From positions 2,792,001 through 2,856,000 of the forward strand of contig CM119371.1 of NCBI GenBank assembly GCA_051294905.1: a DNA stretch of 64,000 nucleotides, written 5' to 3'. Under the pieces are notes generated by a model, which had not been told where the DNA came from, ran no database searches, and was given only the letters and a program-made list of their open reading frames with translations. This document shows, piece by piece, positions 1 through 64,000 of the stretch. Position numbers and translations under genes: made by a program. The DNA comes from Botryllus schlosseri (taxonomy: Eukaryota). How positions within the stretch are numbered: the stretch's first letter is position 1; each line of letters begins with the position of its first letter.

Positions 1-241
1 ACGCATTCGCGTAAAATACATTCTTGGTTGCTTTCACACATTGTCACCACATTGTCTCTCCATATCCCGATAACCCCCAAAAATGCAAGGCTCAAATTAC
101 TGATTAATATTTATTTCAAATCAATTCTATACATTTCATAACATGAAAACGTAGCCCAATAAAACATAAAATCTCGTAAATTCCAGCCACTGCTCTCTCA
201 GTTGAAGATGAAGATACTTATCAGGAGTCATTAACAATACT

Positions 242-757
242 TAGGGCTGGGCAAAATCGAATACCTGAGTGATTCGACTCTTAATCACGTAATATGCTTC
301 GAGTCGAGTCGAGTAATCGAGTATCACTCATTATGACGCCCTAACAGAACGTGATGTGTGAAGGTTTAAATATGTATCTATTATGCCACCACGAAGAATA
401 TAATGCCTGTTATCCATCACATAAAAAATATTTTGGTAGTTTTTCGATCAAACCGATTTTATTGCACTTGGTGACAATGTTGCGAGACAATCCTGACTTT
501 GGAAATCTGCTGGTTCCAGCAACTTCGTAGCTTTGTACTATATGTTTCGTACGCTACGATACGGCCTATCAAGGTTTTAAGGCTTCAACAGTGAAAATTA
601 CTGTCGAAACTATAATTCTCGTTGATAAATTAACTGCCAGTGACGGGGAGCGTATAATTCCAGTACTCGAAAAAATCGTCTTTTACTTCTCGACTCGAAT
701 CATCACAATTAATACTCGATTCAGATTCGAGTACTCGAATCATTATGCCCAGCCCTA
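242..757. mobile_element. hAT-type MITE (TAGGGCTGGGCA family)
   Basis: TIRs TAGGGCTGGGCA / TGCCCAGCCCTA; TSD acaatact/acactact; family copies at 35514-35955 and 37904-38409. Confidence 0.88.
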
Positions 758-2362
758 ACACTACTCTTGAGGAATGAGTTGTGAATAATGTCATAATAAT
801 TGAAAATTAGTCACAATGGACAGTAAGAGTAATTTATGGAATGTCAAGCAGCAAATCATAATATCTCAGTAAAAAAAGAATATTTAATCACATTCATACG
901 ATTATCTGAAATTTCGATTGTTATGGGTTGACAATTTGCCTCTTTTTCAGTTAACTATGGTGTATTAAGTCATTTAGAATCAATTAATCACATATCAATA
1001 ATAAACGAGCACATCAAGAGGGATAAGCAAATTATATTATTATGCTCGAAGCATCCAGAAACACCATGGTAGCAGAAAAGTACTGCGACCGTCATTCTAC
1101 AGAATAATATCAAGGTCATGAAATATCTTGGTAATGGAAGTTTTCAACTCGGTAAGTTTACCTTTCAACACTCTCCTGAAGTCAACTGAACATATAGAGA
1201 AATATCACAACATGATGATGGAACATGGATAATGCTACATAGTTGACATTGCAATGGATTTCATACACTACATTTATTTTCAACAAAATTTTTTATTTTA
1301 TATTTTTTTGGGGTTTTTTCAAGTATTCAATTTCCATCATATTACATCACACAAAACATAACAACACTTCACACTGCACTTCTAAGATTATAACAATTAT
1401 TTTTCATTTTTCCATATTTATGTATTTTATGTAACTTCTATTATAATCAATTATTTTAAGGTGTAACACGATGAAATACATTTATTTATTTTATTCCGCT
1501 ATTCGATTCTACCTTGCGACTCAATCATTATAATAGCAGAAAATCAACAGGATGACGGCTTGAACTCTACTGTAGTAAAACCATCTGCACATTGAAATCA
1601 ACTAATTAACTTCATTTTCGGAAATATTTAGGATCGACGTGACGCTTACGTTATTGCCATTGTTTTCGTCGAATTGTGAATTTTTTTTGCCAACTGTTTG
1701 GTTACCTAATTGTGAAATGCACAATACAAATAGTATTGCGAAATTGCATCAATTAAACATGAAATAGCCAGTTTAAATTCCTAAATGAAATGCGGTAATT
1801 CTACTCTCCATATTTCAATTTTGCTGATGAGAAAATGATGGCTCTTGTACACGATCAACGATGTTGCATCTGTGGTCTTCTCAACAAGTGACTGAAAAAC
1901 AAGTATCTCTGAATAAATCAATATGCTAATTCATCAATCACGTCTGCAAACTATTCGGACTATGAGCCGGAGATGGACTTTTCACGTAGGTACGTAATTA
2001 ATTACACATTACAAAATAGAATGGACTTTTTGTAGACGACCTGGGCTCATGATCGGATAGATTTTTGGGATTTAATCTGCAGGTGGATTGTGTATTTATA
2101 TTTTCGCAATACGATTCTCAGGTATCTTGGGCACACAACCCAATATACGGTAACATATTTATTAAGTACTGGGACCATTTCATGAAAATAAACCTACAGG
2201 CAACACATCGTATCCTAGGTAGTATTGGCTGGAACGGCTAGAGGACATTTTTGAAAGTTTACATCTCGATTAGGGAAATTGCAGTGCCGTGAGCAATGTC
2301 GAGTATCAATGACATTTAAACAGTGTCTCTACAGCTTGTTTGACGTAAATTACATTCTTATT

Positions 2363-3330
2363 GCCACCAGAATCATCTGTATTAGTGGAAAATTCATTAA
2401 AACCAGGGACTTACGTTTCTTATTTAAGGTAGCCTAAAATAGGTGACGATAAGCGTACTACTATCATCCTTATATAATTAGACAATTCTAGTTGTCTAAT
2501 TAGATTAGTTAGAGCGAAATGCAGGTAATCTAATTTGAATCTATTTTGTGAAATGATTGTCTGCTCTAATTCTAATCTAATTTGTCAAATTTTTATATAT
2601 TCTTATTTTAATTCAAACCCTGTGAATGCTACTGAGATAACTGTATAGTGCGAAACGAGCCACACCTGTTTCACAGACATTTTCTATTATCATGGTCATA
2701 AGAATAAACCTGATTTGATAGTAATGGAACTGGATTCAATGACCTAGTTTTTTGCGGATTCGGTAATTCTAATTACAATCTAATTTGGAAAAATGTATAA
2801 CTATACCTGCAGTTTTAATGTATTTTAACAGCTTTTTTCATGAAAAATATATTTTTAATGCCACTAGGATCATCTGTATGAGTGGAAAATTCATCTAAAA
2901 TAGGTACGTGCATTTTATCTTCAAGGTTGCCTAAAATAGGTGACGATAAGCGTACTCCTATCAGACTTGAATAATTAAATAATTTTAGTTGTCTAATTAG
3001 ACTAAATAGAGCTAAATGCCTGTAATCTAATTCGAATATAATTTGTGAAATGATTCTTTGCCATGATTCTGTGAAATTTTTAGATGTTCTCATTTCAACG
3101 CAAAGCCTATCTCTGGTTTTCCTGTAAATGCTACTGAGAGAATTGTATAGTGCCAAACGAGCCAGGCTTGTTGGACAGACATTTTCTATTATCATGCTCA
3201 TGAGATTGAGCCATGATTTGATAGTAACGGAACTGGATTCAATGACCTATTTTTTTTGCGGATTCGGTAATTCTAATTACAATCTAATTTGGAAAAATGT
3301 ATAGCTCTAACTACAGTTTTAATGTATTTT
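2363..3330. repeat. Diverged tandem duplication, two copies of ~465 bp
   Basis: gccac(c/t)ag..tcatctgtat.agtggaaaattcat at 2363 and 2860, colinear to cagttttaatgtatttt at ~2826 and ~3330. Confidence 0.9.
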
Positions 3331-4420
3331 GAGAAAATTACTGCGATAATTATAATTCTACTATAATTTGGAAATAACTGGGTAGCGGCAATTTTTATTC
3401 TAATATATGTTGGAAAAAATTGTAACTGTAATGCCAGTTTGAATTCGGATTTGCAAAAGCAGGATATCTTTTAGATGACCGAGTCTGACTGGAAATAAAT
3501 CTGAAATCTTGTCGATTTGCGGTAAAACTCTCGAGCACATTTGGGTACGGAAAATTTGTAAGCTGTCACTTAAGATTACCTAATAAAAGGATTTGGCAAC
3601 CAGTCCCAGTAATAATATTTGAAATTTACATACTCTGGTGTCTTTCAACTCTTCATTTAATCTACTGCTACTTGCCACCCTAGCCAAAAATTGACTGGAT
3701 CACTCCAACTTCTGTTCGAGTTGATTCAATGAATATTTCGATAGTTTATAGAAAAATTATGTGACAACATATTATGACCATTAACTCTATTTATTTCCCC
3801 TCCAGCAGCTGAACAATCCAGACCGACTAATTTTCGACCGACGCCGTATTACCATATAAATTCTTCGAGTATCTCATCAAATCTTCGTTTCATAATACAA
3901 CAAATATTTCTCCCAATAAAATGAAATCTGTGTGGTCTGAACGCAGCAAGTAATCATGAATTGAAGTGACGCATCACTGCCGAATCCCAACTTTAGTATA
4001 TATTGACAGAGGTGGTCAGTAACCAAGTAACTCAACTTTTTCAAAGTATAAAAGTACGTTTTGCCCACTTACACTACTTACTTAAGTAGTTATTAGTTCA
4101 GACTACTTATACTTCTACTTGACAACTTTCATTTTTTTCTGCAAAACTAGGAGTGATGTGAAAACTATGTTGCGACTCGATGTGAAATGCATGACAGCGC
4201 TATTATATTCTTGCAGAATAAACAAAGTCTTTTTTCCACAAAGCTACGTGTGATGCACCGCGTGTTAACGTTATGATGTCACTATCCGACATCACATCAG
4301 TTAATATTGTATATTAATTTATATAATACACAGTTTGCGTCACAATATTTCGAAGCTGTTGTTTGAAACCGGATGTGCATGAGATTGGATCGACGATGTA
4401 ATGGAAGGATAAATCTCGAC

Positions 4421-4614
4421 CAATGTTCCCTCTAAGCTGCGCAGGTGCGCAAATGCGCAGTGCTTTCACGGTCTCTGCGCACAGAAAATCTAAGTTGCGC
4501 ACAAAAAAATTCGAAATGATGACCTTTTTTTGGTCATTACGCACTGTTTTCCAAGGGTCTACGCAGTGAGTTGGTGAGCGTGCGCAGACCAGTCAAAATT
4601 TAGAGGGAACATTG
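4421..4614. mobile_element. hAT-type MITE
   Basis: TIRs CAATGTTCCCTCTAA / TTAGAGGGAACATTG; TSD atctcgac/atctcaac. Confidence 0.88.
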
Positions 4615-5143
4615 ATCTCAACTCTCATTTTAGAACGGTCAGACTTCGTAACATCTACTCACCTATAATAAAAATCCATGTCGAGTCGCTCCCAGGCATC
4701 CGTTTCTCGGTGAACTGAAATAAGAAATAATTTACATAGCTTAAAATGCTTGTTAGCAAAAGATGTATGTAGCCTATGAATTGTGCTCTGTTGCTTAGCC
4801 TATTGCGTTATATCTGAAACAGTCATCAGGCTTGAAGAGAGTTAAAATAATCAAAAATATAAATGAATTGTGTCCTATGATACATGGTGGTTTAGTTATG
4901 TGAAGTAAGCGTACGAAACTAGCGCTTATCGACTGTTTTAAATCCGAATCCTATTCCTGATGATACATTCAAATCCAAGTACAAATCCATATTTTATTTT
5001 GTCCTGCGTCCATATCCTCGTCCAATCCGGTAATGTCTGAAACTTGATCAAAAAGTCGCATGAAAATGAAAGCTACGTTAAATTGTATGTCAAAGTACGG
5101 ATGGAAATCCATCTTCGAATGAATCATAAACCATTATCTAAAG

Positions 5144-5516
5144 CAGTGGTTCCCAACGTGAGCGATTTGGCTGTCTAGGGGGGCGAAAATGACGAAGGGG
5201 GCGATAGGGGGGCGAAAATGGACAAAGGGTGTGACAGGGGGCGAAAATAGTGAAGGGGACGATAAGGGACGATGGCGCTTTAAAACTGCTATATTGGAGT
5301 CAAGTCGTAGAAATGACTTTTTTTTAGTCAACCCACAAAATATTAGCTGCAAAAGTGTAAAACTTCGATATCGAGCCAAAAAGTTGCCCTTTTTTTATTC
5401 AACCCGCCGCTGATTACAGTTTGTGTTCCCATTCATCGGTTCAAAAAATTTGGGGGCGATGATCGGTGTGGTGCTTGAAAAGGGGGCGTTGAATCAAAAA
5501 AGGTTGGGATCCACTT
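5144..5516. mobile_element. hAT-type MITE with GGGGCGA subterminal repeats
   Basis: Ends CAGTGGTTCCCAAC / GTTGGGATCCACTT; TSD ATCTAAAG. Confidence 0.88.
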
Positions 5517-7471
5517 ATCTAAAGCCAGGCAAAAGAGATGACACGTGACCTCAATACCATAGAGGTGCATAGAGTGGATTCGTAAAATCGTGATATTATT
5601 TTTTATGGTTTCCGTTCAAAACCGGTGGCTTTCAAAGGGAACATTGCTGTGGCAAACATGTTTTTCACACTCTCCACTTTCATTTCAGACAACATTATAT
5701 TAAGAGCGCAGTGTCGTTTTACTGTGTTATGGTTATGTCAGTGGGCAGTGAAATGAGAAATCACACACAATATGATGCCTTGACAGTACAATGCATATTA
5801 CATATATCTAATCCAATTAGATATGGGAATGAGTGAAAGTAACTCTAATCAATTTGTAAAACATTTTATGCAATATGCAGCTAATTATTTACGTATTGTC
5901 AATACGTATTGTAAATTTATATTCGATTTATAGTCGTACTGGTTCCACGTTCTGTGAGATACTTGCACATAACGAATATGGGCTCGCATATTCGTTTTCG
6001 TATCAAAGGTAAATCGAACAAAGTTATCCGGAATGCTATTTTAAGATTTATAGTACTTGATTAGGTTGGACAAAACGATTTCGGAGTTAATGCAATGTTG
6101 TAGATTATAATTCAGTTCTACCTAAAAGAATGCACAATGCACATGAATGATGAAATGATTCGTATAAACCCCAATATAGAAAGTGGGATGCTGTATGACA
6201 TAAAACCAAGAATCCTGCAGAGAGGTGGTCACTGGTCAGTAACGGAGCAAATCTACTTTATCAGGCTACTCGAGTAGTGCTGTCTACTTGCATCGCCTAA
6301 TCAAGGGGTTGTCATTTTAGACTACTTCTGTTTCTACTTCTTGTCACAGTTGTTTGTCAAAACTACTTACTTTATGCAATATTGATTTTGAAAACTATCA
6401 AGTTGTTCCTAGCTGCGTATTCGTCATCGTTTTCAGTGAAATCCTTATAGGAGCCGCCTTAAATAGCCCATGTATCACGGTGACTGCATGAACATATTTT
6501 CAAAGATTCCACTCCCTTGCAGTGCCATTAGTCATTTTGCATTACCTGCAAAGACATATCTTCCAATTTCGAAAGTAGGTATCTCCCATAAACTGCTAAA
6601 AGTATGCGGCCCTTCGACCAAATCTACTTTTTGAAACTACTTATTTCACTACATTTCAGACTAATACATTTTCTACTTCCACCTCAAGTCAATTTGTGAT
6701 TTCTTGGAAATTGCTACTTCTACTTGTATATCAGCAGCAGCTTACGGCGTCATTTATCGTTCCACATGAGTCTTAACTCTGACTACTGTGACTACCTCTA
6801 ATGATTCATGAACTCGTGTTAGCAACTCTCAGAACCAATCGGAGTCCGCTTGGTCACCAGATGTTGTAAATAAGCTACATGAAGTAATAAATTTGTTCCA
6901 TAGTTATAAAAGCATATGAAAGTGGTTTACAAGTTTCTGTGACTCATCGTCCCATATCAAGCTCGATATATCTTTATCATGCCCCATAATGGTAGAAGTA
7001 CTATCAGCAGCGAAGTAGTTGTGCTTTTCTGTAGTACTTATTATTATATACTTGTTACGCTTACTCAAGTAGTTTTGTTCGTATACTGCTTTTACATCAA
7101 CAATTTTTTTATGGTGAATACTAATTTTTGCATACTTGACAATGTCAAGTAAAAGTCGATTTTGACACGCTTTAACGACGCCTTGCTTCGAAATTGATAC
7201 GCAAGCTCACAATCAGCAACATGTGAGCGATCATGCCTGAATTTCGTACAACAATTAATCGTATCAAGTATGGGATATCGAATAAAACTAAAATTCATGA
7301 ATACTGTGCGTTATCACACAACCCTGATAACGACACTGTGTCATGAATGAAACTAAAGCCTCATGATTTCTAGCGTTAGTAAAGAACTGGACATGTTACG
7401 TGAATTGACCATTTTATTCAAAGTGATCGCGCTCATGTAATATACCTTACAAAACGTATCTAAGATATAAT

Positions 7472-7681
7472 TCAACCAAACAATGACTCACATTTCAAAA
7501 CTTCCAACTCAGTATCGGGATCGTTTGCAATCTTCTGGACTTTCTGCAATTCGTCTCCTTTCAACATATGATGTCCCCACTCGTATATCAATGTTACTTT
7601 CTTCAAATTGGAGTTGTTGATGATATACGAAATCTCATCCAGTGAAACACGATACCATAATATGCATCGGATATATTCGAT
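7472..7681 (-). CDS. Module D terminal exon (IEYIRCILWYRVSLDEISYIINNSNLKKVTLI...VLKCESLFG*)
   Basis: ttctcactgcag| phase-0 acceptor, 69 codons then TGA, degenerate LRR-like NLKKVTL; AATAAA on the minus strand at 7413-7418. Confidence 0.58.
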   Translation of the reverse strand: MEYIRCILWYRVSLDEISYIINNSNLKKVTLIYEWGHHMLKGDELQKVQKIANDPDTELEVLKCESLFG

Positions 7682-7775
7682 CTGCAGTGAGAAATTATGA
7701 CTATTAATATTGTGTATTACAATGATGCTTACCACTATTGTTGACCATTTCGCCAGTGGCCATAATGTAGTACAA

Positions 7776-9406
7776 CAAGGGTCGGCAACGTACGGCCCGC
7801 GGGCCGGATCCGGCCCGCCAAGCGAAATCGTCCGGCCCGCGACGAAATAATTAGTTACCACAAGAATACGGCCCGCCGTTTCGTAATGAGTTCCAATCTG
7901 CAGTGCAGCACTGCAGTACTGCTTGGTAAGAATGCGGCATTGTTACGATGTAAGTATCCTACGTCGTATTGGTCTATTGTTACGCCATAAAACTGGTGCG
8001 AAGGCTGTTGATTAGTAGCCTATCTCGTACTAAAAGTAGGAGATGGAGAATGTATGTAGAGTAGACTAGACCAGTGCTTATAAAGCGTGTGTATCGCGCA
8101 ACCATGGGTATACCATACTTTTTAAGGGATTGCCACTCTGATAGGGTGCGACAATAAAGGTGCGGCTCCTCTGCTTCAAAAACGCTTGGAACATCTCAGA
8201 CGCAATGACAAAATCCCAAAGTTTCCGTTTCATTTGAGGTCACCAGCCGCCGTAGGTTAGTCATCTGCAGTTTAATTCACCAGAAGACATTATACGCCAA
8301 GACAGCAAACCTGAATATTGTTTTGGACACAGTGGGGAAAGCTGATTTTGTTTCACAAACTTGATCACCGATAGTTAGCCTACCCCATATATTACTAGAA
8401 GCAGGGAATCAATATGGCGATGTCCTGTATATCTGCCATGTTTGCACATAAGTCCAGCCGCTATCCTTGCACGAGAGTATGAACTGAGAAACGAAATAGC
8501 AACTTTCATTGAAAATACAAACATCGCCGACTCATAATCTTGTCATCGAAAATGGGTATCTAATCTTGCTTTCGTAGTACATTTAACGTCACATCTAACA
8601 AATTGAATTTGCAACTTCAGGAGGAAATAACTGAATACATGAGATGTTGAGGCGCATTCGAAACAAAACTGCGACTCTGGGAATGTCAACAGTAAAAAGA
8701 AAATCATGCTCACTTTCCTATACTGGTGGAGAGTAAACCTCTAGTACCAGCACTATACCTTTGTAACTGTGATACGAAATTTAATTACTGAATTTCCACC
8801 CGCTTTTCCGACATTCGTTCTGTACAAAATAAATTCTGACTACTCAGTACTCGGTTTAATGTGTGCGGCAATACCGTTGCCTGAAAATTTCAAATGAGCC
8901 CTTTTCAAATGCGATGCATTTGAATTGAAAGACAAATTTCATACAAAGAGCATATCGCTGCATGACTTTGACAAAGAGTACGTTCTCGAAATAGGTCTTT
9001 ATCCCAGCTTGACCAACAATGCAAAAGAAATGGCATCGACTTTTGATAGCACGTACGCATGTGAAAAATAGTTTAAAACGATGGAATTCACGAAGAGCAA
9101 GCTAAGATCACGTATTCTAAAATGCCCATTTAGAATGTGGTTTGATTGTTGCTTCATCTGACTTGTTATTAGAAGTTGAAATTCTTTCACAAAGCATGCT
9201 GCGCCAAGTGTCACATCTATGCTGCGTTGTTGAAGTGTAAATACATGTGTTTTGCCCTTTTTGTGATTTGTATGATTGAGATTGCAGCAATATCGGGTAC
9301 TAAACCGATGTGAGCGTTAAATATAGTATCAAGAAAAATTCTGGCCCGCCAAGAAGTTGTGCACTCGAAATTTGGCCCGCGACTAGCAAAAGGTTGCCGA
9401 CCCCTG
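7776..9406 (+). mobile_element. Charlie/Buster (GTF2IRD2-like) hAT relic in the module D intron
   Basis: Ends CAAGGGTCGGCAAC / GTTGCCGACCCCTG, perfect TSD TAGTACAA; frameshifted transposase motifs (LNLQLQ, NKLRLWE, HFP, STYACE, KSKLRSR). Confidence 0.92.
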
Positions 9407-9706
9407 TAGTACAATATACTTTGGATCATAGGTTTGAACGGTTTAGTCTGGCCCGCTAGGCGATTCTGAAAAAATGGCCGTATTATCCGACACATTTCCA
9501 ATACATGTTGAAGTTTCTAGTAGGAAACATTTCCATTCTCTCAAGACAGAAAATGTCGAGCATTTTCGGTTCAGGTCAAATTATAACCACCTGATCGTGA
9601 TGTTGAGATTACACTGTAGTCACCGTCAGCAACAAGTCACTGCCATTGACACTAGTGTTACCATAAGTCATATTTTTTGACTTTTTTGAAAGTGTTCTAG
9701 GAACAC

Positions 9707-10367
9707 TGGGGGTGTTAATATTTTTTTCAATTATATCGGTTTAGATGTCAAATCGTCAGGTTACCTAGAAAAGCGTTGCACACCAATTTTGACTCAACTC
9801 CAGCCAGTGGATCTGAGGTCAGTCAAATTGAAATTTCGGTCACGTTTTGAAATATGACCAATTTGTGACCAATTTTGTCACACTGAAATGACCAAAAATC
9901 CTGTTCCAGGTATGCCCCGAGTGGCAGGCATGTCTTTTTCACATGTTTTTATCTTGATACGGGCCTAGGGTGGGGTTTGGATGAAGACATCGCCAGTGAA
10001 CAAAAAAAAAATATATGACACGGACCACCTGGAAATTGGTCCACTTTATTGAAACCTTTTTCGTTCACTGGCGATGTCTTCATTCAAACCCCACCCTAGG
10101 ACCTTGTCAAGTTCAAAACAAGTGGGAAAGACACCCTGCCACTTCGGGCATACCTGAAACAAGATTTTTGGTCATGTCGGTGTGACGAAATTGGTCATCG
10201 TAAATAGTATTATTTCAAAGATCACTGAAATTCCAATTTGACTGACCTCGGCTTCTACTGGTTGGAATTGAACCGAATTCGGTGTGCAACGTTTTTTTAG
10301 GTAACCTGACGATTTGACAAGTAGGCCGATGAAATTTGAAAAAAGAAGTATTTTTCCAACAGCCCTA
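9707..10367. mobile_element. Fold-back (palindromic) MITE, ~660 bp
   Basis: Long imperfect palindrome centred near 10035 (cctagggtggggtttggatgaagacatcgccagtgaac vs gttcactggcgatgtcttcattcaaaccccaccctagg); TSD aggaacac/aggtacac; relatives at ~41763-42630 and ~50630-51000. Confidence 0.85.
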
Positions 10368-11432
10368 AGGTACACGCTCAAATGACCTCTTTTTGAGAAT
10401 TTGTCTTTTTTTTGAAAATTTTGGTAAAATGTACATGAAAATTCAACTGAGAAATTTGAAATAAGTACAGAAGTAACGCTCCGGCAGGTCTTTCGGGAGT
10501 TGGGAGTTGAGCCAGAATGGTGACCTTTTTTTTTACTCAACCAACTACAAAATTGGAACAAATTTGCCATTTTTTTAAAATTTCACTCCTGTATTGCGAG
10601 TCTGAAATTTATTTAAATGGTGTCCTCTTTTCAGATTCCCAGAACATGGTAACCCTAATCGACACTTAATTCTGAGAAGGCGAAAAAGTGCTCGGTGAGT
10701 TCACAGTTTCATGCAAAAACTGATCACAAAGTAGTTATATGTAGAAGTGGATAATGCAATTATGACACCAAAATATAATTCAAATATCTGTGGTCGCACT
10801 CCTTTTGCGCTTATGAGTCAACATCTCCTTGGCTTCCAGAGAAACCCGAATCAAGATGTAAAAATGATGAAGCAAGTTTCAACGTCTACGTTTACAGTTA
10901 AATCGCTTGTATTCCTCACAACGCTTACACAGGATTGTCAGATGCAGACTAAAACAAAGCAAGCATAGCAATTCGCCAACGTATATCGTCGGTCCCGCCA
11001 TTCATCGTAATTTTGCCAATTCGGTTGTTTGCGAATAATAAAGGTATTGAGGGAATAAAACCAGATGGCCGTGATATAACGTGATTAATATAATGCCTAA
11101 AAGCTTTATAATAATGTATTCAAGTGAAAAACAAGGGCTTAGATTTTAGTGGAATATTTTGAAATCATTTGACTGGTCCGGCCCGCGAGTGCTCAAAATG
11201 TTTGACTCTGTCCTGCGACGCCAGTTGAGTTTGACACACTGCTTTAGAATAAAAAATTACCAGGAATCACGAACTCCGCAACTGCGGTGGATATGTCGGC
11301 CATGGAATATAAGTTAATTCATGTGGAGGGGACTCGTACTGTGAGGAACTCAAGAACTCAATGATAAACGTGCGATGGTGGGAGAAGAACGTTCAATATA
11401 TCCAATGCAACTAATACTATATGAAGTACTAC

Positions 11433-11600
11433 CTTCTTTTGCTGACAAGCTTCTAACGTCTTCCTGAATTCATCTGCTTTATCAACGTAAAACATGGCAT
11501 GGATATTGCCAAAAACGGGAATTGCTGTCCTGCGCTCCAAAATTCGGCTGTAATCCTGGACAGGTATCAGGCCATTCACGGCAATATCCAGGAGATCCAA
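11433..11600 (-). CDS. Module D LRR-like exon (LDLLDIAVNGLIPVQDYSRILE...LEACQQKK)
   Basis: cattttag| acceptor and GAAG|gtagta donor; 168 nt, phase 0-0; starts with an LxxLxIxxN motif that continues ...KGIQ in LRR register. Confidence 0.6.
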
Positions 11601-14258
11601 CTAAAATGCGAAAAACAGTTATTCCCAGACTTTAAGATAGCCGCCGTAAAGATGAATGGGTTCGAAGTCATATAAAATCATAGGTAAATATAAATGCGTT
11701 TAAAAAATACTTTGGGAATAGAATCAGGAATCATACTTGATACTTTTTCCAGCAAGTCTCAATCAGCGACCAATCAATGATTTCTTTTTTTTCTGTGCAA
11801 TCGAGCAGGATCTTGCTTATCTGAACACAATATTGATTTCATTACGTAAGATGACGAAATTGTCTCCATGTTTTCCTATATGAATAATTATTCATATCGG
11901 TAAAGTTCAATACTGATTCATTAGAATTCTTCGATTCTCCATAATGCATATGCTACATCGGTATTAGTCTCATTCCAGAGAATTATTTTATCTCAAGTAG
12001 GAGTGAAAGTAGCGATTCACAATTAGGTGAAATATAATTATTGCAGGCCTAGTTTTGCGTAAAAATGAAAACTGCCAAATAGAAGTAGCATGAAATCTTA
12101 ACCACTTGAGTACGTAGGACAAGTAGAATAAATGTACCTGAAGTACTACGACAAGTGGAAGTACTTCGTTACTGATCACCTCTAGATAAATGTTGTAAGG
12201 AACGCAGGATAGCGTATGTAGCGATGTCGCTTATGTTTACGCAAAGGTTGAATTTTACTCGAACAGTATTACATATTGAAAACTGCGTTAAAACTGGCAC
12301 AGACAAAAGCATACTCTATTTCAAATATTATCTACCCGCTTTCGAAACCAGGATTTGGAGCAGGCATTGTTGCTTTTCACCTCAGACTACGCCAATGCTT
12401 GAGCGCACATTACGAGATGATCAGTAACAATCTGCTTCTATTTCTTAAAAGTGGTTAAAATACCGATTTCACTTATGAAATTGATGCAAAATTATGCCTG
12501 AAAGGGGCACTGCACTCTAAAAGTGACGTGGTTTCAAATTGAAGGGCAAAACGAAAATAAAAATTTGGACGTAGCCATTTTCTTCAGAACGCCGCCGTAA
12601 TGGAGCTGGAATTTATTGAAATTTCCACATGACGTTCACGCTCCAGCAGTCATGCAGAGATCGAACTTTATATAGTTGTCAGCCAATGTTATGGAGAAAA
12701 TATGTCGTACACGTCTAGGTGGTTTAGATACCGTGTTCAACGGAAGATGCTCAGTCAGGGACTTATGTCAAAATCGGGCCTAGAGTATTCCATTTCTTTA
12801 GGACAGAAATAAATCATGTCTAACAATTTTTTATATATAAAAAATGTTTTATGCATAAGAATAGGACATGATTTTAGACTACTTTCACGGAAAATTACTT
12901 ACTTTTCACGGATTGGATTTTGAGAAATAGAAAGTAGTTTTGTTGCGTTTGTATCACTGTGATGCGTGAAATCGTCTTAAGAAATCGCAATTGAAATCAT
13001 GGTAACTGTTGAATGTAATTTCCAAGATTATAGAAATTTGCAATAATAATCATTTTTAGTTACTCGCAGAGACTCATCTTTTAATTTACAAAGTAACCGC
13101 TAGCGATAAATCACCAAACACTTACGAACGATCGACCAAAACTACTTTTCGAAACTCAAGGTACTTTTCAAACTTGTCACTTTCTACCTCCGCTTGAAGT
13201 AGTTTTAACATATCGTGGACACTATTTCTACATATGATTGCATATAAAATAAAACATTCCTTCGCTATCAAATTGAACTAATTGCTTTCGGAGTGGTCTC
13301 GAAATTAATGATGACTAGGGAGATTTTTTTACCTGAATAACGCGAGATTTTGACCTGAAAAATCAAAATTTTCACATTTTTTTAGCTTATAAAACATAAT
13401 TTTGACAAAATATTGCCCTTATGGATAGGTGTTTTCGAACATATTGTTATAGTTGTACTACTTATCGTCATTTTTGGTTGGAGCTGTCTGTCCTTACGAA
13501 GTAGTTTTGACTGATCAACTTATTGACTCCGAAACTGACAAATTTTTACAGTAAATTTTTTTTTGTATTTTAACGAAATCTGGACCTATGAAGAATTCCT
13601 AGTCACATCACGCATTATGATAGAAATATTTAAAATTTGTTGTAGTACAACAACGAAAGATACTTTCCTACATTCCCGGGTATAAAGTGTCTGTCCATAC
13701 TAAGTAACTTGTCAAGAATGGAGAAAGAGCGTTCAACAGCAGCAGCTGGCAACATTGAAGTTGTGCGTACACTGCTGGTGACATAGCGTGTTGCTTCATT
13801 TTAACAATGTTGTCTACATCGCAATTTTTATTCATGCGCTTCTTGATATAAGAACCAATGCCCACGCAGTCTTGCATCAGTTAGGATATTGCGGTACGTT
13901 GAGCATAACACCGTGTCAACCTATTTGTTTCATTTGACCGCTTATGATTACCAATGAGCAGACAATGGGCCGTCTACAATGTTAGGCCTATAAAATAGGC
14001 TACAAGATGTAAAATGATAAGTTCAGCGACAGTGCAAACATGTGCGATACAAATGAAATGCAAATAGTTTTTGACTTTGTAAACAATTTTGACAATTTTT
14101 CATACCTTACGCTACAATTTTAACAAAATATTGACCTTTCTAGCAATGTCAAAAAATCGCCCTAATAGTCATAAAATATGTAGAATAGTCTTGAATAGTT
14201 GGTACAGTACTTCGGTACTGTACCTCTGATGTAGATACCGAATACCAGTACCAACAGC

Positions 14259-15237
14259 CAGGGGCGTAGACAGGGGGGTAGAATTGTAGAACGTTCTACC
14301 CCCATTCCAGGCTCGATTCTATCCCGAAAATCCCAAGCCAACGCAATTGCTATAACAACATTTCTTCACGATATCTCCTAATTTCAATTTGCTGTGCATG
14401 ACACCGATCGCCGACGCTGATTACATGCCTTTTTCTCGTTGATCTCTCGTCTACGGAAGCGCGTCTATGCAAGCGTGAAATGGGCATTGTCACATTTTTC
14501 TCTCGACGAGGGTAATCGATCAGCTCAATCCCTTTATTCAGAATGTAGTCGTCGAGCAATAATAACATTTGTCGCGTCGTTCACGTGTTGGTTTTCTCAT
14601 CAACAGAGTATTGTAAACGATAACCAACATTAATAACATGAAAATAACTTATAACTGAATGAAATCATGCTTTAAAGCAATCACATCTGATTCGTGCTTT
14701 GCCAAACTCAAGCCTGTTCCCCAAAACAGCGTGAAGACACAATACATTCGATTCGCATTGTCTTGACCTCAATGACCATCTATATGTCATACTAGATTAT
14801 GCCTTTAGTGATCGGTATCCCACTACGACACATTCAGCCTTCAATAGCCGCGCCGAAACTGGTTTGCGATTCCCTCGTTTTGCGAATAAGTCATTATTCA
14901 CACGCTGGTACAATTAGTATATGCGCCATTTTCGAAATGAATGGAATTAAAACGCCGAGAAGACATTACTCTTACACGCGAATTGAATCATGTCAAAATT
15001 CATGAAGATATAAAGGATTCTGCGCTGTATAGATTGTTTGTGGTGAAATGTTGTTCTTGTATTGTTCAAGGTCGATTACTTATTTGAATGCAAATGAGAT
15101 CTCCTGCACTGTCACAGGATGAGCGCGTGCACATCGTAACTTGACCCCGGTGCAAGTTGTTGATTGCTAACATGATCCCCGTGCAAGCTGTTGATTGCTA
15201 ACTCGCTTTCAGTAATTAGATCCGCCAATTAGTTACG
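14259..15237. mobile_element. Insertion specific to the leftmost unit (CAGGGGCGTAG start)
   Basis: Absent at 20830 and 31260; caacagc on both sides; right terminus eroded. Confidence 0.65.
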
Positions 15238-16156
15238 CAACAGCACAAGAGAAAACGAATTAGCACAGTCCGTTATTGCACACCCGAGCACTCACATCTG
15301 ATACATCAGACACCATTGTCTTACAAAACTGATAGCTTGGATGAAATTTGGTCGCGCGAGAAAACGTAATCAGCATGGATCAACTGAAACCCTGACGTTC
15401 GACAAAGCCGTATATTGTTACTATTAATGTTATCGCTGTCAATATTACTGAATTGACGAATAACACTTGTCAATAAAATGAAAAAAAATTTTTTGCAGGA
15501 CATCTAAGAGTAATTTCTGGGGTTTTCAAGGTTACTGATTACGAATATCAAATTGGTTTTTTCCAGATTGACTTTAGTTTAGAAAATACTTGTACCCCAG
15601 AAAAAAATCCCAAATTACTGCATTTACCCCCTAAATATTTCACTTGGTAATAAGTAAATCGCAGCGTTTTTACTTTTATACTGCCCATAAAGAGAGAATA
15701 GACTATGAAGAACGCTCATGTCGTCATCGGTTATTCATACAATGTGTGCATGACCTGCTGTGAGATCTTTGTTTGTCAAAAAAAGAGTTTGTCAAGCCTA
15801 AAAATTGTACTTTTGCACAACAGAAACGCTTGAGTAAGTAGTGCACGTAAGCAGAATTTGTTTGAGTACTTCGGAAAAGTAGGTGGGTAATATGACAATT
15901 CCACTTATAAAATGATGAAAACTTATCCTAGCATGGGGTTACCATACGTCTTCATTTTTGAGGTTTTTGAAAATGTCCTCCGAGGACGCCAAATTGTCCT
16001 CTTTTTTTGGCAAATCGTCCTCCTTTATATCTTTTACAGCTAAGATGATGTACAGATTTGAGTGAAAATGGGCATAAATGACGCTAAATAGGAAATTTGT
16101 GATTCGATCGAAATTAAGGATCATTTTTTAGTCAACCCACCAAATTCATTTTTAAA

Positions 16157-17086
16157 TAGCTGGTTCGTGGTACAGAACTTGAATATAGCTTTCAATACAA
16201 CATCCAATGTAGCAGAATATTTATTATGCTCGAAGACTTTTCGGGTGCCTCTTTTCATGAGTTAACGGCACACTAAAGGGATTGAAACAGATTTAAAAGT
16301 AAAACTAAAAAGGCAAAGTATGACGCAACAATCAAAATCACAGACCATGAAATTCGCATTGTACCAATGGCAACAATAACAAATTATGAAGTATACGGAC
16401 ATACGGTACTATAGTATCAGCGCAATTTGTAAATAAACAGTTACACGCACGAAACAACACGCACTAATGAGAAATTTGTTGGTTACAGAGAAAATCTTTT
16501 TGTCTGCATAAAATAGGTTTGTTCAACTGAATAATAGTAGACTCCAACACTTTTAAATGAAACAAAGACCTACCACGCACAATGACAGTGAAGATATTGT
16601 CATCATAGTGCTGTGCACAGGCGAGGTTTTCACTCAGATGCTGACCGATTGACGAAGCATATGCTTGGTAATCGTCATAGCAGTCTGTTTCGGCAGCCAA
16701 TTTGCACTGACGTGCGAGCTCCGTGCGATCATTTGCGCATGTTTTTGACCGAATCAATTTTGGGATATGCTGCTTAATACGCTCAAACAATCTTTGAGAT
16801 GTACGTCCTACATACCTACTATCACAGTGGCAATTGTTGTTATTCAGTTGAACAAACCTATTTTATGCAGACAAAAAGATTTTCTCTATAACCTACAAAT
16901 TTCTCATTAGTGGGTGTTGTTTTGTGCGTGTAACTGTTTATTCACAAATTGCGCTGCTACTATAGTACCATAAGCCCGTATACTTCATAGTTTGTTATTG
17001 TTGCCTTTGGTACAATGCGAATTTCATGGTCTGTGATTTTGATTGTTGAAGTCATACTTTGCCGTTTGGGTTTTGCTTTTAAATCA
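16157..17086 (-). mobile_element. Penelope-like retroelement relic: GIY-YIG endonuclease fragment with an inverted terminal copy
   Basis: Minus-strand CDSRYVGRTSQRLFERIKQH...SSIGQHL...LKVLESTIIQLNKPILC; 16290-16535 is repeated inverted at 16838-17086. Confidence 0.85.
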
Positions 17087-18275
17087 AGAAAATCAAATAG
17101 TGGAATGGGTCAAGCATGGCTCAACGTTGACGTTTACAGCAAACTTAAAACTATATATATTGTATAAGAAAATTAACTCTAGCCCACTTTTTCTATTCTA
17201 TACTCCGATAACTCCCGCAAACCATCCTCTTGAACAAACAGCTCTTCAATCAATTTGACAAATTTTGCATCGAAAAGGTCGCTGACATATTTCAGTGCTG
17301 CCAGGGTACGAACATTTTTGAAAGATAGACTGGAATCCTGTGAAAATCAAGTGTTGTTAGTTACGTCACAATCACCCAACAACATGACCTAAGATATAGC
17401 CTACGTCCAACCATAAGAGATTAATGTCACGACTCATGACTACTATGGACAAGGCGATGAGATCGCGTTATAAAAATATATCTTGCAAAACGAGTCGACT
17501 GAATTTGCACACATGAACCATGCAAACGCAACATGAATTATATTTACCGAGACTTTCGTGGAGTAAATAACACTCTCCATATCTATTTTGCTCGAAGCAT
17601 GACAGAATTCTGGTCCCTCCCAAAAAACAAAGCCTGAAGTTCTTTATGTTGGTTTCTCTCTCGGTCTATTATTGGAAGTACGCAATACTTTGTTTCATTG
17701 TATTGCAATCGCTTAGTTATTTGAATATAATTTTATTTATTTGAATTGAGAAAAATTAACTATTCGATTCCAACTCGCACTCATCTCACAAGTAGGGCAC
17801 GATATTGATGGTGTCAAGTACCGCTTACTGTCACATTAGTGTTTTACATAAATCAACGCAAAACTGTTTCCAGAATATACCTTGAACGCCCCCACCCCCA
17901 CCACAGAATTTTTCAGTAAACAGTTCAGAATAATAAAAAATATTGCTTGTCTGTTGAAAATTGCGAGAAAAAAACCGCAATCCTTCGATTTTTAATGGAT
18001 GTAATCTAAAATCCTGAATGTACTTGAAAATCAAAGTACAGTGCGACAATTTTTTTTATAAATTCAGTAGGCAAAAAACTCGTTACTTATAAAATCATCA
18101 CAAGTTGTTAGCTTACTATTCTCAACAAAAGCATCTCGTCCTCATGACGCTCATATTGACGTCATAATCTACATCCTGGCTATACTAGACCGCAGAGTCA
18201 TCGCTTCATGTGCCAAGTGTTGTTTACAGCTTGATGCATAGTAAAGTCAGTCAAATGATCGTAATTTCAGTCCAA

Positions 18276-18425
18276 TCATTGATATGGACTCGTTATCGAA
18301 GTTGAATCAACTTGATATCCAACCTTGGAGTCAAAGTGACCTTTAATCCCGTTACCACTTATGTTGATGACATCTTCTTCGTTCTTCAATTCAACCCACC
18401 GTCCATCTACAGACAGCTTGACAAC
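18276..18425 (-). CDS. Module C terminal exon (VVKLSVDGRWVELKNEEDVINISGNGIKGHFDSKVGYQVDSTSITSPYQ*)
   Basis: attcag| acceptor, 49 codons then TGA; ATTAAA on the minus strand at 17991-17996. Confidence 0.72.
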   Translation of the reverse strand, partial: VVKLSVDGRWVELKNEEDVINISGNGIKGHFDSKVGYQVDSTSITSPYQ

Positions 18426-19262
18426 CTGAATATTGTTCAGATGAGAAACTTGAGATTGTGCATTGTATCGCTATTCCACCAAATATCTTGACGTCATATC
18501 GCACATATAGTGACCACCGCAGCATCACAAATCATCATCCGCTATACGTCATCGACACGGGTCACTGATTCTACTGACGTTTATGCTGGTGGTGGCATTT
18601 TGCGACATTTGCGAGCCGATATCCCCGAAAACACTCGTTTATATGAGGTAGGAAGTATATTGGCGGAATCAGGAGAAAAAGTCTACGAATTCAGACGAAG
18701 TTATTTTGGTCAATATAGTGGATCGTAAGCACCCGAAACCGTATTCCTGCATTTACACGAATTCACGAGCGATTTTCGTCTTTTCAATCGGAACGCGAAA
18801 TTGGACAGTTTGCTATTGTGAGCATGTACTTCAAAATAACATGGACATCATAGTGACATCTATAATACGGAGCAAATAAAGAAATGAAGGTAAGAACGCC
18901 GTTATAATCAGGAAATAATTTCGCGATGCGATGTCAGACCTCATTGTGTTGGCCTATTACTAATCAGATCCGCGCTTTCGTGATTAGGACTTATATTCAT
19001 CAGTTGCGTAATAATTCATGTCGACGTGCGCACTCCGGTATTGTCGCGATGCTAGCAATGCTGCTTATTATTGCAGTGACACGCGGCGTTTGATTACCTA
19101 AACGGCCCTAGGTTATTCAAAATATCGATGCACGTATTCTGAATCCATTGAATTTCTTCAACCGGAGACCTGACGCGTTCCAAGCCTCCGCATACCCACA
19201 TAAGATTACGGTTCGGTGTTTATGCTTGTTAGTACACAACTAAATCCTAGAATCGAACTCAC

Positions 19263-19367
19263 TTCCCAATCCAATTTTCCAGATAGCGATTCAATCCGAT
19301 GATGCCCGAGAAATGAACGTAGCGCTGTTGCTGAGAAGTTGTTGTAACGCAAATCCACTTCCTTCAC
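19263..19367 (-). CDS. Module C LRR exon (VKEVDLRYNNFSATALRSFLGHHRIESLSGKLDWE)
   Basis: 105 nt, intact ttccag| and GAA|gtgagt, open frame; paralog of the A and B exons. Confidence 0.75.
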
Positions 19368-20210
19368 CTGGAACGATTGAAATATTTTATGAAACGTTGA
19401 AGAGAACTAAGTGTGAAAATAAGTATGAAATAAAGTGACAAAAATTAAATCACATGAGACGTAATCTATTTAGGTTACTGTCTGTGGATCTTCGATATAG
19501 CCTACATTACAATGCGATATCCTTAGATCATGCTATCGGTAATATCACATTCGCTGTCGGTTTGTACTTCCGGAACATGAGTCGTTTCCAAATATACATA
19601 ATTATAGAGCGCCCTATAGTCGATATGTAGTCCATTATCGCAGATACTATAGAAGTCCTCTTTGTGATTCAAATATGTGAAGCTCGTCACGAAACGTATC
19701 TTTTTTCGTGCATGGCGACAAGTCACACTTCTCGAGGGGATTATCGTTTTCGCGCATTCGATATCGTTTCTGCATCCGATAAATTCATACAGATCAAAAT
19801 CAAAATCATTCCATATTCCGACGGACGTACGATCAACTTATACACACGGCTCATCGTGGCGCTAGCGAGATTGCAATCAAATTGAACTAATTGCTTTCGG
19901 AATGGTATCGGAGTTAATGATGACTAGGGCGATTTTTTTACCTGAATAACGCGAGGATTTTGACCTGAAAAAATTTTTCAACTTAAAAAACTTAATTTCG
20001 ACAAAATATTGCCCTTATGTATGTAAATTAGGTGTTTTCGCACATATTTTCATAATTGTACTACTTATCGTCAGTTTTGGTTGGAGCTGTCTTCCTTACG
20101 AAGTAGTTTGACTCAACAACTGAAAATATTTTACAGGAAAAAACTTCATTTTAACGAAATCTGGACCTATGAAGAATTCCCAGTTACATGACGTATTATG
20201 ATAGAAATAA

Positions 20211-20485
20211 TTAAAATGTGTTGTTGTACATCCAAAGATACTCTCCTACATTCCCGCGTATAAAGTGTCTGTCCATACTAAGTAGCTTGTTAAGAATGAA
20301 GAAAGAACGTTCAACAGCAGCAGCTGGCAACACTGAAGTTGTGCGTACACTGCTGGTGAGAGAGCGTGTTGCTTCATTCTGACAATGTTGTCTACATCGC
20401 AATTTTTATTTTGTGCCCTTCTTGATATAAGAACCAAGGCCCACGCAGTCTTGCTTCCGTTAGGATATTGCGGTACGTTGAGCAT
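20211..20485 (-). pseudogene. hAT-like transposase C-terminal relic carried in each duplication unit (also 13650-13900 and 30690-30964)
   Basis: Frameshifted YAQLQCCQ / AAVERSFxILNKLLxxDRHF, resembling the hAT dimerisation motif. Confidence 0.6.
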
Positions 20486-22340
20486 AACACCATGTCAACC
20501 TATTTGTTTCATTTGACCGGTTATGATTGACAATGAGCAGACAATGGGCCGTCTACAATGGTAGGCCTACAAACTAGGCTACAAGATGTAAAATGATATG
20601 TTCACCGACAGTGCAAACATCTACGATACAAACGAATTGCAAAAAAATTCGAATTTGTAAACAACTTTGACAATTTTTATACCTGACGCTACAATTTTAA
20701 CAAAATATAAACCTTCTTTACAATGTCAAAAAATCGCCCTAATAGTCATAAAATATGTTGAATAGTCTTAAATGGTTGGTACAGTACTTCGGTACTGTCC
20801 ACCTCTGATGTAGATACCGAATAGCAGTACCAGAAACACAAGAGAAAACGAATTAGCACAGTCCGTTATTACTCACCCGAGCACTCACATCTGATACATC
20901 AGACACCATTGTCTTACAAAACTGATCGCTTGGATGAAAATTGATCGCGCGAGAAAACATAATCAGCATGGATCAACTGAAACCCGGACGTTCGACGACG
21001 CCGTATATTGTTACTTTTAATGTTATCGCTGTCAATATTACTGAATTTGGCTGGGCAGAAGTGACGAATGACACTGGTCAATAAAATGAAAAAAATATTT
21101 TTTGCAGGACATCTAAGAGTCATTTCTGGAGTTTTCAAGTTTACTGATTACGAATATCACAATAGTTTTTTTTTTCCCAGATTGACTCTAGTTCAGAAGA
21201 TATTTATACCCCGGGAAAAAAGCCCAAATTACTGTATTTTCCCCTTAAATATTTCACTTGTTAATAAGCAAATTGCAGCGTTTTTACCTTTATAATGCGC
21301 ATAAATAGAGAATAGACTATGAAGAACGCTCAATTCGTCCTCAGTTATTCATTCAATATGAGCATGACCTGCTGTGATATCTTTGTTTGTCAAAAGAAAG
21401 CAGTTTGTCAAGCCTAAAAATTTTACTTTTACACAACAGAACCTCTTGAGTAAGTAGTGCAAGTAAGCAGAATTTGTCTAAGTACTTCGGAAAAGTAGGT
21501 GGTTTATATGAAAATTCCACTTATAGAATGATGAAAACATAACGTTACCATACATTCTCCTTTTTGAGGTTTTTGAAAATGTCCTCCGAGTACGCTCTAT
21601 TTTGGCTGATAAATAGACTGGGGCTATACAGTTTTTACGGGTAGTTTAGCAGTTCCAAGCATGCGTATGCGGTATGATGCCTTTTTGCATGTTTATTTAC
21701 CTGTGTGGCTTATTCGTCCCTCCATTCAAAATATATGGCAACTTTCAAACAGCTATCAGAACGCAATGACGTAATATATGCCTCGTACTTCAAAAAATCA
21801 ACTTGACTTGGATTGTGACTTGAATCGTGACTTGACTTGACTTGACTCGAGTCACCTCGAAAAATCAAGTGACTTGACTTAATTCGAGTCAAAATGTGCA
21901 ATGACTCGAGATGACTCGTGACTCGAACGTAGTGACTTGAGCCCAAAACTGATAGGATTTTGAAAAGGCAAAAGTTGTTTTATGATACGCTTGCATGACT
22001 TTGATGCATGGAATCTTCATAAGAAATCGCCATTAACGTAACTGTTGAATCCATTTTTAATGATTGTTCCTACTTCGGACGCTACTAATCATTATGCATT
22101 ATTTGCGAAGCCACCCCTTGATATTTAAAAAGTAGCCACAACCGATAATCCGCCGAATATTTTCGGTCCCTCCACCGAAACTATTATCGGAACTACTTAC
22201 TTGACTACTTTTCCGACCTGTCGCTTGCTACTTCCACTTGAAGTAGTTTTACACGACTTGTAAGCATTTGATTTTACTTGTGATTGCACATTAGGGGTGT
22301 TCAATCGTACCGGTTACTTGATAAAATTGTTGGGTTACCT

Positions 22341-23838
22341 CAGGGGTTCTCAACTTCCCTTGTATAACGGGCCGCATTTTAACAGCAATTGACGCTGCGG
22401 GCCGCAGAAAAATATTTACATGTATTTGTGGGCTAATGTTAAATTTAGGCTAATGTAGCCTATTTACAAGTCGTATACGGCCATGTACTACGTTTTTATG
22501 CATTCTAAAGCATTAATGGACAGCGAGCGTAAGATTGCAGCTGCTGCTTGTTGTAAGACTATGTATCTTGCATTCGATACCAAGTCTGTATATTCAACTT
22601 CAAACCCTTCCAGCAGAGAACCGAACTCTCTGTTTCAATGCGTGAGACAGCAATTATACAATTGCGGTAACTTTTGCGTTACGGAGGCCATTATCAGTCT
22701 GGTGATCGGGGCCATTTCTGAGCAAACCAATCGGCCCTTTTTCTTTCCAACCAAGCCTTGGCCTTGCAGCAATAATTACAGTAGTCAGCTTTGTCAAGTT
22801 GGCATTTTTGCTAGTCCCCTCCCCACGTTTGCCCAGCCTGCATTTACTCTGCATATACGTCCACTCTGATAAAATTCAACCAGATAATTAGTTATATCGG
22901 CGGATTCGGCGGAGGCTGGGTTGTAGTCTACACGGCAACGTGTTTCAGAATATGCCCTAAAATACCGACTGACATTGATGTTTCTCGTCTGGTCAGTGGT
23001 CACGATTGAACAGACGACTGTATTTTCGCAATTCGTCAGGTGATGTTGTCCTTGCTACCAAGTTCCGGAAACCGCAAATATTTGCACAGAATGTTGAGGT
23101 TTTATGGAAATAACACCTTCTTTAGCAGATTTCTTGGGTTTAGCGATATTCCAGCCAATTTTGAACGATGCGTCTGTAACGTCGTCGGTAATCTTAACAA
23201 CTTTTCGCATTGAGTCTAACACTCTTTAAAAGTGTAGGCCTACTACGTTGCGGAATTCTCTTGAACTTAGAGTCCAGTCGAATACTGATTCAAAACAATA
23301 CCAATCTGAAGTCGAGAATATATCAAGAAGCGAGAACACATTAAAGCACTGGTTCTAAAACTATTTAAGACACGCCTCCGTTTTTGATAGGTAAAATTTA
23401 GTGCCCCTTCTCGTCATATAACAAAATGTAACCAGAATGCTAGCAACACAAACGGCTAGTCCGATGGCAAGGAAGGTTATGGCTGCTGATGAGAGAATTC
23501 TAAAATATGAAATTATGACTATACACCGAGAAATAACTAGGAAACGGAGATAAATTGCGCAGAGCGTAAATTTTTTTGTTCAGTTGACCGCAGCTTCGCA
23601 CCACCCCCCCCCACCCCCCCTCAGATGCTTTCAGGCTCCCAAGGGAGCGCATCCTCCAGTTTGAGAACCACTGCTTTCAAGAATGAGTAATCAAATGAAA
23701 GAGAGACAGTGCGATAAAAGAGCTAAGTATCTAAATTAATTTGTAAAAATACCGTGTCAGAAGTAATATTGCGTTTATAATGAAAGATGTCGCGGGTCGC
23801 AAAATGATCGTCTGCGGGCCGCGGGTTGAGAACCCCTG
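22341..23838 (-). mobile_element. Charlie-type hAT relic present only in the middle duplication unit
   Basis: Ends CAGGGGTTCTCAAC / GTTGAGAACCCCTG, TSD GGTTACCT; decayed transposase-like sequence on the minus strand; empty site at ~32775. Confidence 0.9.
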
Positions 23839-24509
23839 GGTTACCTAATTATATGCTATACACCAAATTTGACGCAATTCCAACCAGTGGCCGCATTGCT
23901 ACAAGAGAAAAAAATTTTGTATTTATTACATAAAAGATATTAAAAAATAAAAAATTTATGTTCACCCCATTATATTGTTAGATTTTGTACAGAAACGTTG
24001 CTCAGCAAAGTTGGCTCAATTCCAACCGGTAGAAGCGGAGTCATTGTAGGTGAAAAATTTGGATTTGAATAAAATAGTATTTGCGGTGGAAAGGTTATCA
24101 TTTTATTCATATCCATCCATCCTTCATGGGATTTTCAAAAGTAGAAAGTAGTTTTATGATACGTTTGTATCACTTTGATGTGTGAAATCGTCATATGAAA
24201 TCGAAATCACCATCAACGTAACGGTTGAATCTATTTTTCAAGATTGTTCCTACTAGTGACGCTTCCAATACTTTTGCGTTATTTCGAAACGTATGCACAA
24301 CCGATAAATTGCCAAATATTTGCGAACCATCGACTTGAAATACTTTTCGAAACTACTTACTCTTGAGTATTTTTCATGCCTTCCATATTCTACTGTCACT
24401 TGAAGGAGTTTTAACAAGTGTTTGAAAGAGTTAATTGTACTTGTAATTAGGTTAGAATTTGAACCAATGCTTCGACTTCGACTTGATCAGCAAGGCTGAC
24501 TACTTAGAC

Positions 24510-25719
24510 CAGTGGTTCCCTACCTTTTTCGGTGTCGGGGCCAAAGTTAGAATTTCCGTGGACGGTCGGGGCCACATGCATACCAGGGCAATAAAACAGA
24601 CACAAAATTGTCATCAAAATGGGAAAATTGGCATTGTTCCGATCAATTGTTCAACGACATTAGCAGTTGTTATGGTCATCGCGTTGCTGCGCTCACATTG
24701 TTCAGACAATCGACCTTTGATGGCTATTTAGGAGTAGTTTTATTGTCATGTCGAGATTTCAATTCCTATTTTTGGAATCAGTGCGACACTATCTTTCGAT
24801 AAAGACCGGACCTATCAAATTATTCGGACGCTTCGGTAGTGAGGAATAGGACTACCGAATATGCAGCTTTCGAGGCCGTTTATAGTGAGTAAGCATTTAC
24901 CGGGCGAAGCGTGGAAATTTTCTGTAATTCATGGTTGAATCGGTCAATATGACAGGGAATGCCATATATATATTGCTATCAATTTTTATCCTCTTTCTGC
25001 TCACGGGTACAGGGACGGGTGCTTACAGATAGAGCCGAGGGAGAGGTGTTTGGAAAGGTAGGATCCTCAATAATAATTAAATATCTTCGGGCGTATACCT
25101 ATTGGCAGGAACGAAACAGCAATTCGTCAGCCCCAGCCCCCCACAAAAAAAACTCGGGTTTTGGGCTCCCATAGGGTGATAAACCGACCCCTATCGCCTT
25201 GTTAGCTTTTGCTACGAAATGAGTTGTATTGTAGAGCGAGCCAGTGCGAGGCGCGAAAATTTTTGATTTGATTTTCATTCATAATCAAATCGCTCAATAT
25301 GGTCGGGAATTGCATATATTGGATGAGTACCCAAAATCAAGATAATTGGCAGCATGAAATCACGCCTAGAGCGACAATTTTTTGAAAAAGATGTATAAAT
25401 TTTCAAAAAATACTCAAATAATTTTGGGACCCCTTCGAGCTCGCCCCCCCCCCACCATTGGGGGGTTTGTAGTACCGCAGTTATTGTCCTATCTATAGCT
25501 ACTGCTCGTTCAACTGGAAAGTTGGGGCACATTGAATCGAAACAGCAGTGACGTAACGTTAGCAGTCTACTCACGACTGTCCTGCAATCCTAAATCCAAA
25601 TTAAAAACTCCAAGCCAAGCAAGTGCATTTTATTAATTTTATTTTTTGTCATAACTCGATTGCTTAATATTTTGGGGTCCGCAAGAAGGCTAGCTGGGGG
25701 CCGCGGTTGGGAATCACTG
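24510..25719. mobile_element. Non-autonomous hAT element, middle unit only
   Basis: Ends CAGTGGTTCCC / GGGAATCACTG, TSD ACTTAGAC; empty site at ~33355. Confidence 0.88.
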
Positions 25720-27346
25720 ACTTAGACCTCTTGTGCGTGAACTCGGGACTCGACTCGCAATATTTGAGACGCAAGTTGAGTAGACATTGGGAATAAAAGG
25801 TTTGAATTGATACCTGCGTCTTACTGCACTGCGCATTCTCTCGTTACTATAAGTATCAAATTCAAAATCTTATCCGCCTTTCGTATTAAATAGTCCTATC
25901 AAAACTAAGGCATTACTAAAACATCATATCCCCACTACTTACATTGCAACAGATACCTTAAACCCTCACATTAAATTGGGCACCTGTACACTTAACACCA
26001 AGAATTATTATAAATTCAAGCACGCACAATATGCGTACCGTTACTTATTTTTGTTTGATATTCAGATATTGATTGCTTGATTACCAACTGGCAGATACAG
26101 TCCAGATGAAAGTAGAAGAAAATCAAATAGTGGAATCGGTCAAGCATGACTCAACGTTACCGTTTACAGCAAACTTAAAACTATATAAATTGTATAAGAA
26201 AAATAACTGTAACCAACCTTTTCTATTCTATACTCTGATAACTCCCGCAAACCATTCTTTCGGACGACCAGGTTTTCAATCAATTTGACAAATTTTGCAT
26301 CAAAAAGGTCACTGACATATTTCAGTGCTGCCAGAGAAAGACCTTTTTTGAAAGATAGAGTGGAACCCTGTGAGGATAAAGTGTTGTCAGTTACGTCACA
26401 ATCTACTACCAACAAGCAAAAAGTTATACGTCCAAGCATGATGAATGAATAATGACTACGGCGGACAAGACGATGAGATCGCGTTATGGAAACATATCTT
26501 GAAAAACCAGTCGACTGAATTTGCACGCATGAACCACGAAACCGCTAAATGAATAATATTGACCGAGACTTTCGTGGAAATACATTACTCCCTCCATATC
26601 TATTTTGCTCGACGCATAACAAGAACCCTCCCCAAAAACAGCGTCTAAAGTTCTTCATCTTGGTCTCTCTCTCTCTCTCTCTCGCTCGCTCGCTCTCTTC
26701 GTCTCTTATTGGAAGTACGTAATACTTTGTTTTATTGTATTGCAATCGTGTGGTTATATGAATTAAATAAATTTTAATATGATTTTACGTACTTGAATTG
26801 AGAAAAATTAACTGTTCGATTCCAACTCGCACTCATTTTACTCGTAGGGCACGTTAAGGATGGTGTCAAGTATCGCTTACTGCCACAATAGTGTTTTACC
26901 GAAATCAAAGCAAAACTGTTTCCAGAATATACCTTGAACGCCCTCACCCCCACCACAGAATTTTTCAGTGAACAGTTCAGAATATTTAAAATGTATTGCC
27001 TGTCTGTTGAAAATTGCGAGAAAAAACCGCAATCCTTCGATTTTTATTGGATGTAATCTTAAATCCTGAATGTGCCTGAAAATCAAAGTACAGTGCCGAC
27101 AATATAAATTCAGCAGGCCAAAAACTCGTTAATTATAAAATCATCACAAGTGGTTAGCTTACTATTCTCAACAAAAGCATCTCGTCTTCATGACGCTCAT
27201 AGTTACGTCATAAGCTATAGACTGGCTATACCAGACGACAAAGCCATCGCTTCACGTACCTAGTATTGTTTAAAGCTTGATGCATAGTAAAGGCAGTAAA
27301 AGAGCGTAATTTCAGTCCGATTATTAGTATGGATTCGTTATCGAAG

Positions 27347-27457
27347 TTAAATCACCTTGATACAGAGGTGACCTTCAACCTTGTCACCACTTATCTTGAC
27401 CACATCTTCTTCGTTCTTCAGTTCAACATTCAATCCATCTACGGTCAGCTTGACAAC
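27347..27457 (-). CDS. Module B terminal exon (VVKLTVDGLNVELKNEEDVVKISGDKVEGHLCIKVI*)
   Basis: Same acceptor as A and C; a net 13-nt deletion shifts frame and gives an earlier TAA. AATAAA on the minus strand at 27043-27048. Confidence 0.6.
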   Translation of the reverse strand, partial: VVKLTVDGLNVELKNEEDVVKISGDKVEGHLCIKVI

Positions 27458-27579
27458 CTGAATATTGTTCACATGTGAAACTTGCGATCGCGCATTACAT
27501 CGATAATCCACCAAAGATTGTGACGTCGTATCGCAGATACACTGACGACCGCAACATCACAGATCATCATCCTCTATCT

Positions 27580-28690
27580 TGGGTATGCGATATGTCCGGA
27601 ATTTTCCGGACAAGTCCAGAATTCCAATGTTCAAACAGCGTCCGGGAGGAAATTTTAAAATATGCCTAAATGTCCGGAATTTTGAAGGCTTGAAGTAGGA
27701 TCAAATTTTTTTCGTAAATCAAAATAAACGATATTATTTTTGAGCAGATTGATGCAACTGGAAATTTTTCTTCGCGCCGTGCGTGATTTAATATGTGGAC
27801 CAACGCCCTCACAAAAAAAGCAATTCTAGATAAATAAATAAAATACCAACCATTTACTGAAATAAGTCTAATTGTGCTCGTAATTATAGGGGAACGGTAT
27901 AATCCTAGAGTAGGTTAAGGCCATTTAGACGCTTTAGTTTAGTAGTCAGTGTTGGGATGACTCGACTCACCTTTTTTGTATGACTTGACTCGGGACACTT
28001 TGCAAAAATGACTTGACTTGACTCGGACCGAAATTAACGAGTCAATTCCAAGTCATCAAATAGTTGGTGTCAATCAAAAGCGCTGCATCTTTCATAAGTT
28101 CGGATACTTCTCAATATGTTGCGTTACTTGCGAGAGCGACCAATTTCATCCATTTAAGGATTTTGCGTTTTACTGAATATCCATTTTCTATCACAAATCA
28201 ATTGACCACGCACAAATTGATTAGAGCTTACATCGTACGTATCTACAATGAAGTTCCAGGCATTTTCGAAGTCATTATCCTTCGACAGGCCCACCACTAA
28301 CTAGGATCATGTGGGCGGAGAGATAGGATCAACATTTTATGGGGATATATGGAAAAATCAATATCATAGACAGCTTTCATTCACAAAATTTAACGACCAG
28401 ATGTATACATGGAAACCATACGCATATACTAAGCACCCCAAAATTTGTATCGAATACCCTATGGTGGGCTTAGGATCAGTGTTTATTTGGGGGGCAGGGA
28501 GCTGGTTGCAACACACAACAACATACTCCGGCTCCTGATCCAAATCGTGACCACCTCTGGTCGATAGGCAAAGCTTTGCTAGAGTGACGTCATATAAACA
28601 GACAATGTGCCATACCTCATTTTAAAATCCACTGGTAGGCGCTACAGAGCGTCCTGAATTTGGTCCACAAAAATATGCGAAATTTATTCT
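27580..28690. mobile_element. Composite MITE insertion in the module B intron
   Basis: About 1.1 kb absent from the paralogous introns (compare 18540 and 35175); tgtccgga subterminal repeats and a nested gactcgact element. Ends approximate. Confidence 0.6.
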
Positions 28691-29707
28691 ATGCGTCATC
28701 GATCCGGGTCACTGATTTTACTGGTGTTTATGCTGGTGGTGGCATTTTGCGACATTTGCGACCCGATATCCCGAAAACACTCGCCTATATGAGGTAAGAG
28801 GTATATTGGCAGAATCAGGACAAAAAGTATACGGATTTAGACAAAGTTATTTTGGTCAATATAGTTGATCGTAAGCATCCGAAACCGTATTCCTGCATTT
28901 ACACGAATTGACGAGCGATTTTCGTCTTTTCAATCGGAACGCGAAATTGGACAGTTTGCTATTGTGAGCATATACTTATAACAAAATATTATTACAAAAT
29001 AATATGGACATCATAGTGACATCTAACATACGGAGCAAATAAAGAAATAAAGCCAAGAACGCTGTTATAATCAGCAAACAATTTCGCGACGCAATGCCAG
29101 ACCTCATTGTGTTGGCCTATTACTAATCAGATCCTCGCTTTCGTGATTAGGACTTATAATCATCAGTTGTGTACTAATTCATGTCGACATGCGCACTCAG
29201 GTATTGTTGCGATGATAGCAATGCCACTTCTTACTTACGTACGTCGTTTTGCAGTGGCACGCAGCGTTTGATTACCTAAAAGGGCCTTAGTTATTCAAAA
29301 TATCGATGCACGTATTCCGAATCAATTCAATTTCTTCAACCGGAGACCTGACGCGTTCCAATGAACTTGATTGCCAGAAAACTGAGCGGTATCTGACACA
29401 CCAATATCGAATTTCAAATAATTTGATTAATGAGGTCGTGACATGCGCTCAGGTGTCGTGTCGCTGCCCCTATTTCACTAAATTCGATTGCATGCTTCGG
29501 TATATATCAGACAGAGCGGATATTAACATGTCGAATAAGTGGTTAAATACTGTACATCTTTTGAATGGGATGTATACAAATGTGGTCTCGCTCGACTATG
29601 ACGTCAGCGATCATGAGCGATTGTAGCTTCGCAAGCATCCGCATACCAACATAAGATTACTTTTCGGTGTTTATGCTTGTTAGTAATAAATCCTAAATCG
29701 AACTCAC

Positions 29708-29812
29708 TTCCCAATCCAATTTTCCAGATAGCGATTCAATCCGACGATGCCCAAGAAATGAACGTAGCGCTGTTGCTGGGACTTTGTTGTTCCGCAAATC
29801 CAGTTTTTTCAC
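29708..29812 (-). CDS. Module B LRR exon (VKKLDLRNNKVPATALRSFLGHRRIESLSGKLDWE)
   Basis: 105 nt, intact ttccag| and GAA|gtgagt, open frame; paralog of the module A exon. Confidence 0.75.
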
Positions 29813-32800
29813 CTGGAACGATTGAAATATTTTATGAAACGTTGAAGAGAACCAAGTGTGAAAATAAGTATGAAATAAAGTGACAAACTAAAATCACCGA
29901 GCCGTAATCTATTTAGGTTACTGTCCGTGGATCCTCGACATAGCCTACATTACAACGCGATATTCGTAGATCATGCTATCGGTAATATCACATTCGCTGT
30001 CGTTTGTACTCCCGCAATATGAGTCATTTCAAAATATTCATAATTATAGAGCGCCTTATAGTCGATATGTAGTCCATTATCGCAGATAGGCCGACTATAG
30101 TAGTCCTATTCGTTATTCAAATATGTGAAGCTCGTCACGAAACGTATCTTTTTTTGTGCATGGCGACCAGTCACACTTCTCGAGGTGATTATCGTTTTCG
30201 CGCATTCGATATCGTTTCTACATCCGATTAATTCATACAGATCAAAATCAAAATCATTCCGTATTCCGACGGACGAACGATCAACTTATACAGACGGCTC
30301 ATCGTGGCGCAAGCGAGATTGCAATCGAATTGAACTAATTGCTTTCGGAATGGTGTCGGAATTAATGATGACTAGGGCGATTTTTTACCAGAATAACGCG
30401 AGGATTTTGACCGGAAAAATCAAAATTTTAACATTTTTCTTAACTTAAAAAACTTAATTTTGACCAAATATTGCCCTTATGTATGTAAATTAGGTGTTTT
30501 CGCACATATTGTTATAATTGTACTACTTATCGTCATTTTTAGTTTGAGCTGTCTTCCTTACGAAGTAGTTTGAACTGAAAGAAATTTTGTCTCCAAAACT
30601 GACAAATTTTTACTGGAAAAAACTTAATTTTAACTAAATCTGGACCTATGAAGAATTCCTAGTTACATCACGCATTATGATAGAAATAATTAAAGTGTGT
30701 TGTAGTACATCCAAAGATACTTTCCTACATTCCAGGGTATAAAGTGTCTGTCCATATCAAGTAGCTTGTCAAGAATGGAGAAAGAACGCTCAAAAGCAGC
30801 AGCTGGCAACACCGAAGTTGTGCGTACACTGCTGGTGAGAGAGCGTGTTGCATCATTCTGACAATGTTGTCTACATCGCAATTTTTATTTTGTGCCTTTC
30901 TGGATATAAGAACCAATGCCCACGCAGTCTTGCTTCCGTTAGGATATTGCGATACGTTGAGCATAACACCAAGTCAACCTATTTGTTTTATTTGACCGCT
31001 TATGATTGACAATGAGCAGACAATGGACCGTCTACAATGGTAGTTCTACATCTACGATACAAACGAATTGCAAATAAATTTTGAATTTGTAAACAACTTT
31101 GACAATTTTTATACCTAACGCTACAATTTTAACAAAAGATTGACCTTTTTTTCAATGTCAAAAATCGCCCTAATAGCCATTAATATGTTGAATAGTCTTG
31201 AATAATTGGCACAGTACTTCGGTACTGTCCACCTCTGATGTAGATACCGAATACCAGTACCAGCACCACAAGAGAAAACGAATTAGCACAGTCCGTTATT
31301 TCACACCCGAGCACTCACATCTGATACATGAGACACCATTGTCTTACAAAACTGATCGCTTGGATGAAATTTGATCACGCGAGAAAACATAATCAGCATG
31401 GATCAACTGAGACCCTGACGTTCGATGAAGCCGTATATTGTTACTATTAATGTTATCGCTGTCAATATTATTGAATTTGGCTGGGTAGAAGTGACGAATA
31501 ACACTGGTCAATAAAATGAAAAAGATATTTTTTGCCGGACATGTAAGAGTAATTTCTGGGGTTTTCAATCTTACTGATTACGAATATCAAATTCGTTTTT
31601 TCCAGATTGACTTTAGTTTAGAAAATACTTATACCCCTGAAAAAAAACAAATTACTGTATTTGCCCCCTAAATATTTCTTTTGGTTAAGTAAATCGCAGC
31701 ATTTCTACTTTTATACTGCCCATAAATAGAGAATAGACTATGAAGAACGCTCATGTCATCTTCAGTTATTCATTCAATATGAGCATGACCTGCTGTGAGA
31801 TCTTTGTCAGTAAAAAGAAAGCCGTTTGTCAAGCCTAGTAATTTTACTTTTGCACAATAGAACCTCTTGAGTAAGTAGTGCAAGTAAGCAAAATTTGTCT
31901 GAGTACTTCGGAAAAGTAGGTGGTCAATATGAAAATTCCACTTATAGAATGATGAAAACTTATCCCAATATAACGTTACGATACGTTCTCCTTTTTGAGG
32001 TTTTTGAAAATGTCCTCCGAGGACGCTCTATTTTGGCTGATAAATAGACTGGGGCTATACATTTTTTACAGGTATTTTAGCAGTTCCACGCATGCGTGTG
32101 CGGTATGACGGCCTTATTTAACTGTATGGCTTATTCGTCCCTCCATTCAAAATATATGGCAACTTTCAAACAGCTATCAGAATGCAATGACGTAATATAT
32201 GCCTCGTACTGCAAAAAATCAACTTGACTTGGATTGTGACTTGAATCGTGACTTGACTAGACTTGACTCGAGTCACCTCAAAAAATCAAGTGACTTGACT
32301 TGACTCGAGTCACCTTCAAAAATCGATTCACTGGACTTGATTCGAGTCAAAATATGCAATGACTCGAGATGACTCGAAGGTAGTCACTTGATCCCAACAC
32401 TGATATGATTTGAAAAGGTAAAAGTAGTTTCATGATACGCTTGTATGACTTTGATGAGTGAAATCTTCATGCGAAATCGCCATCAGCGTAACTGTTGAAT
32501 CCATTTTTCACGATTGTTCCTACTTGCGACGCTACTAATCATTATGCGTTGGACGCCTCTTGCAATTTAAAAAGTAGCCACAGCCGAAACTCCGCCGAAT
32601 ATTTGCGGTCCCTCCACCGAAACTATTTTCAGAATTACTTACTTGAGTACTTTTCCGATCTTTGGTTCGCTACTTCCACTTGAAGTAGTTATACAAGACT
32701 TGTAAGCAGTTGATTGTACTTGTGATTGCACATTAGGGGCGTTCAATCTTACAGGTTACTTGATAAAATTGTTACGTTACCTAATTAAAGGCTGAACACC

Positions 32801-34910
32801 AAATTTGGTTCAATTTTAACCAGTAGCCGCATTGCTACAAGAGAAGAAAGTTTTGTATTTATTATGTAAAAATATATAAAACAACCTAAATTTTCTGTTC
32901 ACCCCATTATATTGCTAGGTTTTGTGCAGAAACGTTGGTCAGCAAATTTGGCTCATTTACAACCAGTGGAAACAGAGTTATTGCAGTTGAAATATTTGGA
33001 TTGGAATAAAATAGTATTTACGGTGGCTAAGTTATCATTTAATTCATATGCAGCCATCCTTCATGGGATTTTGAAAAGTAGAATGTAGTTTTATGACACG
33101 TTTGAATCACTTTGATTTGTGAAATCGTCATAGGAAATCGAAATCGCCATCAACGTAACTGTTGAATCTACTTTTCAAGATTGTTGCAACTAATGACGCT
33201 ACTAATAATTTCGCGTTAGTCGCAGAGACTCTTCTTGAAATTTCGAAAAGTGGCCACATCCGATGGACTGCCAAATATTCGCTAAATCTACCTGTAATAG
33301 GGTACAAATTTACCCCAACCCTTCGACTTTGACTCGATTAGCCTAGGCTGACTACTTGACCACTTGTGCGTGCATTCGAGTCTCGGCTAAAAATATTTGA
33401 GACGCAAATTCAGTAGACATTGGGAATAAAAGTTTTAAGTTGAAACATGCTTCTTACTGCACTGCGCATTCTCTCGTCACTAAAATATCAATTTTAATAT
33501 CTTATCCGCCTTTCGTAGTAATTGGTCCAATTAACACCAAGGAATTAGTAAAACACCATATTCCGCACTACTTGCATTGCAACAGATGAATTATTATAAA
33601 TTCAAGCGCGCACAAAAATGCGTTCCATTACTTATTTTTGTTGGATATTCAGTTATTGATTGCTTGATTACCAACTGGCAGGTACAGTACCGATTAAAGT
33701 AAAAGAAAATCAAATAGTGGAATCGGTCAAGAATGAATCAACATTGACGTTTACAGCAAACTTAAAACTATATAAATTGTATAAGAAAAATAACTGTAAC
33801 CAACCTTTTCTATTCTATACTCTGATATCTTCCGCAAACCAACCTCTTGGGCGACCAGTTTTTCAATCAATTTGACAAATGTTGCATCGAAAAGGTCGCT
33901 GACATATTTCAATGCTACCGCGGAAACCGTTTTGAAAGATAGACTGGAATCCTGTGAAAATAAAATGTTGTCAACTACGTCACAATCATCCAACAACAAC
34001 CCTAAGATATACGTCCAAGCATGAGACATGAATCATGACTACTGCGGACAAGGCGATGGGATCGCGTTATCAAAACATATCTTGCGAAAAGAGCAGACTG
34101 AATTTGCCTGCATGAACCACGAATCCGTTACATGAATTATATTGACCTAGACATTCGTGGAAATATATTACTCCCTTCACATCTATTTTGCTCGAAGCAT
34201 AACAAGGACCCTCCCCAAAAACAGCTCTTCATCTTGGTCCCTCTCTCTCTCTCTCTCCCTCGCTCGCTCGTTCTCTCTGTCTCTTATTGGAAGTACGTAA
34301 TACTTTGTTTCATTGTATTGCAATCGTGTAGTTATATGAATTAAATAAATTTGAATATAATATAATTTTATATATTTGAATTGAGAAAAATTAATTATTT
34401 AATTCCAACTCGCACTCATCTCACTGGTAGGCACGATAATGATGGTGTCAGGTACCGCTTACTGCCACAATAGCGTTTTACATAAATCAAAGCAAAAATG
34501 CTTCCAGAATATACCTTGAACGCCCCCGCCACCACCACATAATATTTCGGTGAACAGTTCAGAATATTTGAAAAATATTGCTTGTCTGTTGAAAATTGCG
34601 ATAAAATAACTGCAATCCTTCGATTTTTAATGGATGTAATCGAAAATCCTGAATGTACTTGAAAATCAAAGTACAGTGCCGAATTTTTTTTTCTAACTGT
34701 ATGCAAAAATCTCGTTACTTAGAAAATCATCACAAGCTGTAATCTTACTATTCTTTACAAAAGCATCTCGTCCTCGTGACGCTCATAATGACGTCATAAG
34801 CTACAGACTGGCTATACTAGACATCAAAGTCATCGCTTCGTGTGCCAAGTGTTGTTTACAGCTTGATGCATAGTAAAGTCGCTAAAATGACTGCAATTTC
34901 AGTCCAATCA

Positions 34911-35057
34911 TTAGTATGGACTCGTTATCGAAGTTGAATCAACTTGATATCCAACCTTGAAGTCAAAGTGACCTTCAATCCCGTCACCACTTATCTTGAT
35001 GACATCTTCTTCGTTCTTCAATTCAACATCCCCACCATCTAGAGTCAGCTTGACAAC
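34911..35057 (-). CDS. Module A terminal exon (VVKLTLDGGDVELKNEEDVIKISGDGIEGHFDFKVGYQVDSTSITSPY*)
   Basis: attcag| phase-0 acceptor, 48 codons then TAA; ATTAAA on the minus strand at 34626-34631. Confidence 0.75.
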   Translation of the reverse strand, partial: VVKLTLDGGDVELKNEEDVIKISGDGIEGHFDFKVGYQVDSTSITSPY

Positions 35058-35513
35058 CTGAATATTGTTCACATGTGAAACTTTGAGATCGTGCATTGTA
35101 TCGCTATTCCACCAAATATCTTGACGTCATATCACACATATAGTGACGACCGCAGCATCATCGATCATCATCTGCTATACGTCATCGATACGGGTCACTG
35201 ATTTTACTGTCGTTTATTCTGGTGGTGGCCTTTTGCTACAATTGCGACCCGATATCCCCGAAAACACTCATTTATATGAGATAAGAATTATATTGGCGGA
35301 ATCAGTTATTTTGGTCAATATAGTTGATCGTAAGCACCCGGAACCGTATTCCTGCATCGACACGAATTCACGAGCGATTTTTATCTTTTTAATTGGAGCG
35401 CAAAATTGGACAGTTTGCTATTGTGGGCATGTACTTCAAAATAACATGAACATCATAGTGACTTCCATAATACAAGGGAAACAAAACACTGCAGTCCAAA
35501 ATGCTGTTATAAT

Positions 35514-35955
35514 TAGGGCTGGGCACAATGATTCGAGTGTTCGAATCTGAATCGAGTACTAATTTTAATGATTCAAGTCAAGAAGTAAAAGATGATTTTT
35601 AGGAGTAGGCCTACCGAAATCATGCATTCGTCGACACTGAAAGTTACTTATCAACGAGAATTTCAGTTTTGACAGTATTTCCCAGTTTGTAAGCCCTGGA
35701 ACCATGATTGGTCGCATAGCAGCATATGAAACATATTGTACAAAGCTATGAACGTTACTGGAATAACATATTTCCAAAGTCAGGATCATCTCACAACAAT
35801 GTCACAAACCGCAATGAAATCGGTATGTTATGAAAATTCCGAAGTATCAATAATGTGATGCATAACAACAGGCATTATATTATTTGTGGTGGCATAAAAG
35901 CTGAGTACGTGATTCAGAATCGAATCACTCAAATACTCGATCCTGCCTAGCCCTA
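35514..35955. mobile_element. TAGGGCTGGGCA-family MITE
   Basis: Same TIRs and internal sequence as 242-757 in reverse orientation; absent from the paralogous introns. Confidence 0.82.
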
Positions 35956-37903
35956 TAGTCAGGGTTGCCATACCGTCCTTATTTCTAAGATTTGTCCTTA
36001 TTTTGAAGGGTCAGGTCTTAAAAAACTCAACCGTCCTTATTTCTAAGAAATGTCCTTGTTTTCGAGTTGCGTCCTTATTTTGTCTTATTTTCAACAGCTA
36101 CAAAACTTCGATAGTTTTCCTCTGGTATCTGTGTTGCATGATATTCTAAAATTATGCTTTTGCATCCAGATTTTATAACATCATAAATGAAAGGAACTCC
36201 GTGGCGTACACACCGCAGTATTTGACTTCTAAGTGGTGAGATAGCTAGGACAGTGAGTGGCCGTATAGCAGTTTTGCCTGTACCAAGATATCGCAGTGGA
36301 CGTCATTTTAGCAGTAAAAAGCAGTATACTCTGTTTCTGCAGTTTAGTCTAGGCACAATAAGCTGTGGAGAAAGCATCATTTATTGCATAGTGAAAAAAG
36401 ACGCAGTGCAGTCGACAATTAGGTTAAAAAGTAGTACAGCTATAAATCAATCTAAATTATATTGCACGTATAGTTTTAGCTACTATTAAATCCTAATGTG
36501 ATTAGTTAAAATGAGCAAGCGTAAAAAAATTTTTTGTGACGATTATGGGAGAAAATTCAAGTGTATCAAACGAAGCTTGACGGGCGAGTGTTTCGCATAT
36601 TACAATATCTGCAATTGTGACAATAATCTGGAGGCCATAGGAAAGACCGCTATTTCAACTCACAGTGATACCACCAACACAAGTGTGTCATAATGATTGA
36701 TTCGAAGCAGTCAATGTATAATTTTTTTCACAAGTCGATCAGCACCAACGACCACAGACTACAAGGCAGCCGCTGCTGAGGGTAGCCTAACTGGGCATTC
36801 CATATTGTCAAACACTAGCAATCATTCTTAACCAACGATTGCACATCGCAACTGTTCAAAGCAATATTCCCCGATTCCAACATCGCAGAGAAGTTTGCTT
36901 GGGCCAGGACCAAGACTACAAGCAATGTTACTGGAGTTCTTGCTCCACCCGCTCAAAAAATGATTTCATGTCTGAAATTGGCGTACAGTAGCATACATGT
37001 ACAGCCGTTTTCCATCTCGGTCGACTCCGATAATCACAACGAGGTGAAGCTATTTCCTCTAGGCCCTTTTCATACCGGATTTACGAAACTCTTTCGGGAA
37101 CAAGTTCCGAAACAGGCGATGTTCACATAGAGAAAAAATTACCGGAACAGTTCCGGGAAAAGGACGCGTTCATACCTATTTAGAGTTACCGCGAACTTAT
37201 GTTCACACAGGTCGTGTTTTCGGTAAATTCGCGGGAAATTATGGCCAGTATGAACGCGATTCTCCGTAACTGTTGATAGTTACGAAACCATGTCTGTGGG
37301 GTGTTCCAGTTGTAATGTGCTTGTGGAAAACAATGTGGGAGAGGCATATACGTGAGATGCGGAGAAGTTGGCTCCAACTTTTAGCTATGGGATGTTGCGG
37401 ATATGCCTTCTCGAAGTGTATGGGACTCTATACTCAATATCCGTATCAGTAATAGAGCCCGAGTGTGTTCCTGACTTGTATATTATCAACCGAAGCTGAG
37501 AGCAGAAACTGAAAGCCAGCAAAGAGGATAGAGTCCTGGAATGAAAAGAACCACCGATCAGGCGATCACATCTGCGTACGAGGTACGACAAAGTCAGTTT
37601 ATCTTTGTGATTGCTGTATAATGGTTTGGGTAAATCTAATCTTATGTACACTGTACAGAGAAACCATGGAAATCGAGAAATTCGTGAGAGAAACATTTGG
37701 TATACTCTGCGACGAGCTTCGAGACCATAACGAAAAGCAGCAAGCAAATTACACGAACTCAATTTCTCTTGCTTGCTGAGTAGCTGTCGCTCTTTGGCGG
37801 CTAGCCAATGAAGCCAATCGTTTATAGATCCAGGTAAACATCAGATGTATTTTAAGAATGCAACTGTCACAAGTTGATTTTAATAAAAATTGCTGGTGCC
37901 TAG

Positions 37904-38409
37904 TAGGGCTAGCCACAGTGATTCGAATACTCGAATCTGAATCGAGTATTAACATTATTGATTCGAGGCGAGTAGTAAAATACTACTTTTCGAGTAGGCT
38001 ACTGAAATTATACTGAAAGTTGATTTACTAACGAGAATTATACCATAGTTTTGATAAACTTTACCACTGAGTAAGCCTTGAAACCTTGATTGGCCGTGTC
38101 GCAACATACGAGATATAGTGCAAAGCTACGAACGTTGCTGGAAATAACACATTTCCGAAGTCATGACCATCCCATATAACACTGTCAAGCAGTGCAATGA
38201 AAACGGTATGGTCGAAAAAACATTAAAGTATCTTTAATGTGACGGACAATAGGTGTTATGTTCTTTATGGTGGCATAAAAAGTAGCCTACACATTTGAAT
38301 TTTTGTCATGGTACATTGTGTTGTGATGTCATCATGATGATACTTGACTCGAAGCGTAATAAGTGATTCAGAATCGAATCACTCAGGTACTCAATTTTGC
38401 CCAGCCCTA
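37904..38409. mobile_element. TAGGGCTGGGCA-family MITE interrupting the Harbinger nuclease
   Basis: TAGGGCT...AGCCCTA ends; TSD gtgcctag/gtgcatag. Confidence 0.85.
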
Positions 38410-39001
38410 GTGCATAGTAATATTTCTATATTTGTCATGGCGGAATGTCAGCCAGTTTTTGCGTAGCATACCACTGCAAAAAGGTCAGACAAATTTGGTC
38501 TTGAATCATTATGTCAGAAAAAGAAGTCTGAAAGACCAATTGTTCTTGCCAAGTAGGCTACTTTCTGTCTCAAAAGTAAGACCCAAATTGATGGAAAATA
38601 GACTCAAATCTGGAAACTGAGCAGTCATCATAATGACTTGACTCGAGTCATAGAACCATGAATCGAACTCGGCGCTCTGCTCGATGAGTTGGACTCGGAT
38701 TTGACTCGGTGGTAAATTGAAAATGACTCGACTTGAATCTAGTCAAAACTATTAAAGTGGGATCGACTTGTGACTTGGTTACAGCCCTGCTCACTTATTT
38801 TAATGAGACCAAATTTGTATATTTTTGTAGTGTAGTCAGACATGTACAATGTACATCAACCTACTCATTTAGTTACTTTTAAGTAAGTAGTTCTAGTTAG
38901 GGATTTGAAAAAGTGAATAGTTTCTGGTTCCAGTTGCGGATATTTGAAAGTGAGTAGTTCCAGTTCTAATTGCAGATTTTGAAAATTTGATAGTTCTAGT
39001 T

Positions 39002-39674
39002 CAGGGCCGGCCAACCCGTGGCCCGCGAGTGAATTTTCGAAATTAGTAGTATTATCAAAAATGCATTGCACAGATTGTGTATTTGCAAGGCCAATCAAAA
39101 ATTTGATTAGTCTGGCCGCAACACTTGAGATGTGATGACTGAAATATCAGTTCCGACGCATTGGTAGATCTATGAGCCAGTCACATTTTGGTAGATCTTC
39201 GTACACTACAATAAAGCAGAATACTTTGAGATAGATTTATCAAAAGTAAAAATTTTCTACACGGTTAGCGCAACATGTTGTCACTCGATTTGTTGCTTTT
39301 AATATTGTTACCCCTTTGTGAAAATGAAAGAACGCCTAATGTATCAGATTGAGTCTAACAATATTCTCGGTTACAAGGCAAAGTGTCGTTGAACATATGC
39401 GACCTTGCGTTTGCGCTCTCAGAAAGACCGTCGACTTTGAAACCTAGGCTCAAAATGATTGCCGCATGTTGGACGAAGCTTTCGATATCGATATGTTCAG
39501 GTGCCGAATAGTCCAGTCCTTGCAAACTGAGCCCAGCGATATACACCAGCTTCCAATATAGTCCAGTGACAATATTATTAATTTATCACTTCAAAAAATG
39601 TTCGCGGCTAGTGGCCCGCAAAATAGTTCGTCAATCGAATGTGGCGATTTGGCTGAAAAGGTTGGCCACCCCTG
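39002..39674 (+). mobile_element. Charlie/Buster-type hAT deletion derivative nested in a MITE inside the Harbinger
   Basis: Ends CAGGGCCGGCCAACC / GGTTGGCCACCCCTG; 8-bp TSD TTCTAGTT. Confidence 0.85.
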
Positions 39675-42070
39675 TTCTAGTTGCTAGTTTAAAAAATTGA
39701 GTTCTAGTTAAAATTGCGCATTTTGGAATTCCAGTACTTTGTACAAGTCTGAGCGCTGTGGGTGGATAAAAAATTACCACAGCAACATTTGTACCAAACA
39801 TGCATTTGCTGCATTCAAGTTTTTCAGGATGACTTCATGATTGGGAGCCAGAGGGTTGCGTACTAGCCTACATAACTGATGACGCAGCCTATCCCATTCA
39901 GCCGCGGCTCATGAAGCCTTTTCCCTGAAACACAGAGCATAAGCTAAAGCTAGTTTCAAATATGTAATACAAATTTCCTTTCTGCTACCCTTAAAATTCA
40001 CAATTGCTTTTTCAGAAACTTAGCAAAGCACACTTGAAGGTTGAAAGATTTTGGTCGACTGAAGGCGCGGTGTTCGGCTTTGCTCAGAAACTGCAATCCA
40101 CTAAGGGCAGAATGATACAGAGGATGGTATACGCAATGAAGACAAGACCTGGTGGTGATCCAAGTATCGCTGGCCCAGACGTCGGAAATGCCCTGTGTGA
40201 CTTTCTCAATAAACAATGCTCCAGCTTAACCAGATGTGTTTGTGCTGTTTCATTTTATTCATGAGAGAAACTATAACTTAATGCACACTTGCACAGTTCC
40301 ACCTTTTTCATCAGTATCCTCCATCTAGACCTGCGAAAAGATCAGATTAAGTTACACTTGCCTAACATTGCATAACAAAGGAATGACTTGGTTGCAACAA
40401 GAAAATGAAGGCATAGGGTATAACCAAATTATGGCTTGGATGATGTACGATGGTTTACCAGCCCGTTGGTACAATTTCAATTTTGGTTAGTGATCCCGAG
40501 CTAGGGACATCATTCTCTGCTGCCACTATCAAGGCAGATGTTACTGAATCCCCTTTTCAGTAGGCGTATACCACGGTGACTAACCTACGCACAGCATATC
40601 CGTGGTTAGAAACTTGCCTTTGATGTAACAAATTTGGTAAGGGTTAAGATCACCTACCAAATTAGTGTTGAAGTCCTAAAGTTTTCAGGCAACTCACCCA
40701 ATACTGCATCATTTGGAGATGGTGTTCTACCTTTTTAGCCGTGCTGCTCTGTTTACAAAACCTCAGAAAAAAGAAGCTGACTAGTAGTCAGTGACTAGGT
40801 ATTGTGGGCTTACATAATATAAATCCAAGAATAATGCATTCCCAACACCATTACACAAGAAGACCAAAATGCCGCAGGTAGCTGACCTCGAAATACAAGC
40901 AGCCTGAATGAACAGCGCGTTACCGTAACTAAAAGTTTGATTGACAGCGTTCCGGGAACCCAGCTGCGCCATTCGTGTTCATACTCAGTCGGTCCCGTAA
41001 AAATCTCCGAAAATAAGCGCGTTCATACCGCCCCGAAACACCAGTGTTATGTTCACATAGAGGGGTTCCGGTAAACATTTTCGAGAAATGTTATTCCCGG
41101 AACCCCGGTATGAAAAGGGCCCTAGTTATCAGATTCTTTAACGTCAAAGGCTCGTATAAATCCAAAATATGCACAATAAAACGCATTTTAATGCTAATCT
41201 AATTTTCAACTGTCCTTATTTTTGGGTCAATATCGATGGCAACCCTGCCTATAGTTATGAACAGTGAGCAATTTCGCTATGCGATGTCAAACTCATTGTG
41301 TTGGCCTGAAAATCAGATACGCACTTTGTTGATTAGGAGTAGTAATATTCAGCTGCGCACTAATTCATGTCGACATGCACACTCCTGAATTTTGACAATG
41401 CTAGCAATTTTACTTGTTAATCGCGCAGTGCATTCTGCAGCGGAACACGGCGTTTGATTACGTGAATGTGACGTAATTTGTCAAAATATCGATGCACAAT
41501 TTGATCACCGCCAGACTGATCGATCACACCAATATGGAATTTTACTACATTGCATTCATTTGATTCATTGTCAATTTACTAGAGAGCGGATTTTTGTTGA
41601 CGAGGTCGTGACATTAGATCAGTGCTCTTATTGCTGCCTTACGCTACATAGTTAACTATTTCAGTGAATTGGATTACATAGCTCGATATTATTGAGACAG
41701 TGCTGATATTAAAACATCATATCAGTGGGTAAATACTGTACATCTCTGGGATGAATGCAGAGTAGGGCCGCTCAAAAAAATGTTCTTCAGATTCCACTGG
41801 CTATGTGATAAAATTGATAGGTTGGTTAAAACGACGCTATAAACCAAATTTGCCTTCAAGTCCAACCAGTAGAAGCGAGATACTTGCCATAGAAAGTTTT
41901 GAAATTATCATTAAAAAACACACAAATAAACCAAAATTTTCTGTCAACCCCATAAAATTGTTAGGCTATCAGTAGAGATGATGCATACCAAATTTGGCTA
42001 AATTCCAACCACTAGAAGCGAAGTTATTGCAGTAGAAAAATTTCCAATTCCATGATTTTATAGGAAATAA

Positions 42071-42305
42071 TTATAGCTTTCAATACAACATCCATTGTAG
42101 TACAATATTTAAACTCAAATACTTTCCGGCACTTTAAAGGGATTTAAATGGATTTAGAAGCAAAACCAAATCTGTTTAACTCCCTTCAGGGTGCCGTTAA
42201 CTCTTGAAATAGGCAACGAAAAAGTCTTTGAGTTTAATAAATATTCTACTACAATGGATATTGTATTGAAAGCTATATTCATGTTCTGTACCACGAACCA
42301 GCTAT
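42071..42305. mobile_element. Small fold-back made of the same Penelope-like 3' end, inside a MITE (~41763-42630)
   Basis: tatagctttcaatacaacatcc...ggatattgtattgaaagctata inverted arms; matches 16160-16300. Confidence 0.7.
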
Positions 42306-42776
42306 TTGATTAAATAATTAAAGAGTTAGCTACCGTAAAATTATTTTATTCGAATCCAGATTTTTTCTGCCGCAATAAATTCGCTTGTATTGGTTTGAAT
42401 TGAGCCACATTTGGTGTGTATCGTCTCTACTGACATCCCAACAATTTTATGTTGTTGACAGAAAAATTTCAAAATTTAATTTTTTAATGATAAATCCAAA
42501 ATTTTCTTTTTCAATAAAATCGCTTCTACAGGTTGCAATTGGCCCAAAGTTGGCTTGGAGCGTTGTTTTCACCAACCTAATAATTTTGTAACATAGCCGA
42601 AGAAATCGGAAGGTTTTTTGAACAGCCCTGATGTTGAAAATGTATATGTATAGTGCTTTCTATCACGACTATGACGTCACCAATCAAGTGCGATTGTCAT
42701 GTCACAAGTCTCCGCATACCCACATAAAATTATAGTGGCTTGTTAGTACGCAACTGAATCATAGAATCGATCTCAC

Positions 42777-42881
42777 TTCCCAATCCAATTTTCCAGATAG
42801 CGATTCAATCCGACGATGTCCGAGAAGTGAACGCATTGCTTTAGCTGAGAAATTATTGCGACGCAAATCCACTTTCTTCAC
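42777..42881 (-). CDS. Module A LRR exon (VKKVDLRRNNFSAKAMRSLLGHRRIESLSGKLDWE)
   Basis: 105 nt, phase 0-0, ttccag| and GAA|gtgaga; LxxLxLxxN-like motif continues in frame from ...KGIQ. Confidence 0.8.
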
Positions 42882-43517
42882 CTGGAATGATGAATGAAAT
42901 ACGAATACAATGTCTGCCAATATCATGTCAAACTAACAGAGCTTTGCACAGACGTATTCAGGGCATATTTTGGAAGCTGAGTATGTTCAGCATTATTGTG
43001 ATCCGCATGATAAAGGCAAACGACCGTAGGTTTAGAGCCACAGTCTTTTACTAATCCATTCAAACGGCTTCAATCAATTCTAGGAATACACCGTACTCTA
43101 TAATTGAGATTACGATTTGATTTCAGTAAATGACTGCGAATTTTATTCACTTTCAATTTAATTTTTGCAACCGAGGCGGCCAAAGTAGGATCAACTGTAA
43201 TTTGTAATTGAGCTGCATGTAATTATCAATATTTTTTCATATTACTTTAATTGTCATTGCAGCGTTTCTATTCTGTGTAATTGTAATTGTAATTTGATAA
43301 AAAATTTACTAATTACAATTTCACTTGCATTGTTATTGAAACCTGACAATCACAACATAAAATAATTAGCCCATTAACATGGGTGTTCTATGCGTACCTC
43401 GTTAACTAATTCAGCCATACTAAACTGTCAGTCTACTAAACTGTTCCCCATAGGCCAACTTCAGCTCCAATAGAAAACTTGGTGGATTACAATATAAGTT
43501 ATTGAACAAAATCTTAC

Positions 43518-43816
43518 TGGTCCGTGGACATATGAGCACGCGACATTACAGCATGCGAGACTTCGGCATGCGACAATTTGGCATGCGACACATGAGCATG
43601 TGGGTTAAATTACGAGTTAGGGTAGGTTAGGGTTGGATAGGGTTGGATTTATGGTTGGGTTAGGGTTAGGGGTTAGGTTAGGTTAGGTTAGGCTATGTTT
43701 CGGGTTAGGGTAAGTTTTTGGGTTATACAGTCACATGCTGAAGTGGCGCATGCTGATGTGTTCCATGCTGAACTGTCATTTTCCATTGTGTCGCATGCTA
43801 ATATGTCGGGCAACCA
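43518..43816. mobile_element. MITE with ~15-bp internal repeats and a telomere-like TTAGG(G) core
   Basis: Imperfect TIRs TGGTCCGTGGACATAT / ATATGTCGGGCAACCA; 6-bp TSD TCTTAC; gcatgcgac repeats mirrored on both arms. Confidence 0.8.
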
Positions 43817-44572
43817 TCTTACTATTTCATAAATGGACGAAAAGTTCTGTGCTGAACCATTTCCTACACCACGGTGCAGTGTTTTTTTAAATCTATTTCC
43901 GGTACTGAGGCATGTTGCAGCAATTGCAAAAAGAAATTCAAGTTTTCAACTAAGACTTCATCACGCTAGATCACACATTTGTAGAGATGTTATCCCTATC
44001 TTACCTCCTACCTTAGCTTAATTTACTGGGGCTAGAACCTTTCCGCATCCTAATGTTCATCAAATGCAGTCGAACAGTTTTGAGCAAGTGAAAATGTAAC
44101 TGCGAACCAAAATTTTGTAATTGGTAGTTATCAGCAGCTCTTTACTTTTGCATTCATTTTAATTTTACACACCTTATCGGTATCATCTTTATTGCCTTAC
44201 CAATTACATTTCATTCACCATACTCAGCTCTGAGTATTCGTTTGAGTACATTTCAATGTCTTGTCTTGTATGCTATTCGCTATTAGTCGTTGCCAGTCGC
44301 TCGAACTTATTAGTCGCTTATAAAAAAAATTCTTTTTTGTATTTTTCAGAGCTCATGATTAGGAATAGTTTGAATACGTTCAAGTTTGTTTTTCTAATTA
44401 AGGGATATTCTACGTAGTACGAATCATGAATGAAACATGAATAGCTTGAGATTGTTGCTAAATACGTCACTACAGTTGTCAAAGAGCACTTCTCTACCGA
44501 ATCAGTCAAACTTTCACCAGTAATTGTAATTATAATTGCTCTTACATGTTTAGCAGTAATTGTAATTGTAGT

Positions 44573-45459
44573 CAGGGTTCTAAAGACTCGAGTCACGAAT
44601 TTCTGATGACTCGACTTGACTCGAGTAATTTTCGCAAAATTCCGAAATGACTCGACTCAACTCGACTCAATCTGTGTATTGATTCGACTTGGACTCGAGT
44701 CATTACGCATGACTCGAGCCAAGTCATATGACTCGAGACTCGCCAAGCCAAGACCGACATTTCATTGTAATTTCAGAGCATAGTAAAGTGACCACACTAT
44801 TTGGATTTCGCCTATTGGTACTGGTACTTGAAAATGCGATCAAAAACTGCTACAAGTGAGGAAATTTAATATATTATGAATGCGAACCATTTGATATCAA
44901 CAAACTGGGATAGCGACAAGATAGCGTAATGGTTAAGCGTCCGGCTTCTTGATCGGTAGGTCGTGGGTTCGATTCCGTGCCGGGTCAGACCGAACACCTG
45001 ATTAGTAACATTGGTATCCATGGCTTCCCTGCTTGGCGCTCATGCATTACTGGGATAGCATGGAGGGGTGGTGCATGACTTAGAAAGCCGTAAAGGCTCT
45101 ATCTGCACTTCCTTGTCCAGCGGCCTATGCACATCATGCACTCATGGTATACATATGCGCAGATTGTGTGTATGTGTATCATGAGTCGGTGTATATGCCG
45201 CAAAAAACATCAAGGACAAAAATTAACTACGTCTTTTTTTTTCCTTATAATAAGTGGGTTACCAAGAATTTAACCGGAAGCTGAGAAGTCAACACAATGA
45301 CTTGGACTTGAGTCATAATGCCATGACTCGGACCCCACCCTTTGATCACTCCCTTGGACTCGGTCGTGAGTTGAAAATTACTCGACTTGACTCGAGTCAA
45401 AACTATGAAAATAAAATTACCTTTTTACTCAGATCCATTGTGACTAGGTTACAACTCTG
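44573..45459. mobile_element. hAT-type MITE with GACTC/GACTT repeats, carrying a SINE
   Basis: Ends CAGGGTTCTAA / TTACAACTCTG; TSD ATTGTAGT; related gact-rich arms at ~21800-21950, ~32220-32400 and ~38630-38790. Confidence 0.82.
44913..45210 (+). mobile_element. tRNA-derived SINE (central part resembles the MetaSINE core)
   Basis: A box TAGCGTAATGG (44922) and B box GGTTCGATTCC (44966), then cgggtcagacc..ttggtatccatggcttccctgcttggcgctca; family assignment is from recollection of the consensus. Confidence 0.75.
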
Positions 45460-46761
45460 ATTGTAGTTGTTATTTGATATTTCTAGCATAGAGTAATTGT
45501 AATCATAATGAAATTAAAACATGAAATAGAGTAATTGCAATTGAAATTGAATTGATCCAACTCTGGAGGTGGCCCTATATTTAAATTAATACAAAGTGTA
45601 CTAAATTGCGCGTAGCGCCGAGAAAAAATTCAGTAGCATAAATCTGCTATTATTGTTTATGTTTATTTGGAAAAAGATTTTCAGAGTACTTCAAGCCTTC
45701 AAAATAATGGACTTTGAGGCATATATTAAAATGTCCTTCCAGACACAACGTGAACAGTGAAATTCCGAACATGCCCCGGAAAATCCAGACGTATGGAAAT
45801 CCTAATAACTTGAGAATTTCGGACAATCATCCGTGCGCGCAAGAGGAATGCTATTGTGATGCAACGATGCGTTCGGAAAATACACACACCGCACTGCGAT
45901 GATCTAAATCAGCGGTGTCGAAGAGATCGAATGTTGAGTAATATTGATGTGCCAAATTACACCCACTCTAGTGGCAAAATGTGCGCACTGAGTTTACAGG
46001 TTTATGTAAAAATGTATCGCAAAGTAGTTCCACATAGAGGGGAAAAATATAGTTCCGATATCTGTTTCGCAGCGCTATGTAAGTTTGGGGTCAAACGGTC
46101 CCTGGTCCCCAAACCAAATTCCAACGTCTTCGTTTAGCCTAGCAGTGGTTCCCAACCTTTTTCGACCCATCGATCACTTATCAAGCTCAACACCGATCAT
46201 CGTCCCCAAAATTTTGTGTACCAAAAAATTGCCATACAAACTGTAATCACCGGCGGGTGGACTGAAGTAATAAAAAAAGAGCTCAACTTTTTAGCTCGAT
46301 GTCGAATTTGACAATTTTGCTGCTTCATAATAAAGTAGTACATTAGAAAATAGGACATTGGATTTGTGGTAACATTTTGGAAGAATTTGACTGGTCCAGC
46401 CAACGAGCTACCTGTAGGTTTGAATCCAGCCTGCGACGCCAGTTGAGTTTGACCACCCTGATTTCAATCCTACTCTCATATCAAGACTCCAGCATTAAAT
46501 AGGAAATATGTCTGAAGATGGGAAAACTAGTATTCGATGCACGATGCGATTTTAGTTGACGAATAGGCTAACCTGCTTTTTTCTCCTGTGACCTATATAG
46601 TCCACCGCTGGCAGACACTCTAATTATAGTGGACGGCCTTGAATTCGCATGTTGATTATACGGTCCTTAGACATGGCACCCGCTCGAGTCGGACATGCGA
46701 CTTTAATAGCCTATACCTACCGAGCGACATATCAATTCAAGTGTGTTATGCTTGAACTCAC

Positions 46762-47066
46762 TTGTATCCCTTTTTCCAGACTCCCGGTAATGATCGCCAA
46801 AAGATCATCATTAATGTTGCAGTTGCGTAAATTCAAGCAATCCAGACTTTCACTCCTTACTGCAAGCGATCCGACGATATGAGCCTCATCGCGACTCAGT
46901 GAGATCTTGGATGCATCGATATCGGAAATTCGTCTCATAAGAGCGTCGTCTCCTGATTCATAGATTGCTGTATACAGTTCCATGCGAACGTGCTTGTCCT
47001 CCTTGTTCTTGAGTTGCGAACGTATCGATCCACCAAGAATTTGTTTTTTCAGCGACTGATTTGAGA
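46762..47066 (-). CDS. NLR exon: helical linker plus first leucine-rich repeats
   Basis: ttgacag| acceptor (phase 1) and ATACAA|gtgagt donor (phase 0). Encodes MELYTAIYESGD (HD2-like) and LDCLNLRNCNINDDLLAII (ribonuclease-inhibitor-type LRR). Confidence 0.88.
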
Positions 47067-47823
47067 CTGTCAATCAAATAATGCACCTCACTATATCATA
47101 TTACAATCGAGTAAAGAGATATAACAGTTTTCACAGAGGCACATCCAAGTGGTATAATGGAAGGCATATTTGCTCACAAATGTACGCCTGTTTTCACAGC
47201 GACACAATGAATCCATGAAGTATGTCATTGTTGTTAAATATAGAACCTAATGTTGTACCGTTCAAATTTCCAATTGCCTGTCACAGATCTTTCGGCTGCC
47301 TATGCGACATTATGTACGCAGTCCGACAGAAAATGAAACAGTTCTGATTGGATTGATCTCTTACTGCATTGTGACAATAGTGCGACAGAGCATGAATGCA
47401 ATAAGCTCGTTGGATCTGTGCCCACCATACTGTCAAGCGTTAGAAATTGATTTTTCTACATTCAAATCCATCGAAATTCTTTTGCAACTTCGCAAAATAT
47501 ATAATTATAACCACTATCGAATGTAAACATAGAATGGCCACGAACAAATGGCTAATTATGTCGAGCGATTGTTCGGAACAATGAACGGTCACACTTAGTA
47601 ACCCGGACTCAAAGCCTAAGACTTAACTAACATTTGAATTACTCCGATACTTGAAATATGACAAGACCAAACTCGCTCTTAGAGACGGATAATTCAAATT
47701 GTGTTTAATTGGAGTTTTCTTATGTATTCATATCTTATCATAAGATTTTGCAAGTAGCTTGTAATCGTCTTTCGTCGTCATGTGGCTGGCAAATGAATGA
47801 CTGCAATCCAGGATGCGATGTGA

Positions 47824-48100
47824 CGGGGGAGATAATGTAGTGGTTACGATAAGCACCCACCAAGCAGACGAACCGGGTTCGATTCCCGTCGGAGGTTTAG
47901 CTGGGGTCCTCTTCCCCTGACGTTGCCGTTCTTACGGTGACAAAAAAAGCGCAGAAAAAGACCCGACGAAGAAAGCACTCACAAGGAATGGAAAGAACTA
48001 ATAGAAAGGGCCGCGGCATCCAAAAAAAAAACATCAAGAAGCACTGACATCGGACACTCTAGGCCGAGGAGGATGTTAGAGTAAAGGCTCGTTACTGATG
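47824..48100 (+). mobile_element. tRNA-derived SINE or tRNA pseudogene head
   Basis: A box TAATGTAGTGG (47833) and B box GGTTCGATTCC (47876); no clean cloverleaf; 3' end approximate. Confidence 0.6.
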
Positions 48101-48235
48101 CGTTTCGCTCGACATCCTCCTATCTGTTCATGACATCGCATTATGTCTTATCATATTGTGTGTGACTAGATCAGATGAAGAATATAACCCAACGATGCTA
48201 TGTTATCTAACCTATCAGTGCCTATCAGTGCAGTC

Positions 48236-48770
48236 GGGGGGGGGGGGGGATGTCAGGCAGGCATCAATGTCAGTTTGTTAAAAGCGATATGTAGTATACT
48301 GCTAAAAAAAGTAGGAAAATCTGGCATAGGCATGAAAAGTGTCAGTGAAAATATCACCGTAATATAATTCTGTTTTGTGGGTTTCGCAATTTACAAATGA
48401 CCAATACGCTTTACTGCATCCAATCCGCCTTGAAATTGAAGCGATAATGTTCTCAGTAAACGTAATCAGGAATTAAATATCATACTACTGCAGTCAATCA
48501 AGCGAGGGGGGGGGGATGTCAGGCAGGCATCAATGTCAGTTTGTTAAAAGCGATATGTAGTATACTGCTAAAAAAGTAGGAAAATCTGGCATAGGCATGA
48601 AAAGTGTCAGTGAAAATATCACCGTAATATAATTCTGTTTTGTGGGTTTCGCAATTTACAAATGACCAATACGCTTTACTGCATCCAATCCGCCTTGAAA
48701 TTGAAGCGATAATGTTCTCAGTAAACGTAATCAGGAATTAAATATCATACTACTGCAGTCAATCAAGCGA
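48236..48770. repeat. Near-identical tandem duplication of ~265 bp
   Basis: poly-G+atgtcaggcaggcatc...cagtcaatcaagcga occurs twice; the differences seen are homopolymer lengths. Confidence 0.92.
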
Positions 48771-48897
48771 AGGCATCGGGATAAATATAGCCTACTACGG
48801 TAACATACGTTTCATACCTATTTGTTTTACAGCTTCCAGGGTCTTGGAAGTAGCGGGAATACGATCATGAAAAACGATATTCTCCGACGAGACTCAC

Positions 48898-50340
48898 CTT
48901 CATAAAGATTATCCGGTGTTTCGTCATAAATGAGGCCGCAAACGAATCTGCGGACGACCGACCATCGCTCTTTGTGCAAGTGTATAGAGTTGAAGCTAAT
49001 GAACTTTGTAAGAGTCATTTCGACAATAAGTCCCGCTGCGAGGAATTCCTGGAGACTTTGATGGCAGAAGAAGAAAATGAAACTGCCATCCAACACTTTA
49101 GAACTAAGGAGGTTATTTCCTGGAACCTTCATCATGAGATCTCGAACTTCTTCTTTTGAAAGTCCAAACTTATTCAAATGATTTTCTGAGAATGTCACTC
49201 TCCCTTCTTTCATGCCACGATATGCCATCGCTTTCAATTTATTGATGACTCCGGCGATAGCATCAGCTTGAGTAATATTGTTCACGCTGCTTAGATTGGA
49301 CATAATTTTTTTGTACAGTCCTGTAACCGTCTTAGGAGGAGGTTTGTCCGGATTCTTGGCCATGATCACTGCGGTTAAGACCAGAAAAACGGGAATGGAA
49401 ACTAAATTGATCAGCCTTGGTGACATCGTTTCTATCTTCTTCCATGCTTCATCCCCATGTCGACGTAACAAAAGCACAAAAAGTGTCTTTGCGTCATCTA
49501 GAGTCAGACCAGAAAGTGTGATGATGTCGGCTGGTCGGGCTTTCACGGGTAAATCCGAGACTTGGAATTCTCGGGAAGAGATGACGATCTTTGTATCAGC
49601 GAGTAGATTACGTGAGAGGATGTTGTACATGATCGTTTTTGCTTTGGCTTTACTATACGGATTTATGTCCTCGTTACCATCTCTTTTGATTTTCCAAGTA
49701 GCCTGATCCAAGCCGTCGAAAAATAAAACTGCTTCTGATTGATGTTCGAGCAACCACCAATACGCATAATCCTCGTCGATCTCGTTCTGAAAGAGGCCAT
49801 CGAAAAGAAATTTAGATGGTTTTATGAGTCCTTTATGTCGCATGCCTTTTATTTCTATATAACGTATCAATTTGTACTTTAGCTGAGAGGGGCTTGCAAT
49901 GGTTTCTGTATTCGTAAGTGAATCGCCTACAGCTTTTCTAGCGATTCTACGCATGAGAGTGGTTTTCCCAGATCCCGCAGACGCCACAATGGCGGTGATA
50001 GAACTTTTCTCGTTGATGAATTGTTCCAAAACTTTATCTAGCTCGATAAATTTGTTGTCGTCAACGTTTTGTCGGAGGAATCCAAACTCTTTTCTGAACT
50101 CATTTTTCACCACCTCTTTCTTTTTCCAGAAGAATAGTTTCCTTTTTACTGCGACTTCCATTTCGTGTACCTCTTCATAATTGCCTTTGAAATATTCTGA
50201 CTTAGTGACTCTTCTCATCTGGGGATGTACTTGGAAATTAGGCTTGCTGAGGTCGTCGGCGCCGATGTCTTCGAGAATTTTGTCCGCCGTCTTTTGGTAC
50301 GCATTGTCGTTTATGCATTTTATCAGGGCTGAAGCTTTTT
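48898..50340 (-). CDS. NACHT NTPase exon of an NLR-like protein
   Basis: Open 1443-nt exon (ttttgcag| acceptor, GAAG|gtgagt donor) overlapping the 463-aa ORF. Walker A ASAGSGKTT, Walker B VLFFDGLDQ, sensor-1 IVISSR, IPVFL motif and winged-helix FFFCHQSLQEFLAA. Confidence 0.93.
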
Positions 50341-53005
50341 CTGCAAAATAACAATATTCTTTCCTAATTATATTTTATGAATAGAAATGATCGGACAAAA
50401 GCTAATACTTTATATAACCAGTATATTATAATATAACTAGGAATTCAAGAAAGATATAGAGATTTATATTGTGGATATTGCAGAATCTAGTGCTGTGGTT
50501 CTCAAACTTTGTTCAGTTATGGCCCATTTTCCGGTTTTAAAACGTCATGTGGCCCACCTTTTATCTTAGAGTCATAGTCCTGTTCAATGCGCGGTAATCG
50601 CCGCCGCTGATTTGTCTAAAATATGTGCATTACGGCTGTTCAAAAATAACTTTTTTTTTTTATTCCAGGCATTCACTGATTAATTTGTCAGATTACCCTA
50701 AAAAACGCTGCACAACAAATTTGGTTCAATTCTAACAAGTATAAGACTCCTCAGATCCAATTAAAAAATTTAGTTTATTAGGGAAAATGAAAAAAAAATC
50801 AGATTTTTCTGTCAACCCCATGAAATTGTTGAGCTGTCTTCAAGGACGAGGCAAAACAAATTTGACTTGATTCCTACTGGTACAAGCGGAGTTATTCGAG
50901 TTTTTCGTTGATAATTTTCGGATTATCTACCAATCAAGGATAATCCGAGAATTATCAACGAAAAACTCAAATAACTCGACTTCCACCAGTTGGAATTGAA
51001 ATGCGGCCGTAAATAGCAAAACATTTGGCCACCCCTGATCTGGGCACTCATGAAATCGCACTGAGCGCGACGAAAAGTTTTGAATTTAGTAAATATCCTT
51101 CAACAAACGACCAACAAAATAATTTTGGACCACTTTGCGCTAGCCTAATTAGAAATTTGGGGTGTGGCATTATGGCCACCCGCTGTTCCACTCGCGTTGC
51201 GCAAACCAATGATCTAATCCCCGCTATGTGATTGGGGTTTTAGTTCTACTATGGTGGAGGATAATATAGCCATTGTGTGCCTGCTTTTAAACAATTCTTT
51301 GGCGAATGGCATAGTACAGAGAAGTGGAGAAAGATTTTTAATATGCAAATACGCAAGCGGTACAATGTAGGGGAGAGGAGGCCAAGATGAGACTTGGGGC
51401 AAGATGAGACATGCAATTTTTTCATAGGAAAATTTTCTGATGGACAGATTCCTTCAACTGTGTTGTTCCCATAATGTCATTCTATAGTCCTACCATATTA
51501 ACAAGGCAAACAGATTTGAGTTTGGGCATAAAAATACCCGAAACTATATTTTCATAGTCTATATCAGTCATGTGTATTCATGTTTGTAAGGGCAAGGGCA
51601 TATCCATCATAATACTTCATATTATGAAACAACATTACTGGAGCTGTTTGAGTTCAATATTAGCAGTGTAATCATGCACTTACCTCTGAAAAGTTATAGA
51701 CAGAATTTTTATATTCAAGTTTATGCAATAATTGAGGTGTGGTGGTAAGATGAGACAAAACCACGGGGGTAAGTTGAGACATGGGTATCAGGCTTTTCTA
51801 TTGAAGGCCTCGCAAGCTTCAAAATTTACTGTTGAAGGCACACAAAATGTAATTTTCGGCGGTCTCGCCTGGGCGTTCGTGAAATGGGAAACTATTGCAA
51901 ATTTAAACGACAGAATCACCGTAATTTTCCGAATATAGTGCGCCCCCATGTATAATACGCATCCTTAAATTAGCGTGTAAATTCTGGGGTAAGCCTATAC
52001 CCATGTATATACGCACCATGCATTCGCAGTACATGAATAGTTTTGTTTTAGTATATGATGTTGTTCTGTTTTGCGATGTCACTGTCGAACAATCATGACA
52101 TAACCATTTCTAATCATAATACAATTACCGGCATTGTCTCTAAACGAGAGTAGATAGTCGCCAAAGCCTGCGAGGCGGGCGACGAGATATAGTTCAGGCT
52201 AGCGACACGACATCTTCTGCACGAGGCCTATTACAATTACAGATGCGATTACTCAGGCCAACGGTTATGTCGGGCGCACCAATCCTGTTGGAGATGCGAC
52301 TGATAACGAAAGCGATTAAATCTTGCGCACATGGCCTCTTGTCTATGCGAGTGTTAAGGCCTGTCGTTGATGCGACGAATCAGCAAGGATTGCCGCTCAC
52401 GCTTGTAGCAATCAGCGACCTAATTTCGCTCGCGCACAAACGGCAACCTACCTCAGCAAGAGATCCCGTGCTGTGCAGACGACTCTCTTTTCAAGGCTTG
52501 CTGTACCCATGTATAATACGCACCCCCCTATTTTAGGTCAAAATAACATTTTTATACCATTTTTTTAAATCACTCCTTTACATTTTTACACAATATTTGA
52601 TGAAGTTTCAGTAAAAATTGGCATGAAAAATAGAGGAAAGTTGCAAAAAGTTGCACTATAAAATCCCTCCAAACAACTTAAAACATTAAAGTAAACAGAT
52701 TTCGAGTATCTAGGAAGCTGTTGGAGGTTGTAAAAAAAAGTTGCAAAAGTTGCTAAAACTTGCTCTGATAATTTATTCATGTAAAATGAATTGCACATAC
52801 TTTTAGGGCAGAGATAATAAAGTGGGATTAGCAATGAAGTCGATCACCGCGTTCTTCAGGATTTATCAACCCAGGATCAAGGAAACTGGTTGATCGCAGC
52901 GCATAAAGTTAGTGTGAATCTCATGATTTAACAAACCGGAACAAACTATAGATAACAGTTATCTATAAAAGCTGCGTATACTCCGTATCATTCCTACGCA
53001 CATAT

Positions 53006-53259
53006 CGTCGCAGTAGAATCAAAGTGACTTATGTCCATTTTACACATTTTGAGAAGATTGACTTCATGTAAAGTTTTCATCTTCTTTCAGTTATACATTA
53101 GCCCTGATTAACTTAGAATTATTAAAACAGACATAACCATGGCCACGATATGGCCGAAGAAAATTGCAAATTTTTCATGAACTTGATTTTTTCAAGTTTT
53201 AGAAATGGACATTCACAATTTGAGAACTGGACATAAGTCACTTTGATTCCACTGCGACG
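53006..53259. mobile_element. MITE with ~32-bp TIRs and 4-bp TSD (Sola-like)
   Basis: CGTCGCAGTAGAATCAAAGTGACTTATGTCCA / TGGACATAAGTCACTTTGATTCCACTGCGACG flanked by ATAT. Confidence 0.8.
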
Positions 53260-53679
53260 ATATATTTCCGATATTGACCACGCCTACTGTCTCCTAGGTA
53301 ATAGCTAAGAAATCAACGAATTATGTGCCCACCAATGCAAAGCGATATCAATATTCTATAAGCCGTTTCCTAACTGTACCGTACTAATTAGACACGACTT
53401 TCATTTCGCGATGATGATAATTCTACCTATTACAGTGGTAGTATCGTTATCAGCATGCTGCTGCTTCATTCAACAAAATGACAACTGACAGCCTATAACG
53501 TGTTTTCGCATTATGATGCAACACACAACGCCGCTTGTTTGAACACTCTTGACACCTTAATCAAAGACAAGCCTAGGACTAATTATTATTCTCCCCGATC
53601 AGCAAACTTTCTTATCTTTCCCCTTAAGATTGCAAAATCCCTTTAAAATACTACCATCACAATACTACCATCACATTAC

Positions 53680-53803
53680 CTTGGGTTAATTTCTTCAAAA
53701 TGTTTTGAAATAAGTATTTTATCCCGTAGTAAATAGCGTGTTGACATCGAAGAAAGAGGAACTGCTCCACTTTTGAAAGTGAGAGTGAGGGCCATTTGTA
53801 CAT
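53680..53803 (-). CDS. Putative first coding exon of the NLR gene (MYKWPSLSLSKVEQFLFLRCQHAIYYGIKYLFQNILKKLTQ)
   Basis: ATG at 53803 with an upstream in-frame TGA; 41 codons+1 nt ending CAAG|gtaatg. The phase-1 donor fits the phase-1 acceptor of the NACHT exon (G+AA = Glu, then KASALIKC). No homology support. Confidence 0.45.
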
Positions 53804-56800
53804 TGAAGATGCTTCAAAGCTCTTTGGTCAAAATGATTAAATAAATATATTTATATTTGATAGCTACGAAATTAAATCTTCAGAATATTCCACCTGCAAC
53901 CTTACGTGAAGTTTTCATGAAATGGGTTGCTTTGATCGAAATACCATCATGTTGAAGTTAATAGAGCAGATGGTATGAGCCCGTACCCTATGGTTGTTAT
54001 GACAACCTAGATTTGATCCCGTATAGAGCACATACAATTATCATAGCGTTAATTGGTCGTGTCGTCGTCGGGCAAGACAGCTATTTCCAATAGTGAAGTC
54101 ACATACCCAAAAATACTTACCCGACTTCGAACTCTTACCCTTCGTTTTTACTGCCATCCTAATAATATGGGGACACCTGACACAGGCAATTTTCGAAAAG
54201 GGGGCTGCAGGAAAAAAGTTAAGAACCACTGTATAGCCTCTACCATGTGTCACTTCTGTTTAAAAGTCACTGTAGCTTTGACATATAATCTGTCCGAAAC
54301 GTGTTGTAGGCTACTTTTGAATAGCCCCATACCACCCTCGCATGAACGCTCGAAAAAGACAACTAATTTGCTATTACAACCCAGTGCAAAATACGTCTTA
54401 AACCCCGAGCTTCTTTTATATTTAAATTAAGATTTTAATATATTTGGTGGACCAGCACTGGTGAGAACCACTGTTGTACAGTACATGTACAATTGTATAC
54501 AGTATATGGTGAACTGCTCGTGCAGCTTGCGTGCTATATATTGGTACGGGATTTTTCCCAGAAACAACATGCCATTTTCAGGGTGCGTGTTATACCTGGG
54601 AGCGTAATATACATAGAAAATTACAATACCACCCAATAAACTACCATAAACTGCGGTAACTTTAGCTATTTTTTGACAATTTTGCTCTATTTCTTGGGGA
54701 GCCAAGTTTTGTGTTTTTTTGGGTTATGGAGCAAAGATTAGAATTAACTAATCCAAAATCTTCGTGGTCTTAAATAAGTACTGTAATATTGTAAATTATG
54801 GCGTGAGGGGTGACTTTGGACAATACAGTTTTTGTATATCTTTACACTCTATTTCTTATGAAGCCTCTTAAACAAGGGTTATTTGGTGAGAGCTGATGAG
54901 AGCAGGGGCTGAAATGAAAAGAAATGATATACGCCTGGCCTATTGCATGAATTTCACCTAATCCCCCACCCCAAAAAAAGGAAATTAAAATTAAAAATTA
55001 GGTTTTAATGAAGGCCAATGCAGCCTTATCCATTCCCTATCTCAATTCCACTCATGTCTTCCTCAATAGGGACTTGAAAATAACACATGGTGACAAAATT
55101 ATCCCACTGTTGGCGTCAGCAAACATTAGGCTTGCTACCGTGATTTATTGCTGATCTGAAATATTTTACTGGTCTTTAAAATATGAATTTGCTTTCCCTT
55201 TCCTATGTCCTCTGATGGGTATATTTTGTGGTGATTTGTGCCACATTTAGCGGGCGTATCTTTAAGAGCATTTGATAAGATTTAAAAGTATCTTCCACCC
55301 GCTTGCAATCTCTCGGCTGATTGCCTACCCGTTTTACAAATATTTTGGCAAACTCTTAATTTATTCAACTTGTCATTTCACTTAAAAAGCGATCAGGCAG
55401 TTCATAACGAATAAAGTTGTCGATACACTTTGAAACAGATGAAACAGCCACTTTTCAGAGCTCTAAATATCACATTTTCCACTGTCCATATTTACCCCGT
55501 TCTGATAAAATATGATAGGGTAACTTTGGACATCATATTTTCCTATACTGAGCTAAGGTTGAGCCCGCTGAGATGTTTGCCACGGATTAAGACTACTTGG
55601 AGTTATCTGCAGCCGAGTTTTGAATCTATGACTAACATGCTATCTATGATTGTTTGAAAGAAATTCAATAACCATTTATTTTGATGAAATTGACCACCGC
55701 CGTTAATTTATCAATGTTGGGTCAGGTTTATCTGGTGAAATGAATCCACATTTTATTGAGACTACTTGTGGTACTGTTGCCTTATGAAAAAGAATATTGG
55801 ACATCCAACGGCAACCCCATTCCATCAATAATCATTTGAATCTTTTACTGCTTAGTGTCCAAGTTACCCCCAAGTTCAAAGTTACTCCGGTTTACGGTTA
55901 TTAAATTTTATAAACGGAATAGCCTGTAACCTAGAACAGTTTTTAAAAGTCGGTGATTTTGAGAGACATGAGTGAAAACAGTGTTAGAGATCCAGTTCTA
56001 TACAAGCAAAACCATTGAGTATACGGATACAATATTTTTGAATACCACAGAAAAGTAGAGGGATAACGTTACTGATTACTGGGGCAAGTTTTTGTTGCAG
56101 TAAAATCGCGAGAAAGTTGCACAGAAGTTGAATTAGTAGGATATGAAATACTTGAAAGGTTCTGTTGTATAACCAAGTTCCTGCAGAGCTATCAAATTTG
56201 TTACTCTGCCATTTCGCGAACATTCTGGCGAGACAGCCAAAAATTATATTTTTTCCCGGTACACATCAAGAAAATTACGCAATGCCTGAATAATTTTCCC
56301 CAAAAAGTCAAACAGCATAACGATAAACCCCTGCCCCTAAAACAAATCAAATAGCAACCCCCTAGGTCTGCAAACTTGAACCAAGATGTTGCGGAAAAAT
56401 CATTCTTAGCGACTGTAACAAATTCAATGGCCTGAATAAGGTGAACCAATGAAAATGTAATTTTCGGCGGTCTCACATTGGCGTCCATGAAATGGAAAAC
56501 TATCTCAAATTTAAACGTCAGAATTACTTAAGCGATCTATTTACATATTGTTCCGACACGGTCGTGCTTGGCAGGGGCAGTTGAACTTCTTATACTTGCA
56601 AGCCATTGTGTCACAGATAACACAGTGACATTCAGCTAACGTATCATATAGCTCTTTGGCATGCAAAAAGAGAATAGAACCATACTAGAAATAATTTGAA
56701 GCATGTTTTCAAATCACTCCTTTACATTTTGACGCAATATTTGATAAAAATTGCAGTACAAAGAAAAATACTGAAAAGTTGCAAAAAGTTGCACTATAAA

Positions 56801-57478
56801 ATCCCTCCAAACAGCTTAAAACATCAGTGTACATAGATTCTGAGATCCAGGAAGCTGTAAAAAGACTTGCAAAAACTTGCCCTACTGGTTACCTTTGGTC
56901 TAGTCTTTAGAGGGGCCAAAAAATACATGTTAACTCTTTAATTAGGAAATGAATGGAAAAAGTTTGGGAACCCCTGAACTACAGAAGATATGAAGGTCAT
57001 AGCAAAAATACATTATTATTGGTGATCAATATGTTGCCAGCACTAATCCCAGTAAAAATATGGTGATTATGGGTCCCAAGTATTATTCATAACCAGATTT
57101 CGTTGATTGTTACTGCGTGATTCTATATCAATCATGAAGTTCAATTACTTTAATATTGATTGCTTGAGATGGTGATGGTCATAAAACAGCTTGGTCAGAT
57201 CACCTCGTCTAAAGATACAATAGATGGACCTCTTGAACCGGACAATAAAATGAACTCAAGGGTAGAACTGCTTAGAACACGACAATTCTCAAAAACAAGT
57301 CAACAACGTAAAATTCGAATATTGTTAGTGTAATGCTGTCTACAGAAATATTGCATACCGGTACGCTAGTTTCAAGAAAAACAAATTGTCTACTTTTGCC
57401 TGCGAAACATCACTGTCACAACTTTAAAAGTACCATAAATATTTAAAAACATCTCATTTGCTCAGCATTCAGTGTTAC

Positions 57479-58550
57479 CAGTGGTGGCTTTTGGGGTAGG
57501 CGAGGTAGGCGGTCGCCTAGGGCCCCCCCTGGTTGATTTGCGCGCTTTCGAGGCCCCCCCCCCCCCCCCCTCCTCAGTTTACGTGCTTTTTTCAACTATT
57601 TCTCCGGTTCACGCGCTTTTTTTCAAGTATTACCATTTTCCGAATAACCGCGGAATCCTTGTATCCATAAAGAATCTTGGTATTGTACCGTAAAGAGGGG
57701 TCATCAATCCACATTTTTTAGTTATCATTTTATGAATAACCACAAAAATCCATGCACCAATGTGGAATATGGTACCGTAAGCAGTTGTCGATCATTAAAT
57801 TTCTGCACTAGTTGCAAGAGCTCACTCTGATTTTATGATCTCTATCCATTTCGACATTAGCTAAAGGGCCCCCTCCTACATTTATGCGAATGTAATCATT
57901 TTACGAATAACCGTGAAAATATGTGTACCCATGTAGCATCTGGTACTCTAAACAGTAGTCGATCATTAAATTTCTGCATCCGCTAAATAGCTTACTTTGA
58001 TTTTATGAGCCCCCCCCCCTACATTTATGCGAATTTTCGTAATCATTTTGCGAATAACCGTGAAAATATATGTACCGATGTCGAATATGGTACCGTAAAC
58101 ACTCAGTCAATCATTAAATATCTGCACCTGCTAAAATAGCTTACTTTGAGTTCATGAGGGCCCCCCTGCCACATTTATGCGAATTTTAGTTATCATTTTG
58201 CGAATAACCGTGAAAATACATGCAGGCCTACCGATGTAGAATATGGTACTATAAACGGTGCTCGATAATTGAATTTCTGTGCTTGTTAAAAGAGCTTACT
58301 CCGATTTTATGTCAATGAGGTCATATTATAACATGGAATGAATTATTACAGAATATTTACTTCCTAGTGGCAGCAGTGTATATTTCAGTGCATCAAAATT
58401 TTCCAGTATATGTTTGTGTGAGATTCTACTTGCTAGCTCTTGATGCCAGCTTTCATATGATATGTTAATTTCTAATGAAGCGAGTCCACACTGAGCCTGA
58501 ATATCCAAAATATCAAAGGAAATAGTCATTTGAAAAGCCAATGAAAGCAT
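57479..58550 (-). mobile_element. Probable hAT element end with a ~130-bp subterminal minisatellite; likely host of the MULE insertion
   Basis: CAGTGG..GGCGGTCGCCTAGGGCCCC terminus; four to five copies of acatttatgcgaat..gaataaccgtgaaaata..ggtac..gatcattaaat (57710-58320); minus-strand HQELASRISHKHILENF resembles a hAT C-terminus. Confidence 0.5.
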
Positions 58551-58760
58551 GTAGGCTAGTATAGCCTATATATTGTTGTTTACTAGGTGCCATTCTCATG
58601 ACTCAACATATTTGTTGTGAATTAGGCCTTTTCTGAAGGAAGTGTCTACTCGTCCGGACCCGGACGAATAAAGTTCCTCAGGCTATTCGTCCGGTGTAAG
58701 CATGCCGCAACTGCAGAATGGGTGCCGGCGATTTCCGGAACTGTGGGCCGTAACTGCGGC

Positions 58761-61700
58761 ATGAATTCCGAGAGTAGGTTCGCCTCTTATGAAGACTTAA
58801 AAAGTGCTTTGGAGAAATACCAGAAAGAAAATTACGTCCAGCTCTACAAGAGAGATTCACGTACGCTCGATGCAGTAAGAAAGCGAACCACTCGGCGAAA
58901 TTTCAATGATGCGCTCAAGTATGGCCAGATATCTTTTCACTGCATCCACGGCGGCCGTAGATTTCAGAGCTTATCTAAGGGTCTACGACCTAACCAACGG
59001 TAAGTAAGCGTTACGTATGATACGGAATTTCCACCGGGTCCACAACCACATGAACATGAAGAAGCAATGTTCCCCATGAGCATTTTGTAGTCTTGGTATC
59101 GTGAAATTAGGGTTAAATTAGCCTCAGCCTAAACCCCAACCCATTCCTATGACACCCCACCACCTCATCTTACGACACCCTAATCCTAACCCACACGTGC
59201 TGACACCCCAATCCCTAACCCCACACATGCAACCGCAACCCCTATCCTAACCCCGCACACGCAACTGCAACCACACCCCCACCCTAATCCTAACCCCACA
59301 CATGCAACCTCATCTTACGACACCCTTCTAACCCCACACATGCAACCGCAACCCTGCCACCCCTATCCTAACCCCGCATACGCAACCCAACACATGCAAA
59401 CCCCACACATGCAACTGTAACCCCACCACCTCATTTTACGCATACGCAACCCCGCATACGCAACCCAACACATGCAAACCCCACACATGCAACTGTAACC
59501 CCACCACCTCATTTTACGCATACGCAACCCCACACGTGCAACCCTGCCACCCCTATCCTAACCCCGCATACGCAACCCCCACACATGCAACTGTAACCCC
59601 ATTTTACGCATACGCAACCCCACACATGCAACCTCATCTTACGACACCCTAATCCTAACCCACGCGTGCTGACCCCCCAATCCTAACCCCACACATGCAA
59701 CCACAATCCCGCCACCCCAATCCTAACCCACCCGACCCTAATATCCCCCACCCCAACGCGAAAATCAATTTATTTTAACGTTTATAAATTCTCACATGTT
59801 CATAGGAAGCATTGGTTTCATGGAGACCACTTCCTGATGTGTGGAGAATAACAAAGAAGTGCCCCCTTTTTAGCTCGCTACTGGACTACGAGTAGCGGCA
59901 CTGCCACACATGCTGTGCATTACGCTTGAAATACAGGGTAACGTATCACGATTTCATTGCAGCACTTTCCGTAAAGAGTGCCAAGCTCATATCAGGTTTA
60001 GTACATCAGAGGATGGGCAGTATCTCATAGTGAAGAGTATTAATGAACAGCATAACCACGGGTTGAGCAAGGTAATATGCGATTATCACTATTGAATCAA
60101 TAAATGACAACTAATGCATAATCACCGTTATATTTTTTCATTTTGATCTGATGATTCAATAAATGACAACTAATGCATAATCACCGTTATATTGTTGGAA
60201 TTTATTGCAGGTCGCCTTCGATCACTTGCCACATCAGCGTAAGTTAGACTCGCAGCAGAAAGAAGAGATCAAAGAACTGCTGAGGCTGAAGGCAAATAAA
60301 AAGCTACTACAGAATCATTTACAGAATTCGTTAGGTCGGGTCGTGCTTCTAAAAGACCTGCACAACATCGCGACTGCTAGAAGTACCAATGAATTATCAG
60401 AACTAGAGGCGACAGTAACGGAGCTGAAAGAAATTCCAGGTAAAACAATTATGTGACGGTACCCAATTTTGATACTTATACTGATACTGTGTTTAGGAGC
60501 TATTGTGGAAATAGTGGTATCAGAAGAAAATGTCTTGAATGGTATTTTTTTTCAAGACAAGGAAATGCGACTGACATATCAGCAATATCCTGAAATATTG
60601 TTCATTGATGCAACATACAAGTTGAACGACTTGAGAATGCCACTTTATCTGATGATTGTCGAAGATGGTAATGGAGAAAGTGTAGTAGTTGGTGTGTTTG
60701 TGTTGGCGTCGGAAGATGCAACATCCATAGCCCAGATGGCAAAAATCTTCAAAAGAAATAATAGTAGATGGAGTGAAACGGTCACAATCATGGCAGACAA
60801 AGATTTTACCGAGCGCCAAGTCTTCAAGGCAGAATTCTCAGATGCAAAAATTCTGATATGCCTATTTCATGTCTTGAGGACATTCCGCAGAGAATTGACA
60901 TGCGACAAAATGGGAGTAACTGCATCACAGCGGCTTGAAATTTTGAGTATTGTTGAAGAAATGGCCTACGCAAGGTCTCACCAACGTTACATACACTATT
61001 CACAAGCAACATCTCAGGTTAATTAAGCTACCAGACATCATGTTATTAGGACTGCTTTCACAAAATATCAGTATCAATAAACTCCTATATTTGTTGCAAT
61101 TTGATTACAATAAAGAAATTATCTTAAATCACAGACCAGGTCACTATACTCACTGGATTTAGATGTATGTTGCAATTTCATGATGTTTGCATGTTTGTTT
61201 ACCTTCAGATTGCGCTATAGCAGTGTCCGAAGTCTGTGATGCAGAAAATAGCACCCCAGCAGTGTCCGTAGACTGTAGCAAAATCACCATGACACCAGAC
61301 AAGTTCACGGGTTGGTGTCAAATAAATCCAAACTTTATCTTGCTACACTATAGTAAAACTGATCTTGCTGTTTCAGATCTTTCCAACATTCATCTGCCAT
61401 CAAAACTGAAAAAAAGAGGACGCCCAAAAGGCTTGGAACAAACTGTGGTTGGCCTTCCGAAGAAGAAGAAATGTGACACTCCAGTTCCATTTAAAAAAAT
61501 ACATCCTAAAGACAGAGACCGATGTAAGTTTATTTCATGCAGAACTTCAGCAAATTTCACTTCTGCCTTATTCACAGTGATGCTGTCATGGTTTGTATCA
61601 CCATCTGACACTAATGAAGCAGTGTATGGAAAGAAATTGGGCAGTAAGTCTGTCACGTCTGACACTCGTCTCATCCCCAACAGCTGCCTTGATGAGACTG

Positions 61701-61936
61701 TGAATATACTCCACATCAAGAATTACTTCGCATATGATGGATGGGCTGCTGTGATGAAGGCATTCCAAAGTAAATATAGTCAGAAAGACTGGTACTGTGG
61801 AGTATGCGACCTTCAACTTACAAAGAGCAATTCAATTCGTTGCGACTCCTGTCTCAACCGGGATCATCTTCTATGTGCTGGACTAAACACTTACCCTAAA
61901 CAAAACAAATGGTTCTGTGGCCGCTGCAAAAAATAA
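58761..61936 (+). pseudogene. Spliced MULE transposase (FAR1-like DNA-binding region, MULE DDE core, AT-hook, PHD finger), probably defective
   Basis: Exons 58761-58999, 59963-60071, 60211-60439 and 60497-~61000 join in frame: C..GG..C..HNH, FIDATYK, IMADKD, ICLFHV. Later exons give KKRGRPK and a C4HC3-like PHD (CGVC..CDSC..HLLC..WFCGRC). The region expected to hold the catalytic Glu and SWIM finger is not seen. Confidence 0.85.
59040..59850. repeat. C/A-rich minisatellite with CCTAACCC motifs, inside a probable nested non-autonomous element in MULE intron 1
   Basis: Degenerate units accccacacatgcaac / cctaatcctaaccc over 59130-59755, flanked by imperfect inverted repeats (catgaagaagcaatgttccccatgagcat vs atgttcataggaagcattggtttcatg). 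Confidence 0.75.
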
Positions 61937-62481
61937 CAGATGCCTCTGTTAGAAAAATATGTAGCGGCAACTTTGACATTGAAAGTAGGCTACTTAGTTT
62001 TCATGCTTGATGTTCCCAGTGAAAACACGCTATCAATGCTTGAATATCTTGAAAGCAGCAAATTGTATGCACAGCATTTACTGTCACCTGCAATAAGGAA
62101 TGTGCGGAAATGCCAGCATGCATACCAGATTAACACCCAATGATCATATAAACATTGAAGTTGTACACAAATATTTTTCGAACAGTTTGTCGTATGTGTT
62201 CGATGACTTTTTCATACCTGCTTAAGTTGTTCACTCCCTTAATTCAGGACCCTCACCGAAGGGAAATATCTACTTGGGCCCATTTAATAGTTACCTAACC
62301 AAGAGATCTATCGACTGACCGATCATTTTGAATGGATTACCATCTGTGAACTGCTGTATGGCAGATTATAAAAAAAATTACCTCATTACCTCTTGTCACC
62401 GTAATAACACTCTTGCCATACCTAATTACCTCTGATAGTCCTATTAACACTCTTGACCTACCTGATTACCTCTGATAGTCG

Positions 62482-62907
62482 TATTAACACTGTTGCCCTA
62501 CTTTGCCCAGACATTGCTTCATTCATTTATTCATTTGCTATCATTTAATTTTTCTTCATCTTTTCAGCTACAATTCGTTACAGACGGATGATGCAGAGAC
62601 AATGTAGGCATATACTCGTTTTATGGGGTTTTTATCAGACCACTTGACTTCCAAGGCTGTATCGATCTCTCCTATCCGACACCAAATACTGGTATTTTTC
62701 TCCTATTAACACTGTTGCCCTACTTCGCCTAGACATTGCTTCATTCATTCATTTGCTATCATTTAATTTTTCTTCATCTTTTCAACTACGATTTGTTACA
62801 GTCAGATGATGCAGAGACAATGTAGGCATACTTGTTTCATGCGGGTTTTATCAGACCACTTGACTTCCATGGCTGTATCGATCTCTTCTATCCGACATCA
62901 AATACTG
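62482..62907. repeat. Direct duplication of ~215 bp inside the MULE
   Basis: tattaacactgttgccctact...ccgaca(c/t)caaatactg occurs twice (from ~62482 and ~62704). Confidence 0.85.
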
Positions 62908-64000
62908 TGCATGCACATGTTTTCTGTATGATCATTGCTGCTGTCCATTTGTTCTGTATTTCTGTTGTATGAAAATAAAGACGCACAGTCTCTCTCAGTT
63001 GGTATTCCAATCATTACTGCACAGCAACATCAAGTATGAGTACTCGTAGTACAGCAGAGGTGACAATTCCGTCTTAGCTGTGCAAGTTCACGTACAATTG
63101 GTTAGGTCAATGGCGCTTGCATGAGTTCAGAAATAGGTGGAGACAGCAAGAATTTCAGCGAATCGTTCGTGTTCTGACTGCATCCGGTTATTTAACGATA
63201 GCACTTTGGAGCTCTTCGTATGGCGCAAACATTCCCTCGGAGCTCCAATTATGAGCTTACAAATCACTATCCTACTTGTTCTCACTACATTAAGCGTAGG
63301 TAAACATCTCTTGTAAAGGTAAAGGTGGGCGTCAAGTTCTGGTACTTTCAACACAGCTATTTGCAATTATTAGTATGGCGTAAACTTTCCCTCGGACCTA
63401 TAATTATGAGCATACAAATCAGTAACAGTAACCATTGAAATCAGTAACCAGAAGGGCGAATAAATAATGTACAAAACCGAAGCCTGTCAAAAACGCATAC
63501 AGTCTCCATAGTAACGGGCCTACGTCACACGGTGCCGGACGAATAGCCTGAGAAAATTATTCGTCCGGGTCCGGACGAGTAGCCACTGCCTTTTCTGAAT
63601 GGAAATCCATTTCTTGTCTGGCAGCTTCCTAAATACTCAAAAGTTATGTAGTATGGTGTTTTAAGCTGTTTGCAGGAATCTTAAATTGCAACTTTTCTTC
63701 AAGCAATTTTTACAGCTTTTCGATTTTTCATGCAACTCACTTTTTACTTGAAATATTTGGTAGGCCTACTACATGTAAATAGATCGCTTGATTATTTCAC
63801 TGTCGTTTGAATTTGAGGTCATTTCAGATTTGACGTACATTCAGGCTAGACCGCCGTAAATTATATTACCACTGGGTCAATTTTTTTAGGCCATTGATTG
63901 CGACAGTGCCTTGGATACGCATCGATTCGAGTATCTCATACCTTAATAATTTCAAGGAACTTATCCATAAATGTACCTTTTTAGTGTAACTTTGGTGAAA

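What the first reader, a model, noticed from the sequence alone, without database searches (positions are those of the whole stretch)
7472..50340. NLR gene with one constant NACHT region and an array of four interchangeable C-terminal LRR modules
Seen: the last shared exon ends in phase 0 (...KGIQ|gt at 46762). Downstream lie four exon pairs (A 42777-42881+34911-35057; B 29708-29812+27347-27457; C 19263-19367+18276-18425; D 11433-11600+7472-7681). Each has an intact AG acceptor, a phase-0 start that continues the LxxLxLxxN register, a GT donor, a stop codon and a candidate poly(A) hexamer. There is only one NACHT exon. Established: NLR LRR regions act in ligand sensing and autoinhibition, and exon arrays diversify receptors in Dscam and clustered protocadherins. 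Inference: one locus makes several NLRs with different sensor ends by alternative splicing/polyadenylation. The shared part has only about two LRRs, so the cassette would supply much of the sensor.
Basis: partly seen in the sequence, partly recalled or inferred. Interest (0 to 1): 0.9.

Follow-up and report, generated by a model that had tools for sequence, protein, structure and literature searches.

The report
Ascidian NLR with triplicated LRR exons
A sea-squirt immune-receptor (NLR) gene has its short repeat-coding tail copied three times in tandem, which is more likely ordinary growth of the repeat region than a set of interchangeable sensor ends.

Summary
There is one NACHT exon (48898-50340, minus strand) and one following exon (46762-47066). 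Downstream lie three homologous exon pairs (A, B, C) and one unrelated pair (D), all with AG/GT sites and phase-0 starts. A, B and C belong to a roughly 10-kb tandem duplication that is about 13% diverged, so it is not an assembly artefact.

Alternative use of the modules is not shown. The stop codons lie about as far past a conserved phase-0 GT as chance predicts. The A-C poly(A) hexamers are no more than chance would give. All exons are symmetric. The closest named relatives (Styela clava NLR models) carry 2-6 units of 72-88% identity in series within one protein.

My best reading (0.45) is that these are tandemly duplicated LRR exons of one array. The rivals are alternative last exons (0.20) and an A-only gene with B and C as relics (0.25).

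RNA reads from four runs were too sparse over the gene, and no NLR joint was among the 15 listed. Interest is modest unless junction reads show alternative use.

The parts
48898..50340 (-). NACHT exon (Walker A GSGKTT, Walker B-like LFFDGLDQ); acceptor ttttgcag|, donor ATGAAG|GTGAGT in phase 1
   Evidence: Pfam NACHT 1.7e-13. 34-35% identity to 5 Styela clava NLR models, tblastn E 8e-74 to 6e-82. Splice sites read. It is the only copy in the window.
46762..47066 (-). Shared post-NACHT exon, 305 nt, phase 1 to phase 0. It holds about two LRR-like turns and has donor CAA|GTGAGT.
   Evidence: It aligns to the region behind the NACHT module in 5 of 5 Styela models, E 1e-5 to 2e-11. In 9 of 9 short paralogous ORFs fetched, the exon ends at the same ...I[Q/H]|V(GT) position.
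42777..42881 (-). Exon A1, 105 nt, phase 0/0, VKKVDLRRNNF... (LxxLxLxxNxF); donor GAA|GTGAGA
   Evidence: The Styela alignment runs from the shared exon into the first 20 residues of A1.
34911..35057 (-). Exon A2. As a terminal exon it is 147 nt including the stop. As an internal exon it would be 34956-35057 (102 nt, phase 0/0, candidate donor AAG|GTTGGA).
29708..29812 (-). Exon B1, 105 nt, phase 0/0; donor GAA|GTGAGT
27347..27457 (-). Exon B2. A 13-nt deletion shortens the tail. The internal form would be 27356-27457 (102 nt, candidate donor AAG|GTGATT).
19263..19367 (-). Exon C1, 105 nt, phase 0/0; donor GAA|GTGAGT
18276..18425 (-). Exon C2. The internal form would be 18324-18425 (102 nt, candidate donor AAG|GTTGGA).
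11433..11600 (-). Candidate exon D1, 168 nt, phase 0/0. It starts LDLLDIAVNGL; donor AAG|GTAGTA.
   Evidence: It has no Pfam family and no meaningful Atlas neighbour. Whether it belongs to the gene is inferred only.
7472..7681 (-). Candidate terminal exon D2 (69 codons plus stop); AATAAA at 7413-7418, 54 nt after the stop
   Evidence: It is the end of a 156-codon open frame. Its Atlas feature neighbours are LRR families at 0.84-0.87, which is a lead only. It is not significantly like the Styela C-termini.
12908..42901 (-). Tandem segmental duplication carrying the three exon pairs. Unit A is about 29830-42901, unit B about 19385-29829, and unit C runs from 19384 down to about 13264. Homology of A to B and C starts only 17-20 nt upstream of exon 1.
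   Evidence: Self-BLAST; alignments

Best explanation
This is an ordinary member of an expanded ascidian NLR family. Its short LRR-coding 3' part grew by tandem duplication of a roughly 10-kb segment that carries two symmetric, phase-0 LRR exons of 105 and 102 nt.

Most likely the six copies are successive exons, or skippable cassettes, of one LRR array. That array runs shared exon - A1 - A2 - B1 - B2 - C1 - C2 and ends in D1-D2, whose stop is followed by the only well-placed AATAAA. On this view the 'stops' behind each exon 2 are simply the first in-frame stops of the following introns.

Shown: the exons, phases, splice dinucleotides, the duplication and its age. Inferred: the splicing order, use of the weak exon-2 donors, and that D belongs to the gene.
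For: 1. Every boundary is phase 0 and the exon lengths are multiples of three, so any series stays in frame.

2. All three exon-2 copies keep AAG|GT at exon nt 102. In B2 this survives a 13-nt deletion. The stop in A2 and C2 lies 15 codons past that GT, which matches the chance mean of 15.5.

3. Poly(A) hexamers behind A2, B2 and C2 lie at +280 to +299. The chance of one within 300 nt is 0.39. D2 has AATAAA at +54.

4. The closest named relatives (Styela clava models, 919-1341 aa) continue in frame past the region matching A1. They hold 2-6 tandem 55-aa LRR units of 72-88% identity in series. That is the same similarity as A/B/C here, 66-83%.

5. Under neutral decay, both ORFs, all 4 splice dinucleotides and freedom from indels would survive in both B and C with p of about 0.017-0.032. 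The longest three-way invariant runs sit on the exon-1 3' end plus donor (42 nt; the next longest are 27 and 26) and on the exon-2 acceptor (26 nt). So the lower copies look maintained.

6. Strict exonic modularity of NLR LRRs, with the border at a fixed place in the beta-strand, is established for vertebrate NLRs (PMC6642158, passages read). Here each exon begins with the LxxLxL strand.
Against: The exon-2 donors in A2 and C2 (AAG|GTTGGA) are weak compared with the GTGAGT-type donors of the other exons and of the paralogues. The exon-2 acceptors have poor pyrimidine tracts.

The exons are no better conserved than their flanks. Exon 1 differs by 9.5-16.2% and exon 2 by 10.8-19%, against 13.0-13.6% in the 3' flank. 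dN/dS is 0.47-0.86. So purifying selection is weak at best.

D shows no significant similarity to Styela C-termini, to any Pfam family or to a Styela LRR-unit profile.

No junction read was seen for any model. The Styela proteins are annotation models, not checked cDNAs.
Confidence: 0.45

Rival explanations
1. A, B, C and D are alternative last-exon modules. Each mRNA joins the shared exon to one module and is polyadenylated behind it, so one NACHT region gets several C-terminal ends.
For: Each module starts with an intact phase-0 acceptor and reaches a stop. Tandem duplication of a gene's last two exons creates exactly this layout. The lower copies look maintained rather than decayed (p about 0.02-0.03; invariant runs on the splice sites). 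The exon-2 candidate internal donors are weak, which fits terminal use.
Against: The stops and the A-C hexamers are at chance expectation. B2's tail is frameshifted. A/B/C differ little in protein, at 66-83% identity, so they add little diversity. The resulting proteins would have only 3-4 LRRs, whereas relatives have long arrays in series. A duplex scan with the 42-nt invariant exon-1 element (the only element tried) found no docking/selector-type pairing above shuffled controls: best -33.1 kcal/mol, and 5 of 10 shuffles did as well or better.
Confidence: 0.2
2. The gene ends at A2. B and C are untranscribed or unused relics of a partial 3' duplication lying beyond the gene's end, and D is unrelated open frame.
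For: Exon divergence equals flank divergence and dN/dS is 0.47-0.86. B2 has a frameshifting deletion. B1 and C1 inherited only about 17-20 nt of the original upstream intron. D has no detectable homology to NLR proteins. D1 has no recognisable family or Atlas neighbour.
Against: Intactness of all ORFs, splice dinucleotides and frame in both B and C is unlikely under neutrality (p about 0.017-0.032). The 42-nt invariant run at the exon-1 donor is about 1.5 times the next longest. An NLR ending at A2 would have an unusually short LRR region compared with the 919-1341-aa relatives.
Confidence: 0.25
3. The triplication is an assembly artefact, caused by haplotype or repeat mis-assembly.
For: None beyond the repeated layout.
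Against: The copies differ by 13.0-13.6% in their flanks and by many indels. Their introns are of very different length (7.7, 2.25 and 0.84 kb) with different inserts.
Confidence: 0.02

Closest known systems
Styela clava NLR gene models (NLRC5-like / NLRP-like, LOC120326636 and relatives; P0001-P0005, P0064)
   Same: They share the NACHT module at 34-35% identity and the helical/LRR exon behind it. The sequence continues into a VKK.xL..N.F strand as in A1. Their LRR region is built of tandem units 72-88% identical to each other.
   Different: Their units are 55 aa and of the canonical ribonuclease-inhibitor type, with 2-6 in series. Here the unit is 35+34 aa, spread over about 10 kb per copy. 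No Styela-type unit or C-terminus is detectable in the window. Whether the copies here are read in series is not known.
Exon-modular LRR domains of vertebrate NLRs (NLRP3, 171-nt exons; Hoss et al. 2019, PMC6642158, passages read)
   Same: The LRR exons have constant phase, with the border at a fixed place in the beta-strand. This makes exon duplication and exon skipping frame-neutral.
   Different: There each exon holds two LRRs of 28/29 aa, and alternative splicing skips an internal exon. Here the exons are 105/102 nt. The open question is terminal versus internal use.
Alternative-exon arrays (Dscam mutually exclusive clusters, clustered protocadherins) and alternative last exons or premature polyadenylation of plant NLRs (PMC8116057, seen in a search listing only)
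   Same: Homologous exons lie in tandem behind or before constant exons.
   Different: One-per-transcript use is not shown. A scan with the 42-nt invariant exon-1 element found no docking/selector-like RNA pairing above shuffled controls. Protocadherin variable exons are 5' exons with their own promoters. What is said here of Dscam and protocadherins is recalled, not read.
LRR exon shuffling in brown-algal NB-ARC/ROCO candidate receptors (PMC3341825, PMC11378527; search listings and abstracts only)
   Same: Single-LRR exons of fixed phase are multiplied in tandem in candidate immune receptors.
   Different: The lineage and NTPase class are different. No shuffling between loci could be examined here because no genome is held.

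Membership tests
NLR (NACHT-LRR) protein | NACHT NTPase domain with Walker A and Walker B | tested here: met
   Pfam PF05729 at 1.7e-13, 51.2 bits against a cut-off of 26.7. GSGKTT and LFFDGLDQ are read in the ORF. The alignment to Styela NLRs covers 90-92% of the exon.
NLR (NACHT-LRR) protein | Winged-helix / helical domains behind the NTPase | tested here: inconclusive
   NOD2_WH scores 22.4 bits, just under its 23.1 cut-off. NLRC4_HD2 scores 15.2 against 33.1.
NLR (NACHT-LRR) protein | C-terminal leucine-rich repeats | tested here: inconclusive
   No Pfam LRR family hits the shared exon, A1, A2, D1 or D2. LxxLxLxxN strands can be read in the shared exon, exon 1 and D1. The shared exon aligns to the first LRR-like turns of the Styela NLRs. 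D2's Atlas neighbours are LRR families at 0.84-0.87, a lead only.
NLR (NACHT-LRR) protein | N-terminal effector domain (CARD, PYD, Death, TIR...) | not tested
   Minus-strand open frames upstream of 50340 were listed but not searched. None is long.
Array of alternative (one-per-transcript) exons or alternative last exons | Several homologous exons or modules in tandem next to constant exons | tested here: met
   There are three homologous exon pairs and one different pair.
Array of alternative (one-per-transcript) exons or alternative last exons | Each mature RNA contains only one of them | tested here: inconclusive
   Four RNA runs were laid on 27150-47149. None of the 15 listed joints was an NLR joint, 101 more were not shown, and depth was very low. 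C and D lay outside the stretch.
Array of alternative (one-per-transcript) exons or alternative last exons | Each module has its own functional stop and cleavage/polyadenylation site | tested here: inconclusive
   Stops are present but at the chance distance from a conserved GT. The A-C hexamers lie at +280 to +299, where the chance of one is 0.39. Only D2 has AATAAA at +54.
Array of alternative (one-per-transcript) exons or alternative last exons | Competing RNA pairing (docking/selector), for the Dscam type only | tested here: not met
   The best duplex of the 42-nt invariant exon-1 element (the only element tried) along the pre-mRNA was -33.1 kcal/mol, and 5 of 10 shuffled elements did as well or better.
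Tandemly duplicated LRR exons read in series | Symmetric exons of one phase, with the border at the same place in the repeat | tested here: met
   Exon 1 is 105 nt, phase 0/0. Exon 2 is 102 nt up to the conserved AAG|GT, phase 0/0. Each starts with V[VK]K[VL]xL.
Tandemly duplicated LRR exons read in series | Usable donor behind every internal copy | tested here: inconclusive
   Exon-1 donors are GTGAGT or GTGAGA. Exon-2 candidates are GTTGGA (A2, C2) and GTGATT (B2), which are weaker than the family norm.
Tandemly duplicated LRR exons read in series | Copies present together in one mRNA | not testable with these tools
No transcript-derived protein of this gene is in the protein collections.

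The most novel reading that the evidence does not exclude
One NLR locus uses a tandem array of 3' exon modules as alternative last exons. A single NACHT engine would then be fitted with different short LRR ends by the choice of splice acceptor and poly(A) site. That would be a receptor-diversifying layout not described for animal NLRs in the papers my three searches listed.
Probability: 0.2. Interest if true: 0.75.

Novelty: new member of a known kind. Interest (0 to 1): 0.3.

Why it matters
If the copies are read in series, this is a caught-in-the-act example of how NLR repeat regions grow by segmental duplication of phase-matched exons. It is useful for annotation, because a gene predictor could easily stop at the first in-frame stop behind A2, but it is not surprising.

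If the copies prove to be alternative ends, this would be a new way for an invertebrate chordate to diversify an intracellular immune sensor from one locus. That would deserve follow-up across the many paralogues this species evidently has.

Tried and rejected
RNA evidence:
- The look-up of sequencing runs listed no RNA holder. Only 'RNA?' guesses with word shares of 0.05-0.18 appeared, plus unindexed raw RNA runs of the same species label.
- I laid X18, X20, X22 and X23 on 27150-47149 at 90% likeness. Summed depths for X18 / X20 / X22 / X23 were:
  - shared-exon bin: 0.91 / 0 / 0.13 / 4.29
  - A1 bin: 0.91 / 0.20 / 0.62 / 2.04
  - A2 bin: 0.65 / 0.37 / 0.27 / 1.60
  - B1 bin: 0.52 / 0 / 0 / 1.62
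- Neighbouring intron bins reach similar values; for example 29818-30484 is 1.40 in X23. So these depths cannot be assigned to exons.
- Nearly all reads laid fell on repeats. My choice of 90% likeness probably raised that background.
- The joint table showed 15 rows, none from the NLR, and 101 were hidden. C and D were outside the 20-kb limit.

Genome and earlier notes: no whole genome is held, and no earlier notes exist.

Protein searches:
- No identical or transcript-derived protein was found. The NACHT exon gave 15 longer and 31 near-length hits, the best at 50% identity.
- The shared exon gave 22 hits, and the short ones are genomic ORFs.
- The exon-2 alignment gave none. So I could not test whether the tail behind exon 2 is conserved in paralogues.

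D exons: my impression by eye that D2 resembles the Styela C-terminus was not borne out. blastp gave E of 0.3 or worse, and the C-terminus profile did not list D2 up to E 100.

Other negatives:
- A Styela LRR-unit profile found no further LRR exons in the window; the best E was 0.35.
- The docking/selector duplex scan with the 42-nt invariant exon-1 element was no better than shuffles.
- Rfam gave 0 matches in the window.
- Structure prediction of spliced models was not attempted, because only unspliced window translations may be sent.


Full report
WHAT IS THERE

The window is AT-rich eukaryotic DNA, with GC of 0.34-0.46 per 2 kb. On the minus strand lies a 515-codon open frame, 48827-50374. 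It matches Pfam NACHT at 1.7e-13, 51.2 bits against a cut-off of 26.7.

Its best named relatives are five Styela clava NLR models at 34-35% identity, followed by Clavelina lepadiformis proteins at 26-29%. So the window comes from an ascidian. Nothing closer than 50% identity is in the protein collection, and no whole genome is held.

The exon proper is 48898-50340. Its acceptor is ttttgcag| and its donor is ATGAAG|GTGAGT in phase 1. This fits the phase-1 start of the next exon, 46762-47066, which ends in phase 0 at ...EKGIQ|GTGAGT. That exon aligns to the stretch directly behind the NACHT module in 5 of 5 Styela models. In 9 of 9 short paralogous genomic ORFs I fetched, the reading frame runs on with a valine (GTN) at exactly this point, so the donor position is a family feature.

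Each has an AG acceptor, a GT donor after each first exon, only frame 0 open, and the stated stops. tblastn with each peptide finds exactly three copies of the exon-1 type and three of the exon-2 type, and no more. There is one NACHT exon and one shared exon.

A, B and C are parts of a tandem segmental duplication. Examples are 19181-22340 against 29632-32782 (87.4% over 3.2 kb), 17086-18912 against 33703-35517 (83.4%) and 25717-27577 against 33348-35178 (82.7%). A partial fourth spacer lies at 13264-15989.

Homology of unit A with B and C begins only 17-20 nt upstream of exon 1. The 3' flanks of exon 2 differ by 13.0-13.6% in every pair, with about 0.009 indel events per nt. Intron 1 measures 7.7, 2.25 and 0.84 kb in A, B and C. 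This is old, real duplication and not an assembly error.

The case for 'interchangeable ends' rests on each module having a stop and a poly(A) hexamer. Both are weak.
- All three exon-2 copies carry AAG|GT in phase 0 at exon nt 102: GTTGGA in A2 and C2, GTGATT in B2.
- In A2 and C2 the stop lies 15 codons past that GT. In this base composition the mean distance to a first in-frame stop is 15.5 codons.
- The hexamers behind A2, B2 and C2 lie 280-299 nt after the stop, and the chance of one within 300 nt is 0.39. Only D2 has AATAAA at +54.
- B2 carries a 13-nt deletion that frameshifts the supposed tail but leaves the AAG|GT at nt 102.

So the same sequence reads equally well as three pairs of internal, symmetric exons (105 + 102 nt, all phase 0) followed by D1-D2.

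COMPARATIVE EVIDENCE

The Styela alignment runs from the shared exon through the first 20 residues of A1 (...KVKKFVL-GNEFNAEIFASV against ...QVKKVDLRRNNFSAKAMRSL), and the Styela proteins then go on for 200-600 residues.

Their LRR regions consist of 2-6 tandem 55-aa units. Within one protein these are 72-88% identical to each other. That is the same range as A/B/C here: 77-83% for exon 1 and 66-83% for exon 2.

This family therefore habitually multiplies LRR units and, at least in the annotation models, reads them in series. For vertebrate NLRs, strict exon modularity with a fixed border in the beta-strand is documented (PMC6642158, passages read). Here each exon likewise begins with the V-x-K-[VL]-x-L strand.

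ARE THE LOWER COPIES ALIVE?

The signals are mixed.

Against constraint: the exons are no better conserved than their flanks. Exon 1 differs by 9.5-16.2% and exon 2 by 10.8-19%, against about 13% in the flank. dN/dS for the two exons combined is 0.47 (A-B), 0.73 (A-C) and 0.86 (B-C).

For constraint:
- A simulation used the flank rates, with 6.65% substitutions and 0.0045 indels per nt per lineage. One copy kept both ORFs, all four splice dinucleotides and its frame with probability 0.13-0.18. Two copies did so with probability 0.017-0.032.
- The longest three-way invariant run in the aligned units is 42 nt, covering the 3' end of exon 1 and its donor. The next longest are 27 and 26 nt, and the 26-nt run spans the exon-2 acceptor.
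- Gene conversion could also produce such runs.

I read this as modest evidence that B and C are still used.

RNA

No run is indexed as an RNA holder. I laid four raw RNA runs of the same species label on 27150-47149, which covers the shared exon and modules A and B.

The gene is barely expressed in them. The summed depth of the shared-exon bin is 0.91, 0, 0.13 and 4.29 in X18, X20, X22 and X23. The A1, A2 and B1 bins in X23 are 2.04, 1.60 and 1.62, but a plain intron bin (29818-30484) gives 1.40. So these numbers cannot be assigned to exons.

The joint table lists 15 rows, all from repeats or from other transcripts, and 101 rows were not shown. C and D lay outside the 20-kb limit. The lay therefore decides nothing, and only one lay was allowed.

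PAIR D

D1 (168 nt) and D2 (210 nt) join in phase 0 and end in a stop with AATAAA 54 nt later. D2 closes a 156-codon open frame, one of only 15 frames of 120 codons or more in the window.

D1 opens with LDLLDIAVNGL. D2's nearest Atlas clusters are LRR families at 0.84-0.87, which is a lead only. But D has no Pfam family, and D1 has no meaningful Atlas neighbour. Neither blastp nor a profile of six Styela C-termini links D to NLR tails. That D belongs to this gene is an inference from strand, phase and position.

VERDICT

- Best reading (0.45): a normal NLR whose LRR part grew by tandem duplication of phase-matched exons. The copies are successive or cassette exons of one array that ends in D.
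- Rival (0.20): true alternative last exons.
- Rival (0.25): a gene that ends at A2, with B and C as relics.
- Rival (0.02): assembly artefact.

The weak GTTGGA donors of A2 and C2 and the neutral-looking substitution rates are the main points against my reading.

The finding is a new member of a known kind. It becomes interesting only if junction reads show one module per transcript.

Noticed in passing
window 44917-45237 (+): A tRNA-derived SINE-like element with a tRNA-like head and an A-rich tail sits in the intron between the shared exon and A1. RNA reads pile up to a depth of about 2000. Template-switch oligo sequence lies before 44917 and poly(A) after 45237, and most reads only partly fit. 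They probably come from many genomic copies. There is no Rfam match.
   Followed up: partly
window 40239-40328 and 40696-c.41150 (-): An abundant spliced, polyadenylated minus-strand RNA lies inside the A1-A2 intron. The joint 40328/40696 (CT..AC on the + strand, i.e. GT..AG on the minus strand) is seen in 92-955 reads per run. A T-run lies before 40239 and AATAAA just upstream. There is no open frame above 75 codons. It could be a non-coding RNA or a repeat transcript. A same-strand poly(A) site inside the NLR intron could matter for the NLR's own processing.
   Followed up: partly
window 37830-40013 (+): A GT..AG joint on the plus strand skips 2182 nt, with 15-61 reads per run. This is a second spliced transcript, antisense to the NLR intron.
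   Followed up: no
window 42777-42818 and the same place in B1 and C1: A 42-nt run covering the last 37 nt of exon 1 and the first 5 nt of the intron is identical in all three copies, synonymous sites included. The flanks differ by about 13%. Possible causes are a splicing enhancer, gene conversion or another RNA-level constraint. No complementary partner was found.
   Followed up: partly
window 48240-48508 and 48506-48773: A 269-bp direct tandem repeat at 99.3% identity lies in the intron between the NACHT exon and the shared exon.
   Followed up: no
window 58626-61936 (+): Three open frames carry ZSWIM3_N (2.3e-11), ZSWIM1-3 RNaseH-like / MULE transposase (2.3e-39 and 3.3e-17) and a PHD finger (7.2e-05). 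This is a MULE-type transposase or a domesticated ZSWIM-like gene upstream of the NLR.
   Followed up: partly
window 2331-3330 (-): Two roughly 500-bp tandem copies at 80% identity contain open frames weakly similar to D1: 31% over 48 aa, E 0.005 within the window. The 143-codon frame at 2815-3246 has no Pfam family.
   Followed up: partly
window 16290-17085: Inverted repeat arms at 16290-16534 and 16840-17085 (93% identity) flank or overlap a 132-codon minus-strand frame at 16464-16862 that has no Pfam family. It is probably a transposon insertion in the spacer behind module C.
   Followed up: no
window 30485-32485 and 35154-36487: Reads on the spacers of units A and B carry fixed differences from the window at many places, with nearly all reads showing the other letter. 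They therefore come from other copies of repeat families, and the duplicated spacers are largely transposon-derived.
   Followed up: no

Follow-up and report, generated by a model that had tools for sequence, protein, structure and literature searches.

Three exons on the minus strand of a Botryllus schlosseri contig, each encoding a similar candidate leucine-rich repeat (LRR) segment, raise the question of whether the differences among them reflect selection on a recognition surface and of how the three copies are used in one gene. They lie within a stretch of 64,000 nt (contig CM119371.1, positions 2,792,001 to 2,856,000), which we call the window and whose numbering is used throughout. The initial annotation had proposed diversifying selection on specificity acting on a constrained or homogenized scaffold and had implied that the exons give rise to separate isoforms.

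Divergence among the three exons

The four peptides that had been assigned to three paralogous exons were all found on the minus strand at these places, within 105-nt units with the borders ag/GTG...GAA/gtgag, here named X_A, X_B, and X_C (Table 1). The residue preceding the conserved Asn, reported to be R, N, or Y, corresponds to codon 8, which is CGC in X_C, AAC in X_B, and TAC in X_A, and the last 12 codons, described as nucleotide-identical, are indeed the same at 36/36 nt in all three exons. The 19 differing nucleotide sites all fall inside nt 6 to 68. With an even spread, the probability of finding no differing site in the last 36 nt would be 3.4e-4, and the clustering noted beforehand is thus real and beyond chance. 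The residues that vary are 3, 4, 8, 10, 11, 12, 14, 16, 19, and 23.

Taken alone, the three exons carried no signal of positive selection and no excess of replacements, pN/pS being 0.75 for the A-B pair and 0.42 and 0.41 for the other two pairs. The A-B ratio was 0.90 in codons 1 to 14, and pairs of the partner exon Y, described below, gave 0.51 to 0.98. X_A and X_B differ at 10/105 nt (9.5%), compared with 9.8 to 12.3% in the flanking introns. Equality of exon and flanking intron divergence had been named in the initial annotation as evidence against diversifying selection, and for this pair the two are equal (9.5% versus about 10 to 12%). In the 3' 71 nt of X, X_A and X_B show 2 differences, compared with about 7 expected from the intron rate.

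Anatomy of the gene

Matches to Pfam NACHT (E value of 1.7e-13) and NOD2_WH (E value of 1.3e-4) lie upstream of the repeats in the same transcript, and the gene is an NLR (NACHT-LRR) gene comprising a NACHT exon, exon 2, and then modules of X and Y exons (Table 1). Exon 2 is defined by two RNA joints (48898>47066 and 46762>42881) and by a tblastn match to Styela clava NLRs (E value of 1.6e-11). Each module consists of X (105 nt) and Y (147 to 150 nt), both of phase 0-0, and encodes 84 to 85 residues; three such modules stand in tandem in the LRR-coding 3' half of the gene. The tandem unit measures about 7 to 10 kb and is 88 to 90% identical between A and B, and X_A, X_B, Y_A, and Y_B all keep the frame, the AG, and the GT. 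The coordinates in the initial annotation are minus-strand exon limits, and the downstream paralogous partner exons (Y) had been missed there.

Table 1. Positions of the exons and other features of the NLR gene in the window
Feature	Position	Strand	Description
NACHT exon	48898..50340	-	3' end 48898 from RNA joint
NACHT exon 5' end	50340	-	putative acceptor ttttgcag/AAAAAG, read off the sequence
Exon 2	46762..47066	-	305 nt; linker plus first LRR-like stretch; ends ...SLEKGIQ, phase 0
X_C	42777..42881	-	candidate LRR exon of module 1 (VKKVDLRRNNFS...); spliced to exon 2
Start of X_C	42846..42881	-	VKKVDLRRNNFS
Codon 8 of X_C	42858..42860	-	CGC, Arg
Shared 3' end in X_C	42777..42812	-	RIESLSGKLDWE
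Conserved intron segment after X_C	42687..42776	-	GTGAGATCGATTCTATGATT...TACTAAC...TATGCGGAG; diversity trough
Y_C	33805..33951	-	147 nt; second exon of module 1 (DSSLSFKTVSAVALKYVSDLF...EYRIEK), phase 0-0
X_B	29708..29812	-	candidate LRR exon of module 2; frame and ag/gt sites intact
Start of X_B	29777..29812	-	VKKLDLRNNKVP
Codon 8 of X_B	29789..29791	-	AAC, Asn
Shared 3' end in X_B	29708..29743	-	RIESLSGKLDWE
Y_B	26218..26367	-	150 nt; second exon of module 2; frame and ag/gt sites intact
X_A	19263..19367	-	candidate LRR exon of module 3; from sequence
Start of X_A	19332..19367	-	VKEVDLRYNNFS
Codon 8 of X_A	19344..19346	-	TAC, Tyr
Shared 3' end in X_A	19263..19298	-	RIESLSGKLDWE
Y_A	17188..17337	-	150 nt; second exon of module 3; donor AAA/gtgggc
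Z2	11433..11600	-	predicted single-copy 168-nt LRR exon, phase 0-0 (LDLLDIAVNGLIPVQDY...)

Z2 lies downstream of all three modules and is 90 to 93% identical in three paralogs. A fourth X copy was searched for near 12.6k and was absent. Another candidate for the next exon, Z1 (13085 to 13190), was rejected, as it carries 1-nt and 11-nt indels between paralogs and runs from phase 0 into an immediate stop. A tblastn search of the window with the C-terminal regions of the Styela proteins gave no downstream exons at E<0.4 besides X itself, and Pfam searches of the upstream minus-strand ORFs and of the X, Y, exon 2, and Z2 ORFs gave no LRR or effector domain. The best NACHT match in the protein collection was 49 to 50% identical. 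With X_C as the query, the search of protein representatives gave one relevant match, a 194-residue read-through ORF from another species with 71% identity and no spliced context, and a homologue search with X plus 5 codons returned no match.

Splicing and use of the modules

RNA evidence came from the X1 contig set, presumed to be RNA, mapped over 29600 to 49599, which holds modules B and C and leaves X_A outside. Both joints named above are GT..AG on the minus strand, and these contigs confirm the splices from the NACHT exon to exon 2 and from exon 2 to X_C. Y_C was seen as a spliced exon in a 211-nt X1 contig with a piece covering only 33803 to 33950; its depth of 5.7 equals that of the entire bin, so that there is no intron cover, and the contig runs two bases, "GT," past the exon end. 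Among the joints listed for 29600 to 49599, none leads to X_B. No joint to Y_B or X_A was seen either, and the NLR gene was scarcely covered by two raw-read runs.

The three modules are more likely to be spliced in series than as alternatives. The exon order would then be NACHT exon, exon 2, X_C-Y_C, X_B-Y_B, X_A-Y_A, and Z2, and serial splicing would give one protein with R, N, and Y at three equivalent positions. The isoforms implied by the initial annotation went unsupported, the exons being parts of three tandem two-exon modules that are likelier to be serial.

We also considered that the modules may be alternative cassettes, mutually exclusive or variably skipped, whose isoforms would differ in their specificity residues. 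X, Y, and Z2 are all of phase 0-0, so that any combination stays in frame, the X exons are equal in length with strong and similar splice sites, and the homologous Styela clava NLRs carry the X-homologous segment once only. Moreover, a conserved intron segment follows X_C, and the same segment follows X_B and X_A; its pi is 0.06 to 0.15 compared with 0.23 (32 copies). This segment, however, also occurs in single-module paralogs and is therefore not specific to arrays. RNAalifold around the conserved exon end and intron gave 0 consensus pairs, Rfam gave 0 matches over the window, and the longest complementarity of docking/selector type between the segment and the pre-mRNA was 11 to 13 nt, not above the 12 to 13 nt of shuffled controls; the RNA pairing that marks a mutually exclusive cluster was thus not found. 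The repeated unit is, besides, a two-exon module rather than a single exon, and the "GT" overrun of the Y_C contig hints weakly that an X-type exon, rather than Z2, comes next. Taking these points together, we regard the use of the modules as cassettes as unlikely.

There is a similarly small chance that modules B and A arose by recent duplication, are unused, and drift neutrally; the clustering of differences would then come only from relaxed constraint in the 5' half and from conservation of splice signals. The equal exon and intron divergence of the A-B pair would fit such drift, as would its pN/pS values, those of the Y pairs, the lack of a listed joint to X_B in the mapped stretch, and visible damage in 4/71 copies of the family. 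Set against this are the intact frame and splice sites of both X and both Y exons of these modules and the deficit of differences in the 3' 71 nt. In addition, B-type second-module copies are intact in three other genes, pointing to retention after gene duplication, and the only downstream terminal LRR exon, the predicted Z2, lies beyond all modules, so that the transcript must cross them.

A large family with a homogenized 3' block

A pattern search of the genome for X found at least 71 copies, compared with 0 in the reversed control, and frame, AG, and GT were intact in 67/71. At least 218 NACHT candidates were found. The module count varies from 1 to 3 among genes of the family, and X and Y alternate at four or more other loci (C1 at 0.51 to 0.53, 1.94 to 1.95, and 2.27 to 2.28 Mb and C4 at 15.16 to 15.20 Mb). 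In trees built by neighbor joining, with changes counted by Fitch parsimony, A and B cluster with copies that form second modules in other genes, and C falls in a tight C1 clade; all the copies compared come from a single assembly and are paralogous rather than allelic or orthologous.

In 22 X-NACHT pairs, the X regions were 87 to 97% identical in nucleotides, the NACHT amino acid identity ranged from 50 to 96%, and the two were uncorrelated (Spearman -0.14, P = 0.53). Paralogs with 51% NACHT identity showed intron-level identity of 86 to 90% from about 0.9 kb downstream of exon 2. Such uncoupling of X-region likeness from NACHT divergence is the mark of concerted evolution and fits a homogenized 3' block; unequal crossing-over or gene conversion probably keeps the 3' blocks of family genes alike. 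Diversity in the 3' 40 nt of X and in some 80 nt of intron is much lower than in the introns. The LRR scaffold, for which the initial annotation had offered constraint or homogenization, is in fact both constrained and homogenized.

Codon 8 turns over faster than neutral sites

Codon 8 is the most variable site among the 71 genomic X copies, with fifteen amino acids and 19 codons across the family. In 30 close copies, pi at its three positions was 0.708, 0.687, and 0.067; in the same copies, 421 intron sites had a mean pi of 0.184 and a maximum of 0.616, so that 0/421 reach the values of codon 8 position 1 or 2. The ranks were less extreme in the full 71-copy set, where 55 and 3 of 367 intron sites reach positions 1 and 2, respectively. 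By parsimony over the 71 copies, codon 8 underwent 21 to 23, 26 to 30, and 7 changes at its three positions, compared with a mean of 9.86 and a maximum of 19 to 20 at the 367 intron sites. Recombination inflates these counts: codon 16 position 3, a synonymous site with two alleles, required 9 changes on the 30-copy tree. With N = 50.2 and S = 3.8, each replacement site of codon 8 had undergone 21.8 replacement changes, which is 2.2-fold the rate of the introns and 3.7-fold that of synonymous sites in the exon (binomial P = 0.0023).

Position 8 therefore turns over faster than neutral intron sites at the family level, its replacement rate being above neutral and its synonymous rate low, which is the pattern of diversifying selection. 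For X positions 7, 10, 3, and 5, the rate is close to neutral, and conservation is strong in the 3' third of X and at the positions of the hydrophobic core. The proposal of diversifying selection made from the three exons hence holds for the family, where codon 8 exceeds the introns, and does not hold for those three exons by themselves.

The excess at codon 8 might instead be mutational or recombinational in origin: CpG decay together with a local hot spot would produce it, and gene conversion would shuffle the variants. Codons 7 and 8 read CGT CGC in several copies, and a CpG is thus present; intron CpG sites do change more than average (mean of 12.95 versus 9.86), and homoplasy is inflated by recombination as noted. 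Nevertheless, each of the two replacement positions of codon 8 shows all four bases, with many transversions, and the adjacent third position is nearly fixed, being C in 63/70 aligned copies (1 of the 71 is gapped there). Furthermore, the 20 intron CpG sites showed no more than 19 changes, compared with the 26 to 30 at codon 8 position 2, and pi, which is robust to recombination, places codon 8 above all 421 intron sites in the close copies. We hold this origin to be very doubtful.

Register and predicted exposure of the variable residues

The X copies conform to the LRR consensus LxxLxLxxN/CxL at its hydrophobic and Asn positions: V1 was found in 67/71, V4 in 64/71, L6 in 67/71, N9 in 69/70, and F, I, V, or L at position 11 in 71/71. 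In this register, the variable residues 3, 5, 7, and 10 occupy x positions of LxxLxLxxNxL and residue 8 is the x that precedes the conserved Asn. When 68 X peptides were searched as a profile, the top three PDB matches were to the LRR domain of human NLRP1 (4im6, 5y3s, and 8zgd; E values of 0.015 to 0.017), with X residues 1 to 19 aligned to LKELDLSGNSLSHSAVKSL. Single X or Y exons had no Pfam match at E≤10, hhalign to a Styela LRR region gave an E value of 0.12, and an AlphaFold model of the 35-residue X exon (68 rows) had a low pLDDT of 61.8, with only a helix at 13 to 22. By profile, membership of X in the LRR class is thus marginal, and from the LRR register we infer that the variable residues are exposed. 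Position 8 would lie at the edge of the concave binding face, where it may tune ligand specificity under diversifying selection.

Overall interpretation and relation to known systems

Overall, these exons belong to tandem X-Y modules of one NLR gene within a large homogenized family in which position 8 turns over beyond neutral expectation, and we consider it probable that this turnover reflects diversifying selection on ligand specificity and that the modules are spliced in series. A further-reaching reading, that a germline NLR repertoire of dozens to more than 200 genes uses one LRR surface residue on a homogenized, modular scaffold as its main specificity switch and, in genes with two or three modules, the modules as alternative cassettes, seems improbable to us; if it were true, a single locus could present more than one specificity (R, N, or Y here), adding to an intracellular receptor a combinatorial layer of Dscam or VLR type.

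Tunicates, the sister group of vertebrates, are not known to have antibody-type adaptive immunity; so large an NLR family would be a concrete candidate for germline encoding of recognition diversity in them. The Botryllus genes would join a type already known, in which an NLR family has expanded and an LRR surface position, here predicted from the register, is hypervariable; a literature search, with subscription journals outside its coverage, found no paper on such a tunicate NLR family. Position 8 of X is also a specific residue open to binding or swap tests.

In the LRR domains of plant NLRs (R genes), the solvent-exposed xxLxLxx residues are hypervariable. The Botryllus family resembles them in being expanded and clustered, with replacements concentrated on the x positions of the predicted LRR beta-strand, and probably has in common with them unequal crossing-over and gene conversion inside clusters. 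Unlike the plant proteins, which have NB-ARC, it has an animal NACHT domain, and a clear excess is confined essentially to a single codon in a single LRR rather than spread over many repeats. Dscam-type clusters are tandem mutually exclusive exons of equal length and phase that differ on the recognition surface. The X exons, too, are paralogs in tandem that match in length and phase and whose differences are predicted to lie on a recognition surface, but the unit is a two-exon module and docking/selector complementarity did not exceed that of shuffled controls.

The closest named relatives are the Styela clava NLR proteins P0032 to P0036 (annotated at NCBI as NLRC5-like, NLRP4C-like, and others), which share 34 to 35% NACHT identity and an alignable exon 2. 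Their C-terminal LRR region has 2 to 6 tandem repeat units; they differ, however, in carrying the X-homologous segment once and in repeating a 56-residue unit of other sequence. Human NLRP1 is the best match of solved structure and has the identical register (LKELDLSGNSLS versus VKEVDLRxNxFS), but its E value is only 0.015 to 0.017 over 19 residues, and it is not an orthologue and does not stand within a hypervariable family.

PMC4852459 describes the zebrafish NLR-B30.2 (NLR-C) genes as numbering hundreds, mostly on one chromosome arm, with gene conversion that differs between the NACHT and C-terminal parts, positive selection in B30.2, and LRRs deemed unlikely recognition modules. The Botryllus family is similar in its hundreds of candidate NLR genes and in gene conversion that probably differs between the NACHT and C-terminal parts; unlike the zebrafish family as described there (PMC4852459), it carries its signal in an LRR exon, and a search for domains did not show B30.2. 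For the fungal HNWD/NWD STAND genes (het-d and het-e), PMC1805685 describes WD40 repeats that evolve in concert and in which four surface positions are under positive selection. On that account (PMC1805685), both are NACHT-type STAND families whose repeats are exchanged within and between genes and vary in number, and both would have a few hypervariable surface positions on a homogenized repeat, as judged here by register. The Botryllus family differs from the fungal genes as set out there (PMC1805685) in having LRRs rather than WD40 repeats, a two-exon module with kilobase-long introns, and no RIP. Modular exchangeable LRR units with one residue turning over above the neutral rate would follow the pattern of plant NLRs and fungal STAND proteins.

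Three LRR exons lie in tandem two-exon modules of an NLR gene

The four peptides of the initial annotation were all recovered in place on the minus strand. The three paralogous 105-nt LRR exons that carry the variation (X_A, X_B, and X_C; see the table) differ at 19 nucleotide sites, every one of them within nt 6 to 68, and their final 36 nt are identical, for which the probability would be 3.4e-4 if the differing sites were evenly spread. Codon 8, the residue before the conserved Asn of LxxLxLxxN, is TAC in X_A, AAC in X_B, and CGC in X_C. The clustering of variation that had been described for these exons is thus confirmed.

A NACHT domain was found in a 515-codon open frame on the minus strand at 48827-50374 (Pfam E value of 1.7e-13). 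Among named proteins, the nearest to this frame are NLR proteins from two ascidians, Styela clava (34-35% identity) and Clavelina lepadiformis (26-29%). Contigs of the X1 set, presumably RNA, contained the joints 48898>47066 and 46762>42881, both CT..AC on the plus strand and hence GT..AG for a minus-strand gene, demonstrating a real spliced transcript that runs from the NACHT exon through exon 2 to X_C. The frames are compatible, exon 2 ending with ...EKGIQ in phase 0 and X_C continuing with VKKVDL.

Comparison with a distant paralog revealed a second conserved exon (Y) downstream of each X exon. Since each X exon has a paralogous Y partner, the repeat unit is a two-exon module of 84-85 residues, present three times in tandem in one gene. 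The A and B units are 88-90% identical across kilobases of intron, and the similarity of C to A is limited to 158 nt comprising the exon and its near flanks. An X1 contig piece spanning 33803-33950 had a depth of 5.7, which was the entire depth of that bin; with no intron cover, Y_C is therefore a spliced exon. This piece extends two bases ("GT") beyond the exon, a weak hint that the next exon is of the X type rather than Z2, the single-copy exon after the modules. No joint to X_B was among those listed for a 20-kb stretch that includes B and C and excludes A. The isoform assumption implied by the initial annotation was not supported, and serial use of the three tandem modules is more likely.

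Exons and conserved segments of the NLR gene and related loci (window positions unless stated)
Feature	Position	Strand	Description
Exon 2	46762-47066	-	Alignment to Styela proteins, E 1.6e-11
X_C	42777-42881	-	105-nt unit, ag|GTG...GAA|gtgag borders
Segment after X_C	42687-42776	-	Family-wide conserved intron segment, diversity trough
Y_C	33805-33951	-	147 nt, phase 0-0, ag/gt sites
X_B	29708-29812	-	105-nt unit, ag|GTG...GAA|gtgag borders
Segment after X_B	29618-29707	-	Family-wide conserved intron segment, diversity trough
Y_B	26218-26367	-	150 nt, phase 0-0, ag/gt sites
X_A	19263-19367	-	105-nt unit, ag|GTG...GAA|gtgag borders
Segment after X_A	19173-19262	-	Family-wide conserved intron segment, diversity trough
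Y_A	17188-17337	-	150 nt, phase 0-0, ag/gt sites
Z2	11433-11600	-	Single copy, phase 0-0; LDLLDIAVNGL..., LxxLxLxxNxL again
Y_C-type exon loci, C1 of the same assembly (G000)	1943123-1949518; 2272145-2278536; 527143-527289		

Several other elements were noted in and around the gene. The upstream-intron part of the module recurs at 13264-16164 as a partial fourth copy that lacks an X exon (87-92% identity to 19873-21595), adjoined by a 132-codon ORF (16464-16862) with no Pfam match. Z1 (13085-13190, minus strand) ends in GTAAGT but was rejected as an exon, being phase incompatible; it is a non-coding element that retains 93-97% identity in two paralogs, although the copies differ by indels of 1 nt and 11 nt. 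The NACHT exon-exon 2 intron holds a near-perfect tandem duplication (48240-48770, 266 nt twice, 99.6% identical). The exon 2-X_C intron holds a strongly expressed short element (44914-45250) without an Rfam match. Hundreds of raw reads start there, at 44914/44917, their loose ends carrying template-switch-oligo letters, and depth goes up to ~100 in the X22 and X24 read sets. Transcripts that are spliced but bear no relation to the NLR exons occupy 37580-41100. Their joints are 37830>40013 (GT..AG on the plus strand) and 40328>40696 (CT..AC), a loose poly-T end occurs at 40239, and they fall within a 5.3-kb segment (35959-41248) missing from the paralog at C1:2.28 Mb, which is 95% identical. 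On the opposite strand, upstream of the NLR gene, lie ORFs of a MULE transposase-like gene of the ZSWIM1/3 type (58626-61936; ZSWIM3_N, E value of 2.3e-11; ZSWIM1-3 RNaseH-like, 2.3e-39; MULE, 3.3e-17; PHD finger, 7e-5).

The modules belong to a large genomic family

Searching the 495-Mb assembly yielded at least 101 candidate copies of the 157-nt X_C region, with 86-100% identity for the 40 that received a score. Candidates for the NACHT exon number at least 218, and all 87 of those scored had E values of ≤1.8e-119. A 38-nt pattern (the exon end plus GTGAG, ≤3 mismatches) was matched at 71 genomic sites, compared with zero for the reversed control. All 71 copies were retrieved, and the open frame, AG, and GT were intact in 67; the damaged copies had a stop (L024), a frameshift (L056), an AT acceptor (L057), or a deletion with loss of the acceptor (L046). 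Alternating X and Y exons were found at four or more further loci; the recent duplicate at C1:2.28 Mb has two modules, and two further paralogs have one each. In a neighbour-joining tree of the X exon with 300-nt flanks, X_C fell within a tight clade of C1 copies, and X_A and X_B clustered with copies from the second module of other genes (L067, L048, L049, and L043). The extra modules are thus older than several of the gene duplications and have been retained.

Codon 8 diversifies at the family level

The three exons by themselves showed no positive selection, pN/pS being 0.75 for A-B, 0.42 for A-C, and 0.41 for B-C. Nor was A-B exon divergence (10/105) distinct from that of the flanking introns. 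In the 30 closest copies, however, the diversity (pi) of codon 8 was 0.708, 0.687, and 0.067 at positions 1, 2, and 3, and none of 421 intron sites (mean 0.184, maximum 0.616) matched the first two. In the full 71-copy set these values were reached by 55/367 (position 1) and 3/367 (position 2) intron sites, a weaker rank because deep clades inflate intron pi. Fitch parsimony on the 71 copies, whose counts are raised by recombination (a silent two-allele site takes 9 changes on the 30-copy tree), gave 21-23, 26-30, and 7 changes at the three positions of codon 8; intron sites had a mean of 9.86 and a maximum of 19-20 (n = 367). The counting estimate was 50.2 replacement versus 3.8 silent changes, the replacement changes per site being 2.2 times the intron rate and 3.7 times the exon silent rate (binomial p 0.0023), and the codon encodes 15 amino acids through 19 codons. 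The rate at codon 7, which is CpG rich, was 1.5 times that of the introns; codons 10, 3, 24, 14, and 5 were about neutral (0.7-1.1 times), and the majority of the remaining codons were at 0.0-0.5 times. The diversifying selection originally proposed is therefore supported for one codon at the family level, whereas the three exons taken by themselves give no such support.

At codon 16 position 3 (42834, 29765, and 19320) the 30 close copies show a silent dimorphism, with 18 carrying G, 11 carrying A, and 1 carrying T. Its 9 changes on the tree point to recombination or gene conversion inside the exon.

Conserved X positions 1, 4, 6, 9, and 11 are V, V, L, N, and a hydrophobic residue, and the variable positions are 3, 5, 7, 8, and 10. 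In LRR structures the x positions of LxxLxLxx point to solvent on the concave side. A 68-peptide X profile placed crystal sequences of the human NLRP1 LRR domain on top (E 0.015-0.017), with X1-19 aligned to LKELDLSGNSLSHSAVKSL. Single X exons gave no Pfam score, hhalign to a Styela LRR region was weak (E 0.12), and a structure model of the X fragment had low confidence.

The 3' end is conserved and appears to be homogenised

Diversity fell from ~0.23 in the introns to 0.03 at exon nt 80-105 and was still 0.06-0.15 for ~80 nt of the downstream intron. Third codon positions were also quiet in codons 24-35 (pi 0.115 versus 0.245 in codons 1-23). The conserved intron segment carries TACTAAC ~30 nt past the donor and TATGCGGAGACTTGTGACGTGAC farther on, and no consensus RNA structure was found in it or the conserved exon end. 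This conservation could stem from splicing signals or from a hot spot of conversion.

Across 22 gene pairs, X-region identity (87-97%) was unrelated to NACHT identity (50-96%; Spearman -0.14, p 0.53). Beginning ~0.9 kb downstream from exon 2 and continuing as far as the window start, paralogs with 51% NACHT identity are 86-90% identical to the window at the nucleotide level, introns included. This uncoupling and the shared intron identity suggest that the 3' block has been exchanged or homogenised between genes. The proposal of a constrained or homogenised scaffold thus holds up on both the low-diversity X 3' end and the uncoupling from NACHT. Identity among the Y_C-type exons of four genes is 97-99%, against only ~87-92% for the adjoining X exons, which indicates that homogenisation is patchy, with X diverging faster than its partner.

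Comparison with known systems

A search of the literature outside subscription journals found no description of a tunicate NLR family of this kind. The same pattern has been described for the LRRs of plant NLRs, which the Botryllus family resembles. In the zebrafish NLR-B30.2 proteins, selection is assigned to B30.2 and not to the LRRs (PMC4852459), in contrast to the Botryllus signal in an LRR exon. The fungal HNWD STAND proteins show concerted repeat evolution, varying repeat number, and a few positively selected surface positions (PMC1805685), a pattern shared with the Botryllus family. The Botryllus case is a further instance of the pattern known from plant NLRs and fungal STAND proteins.
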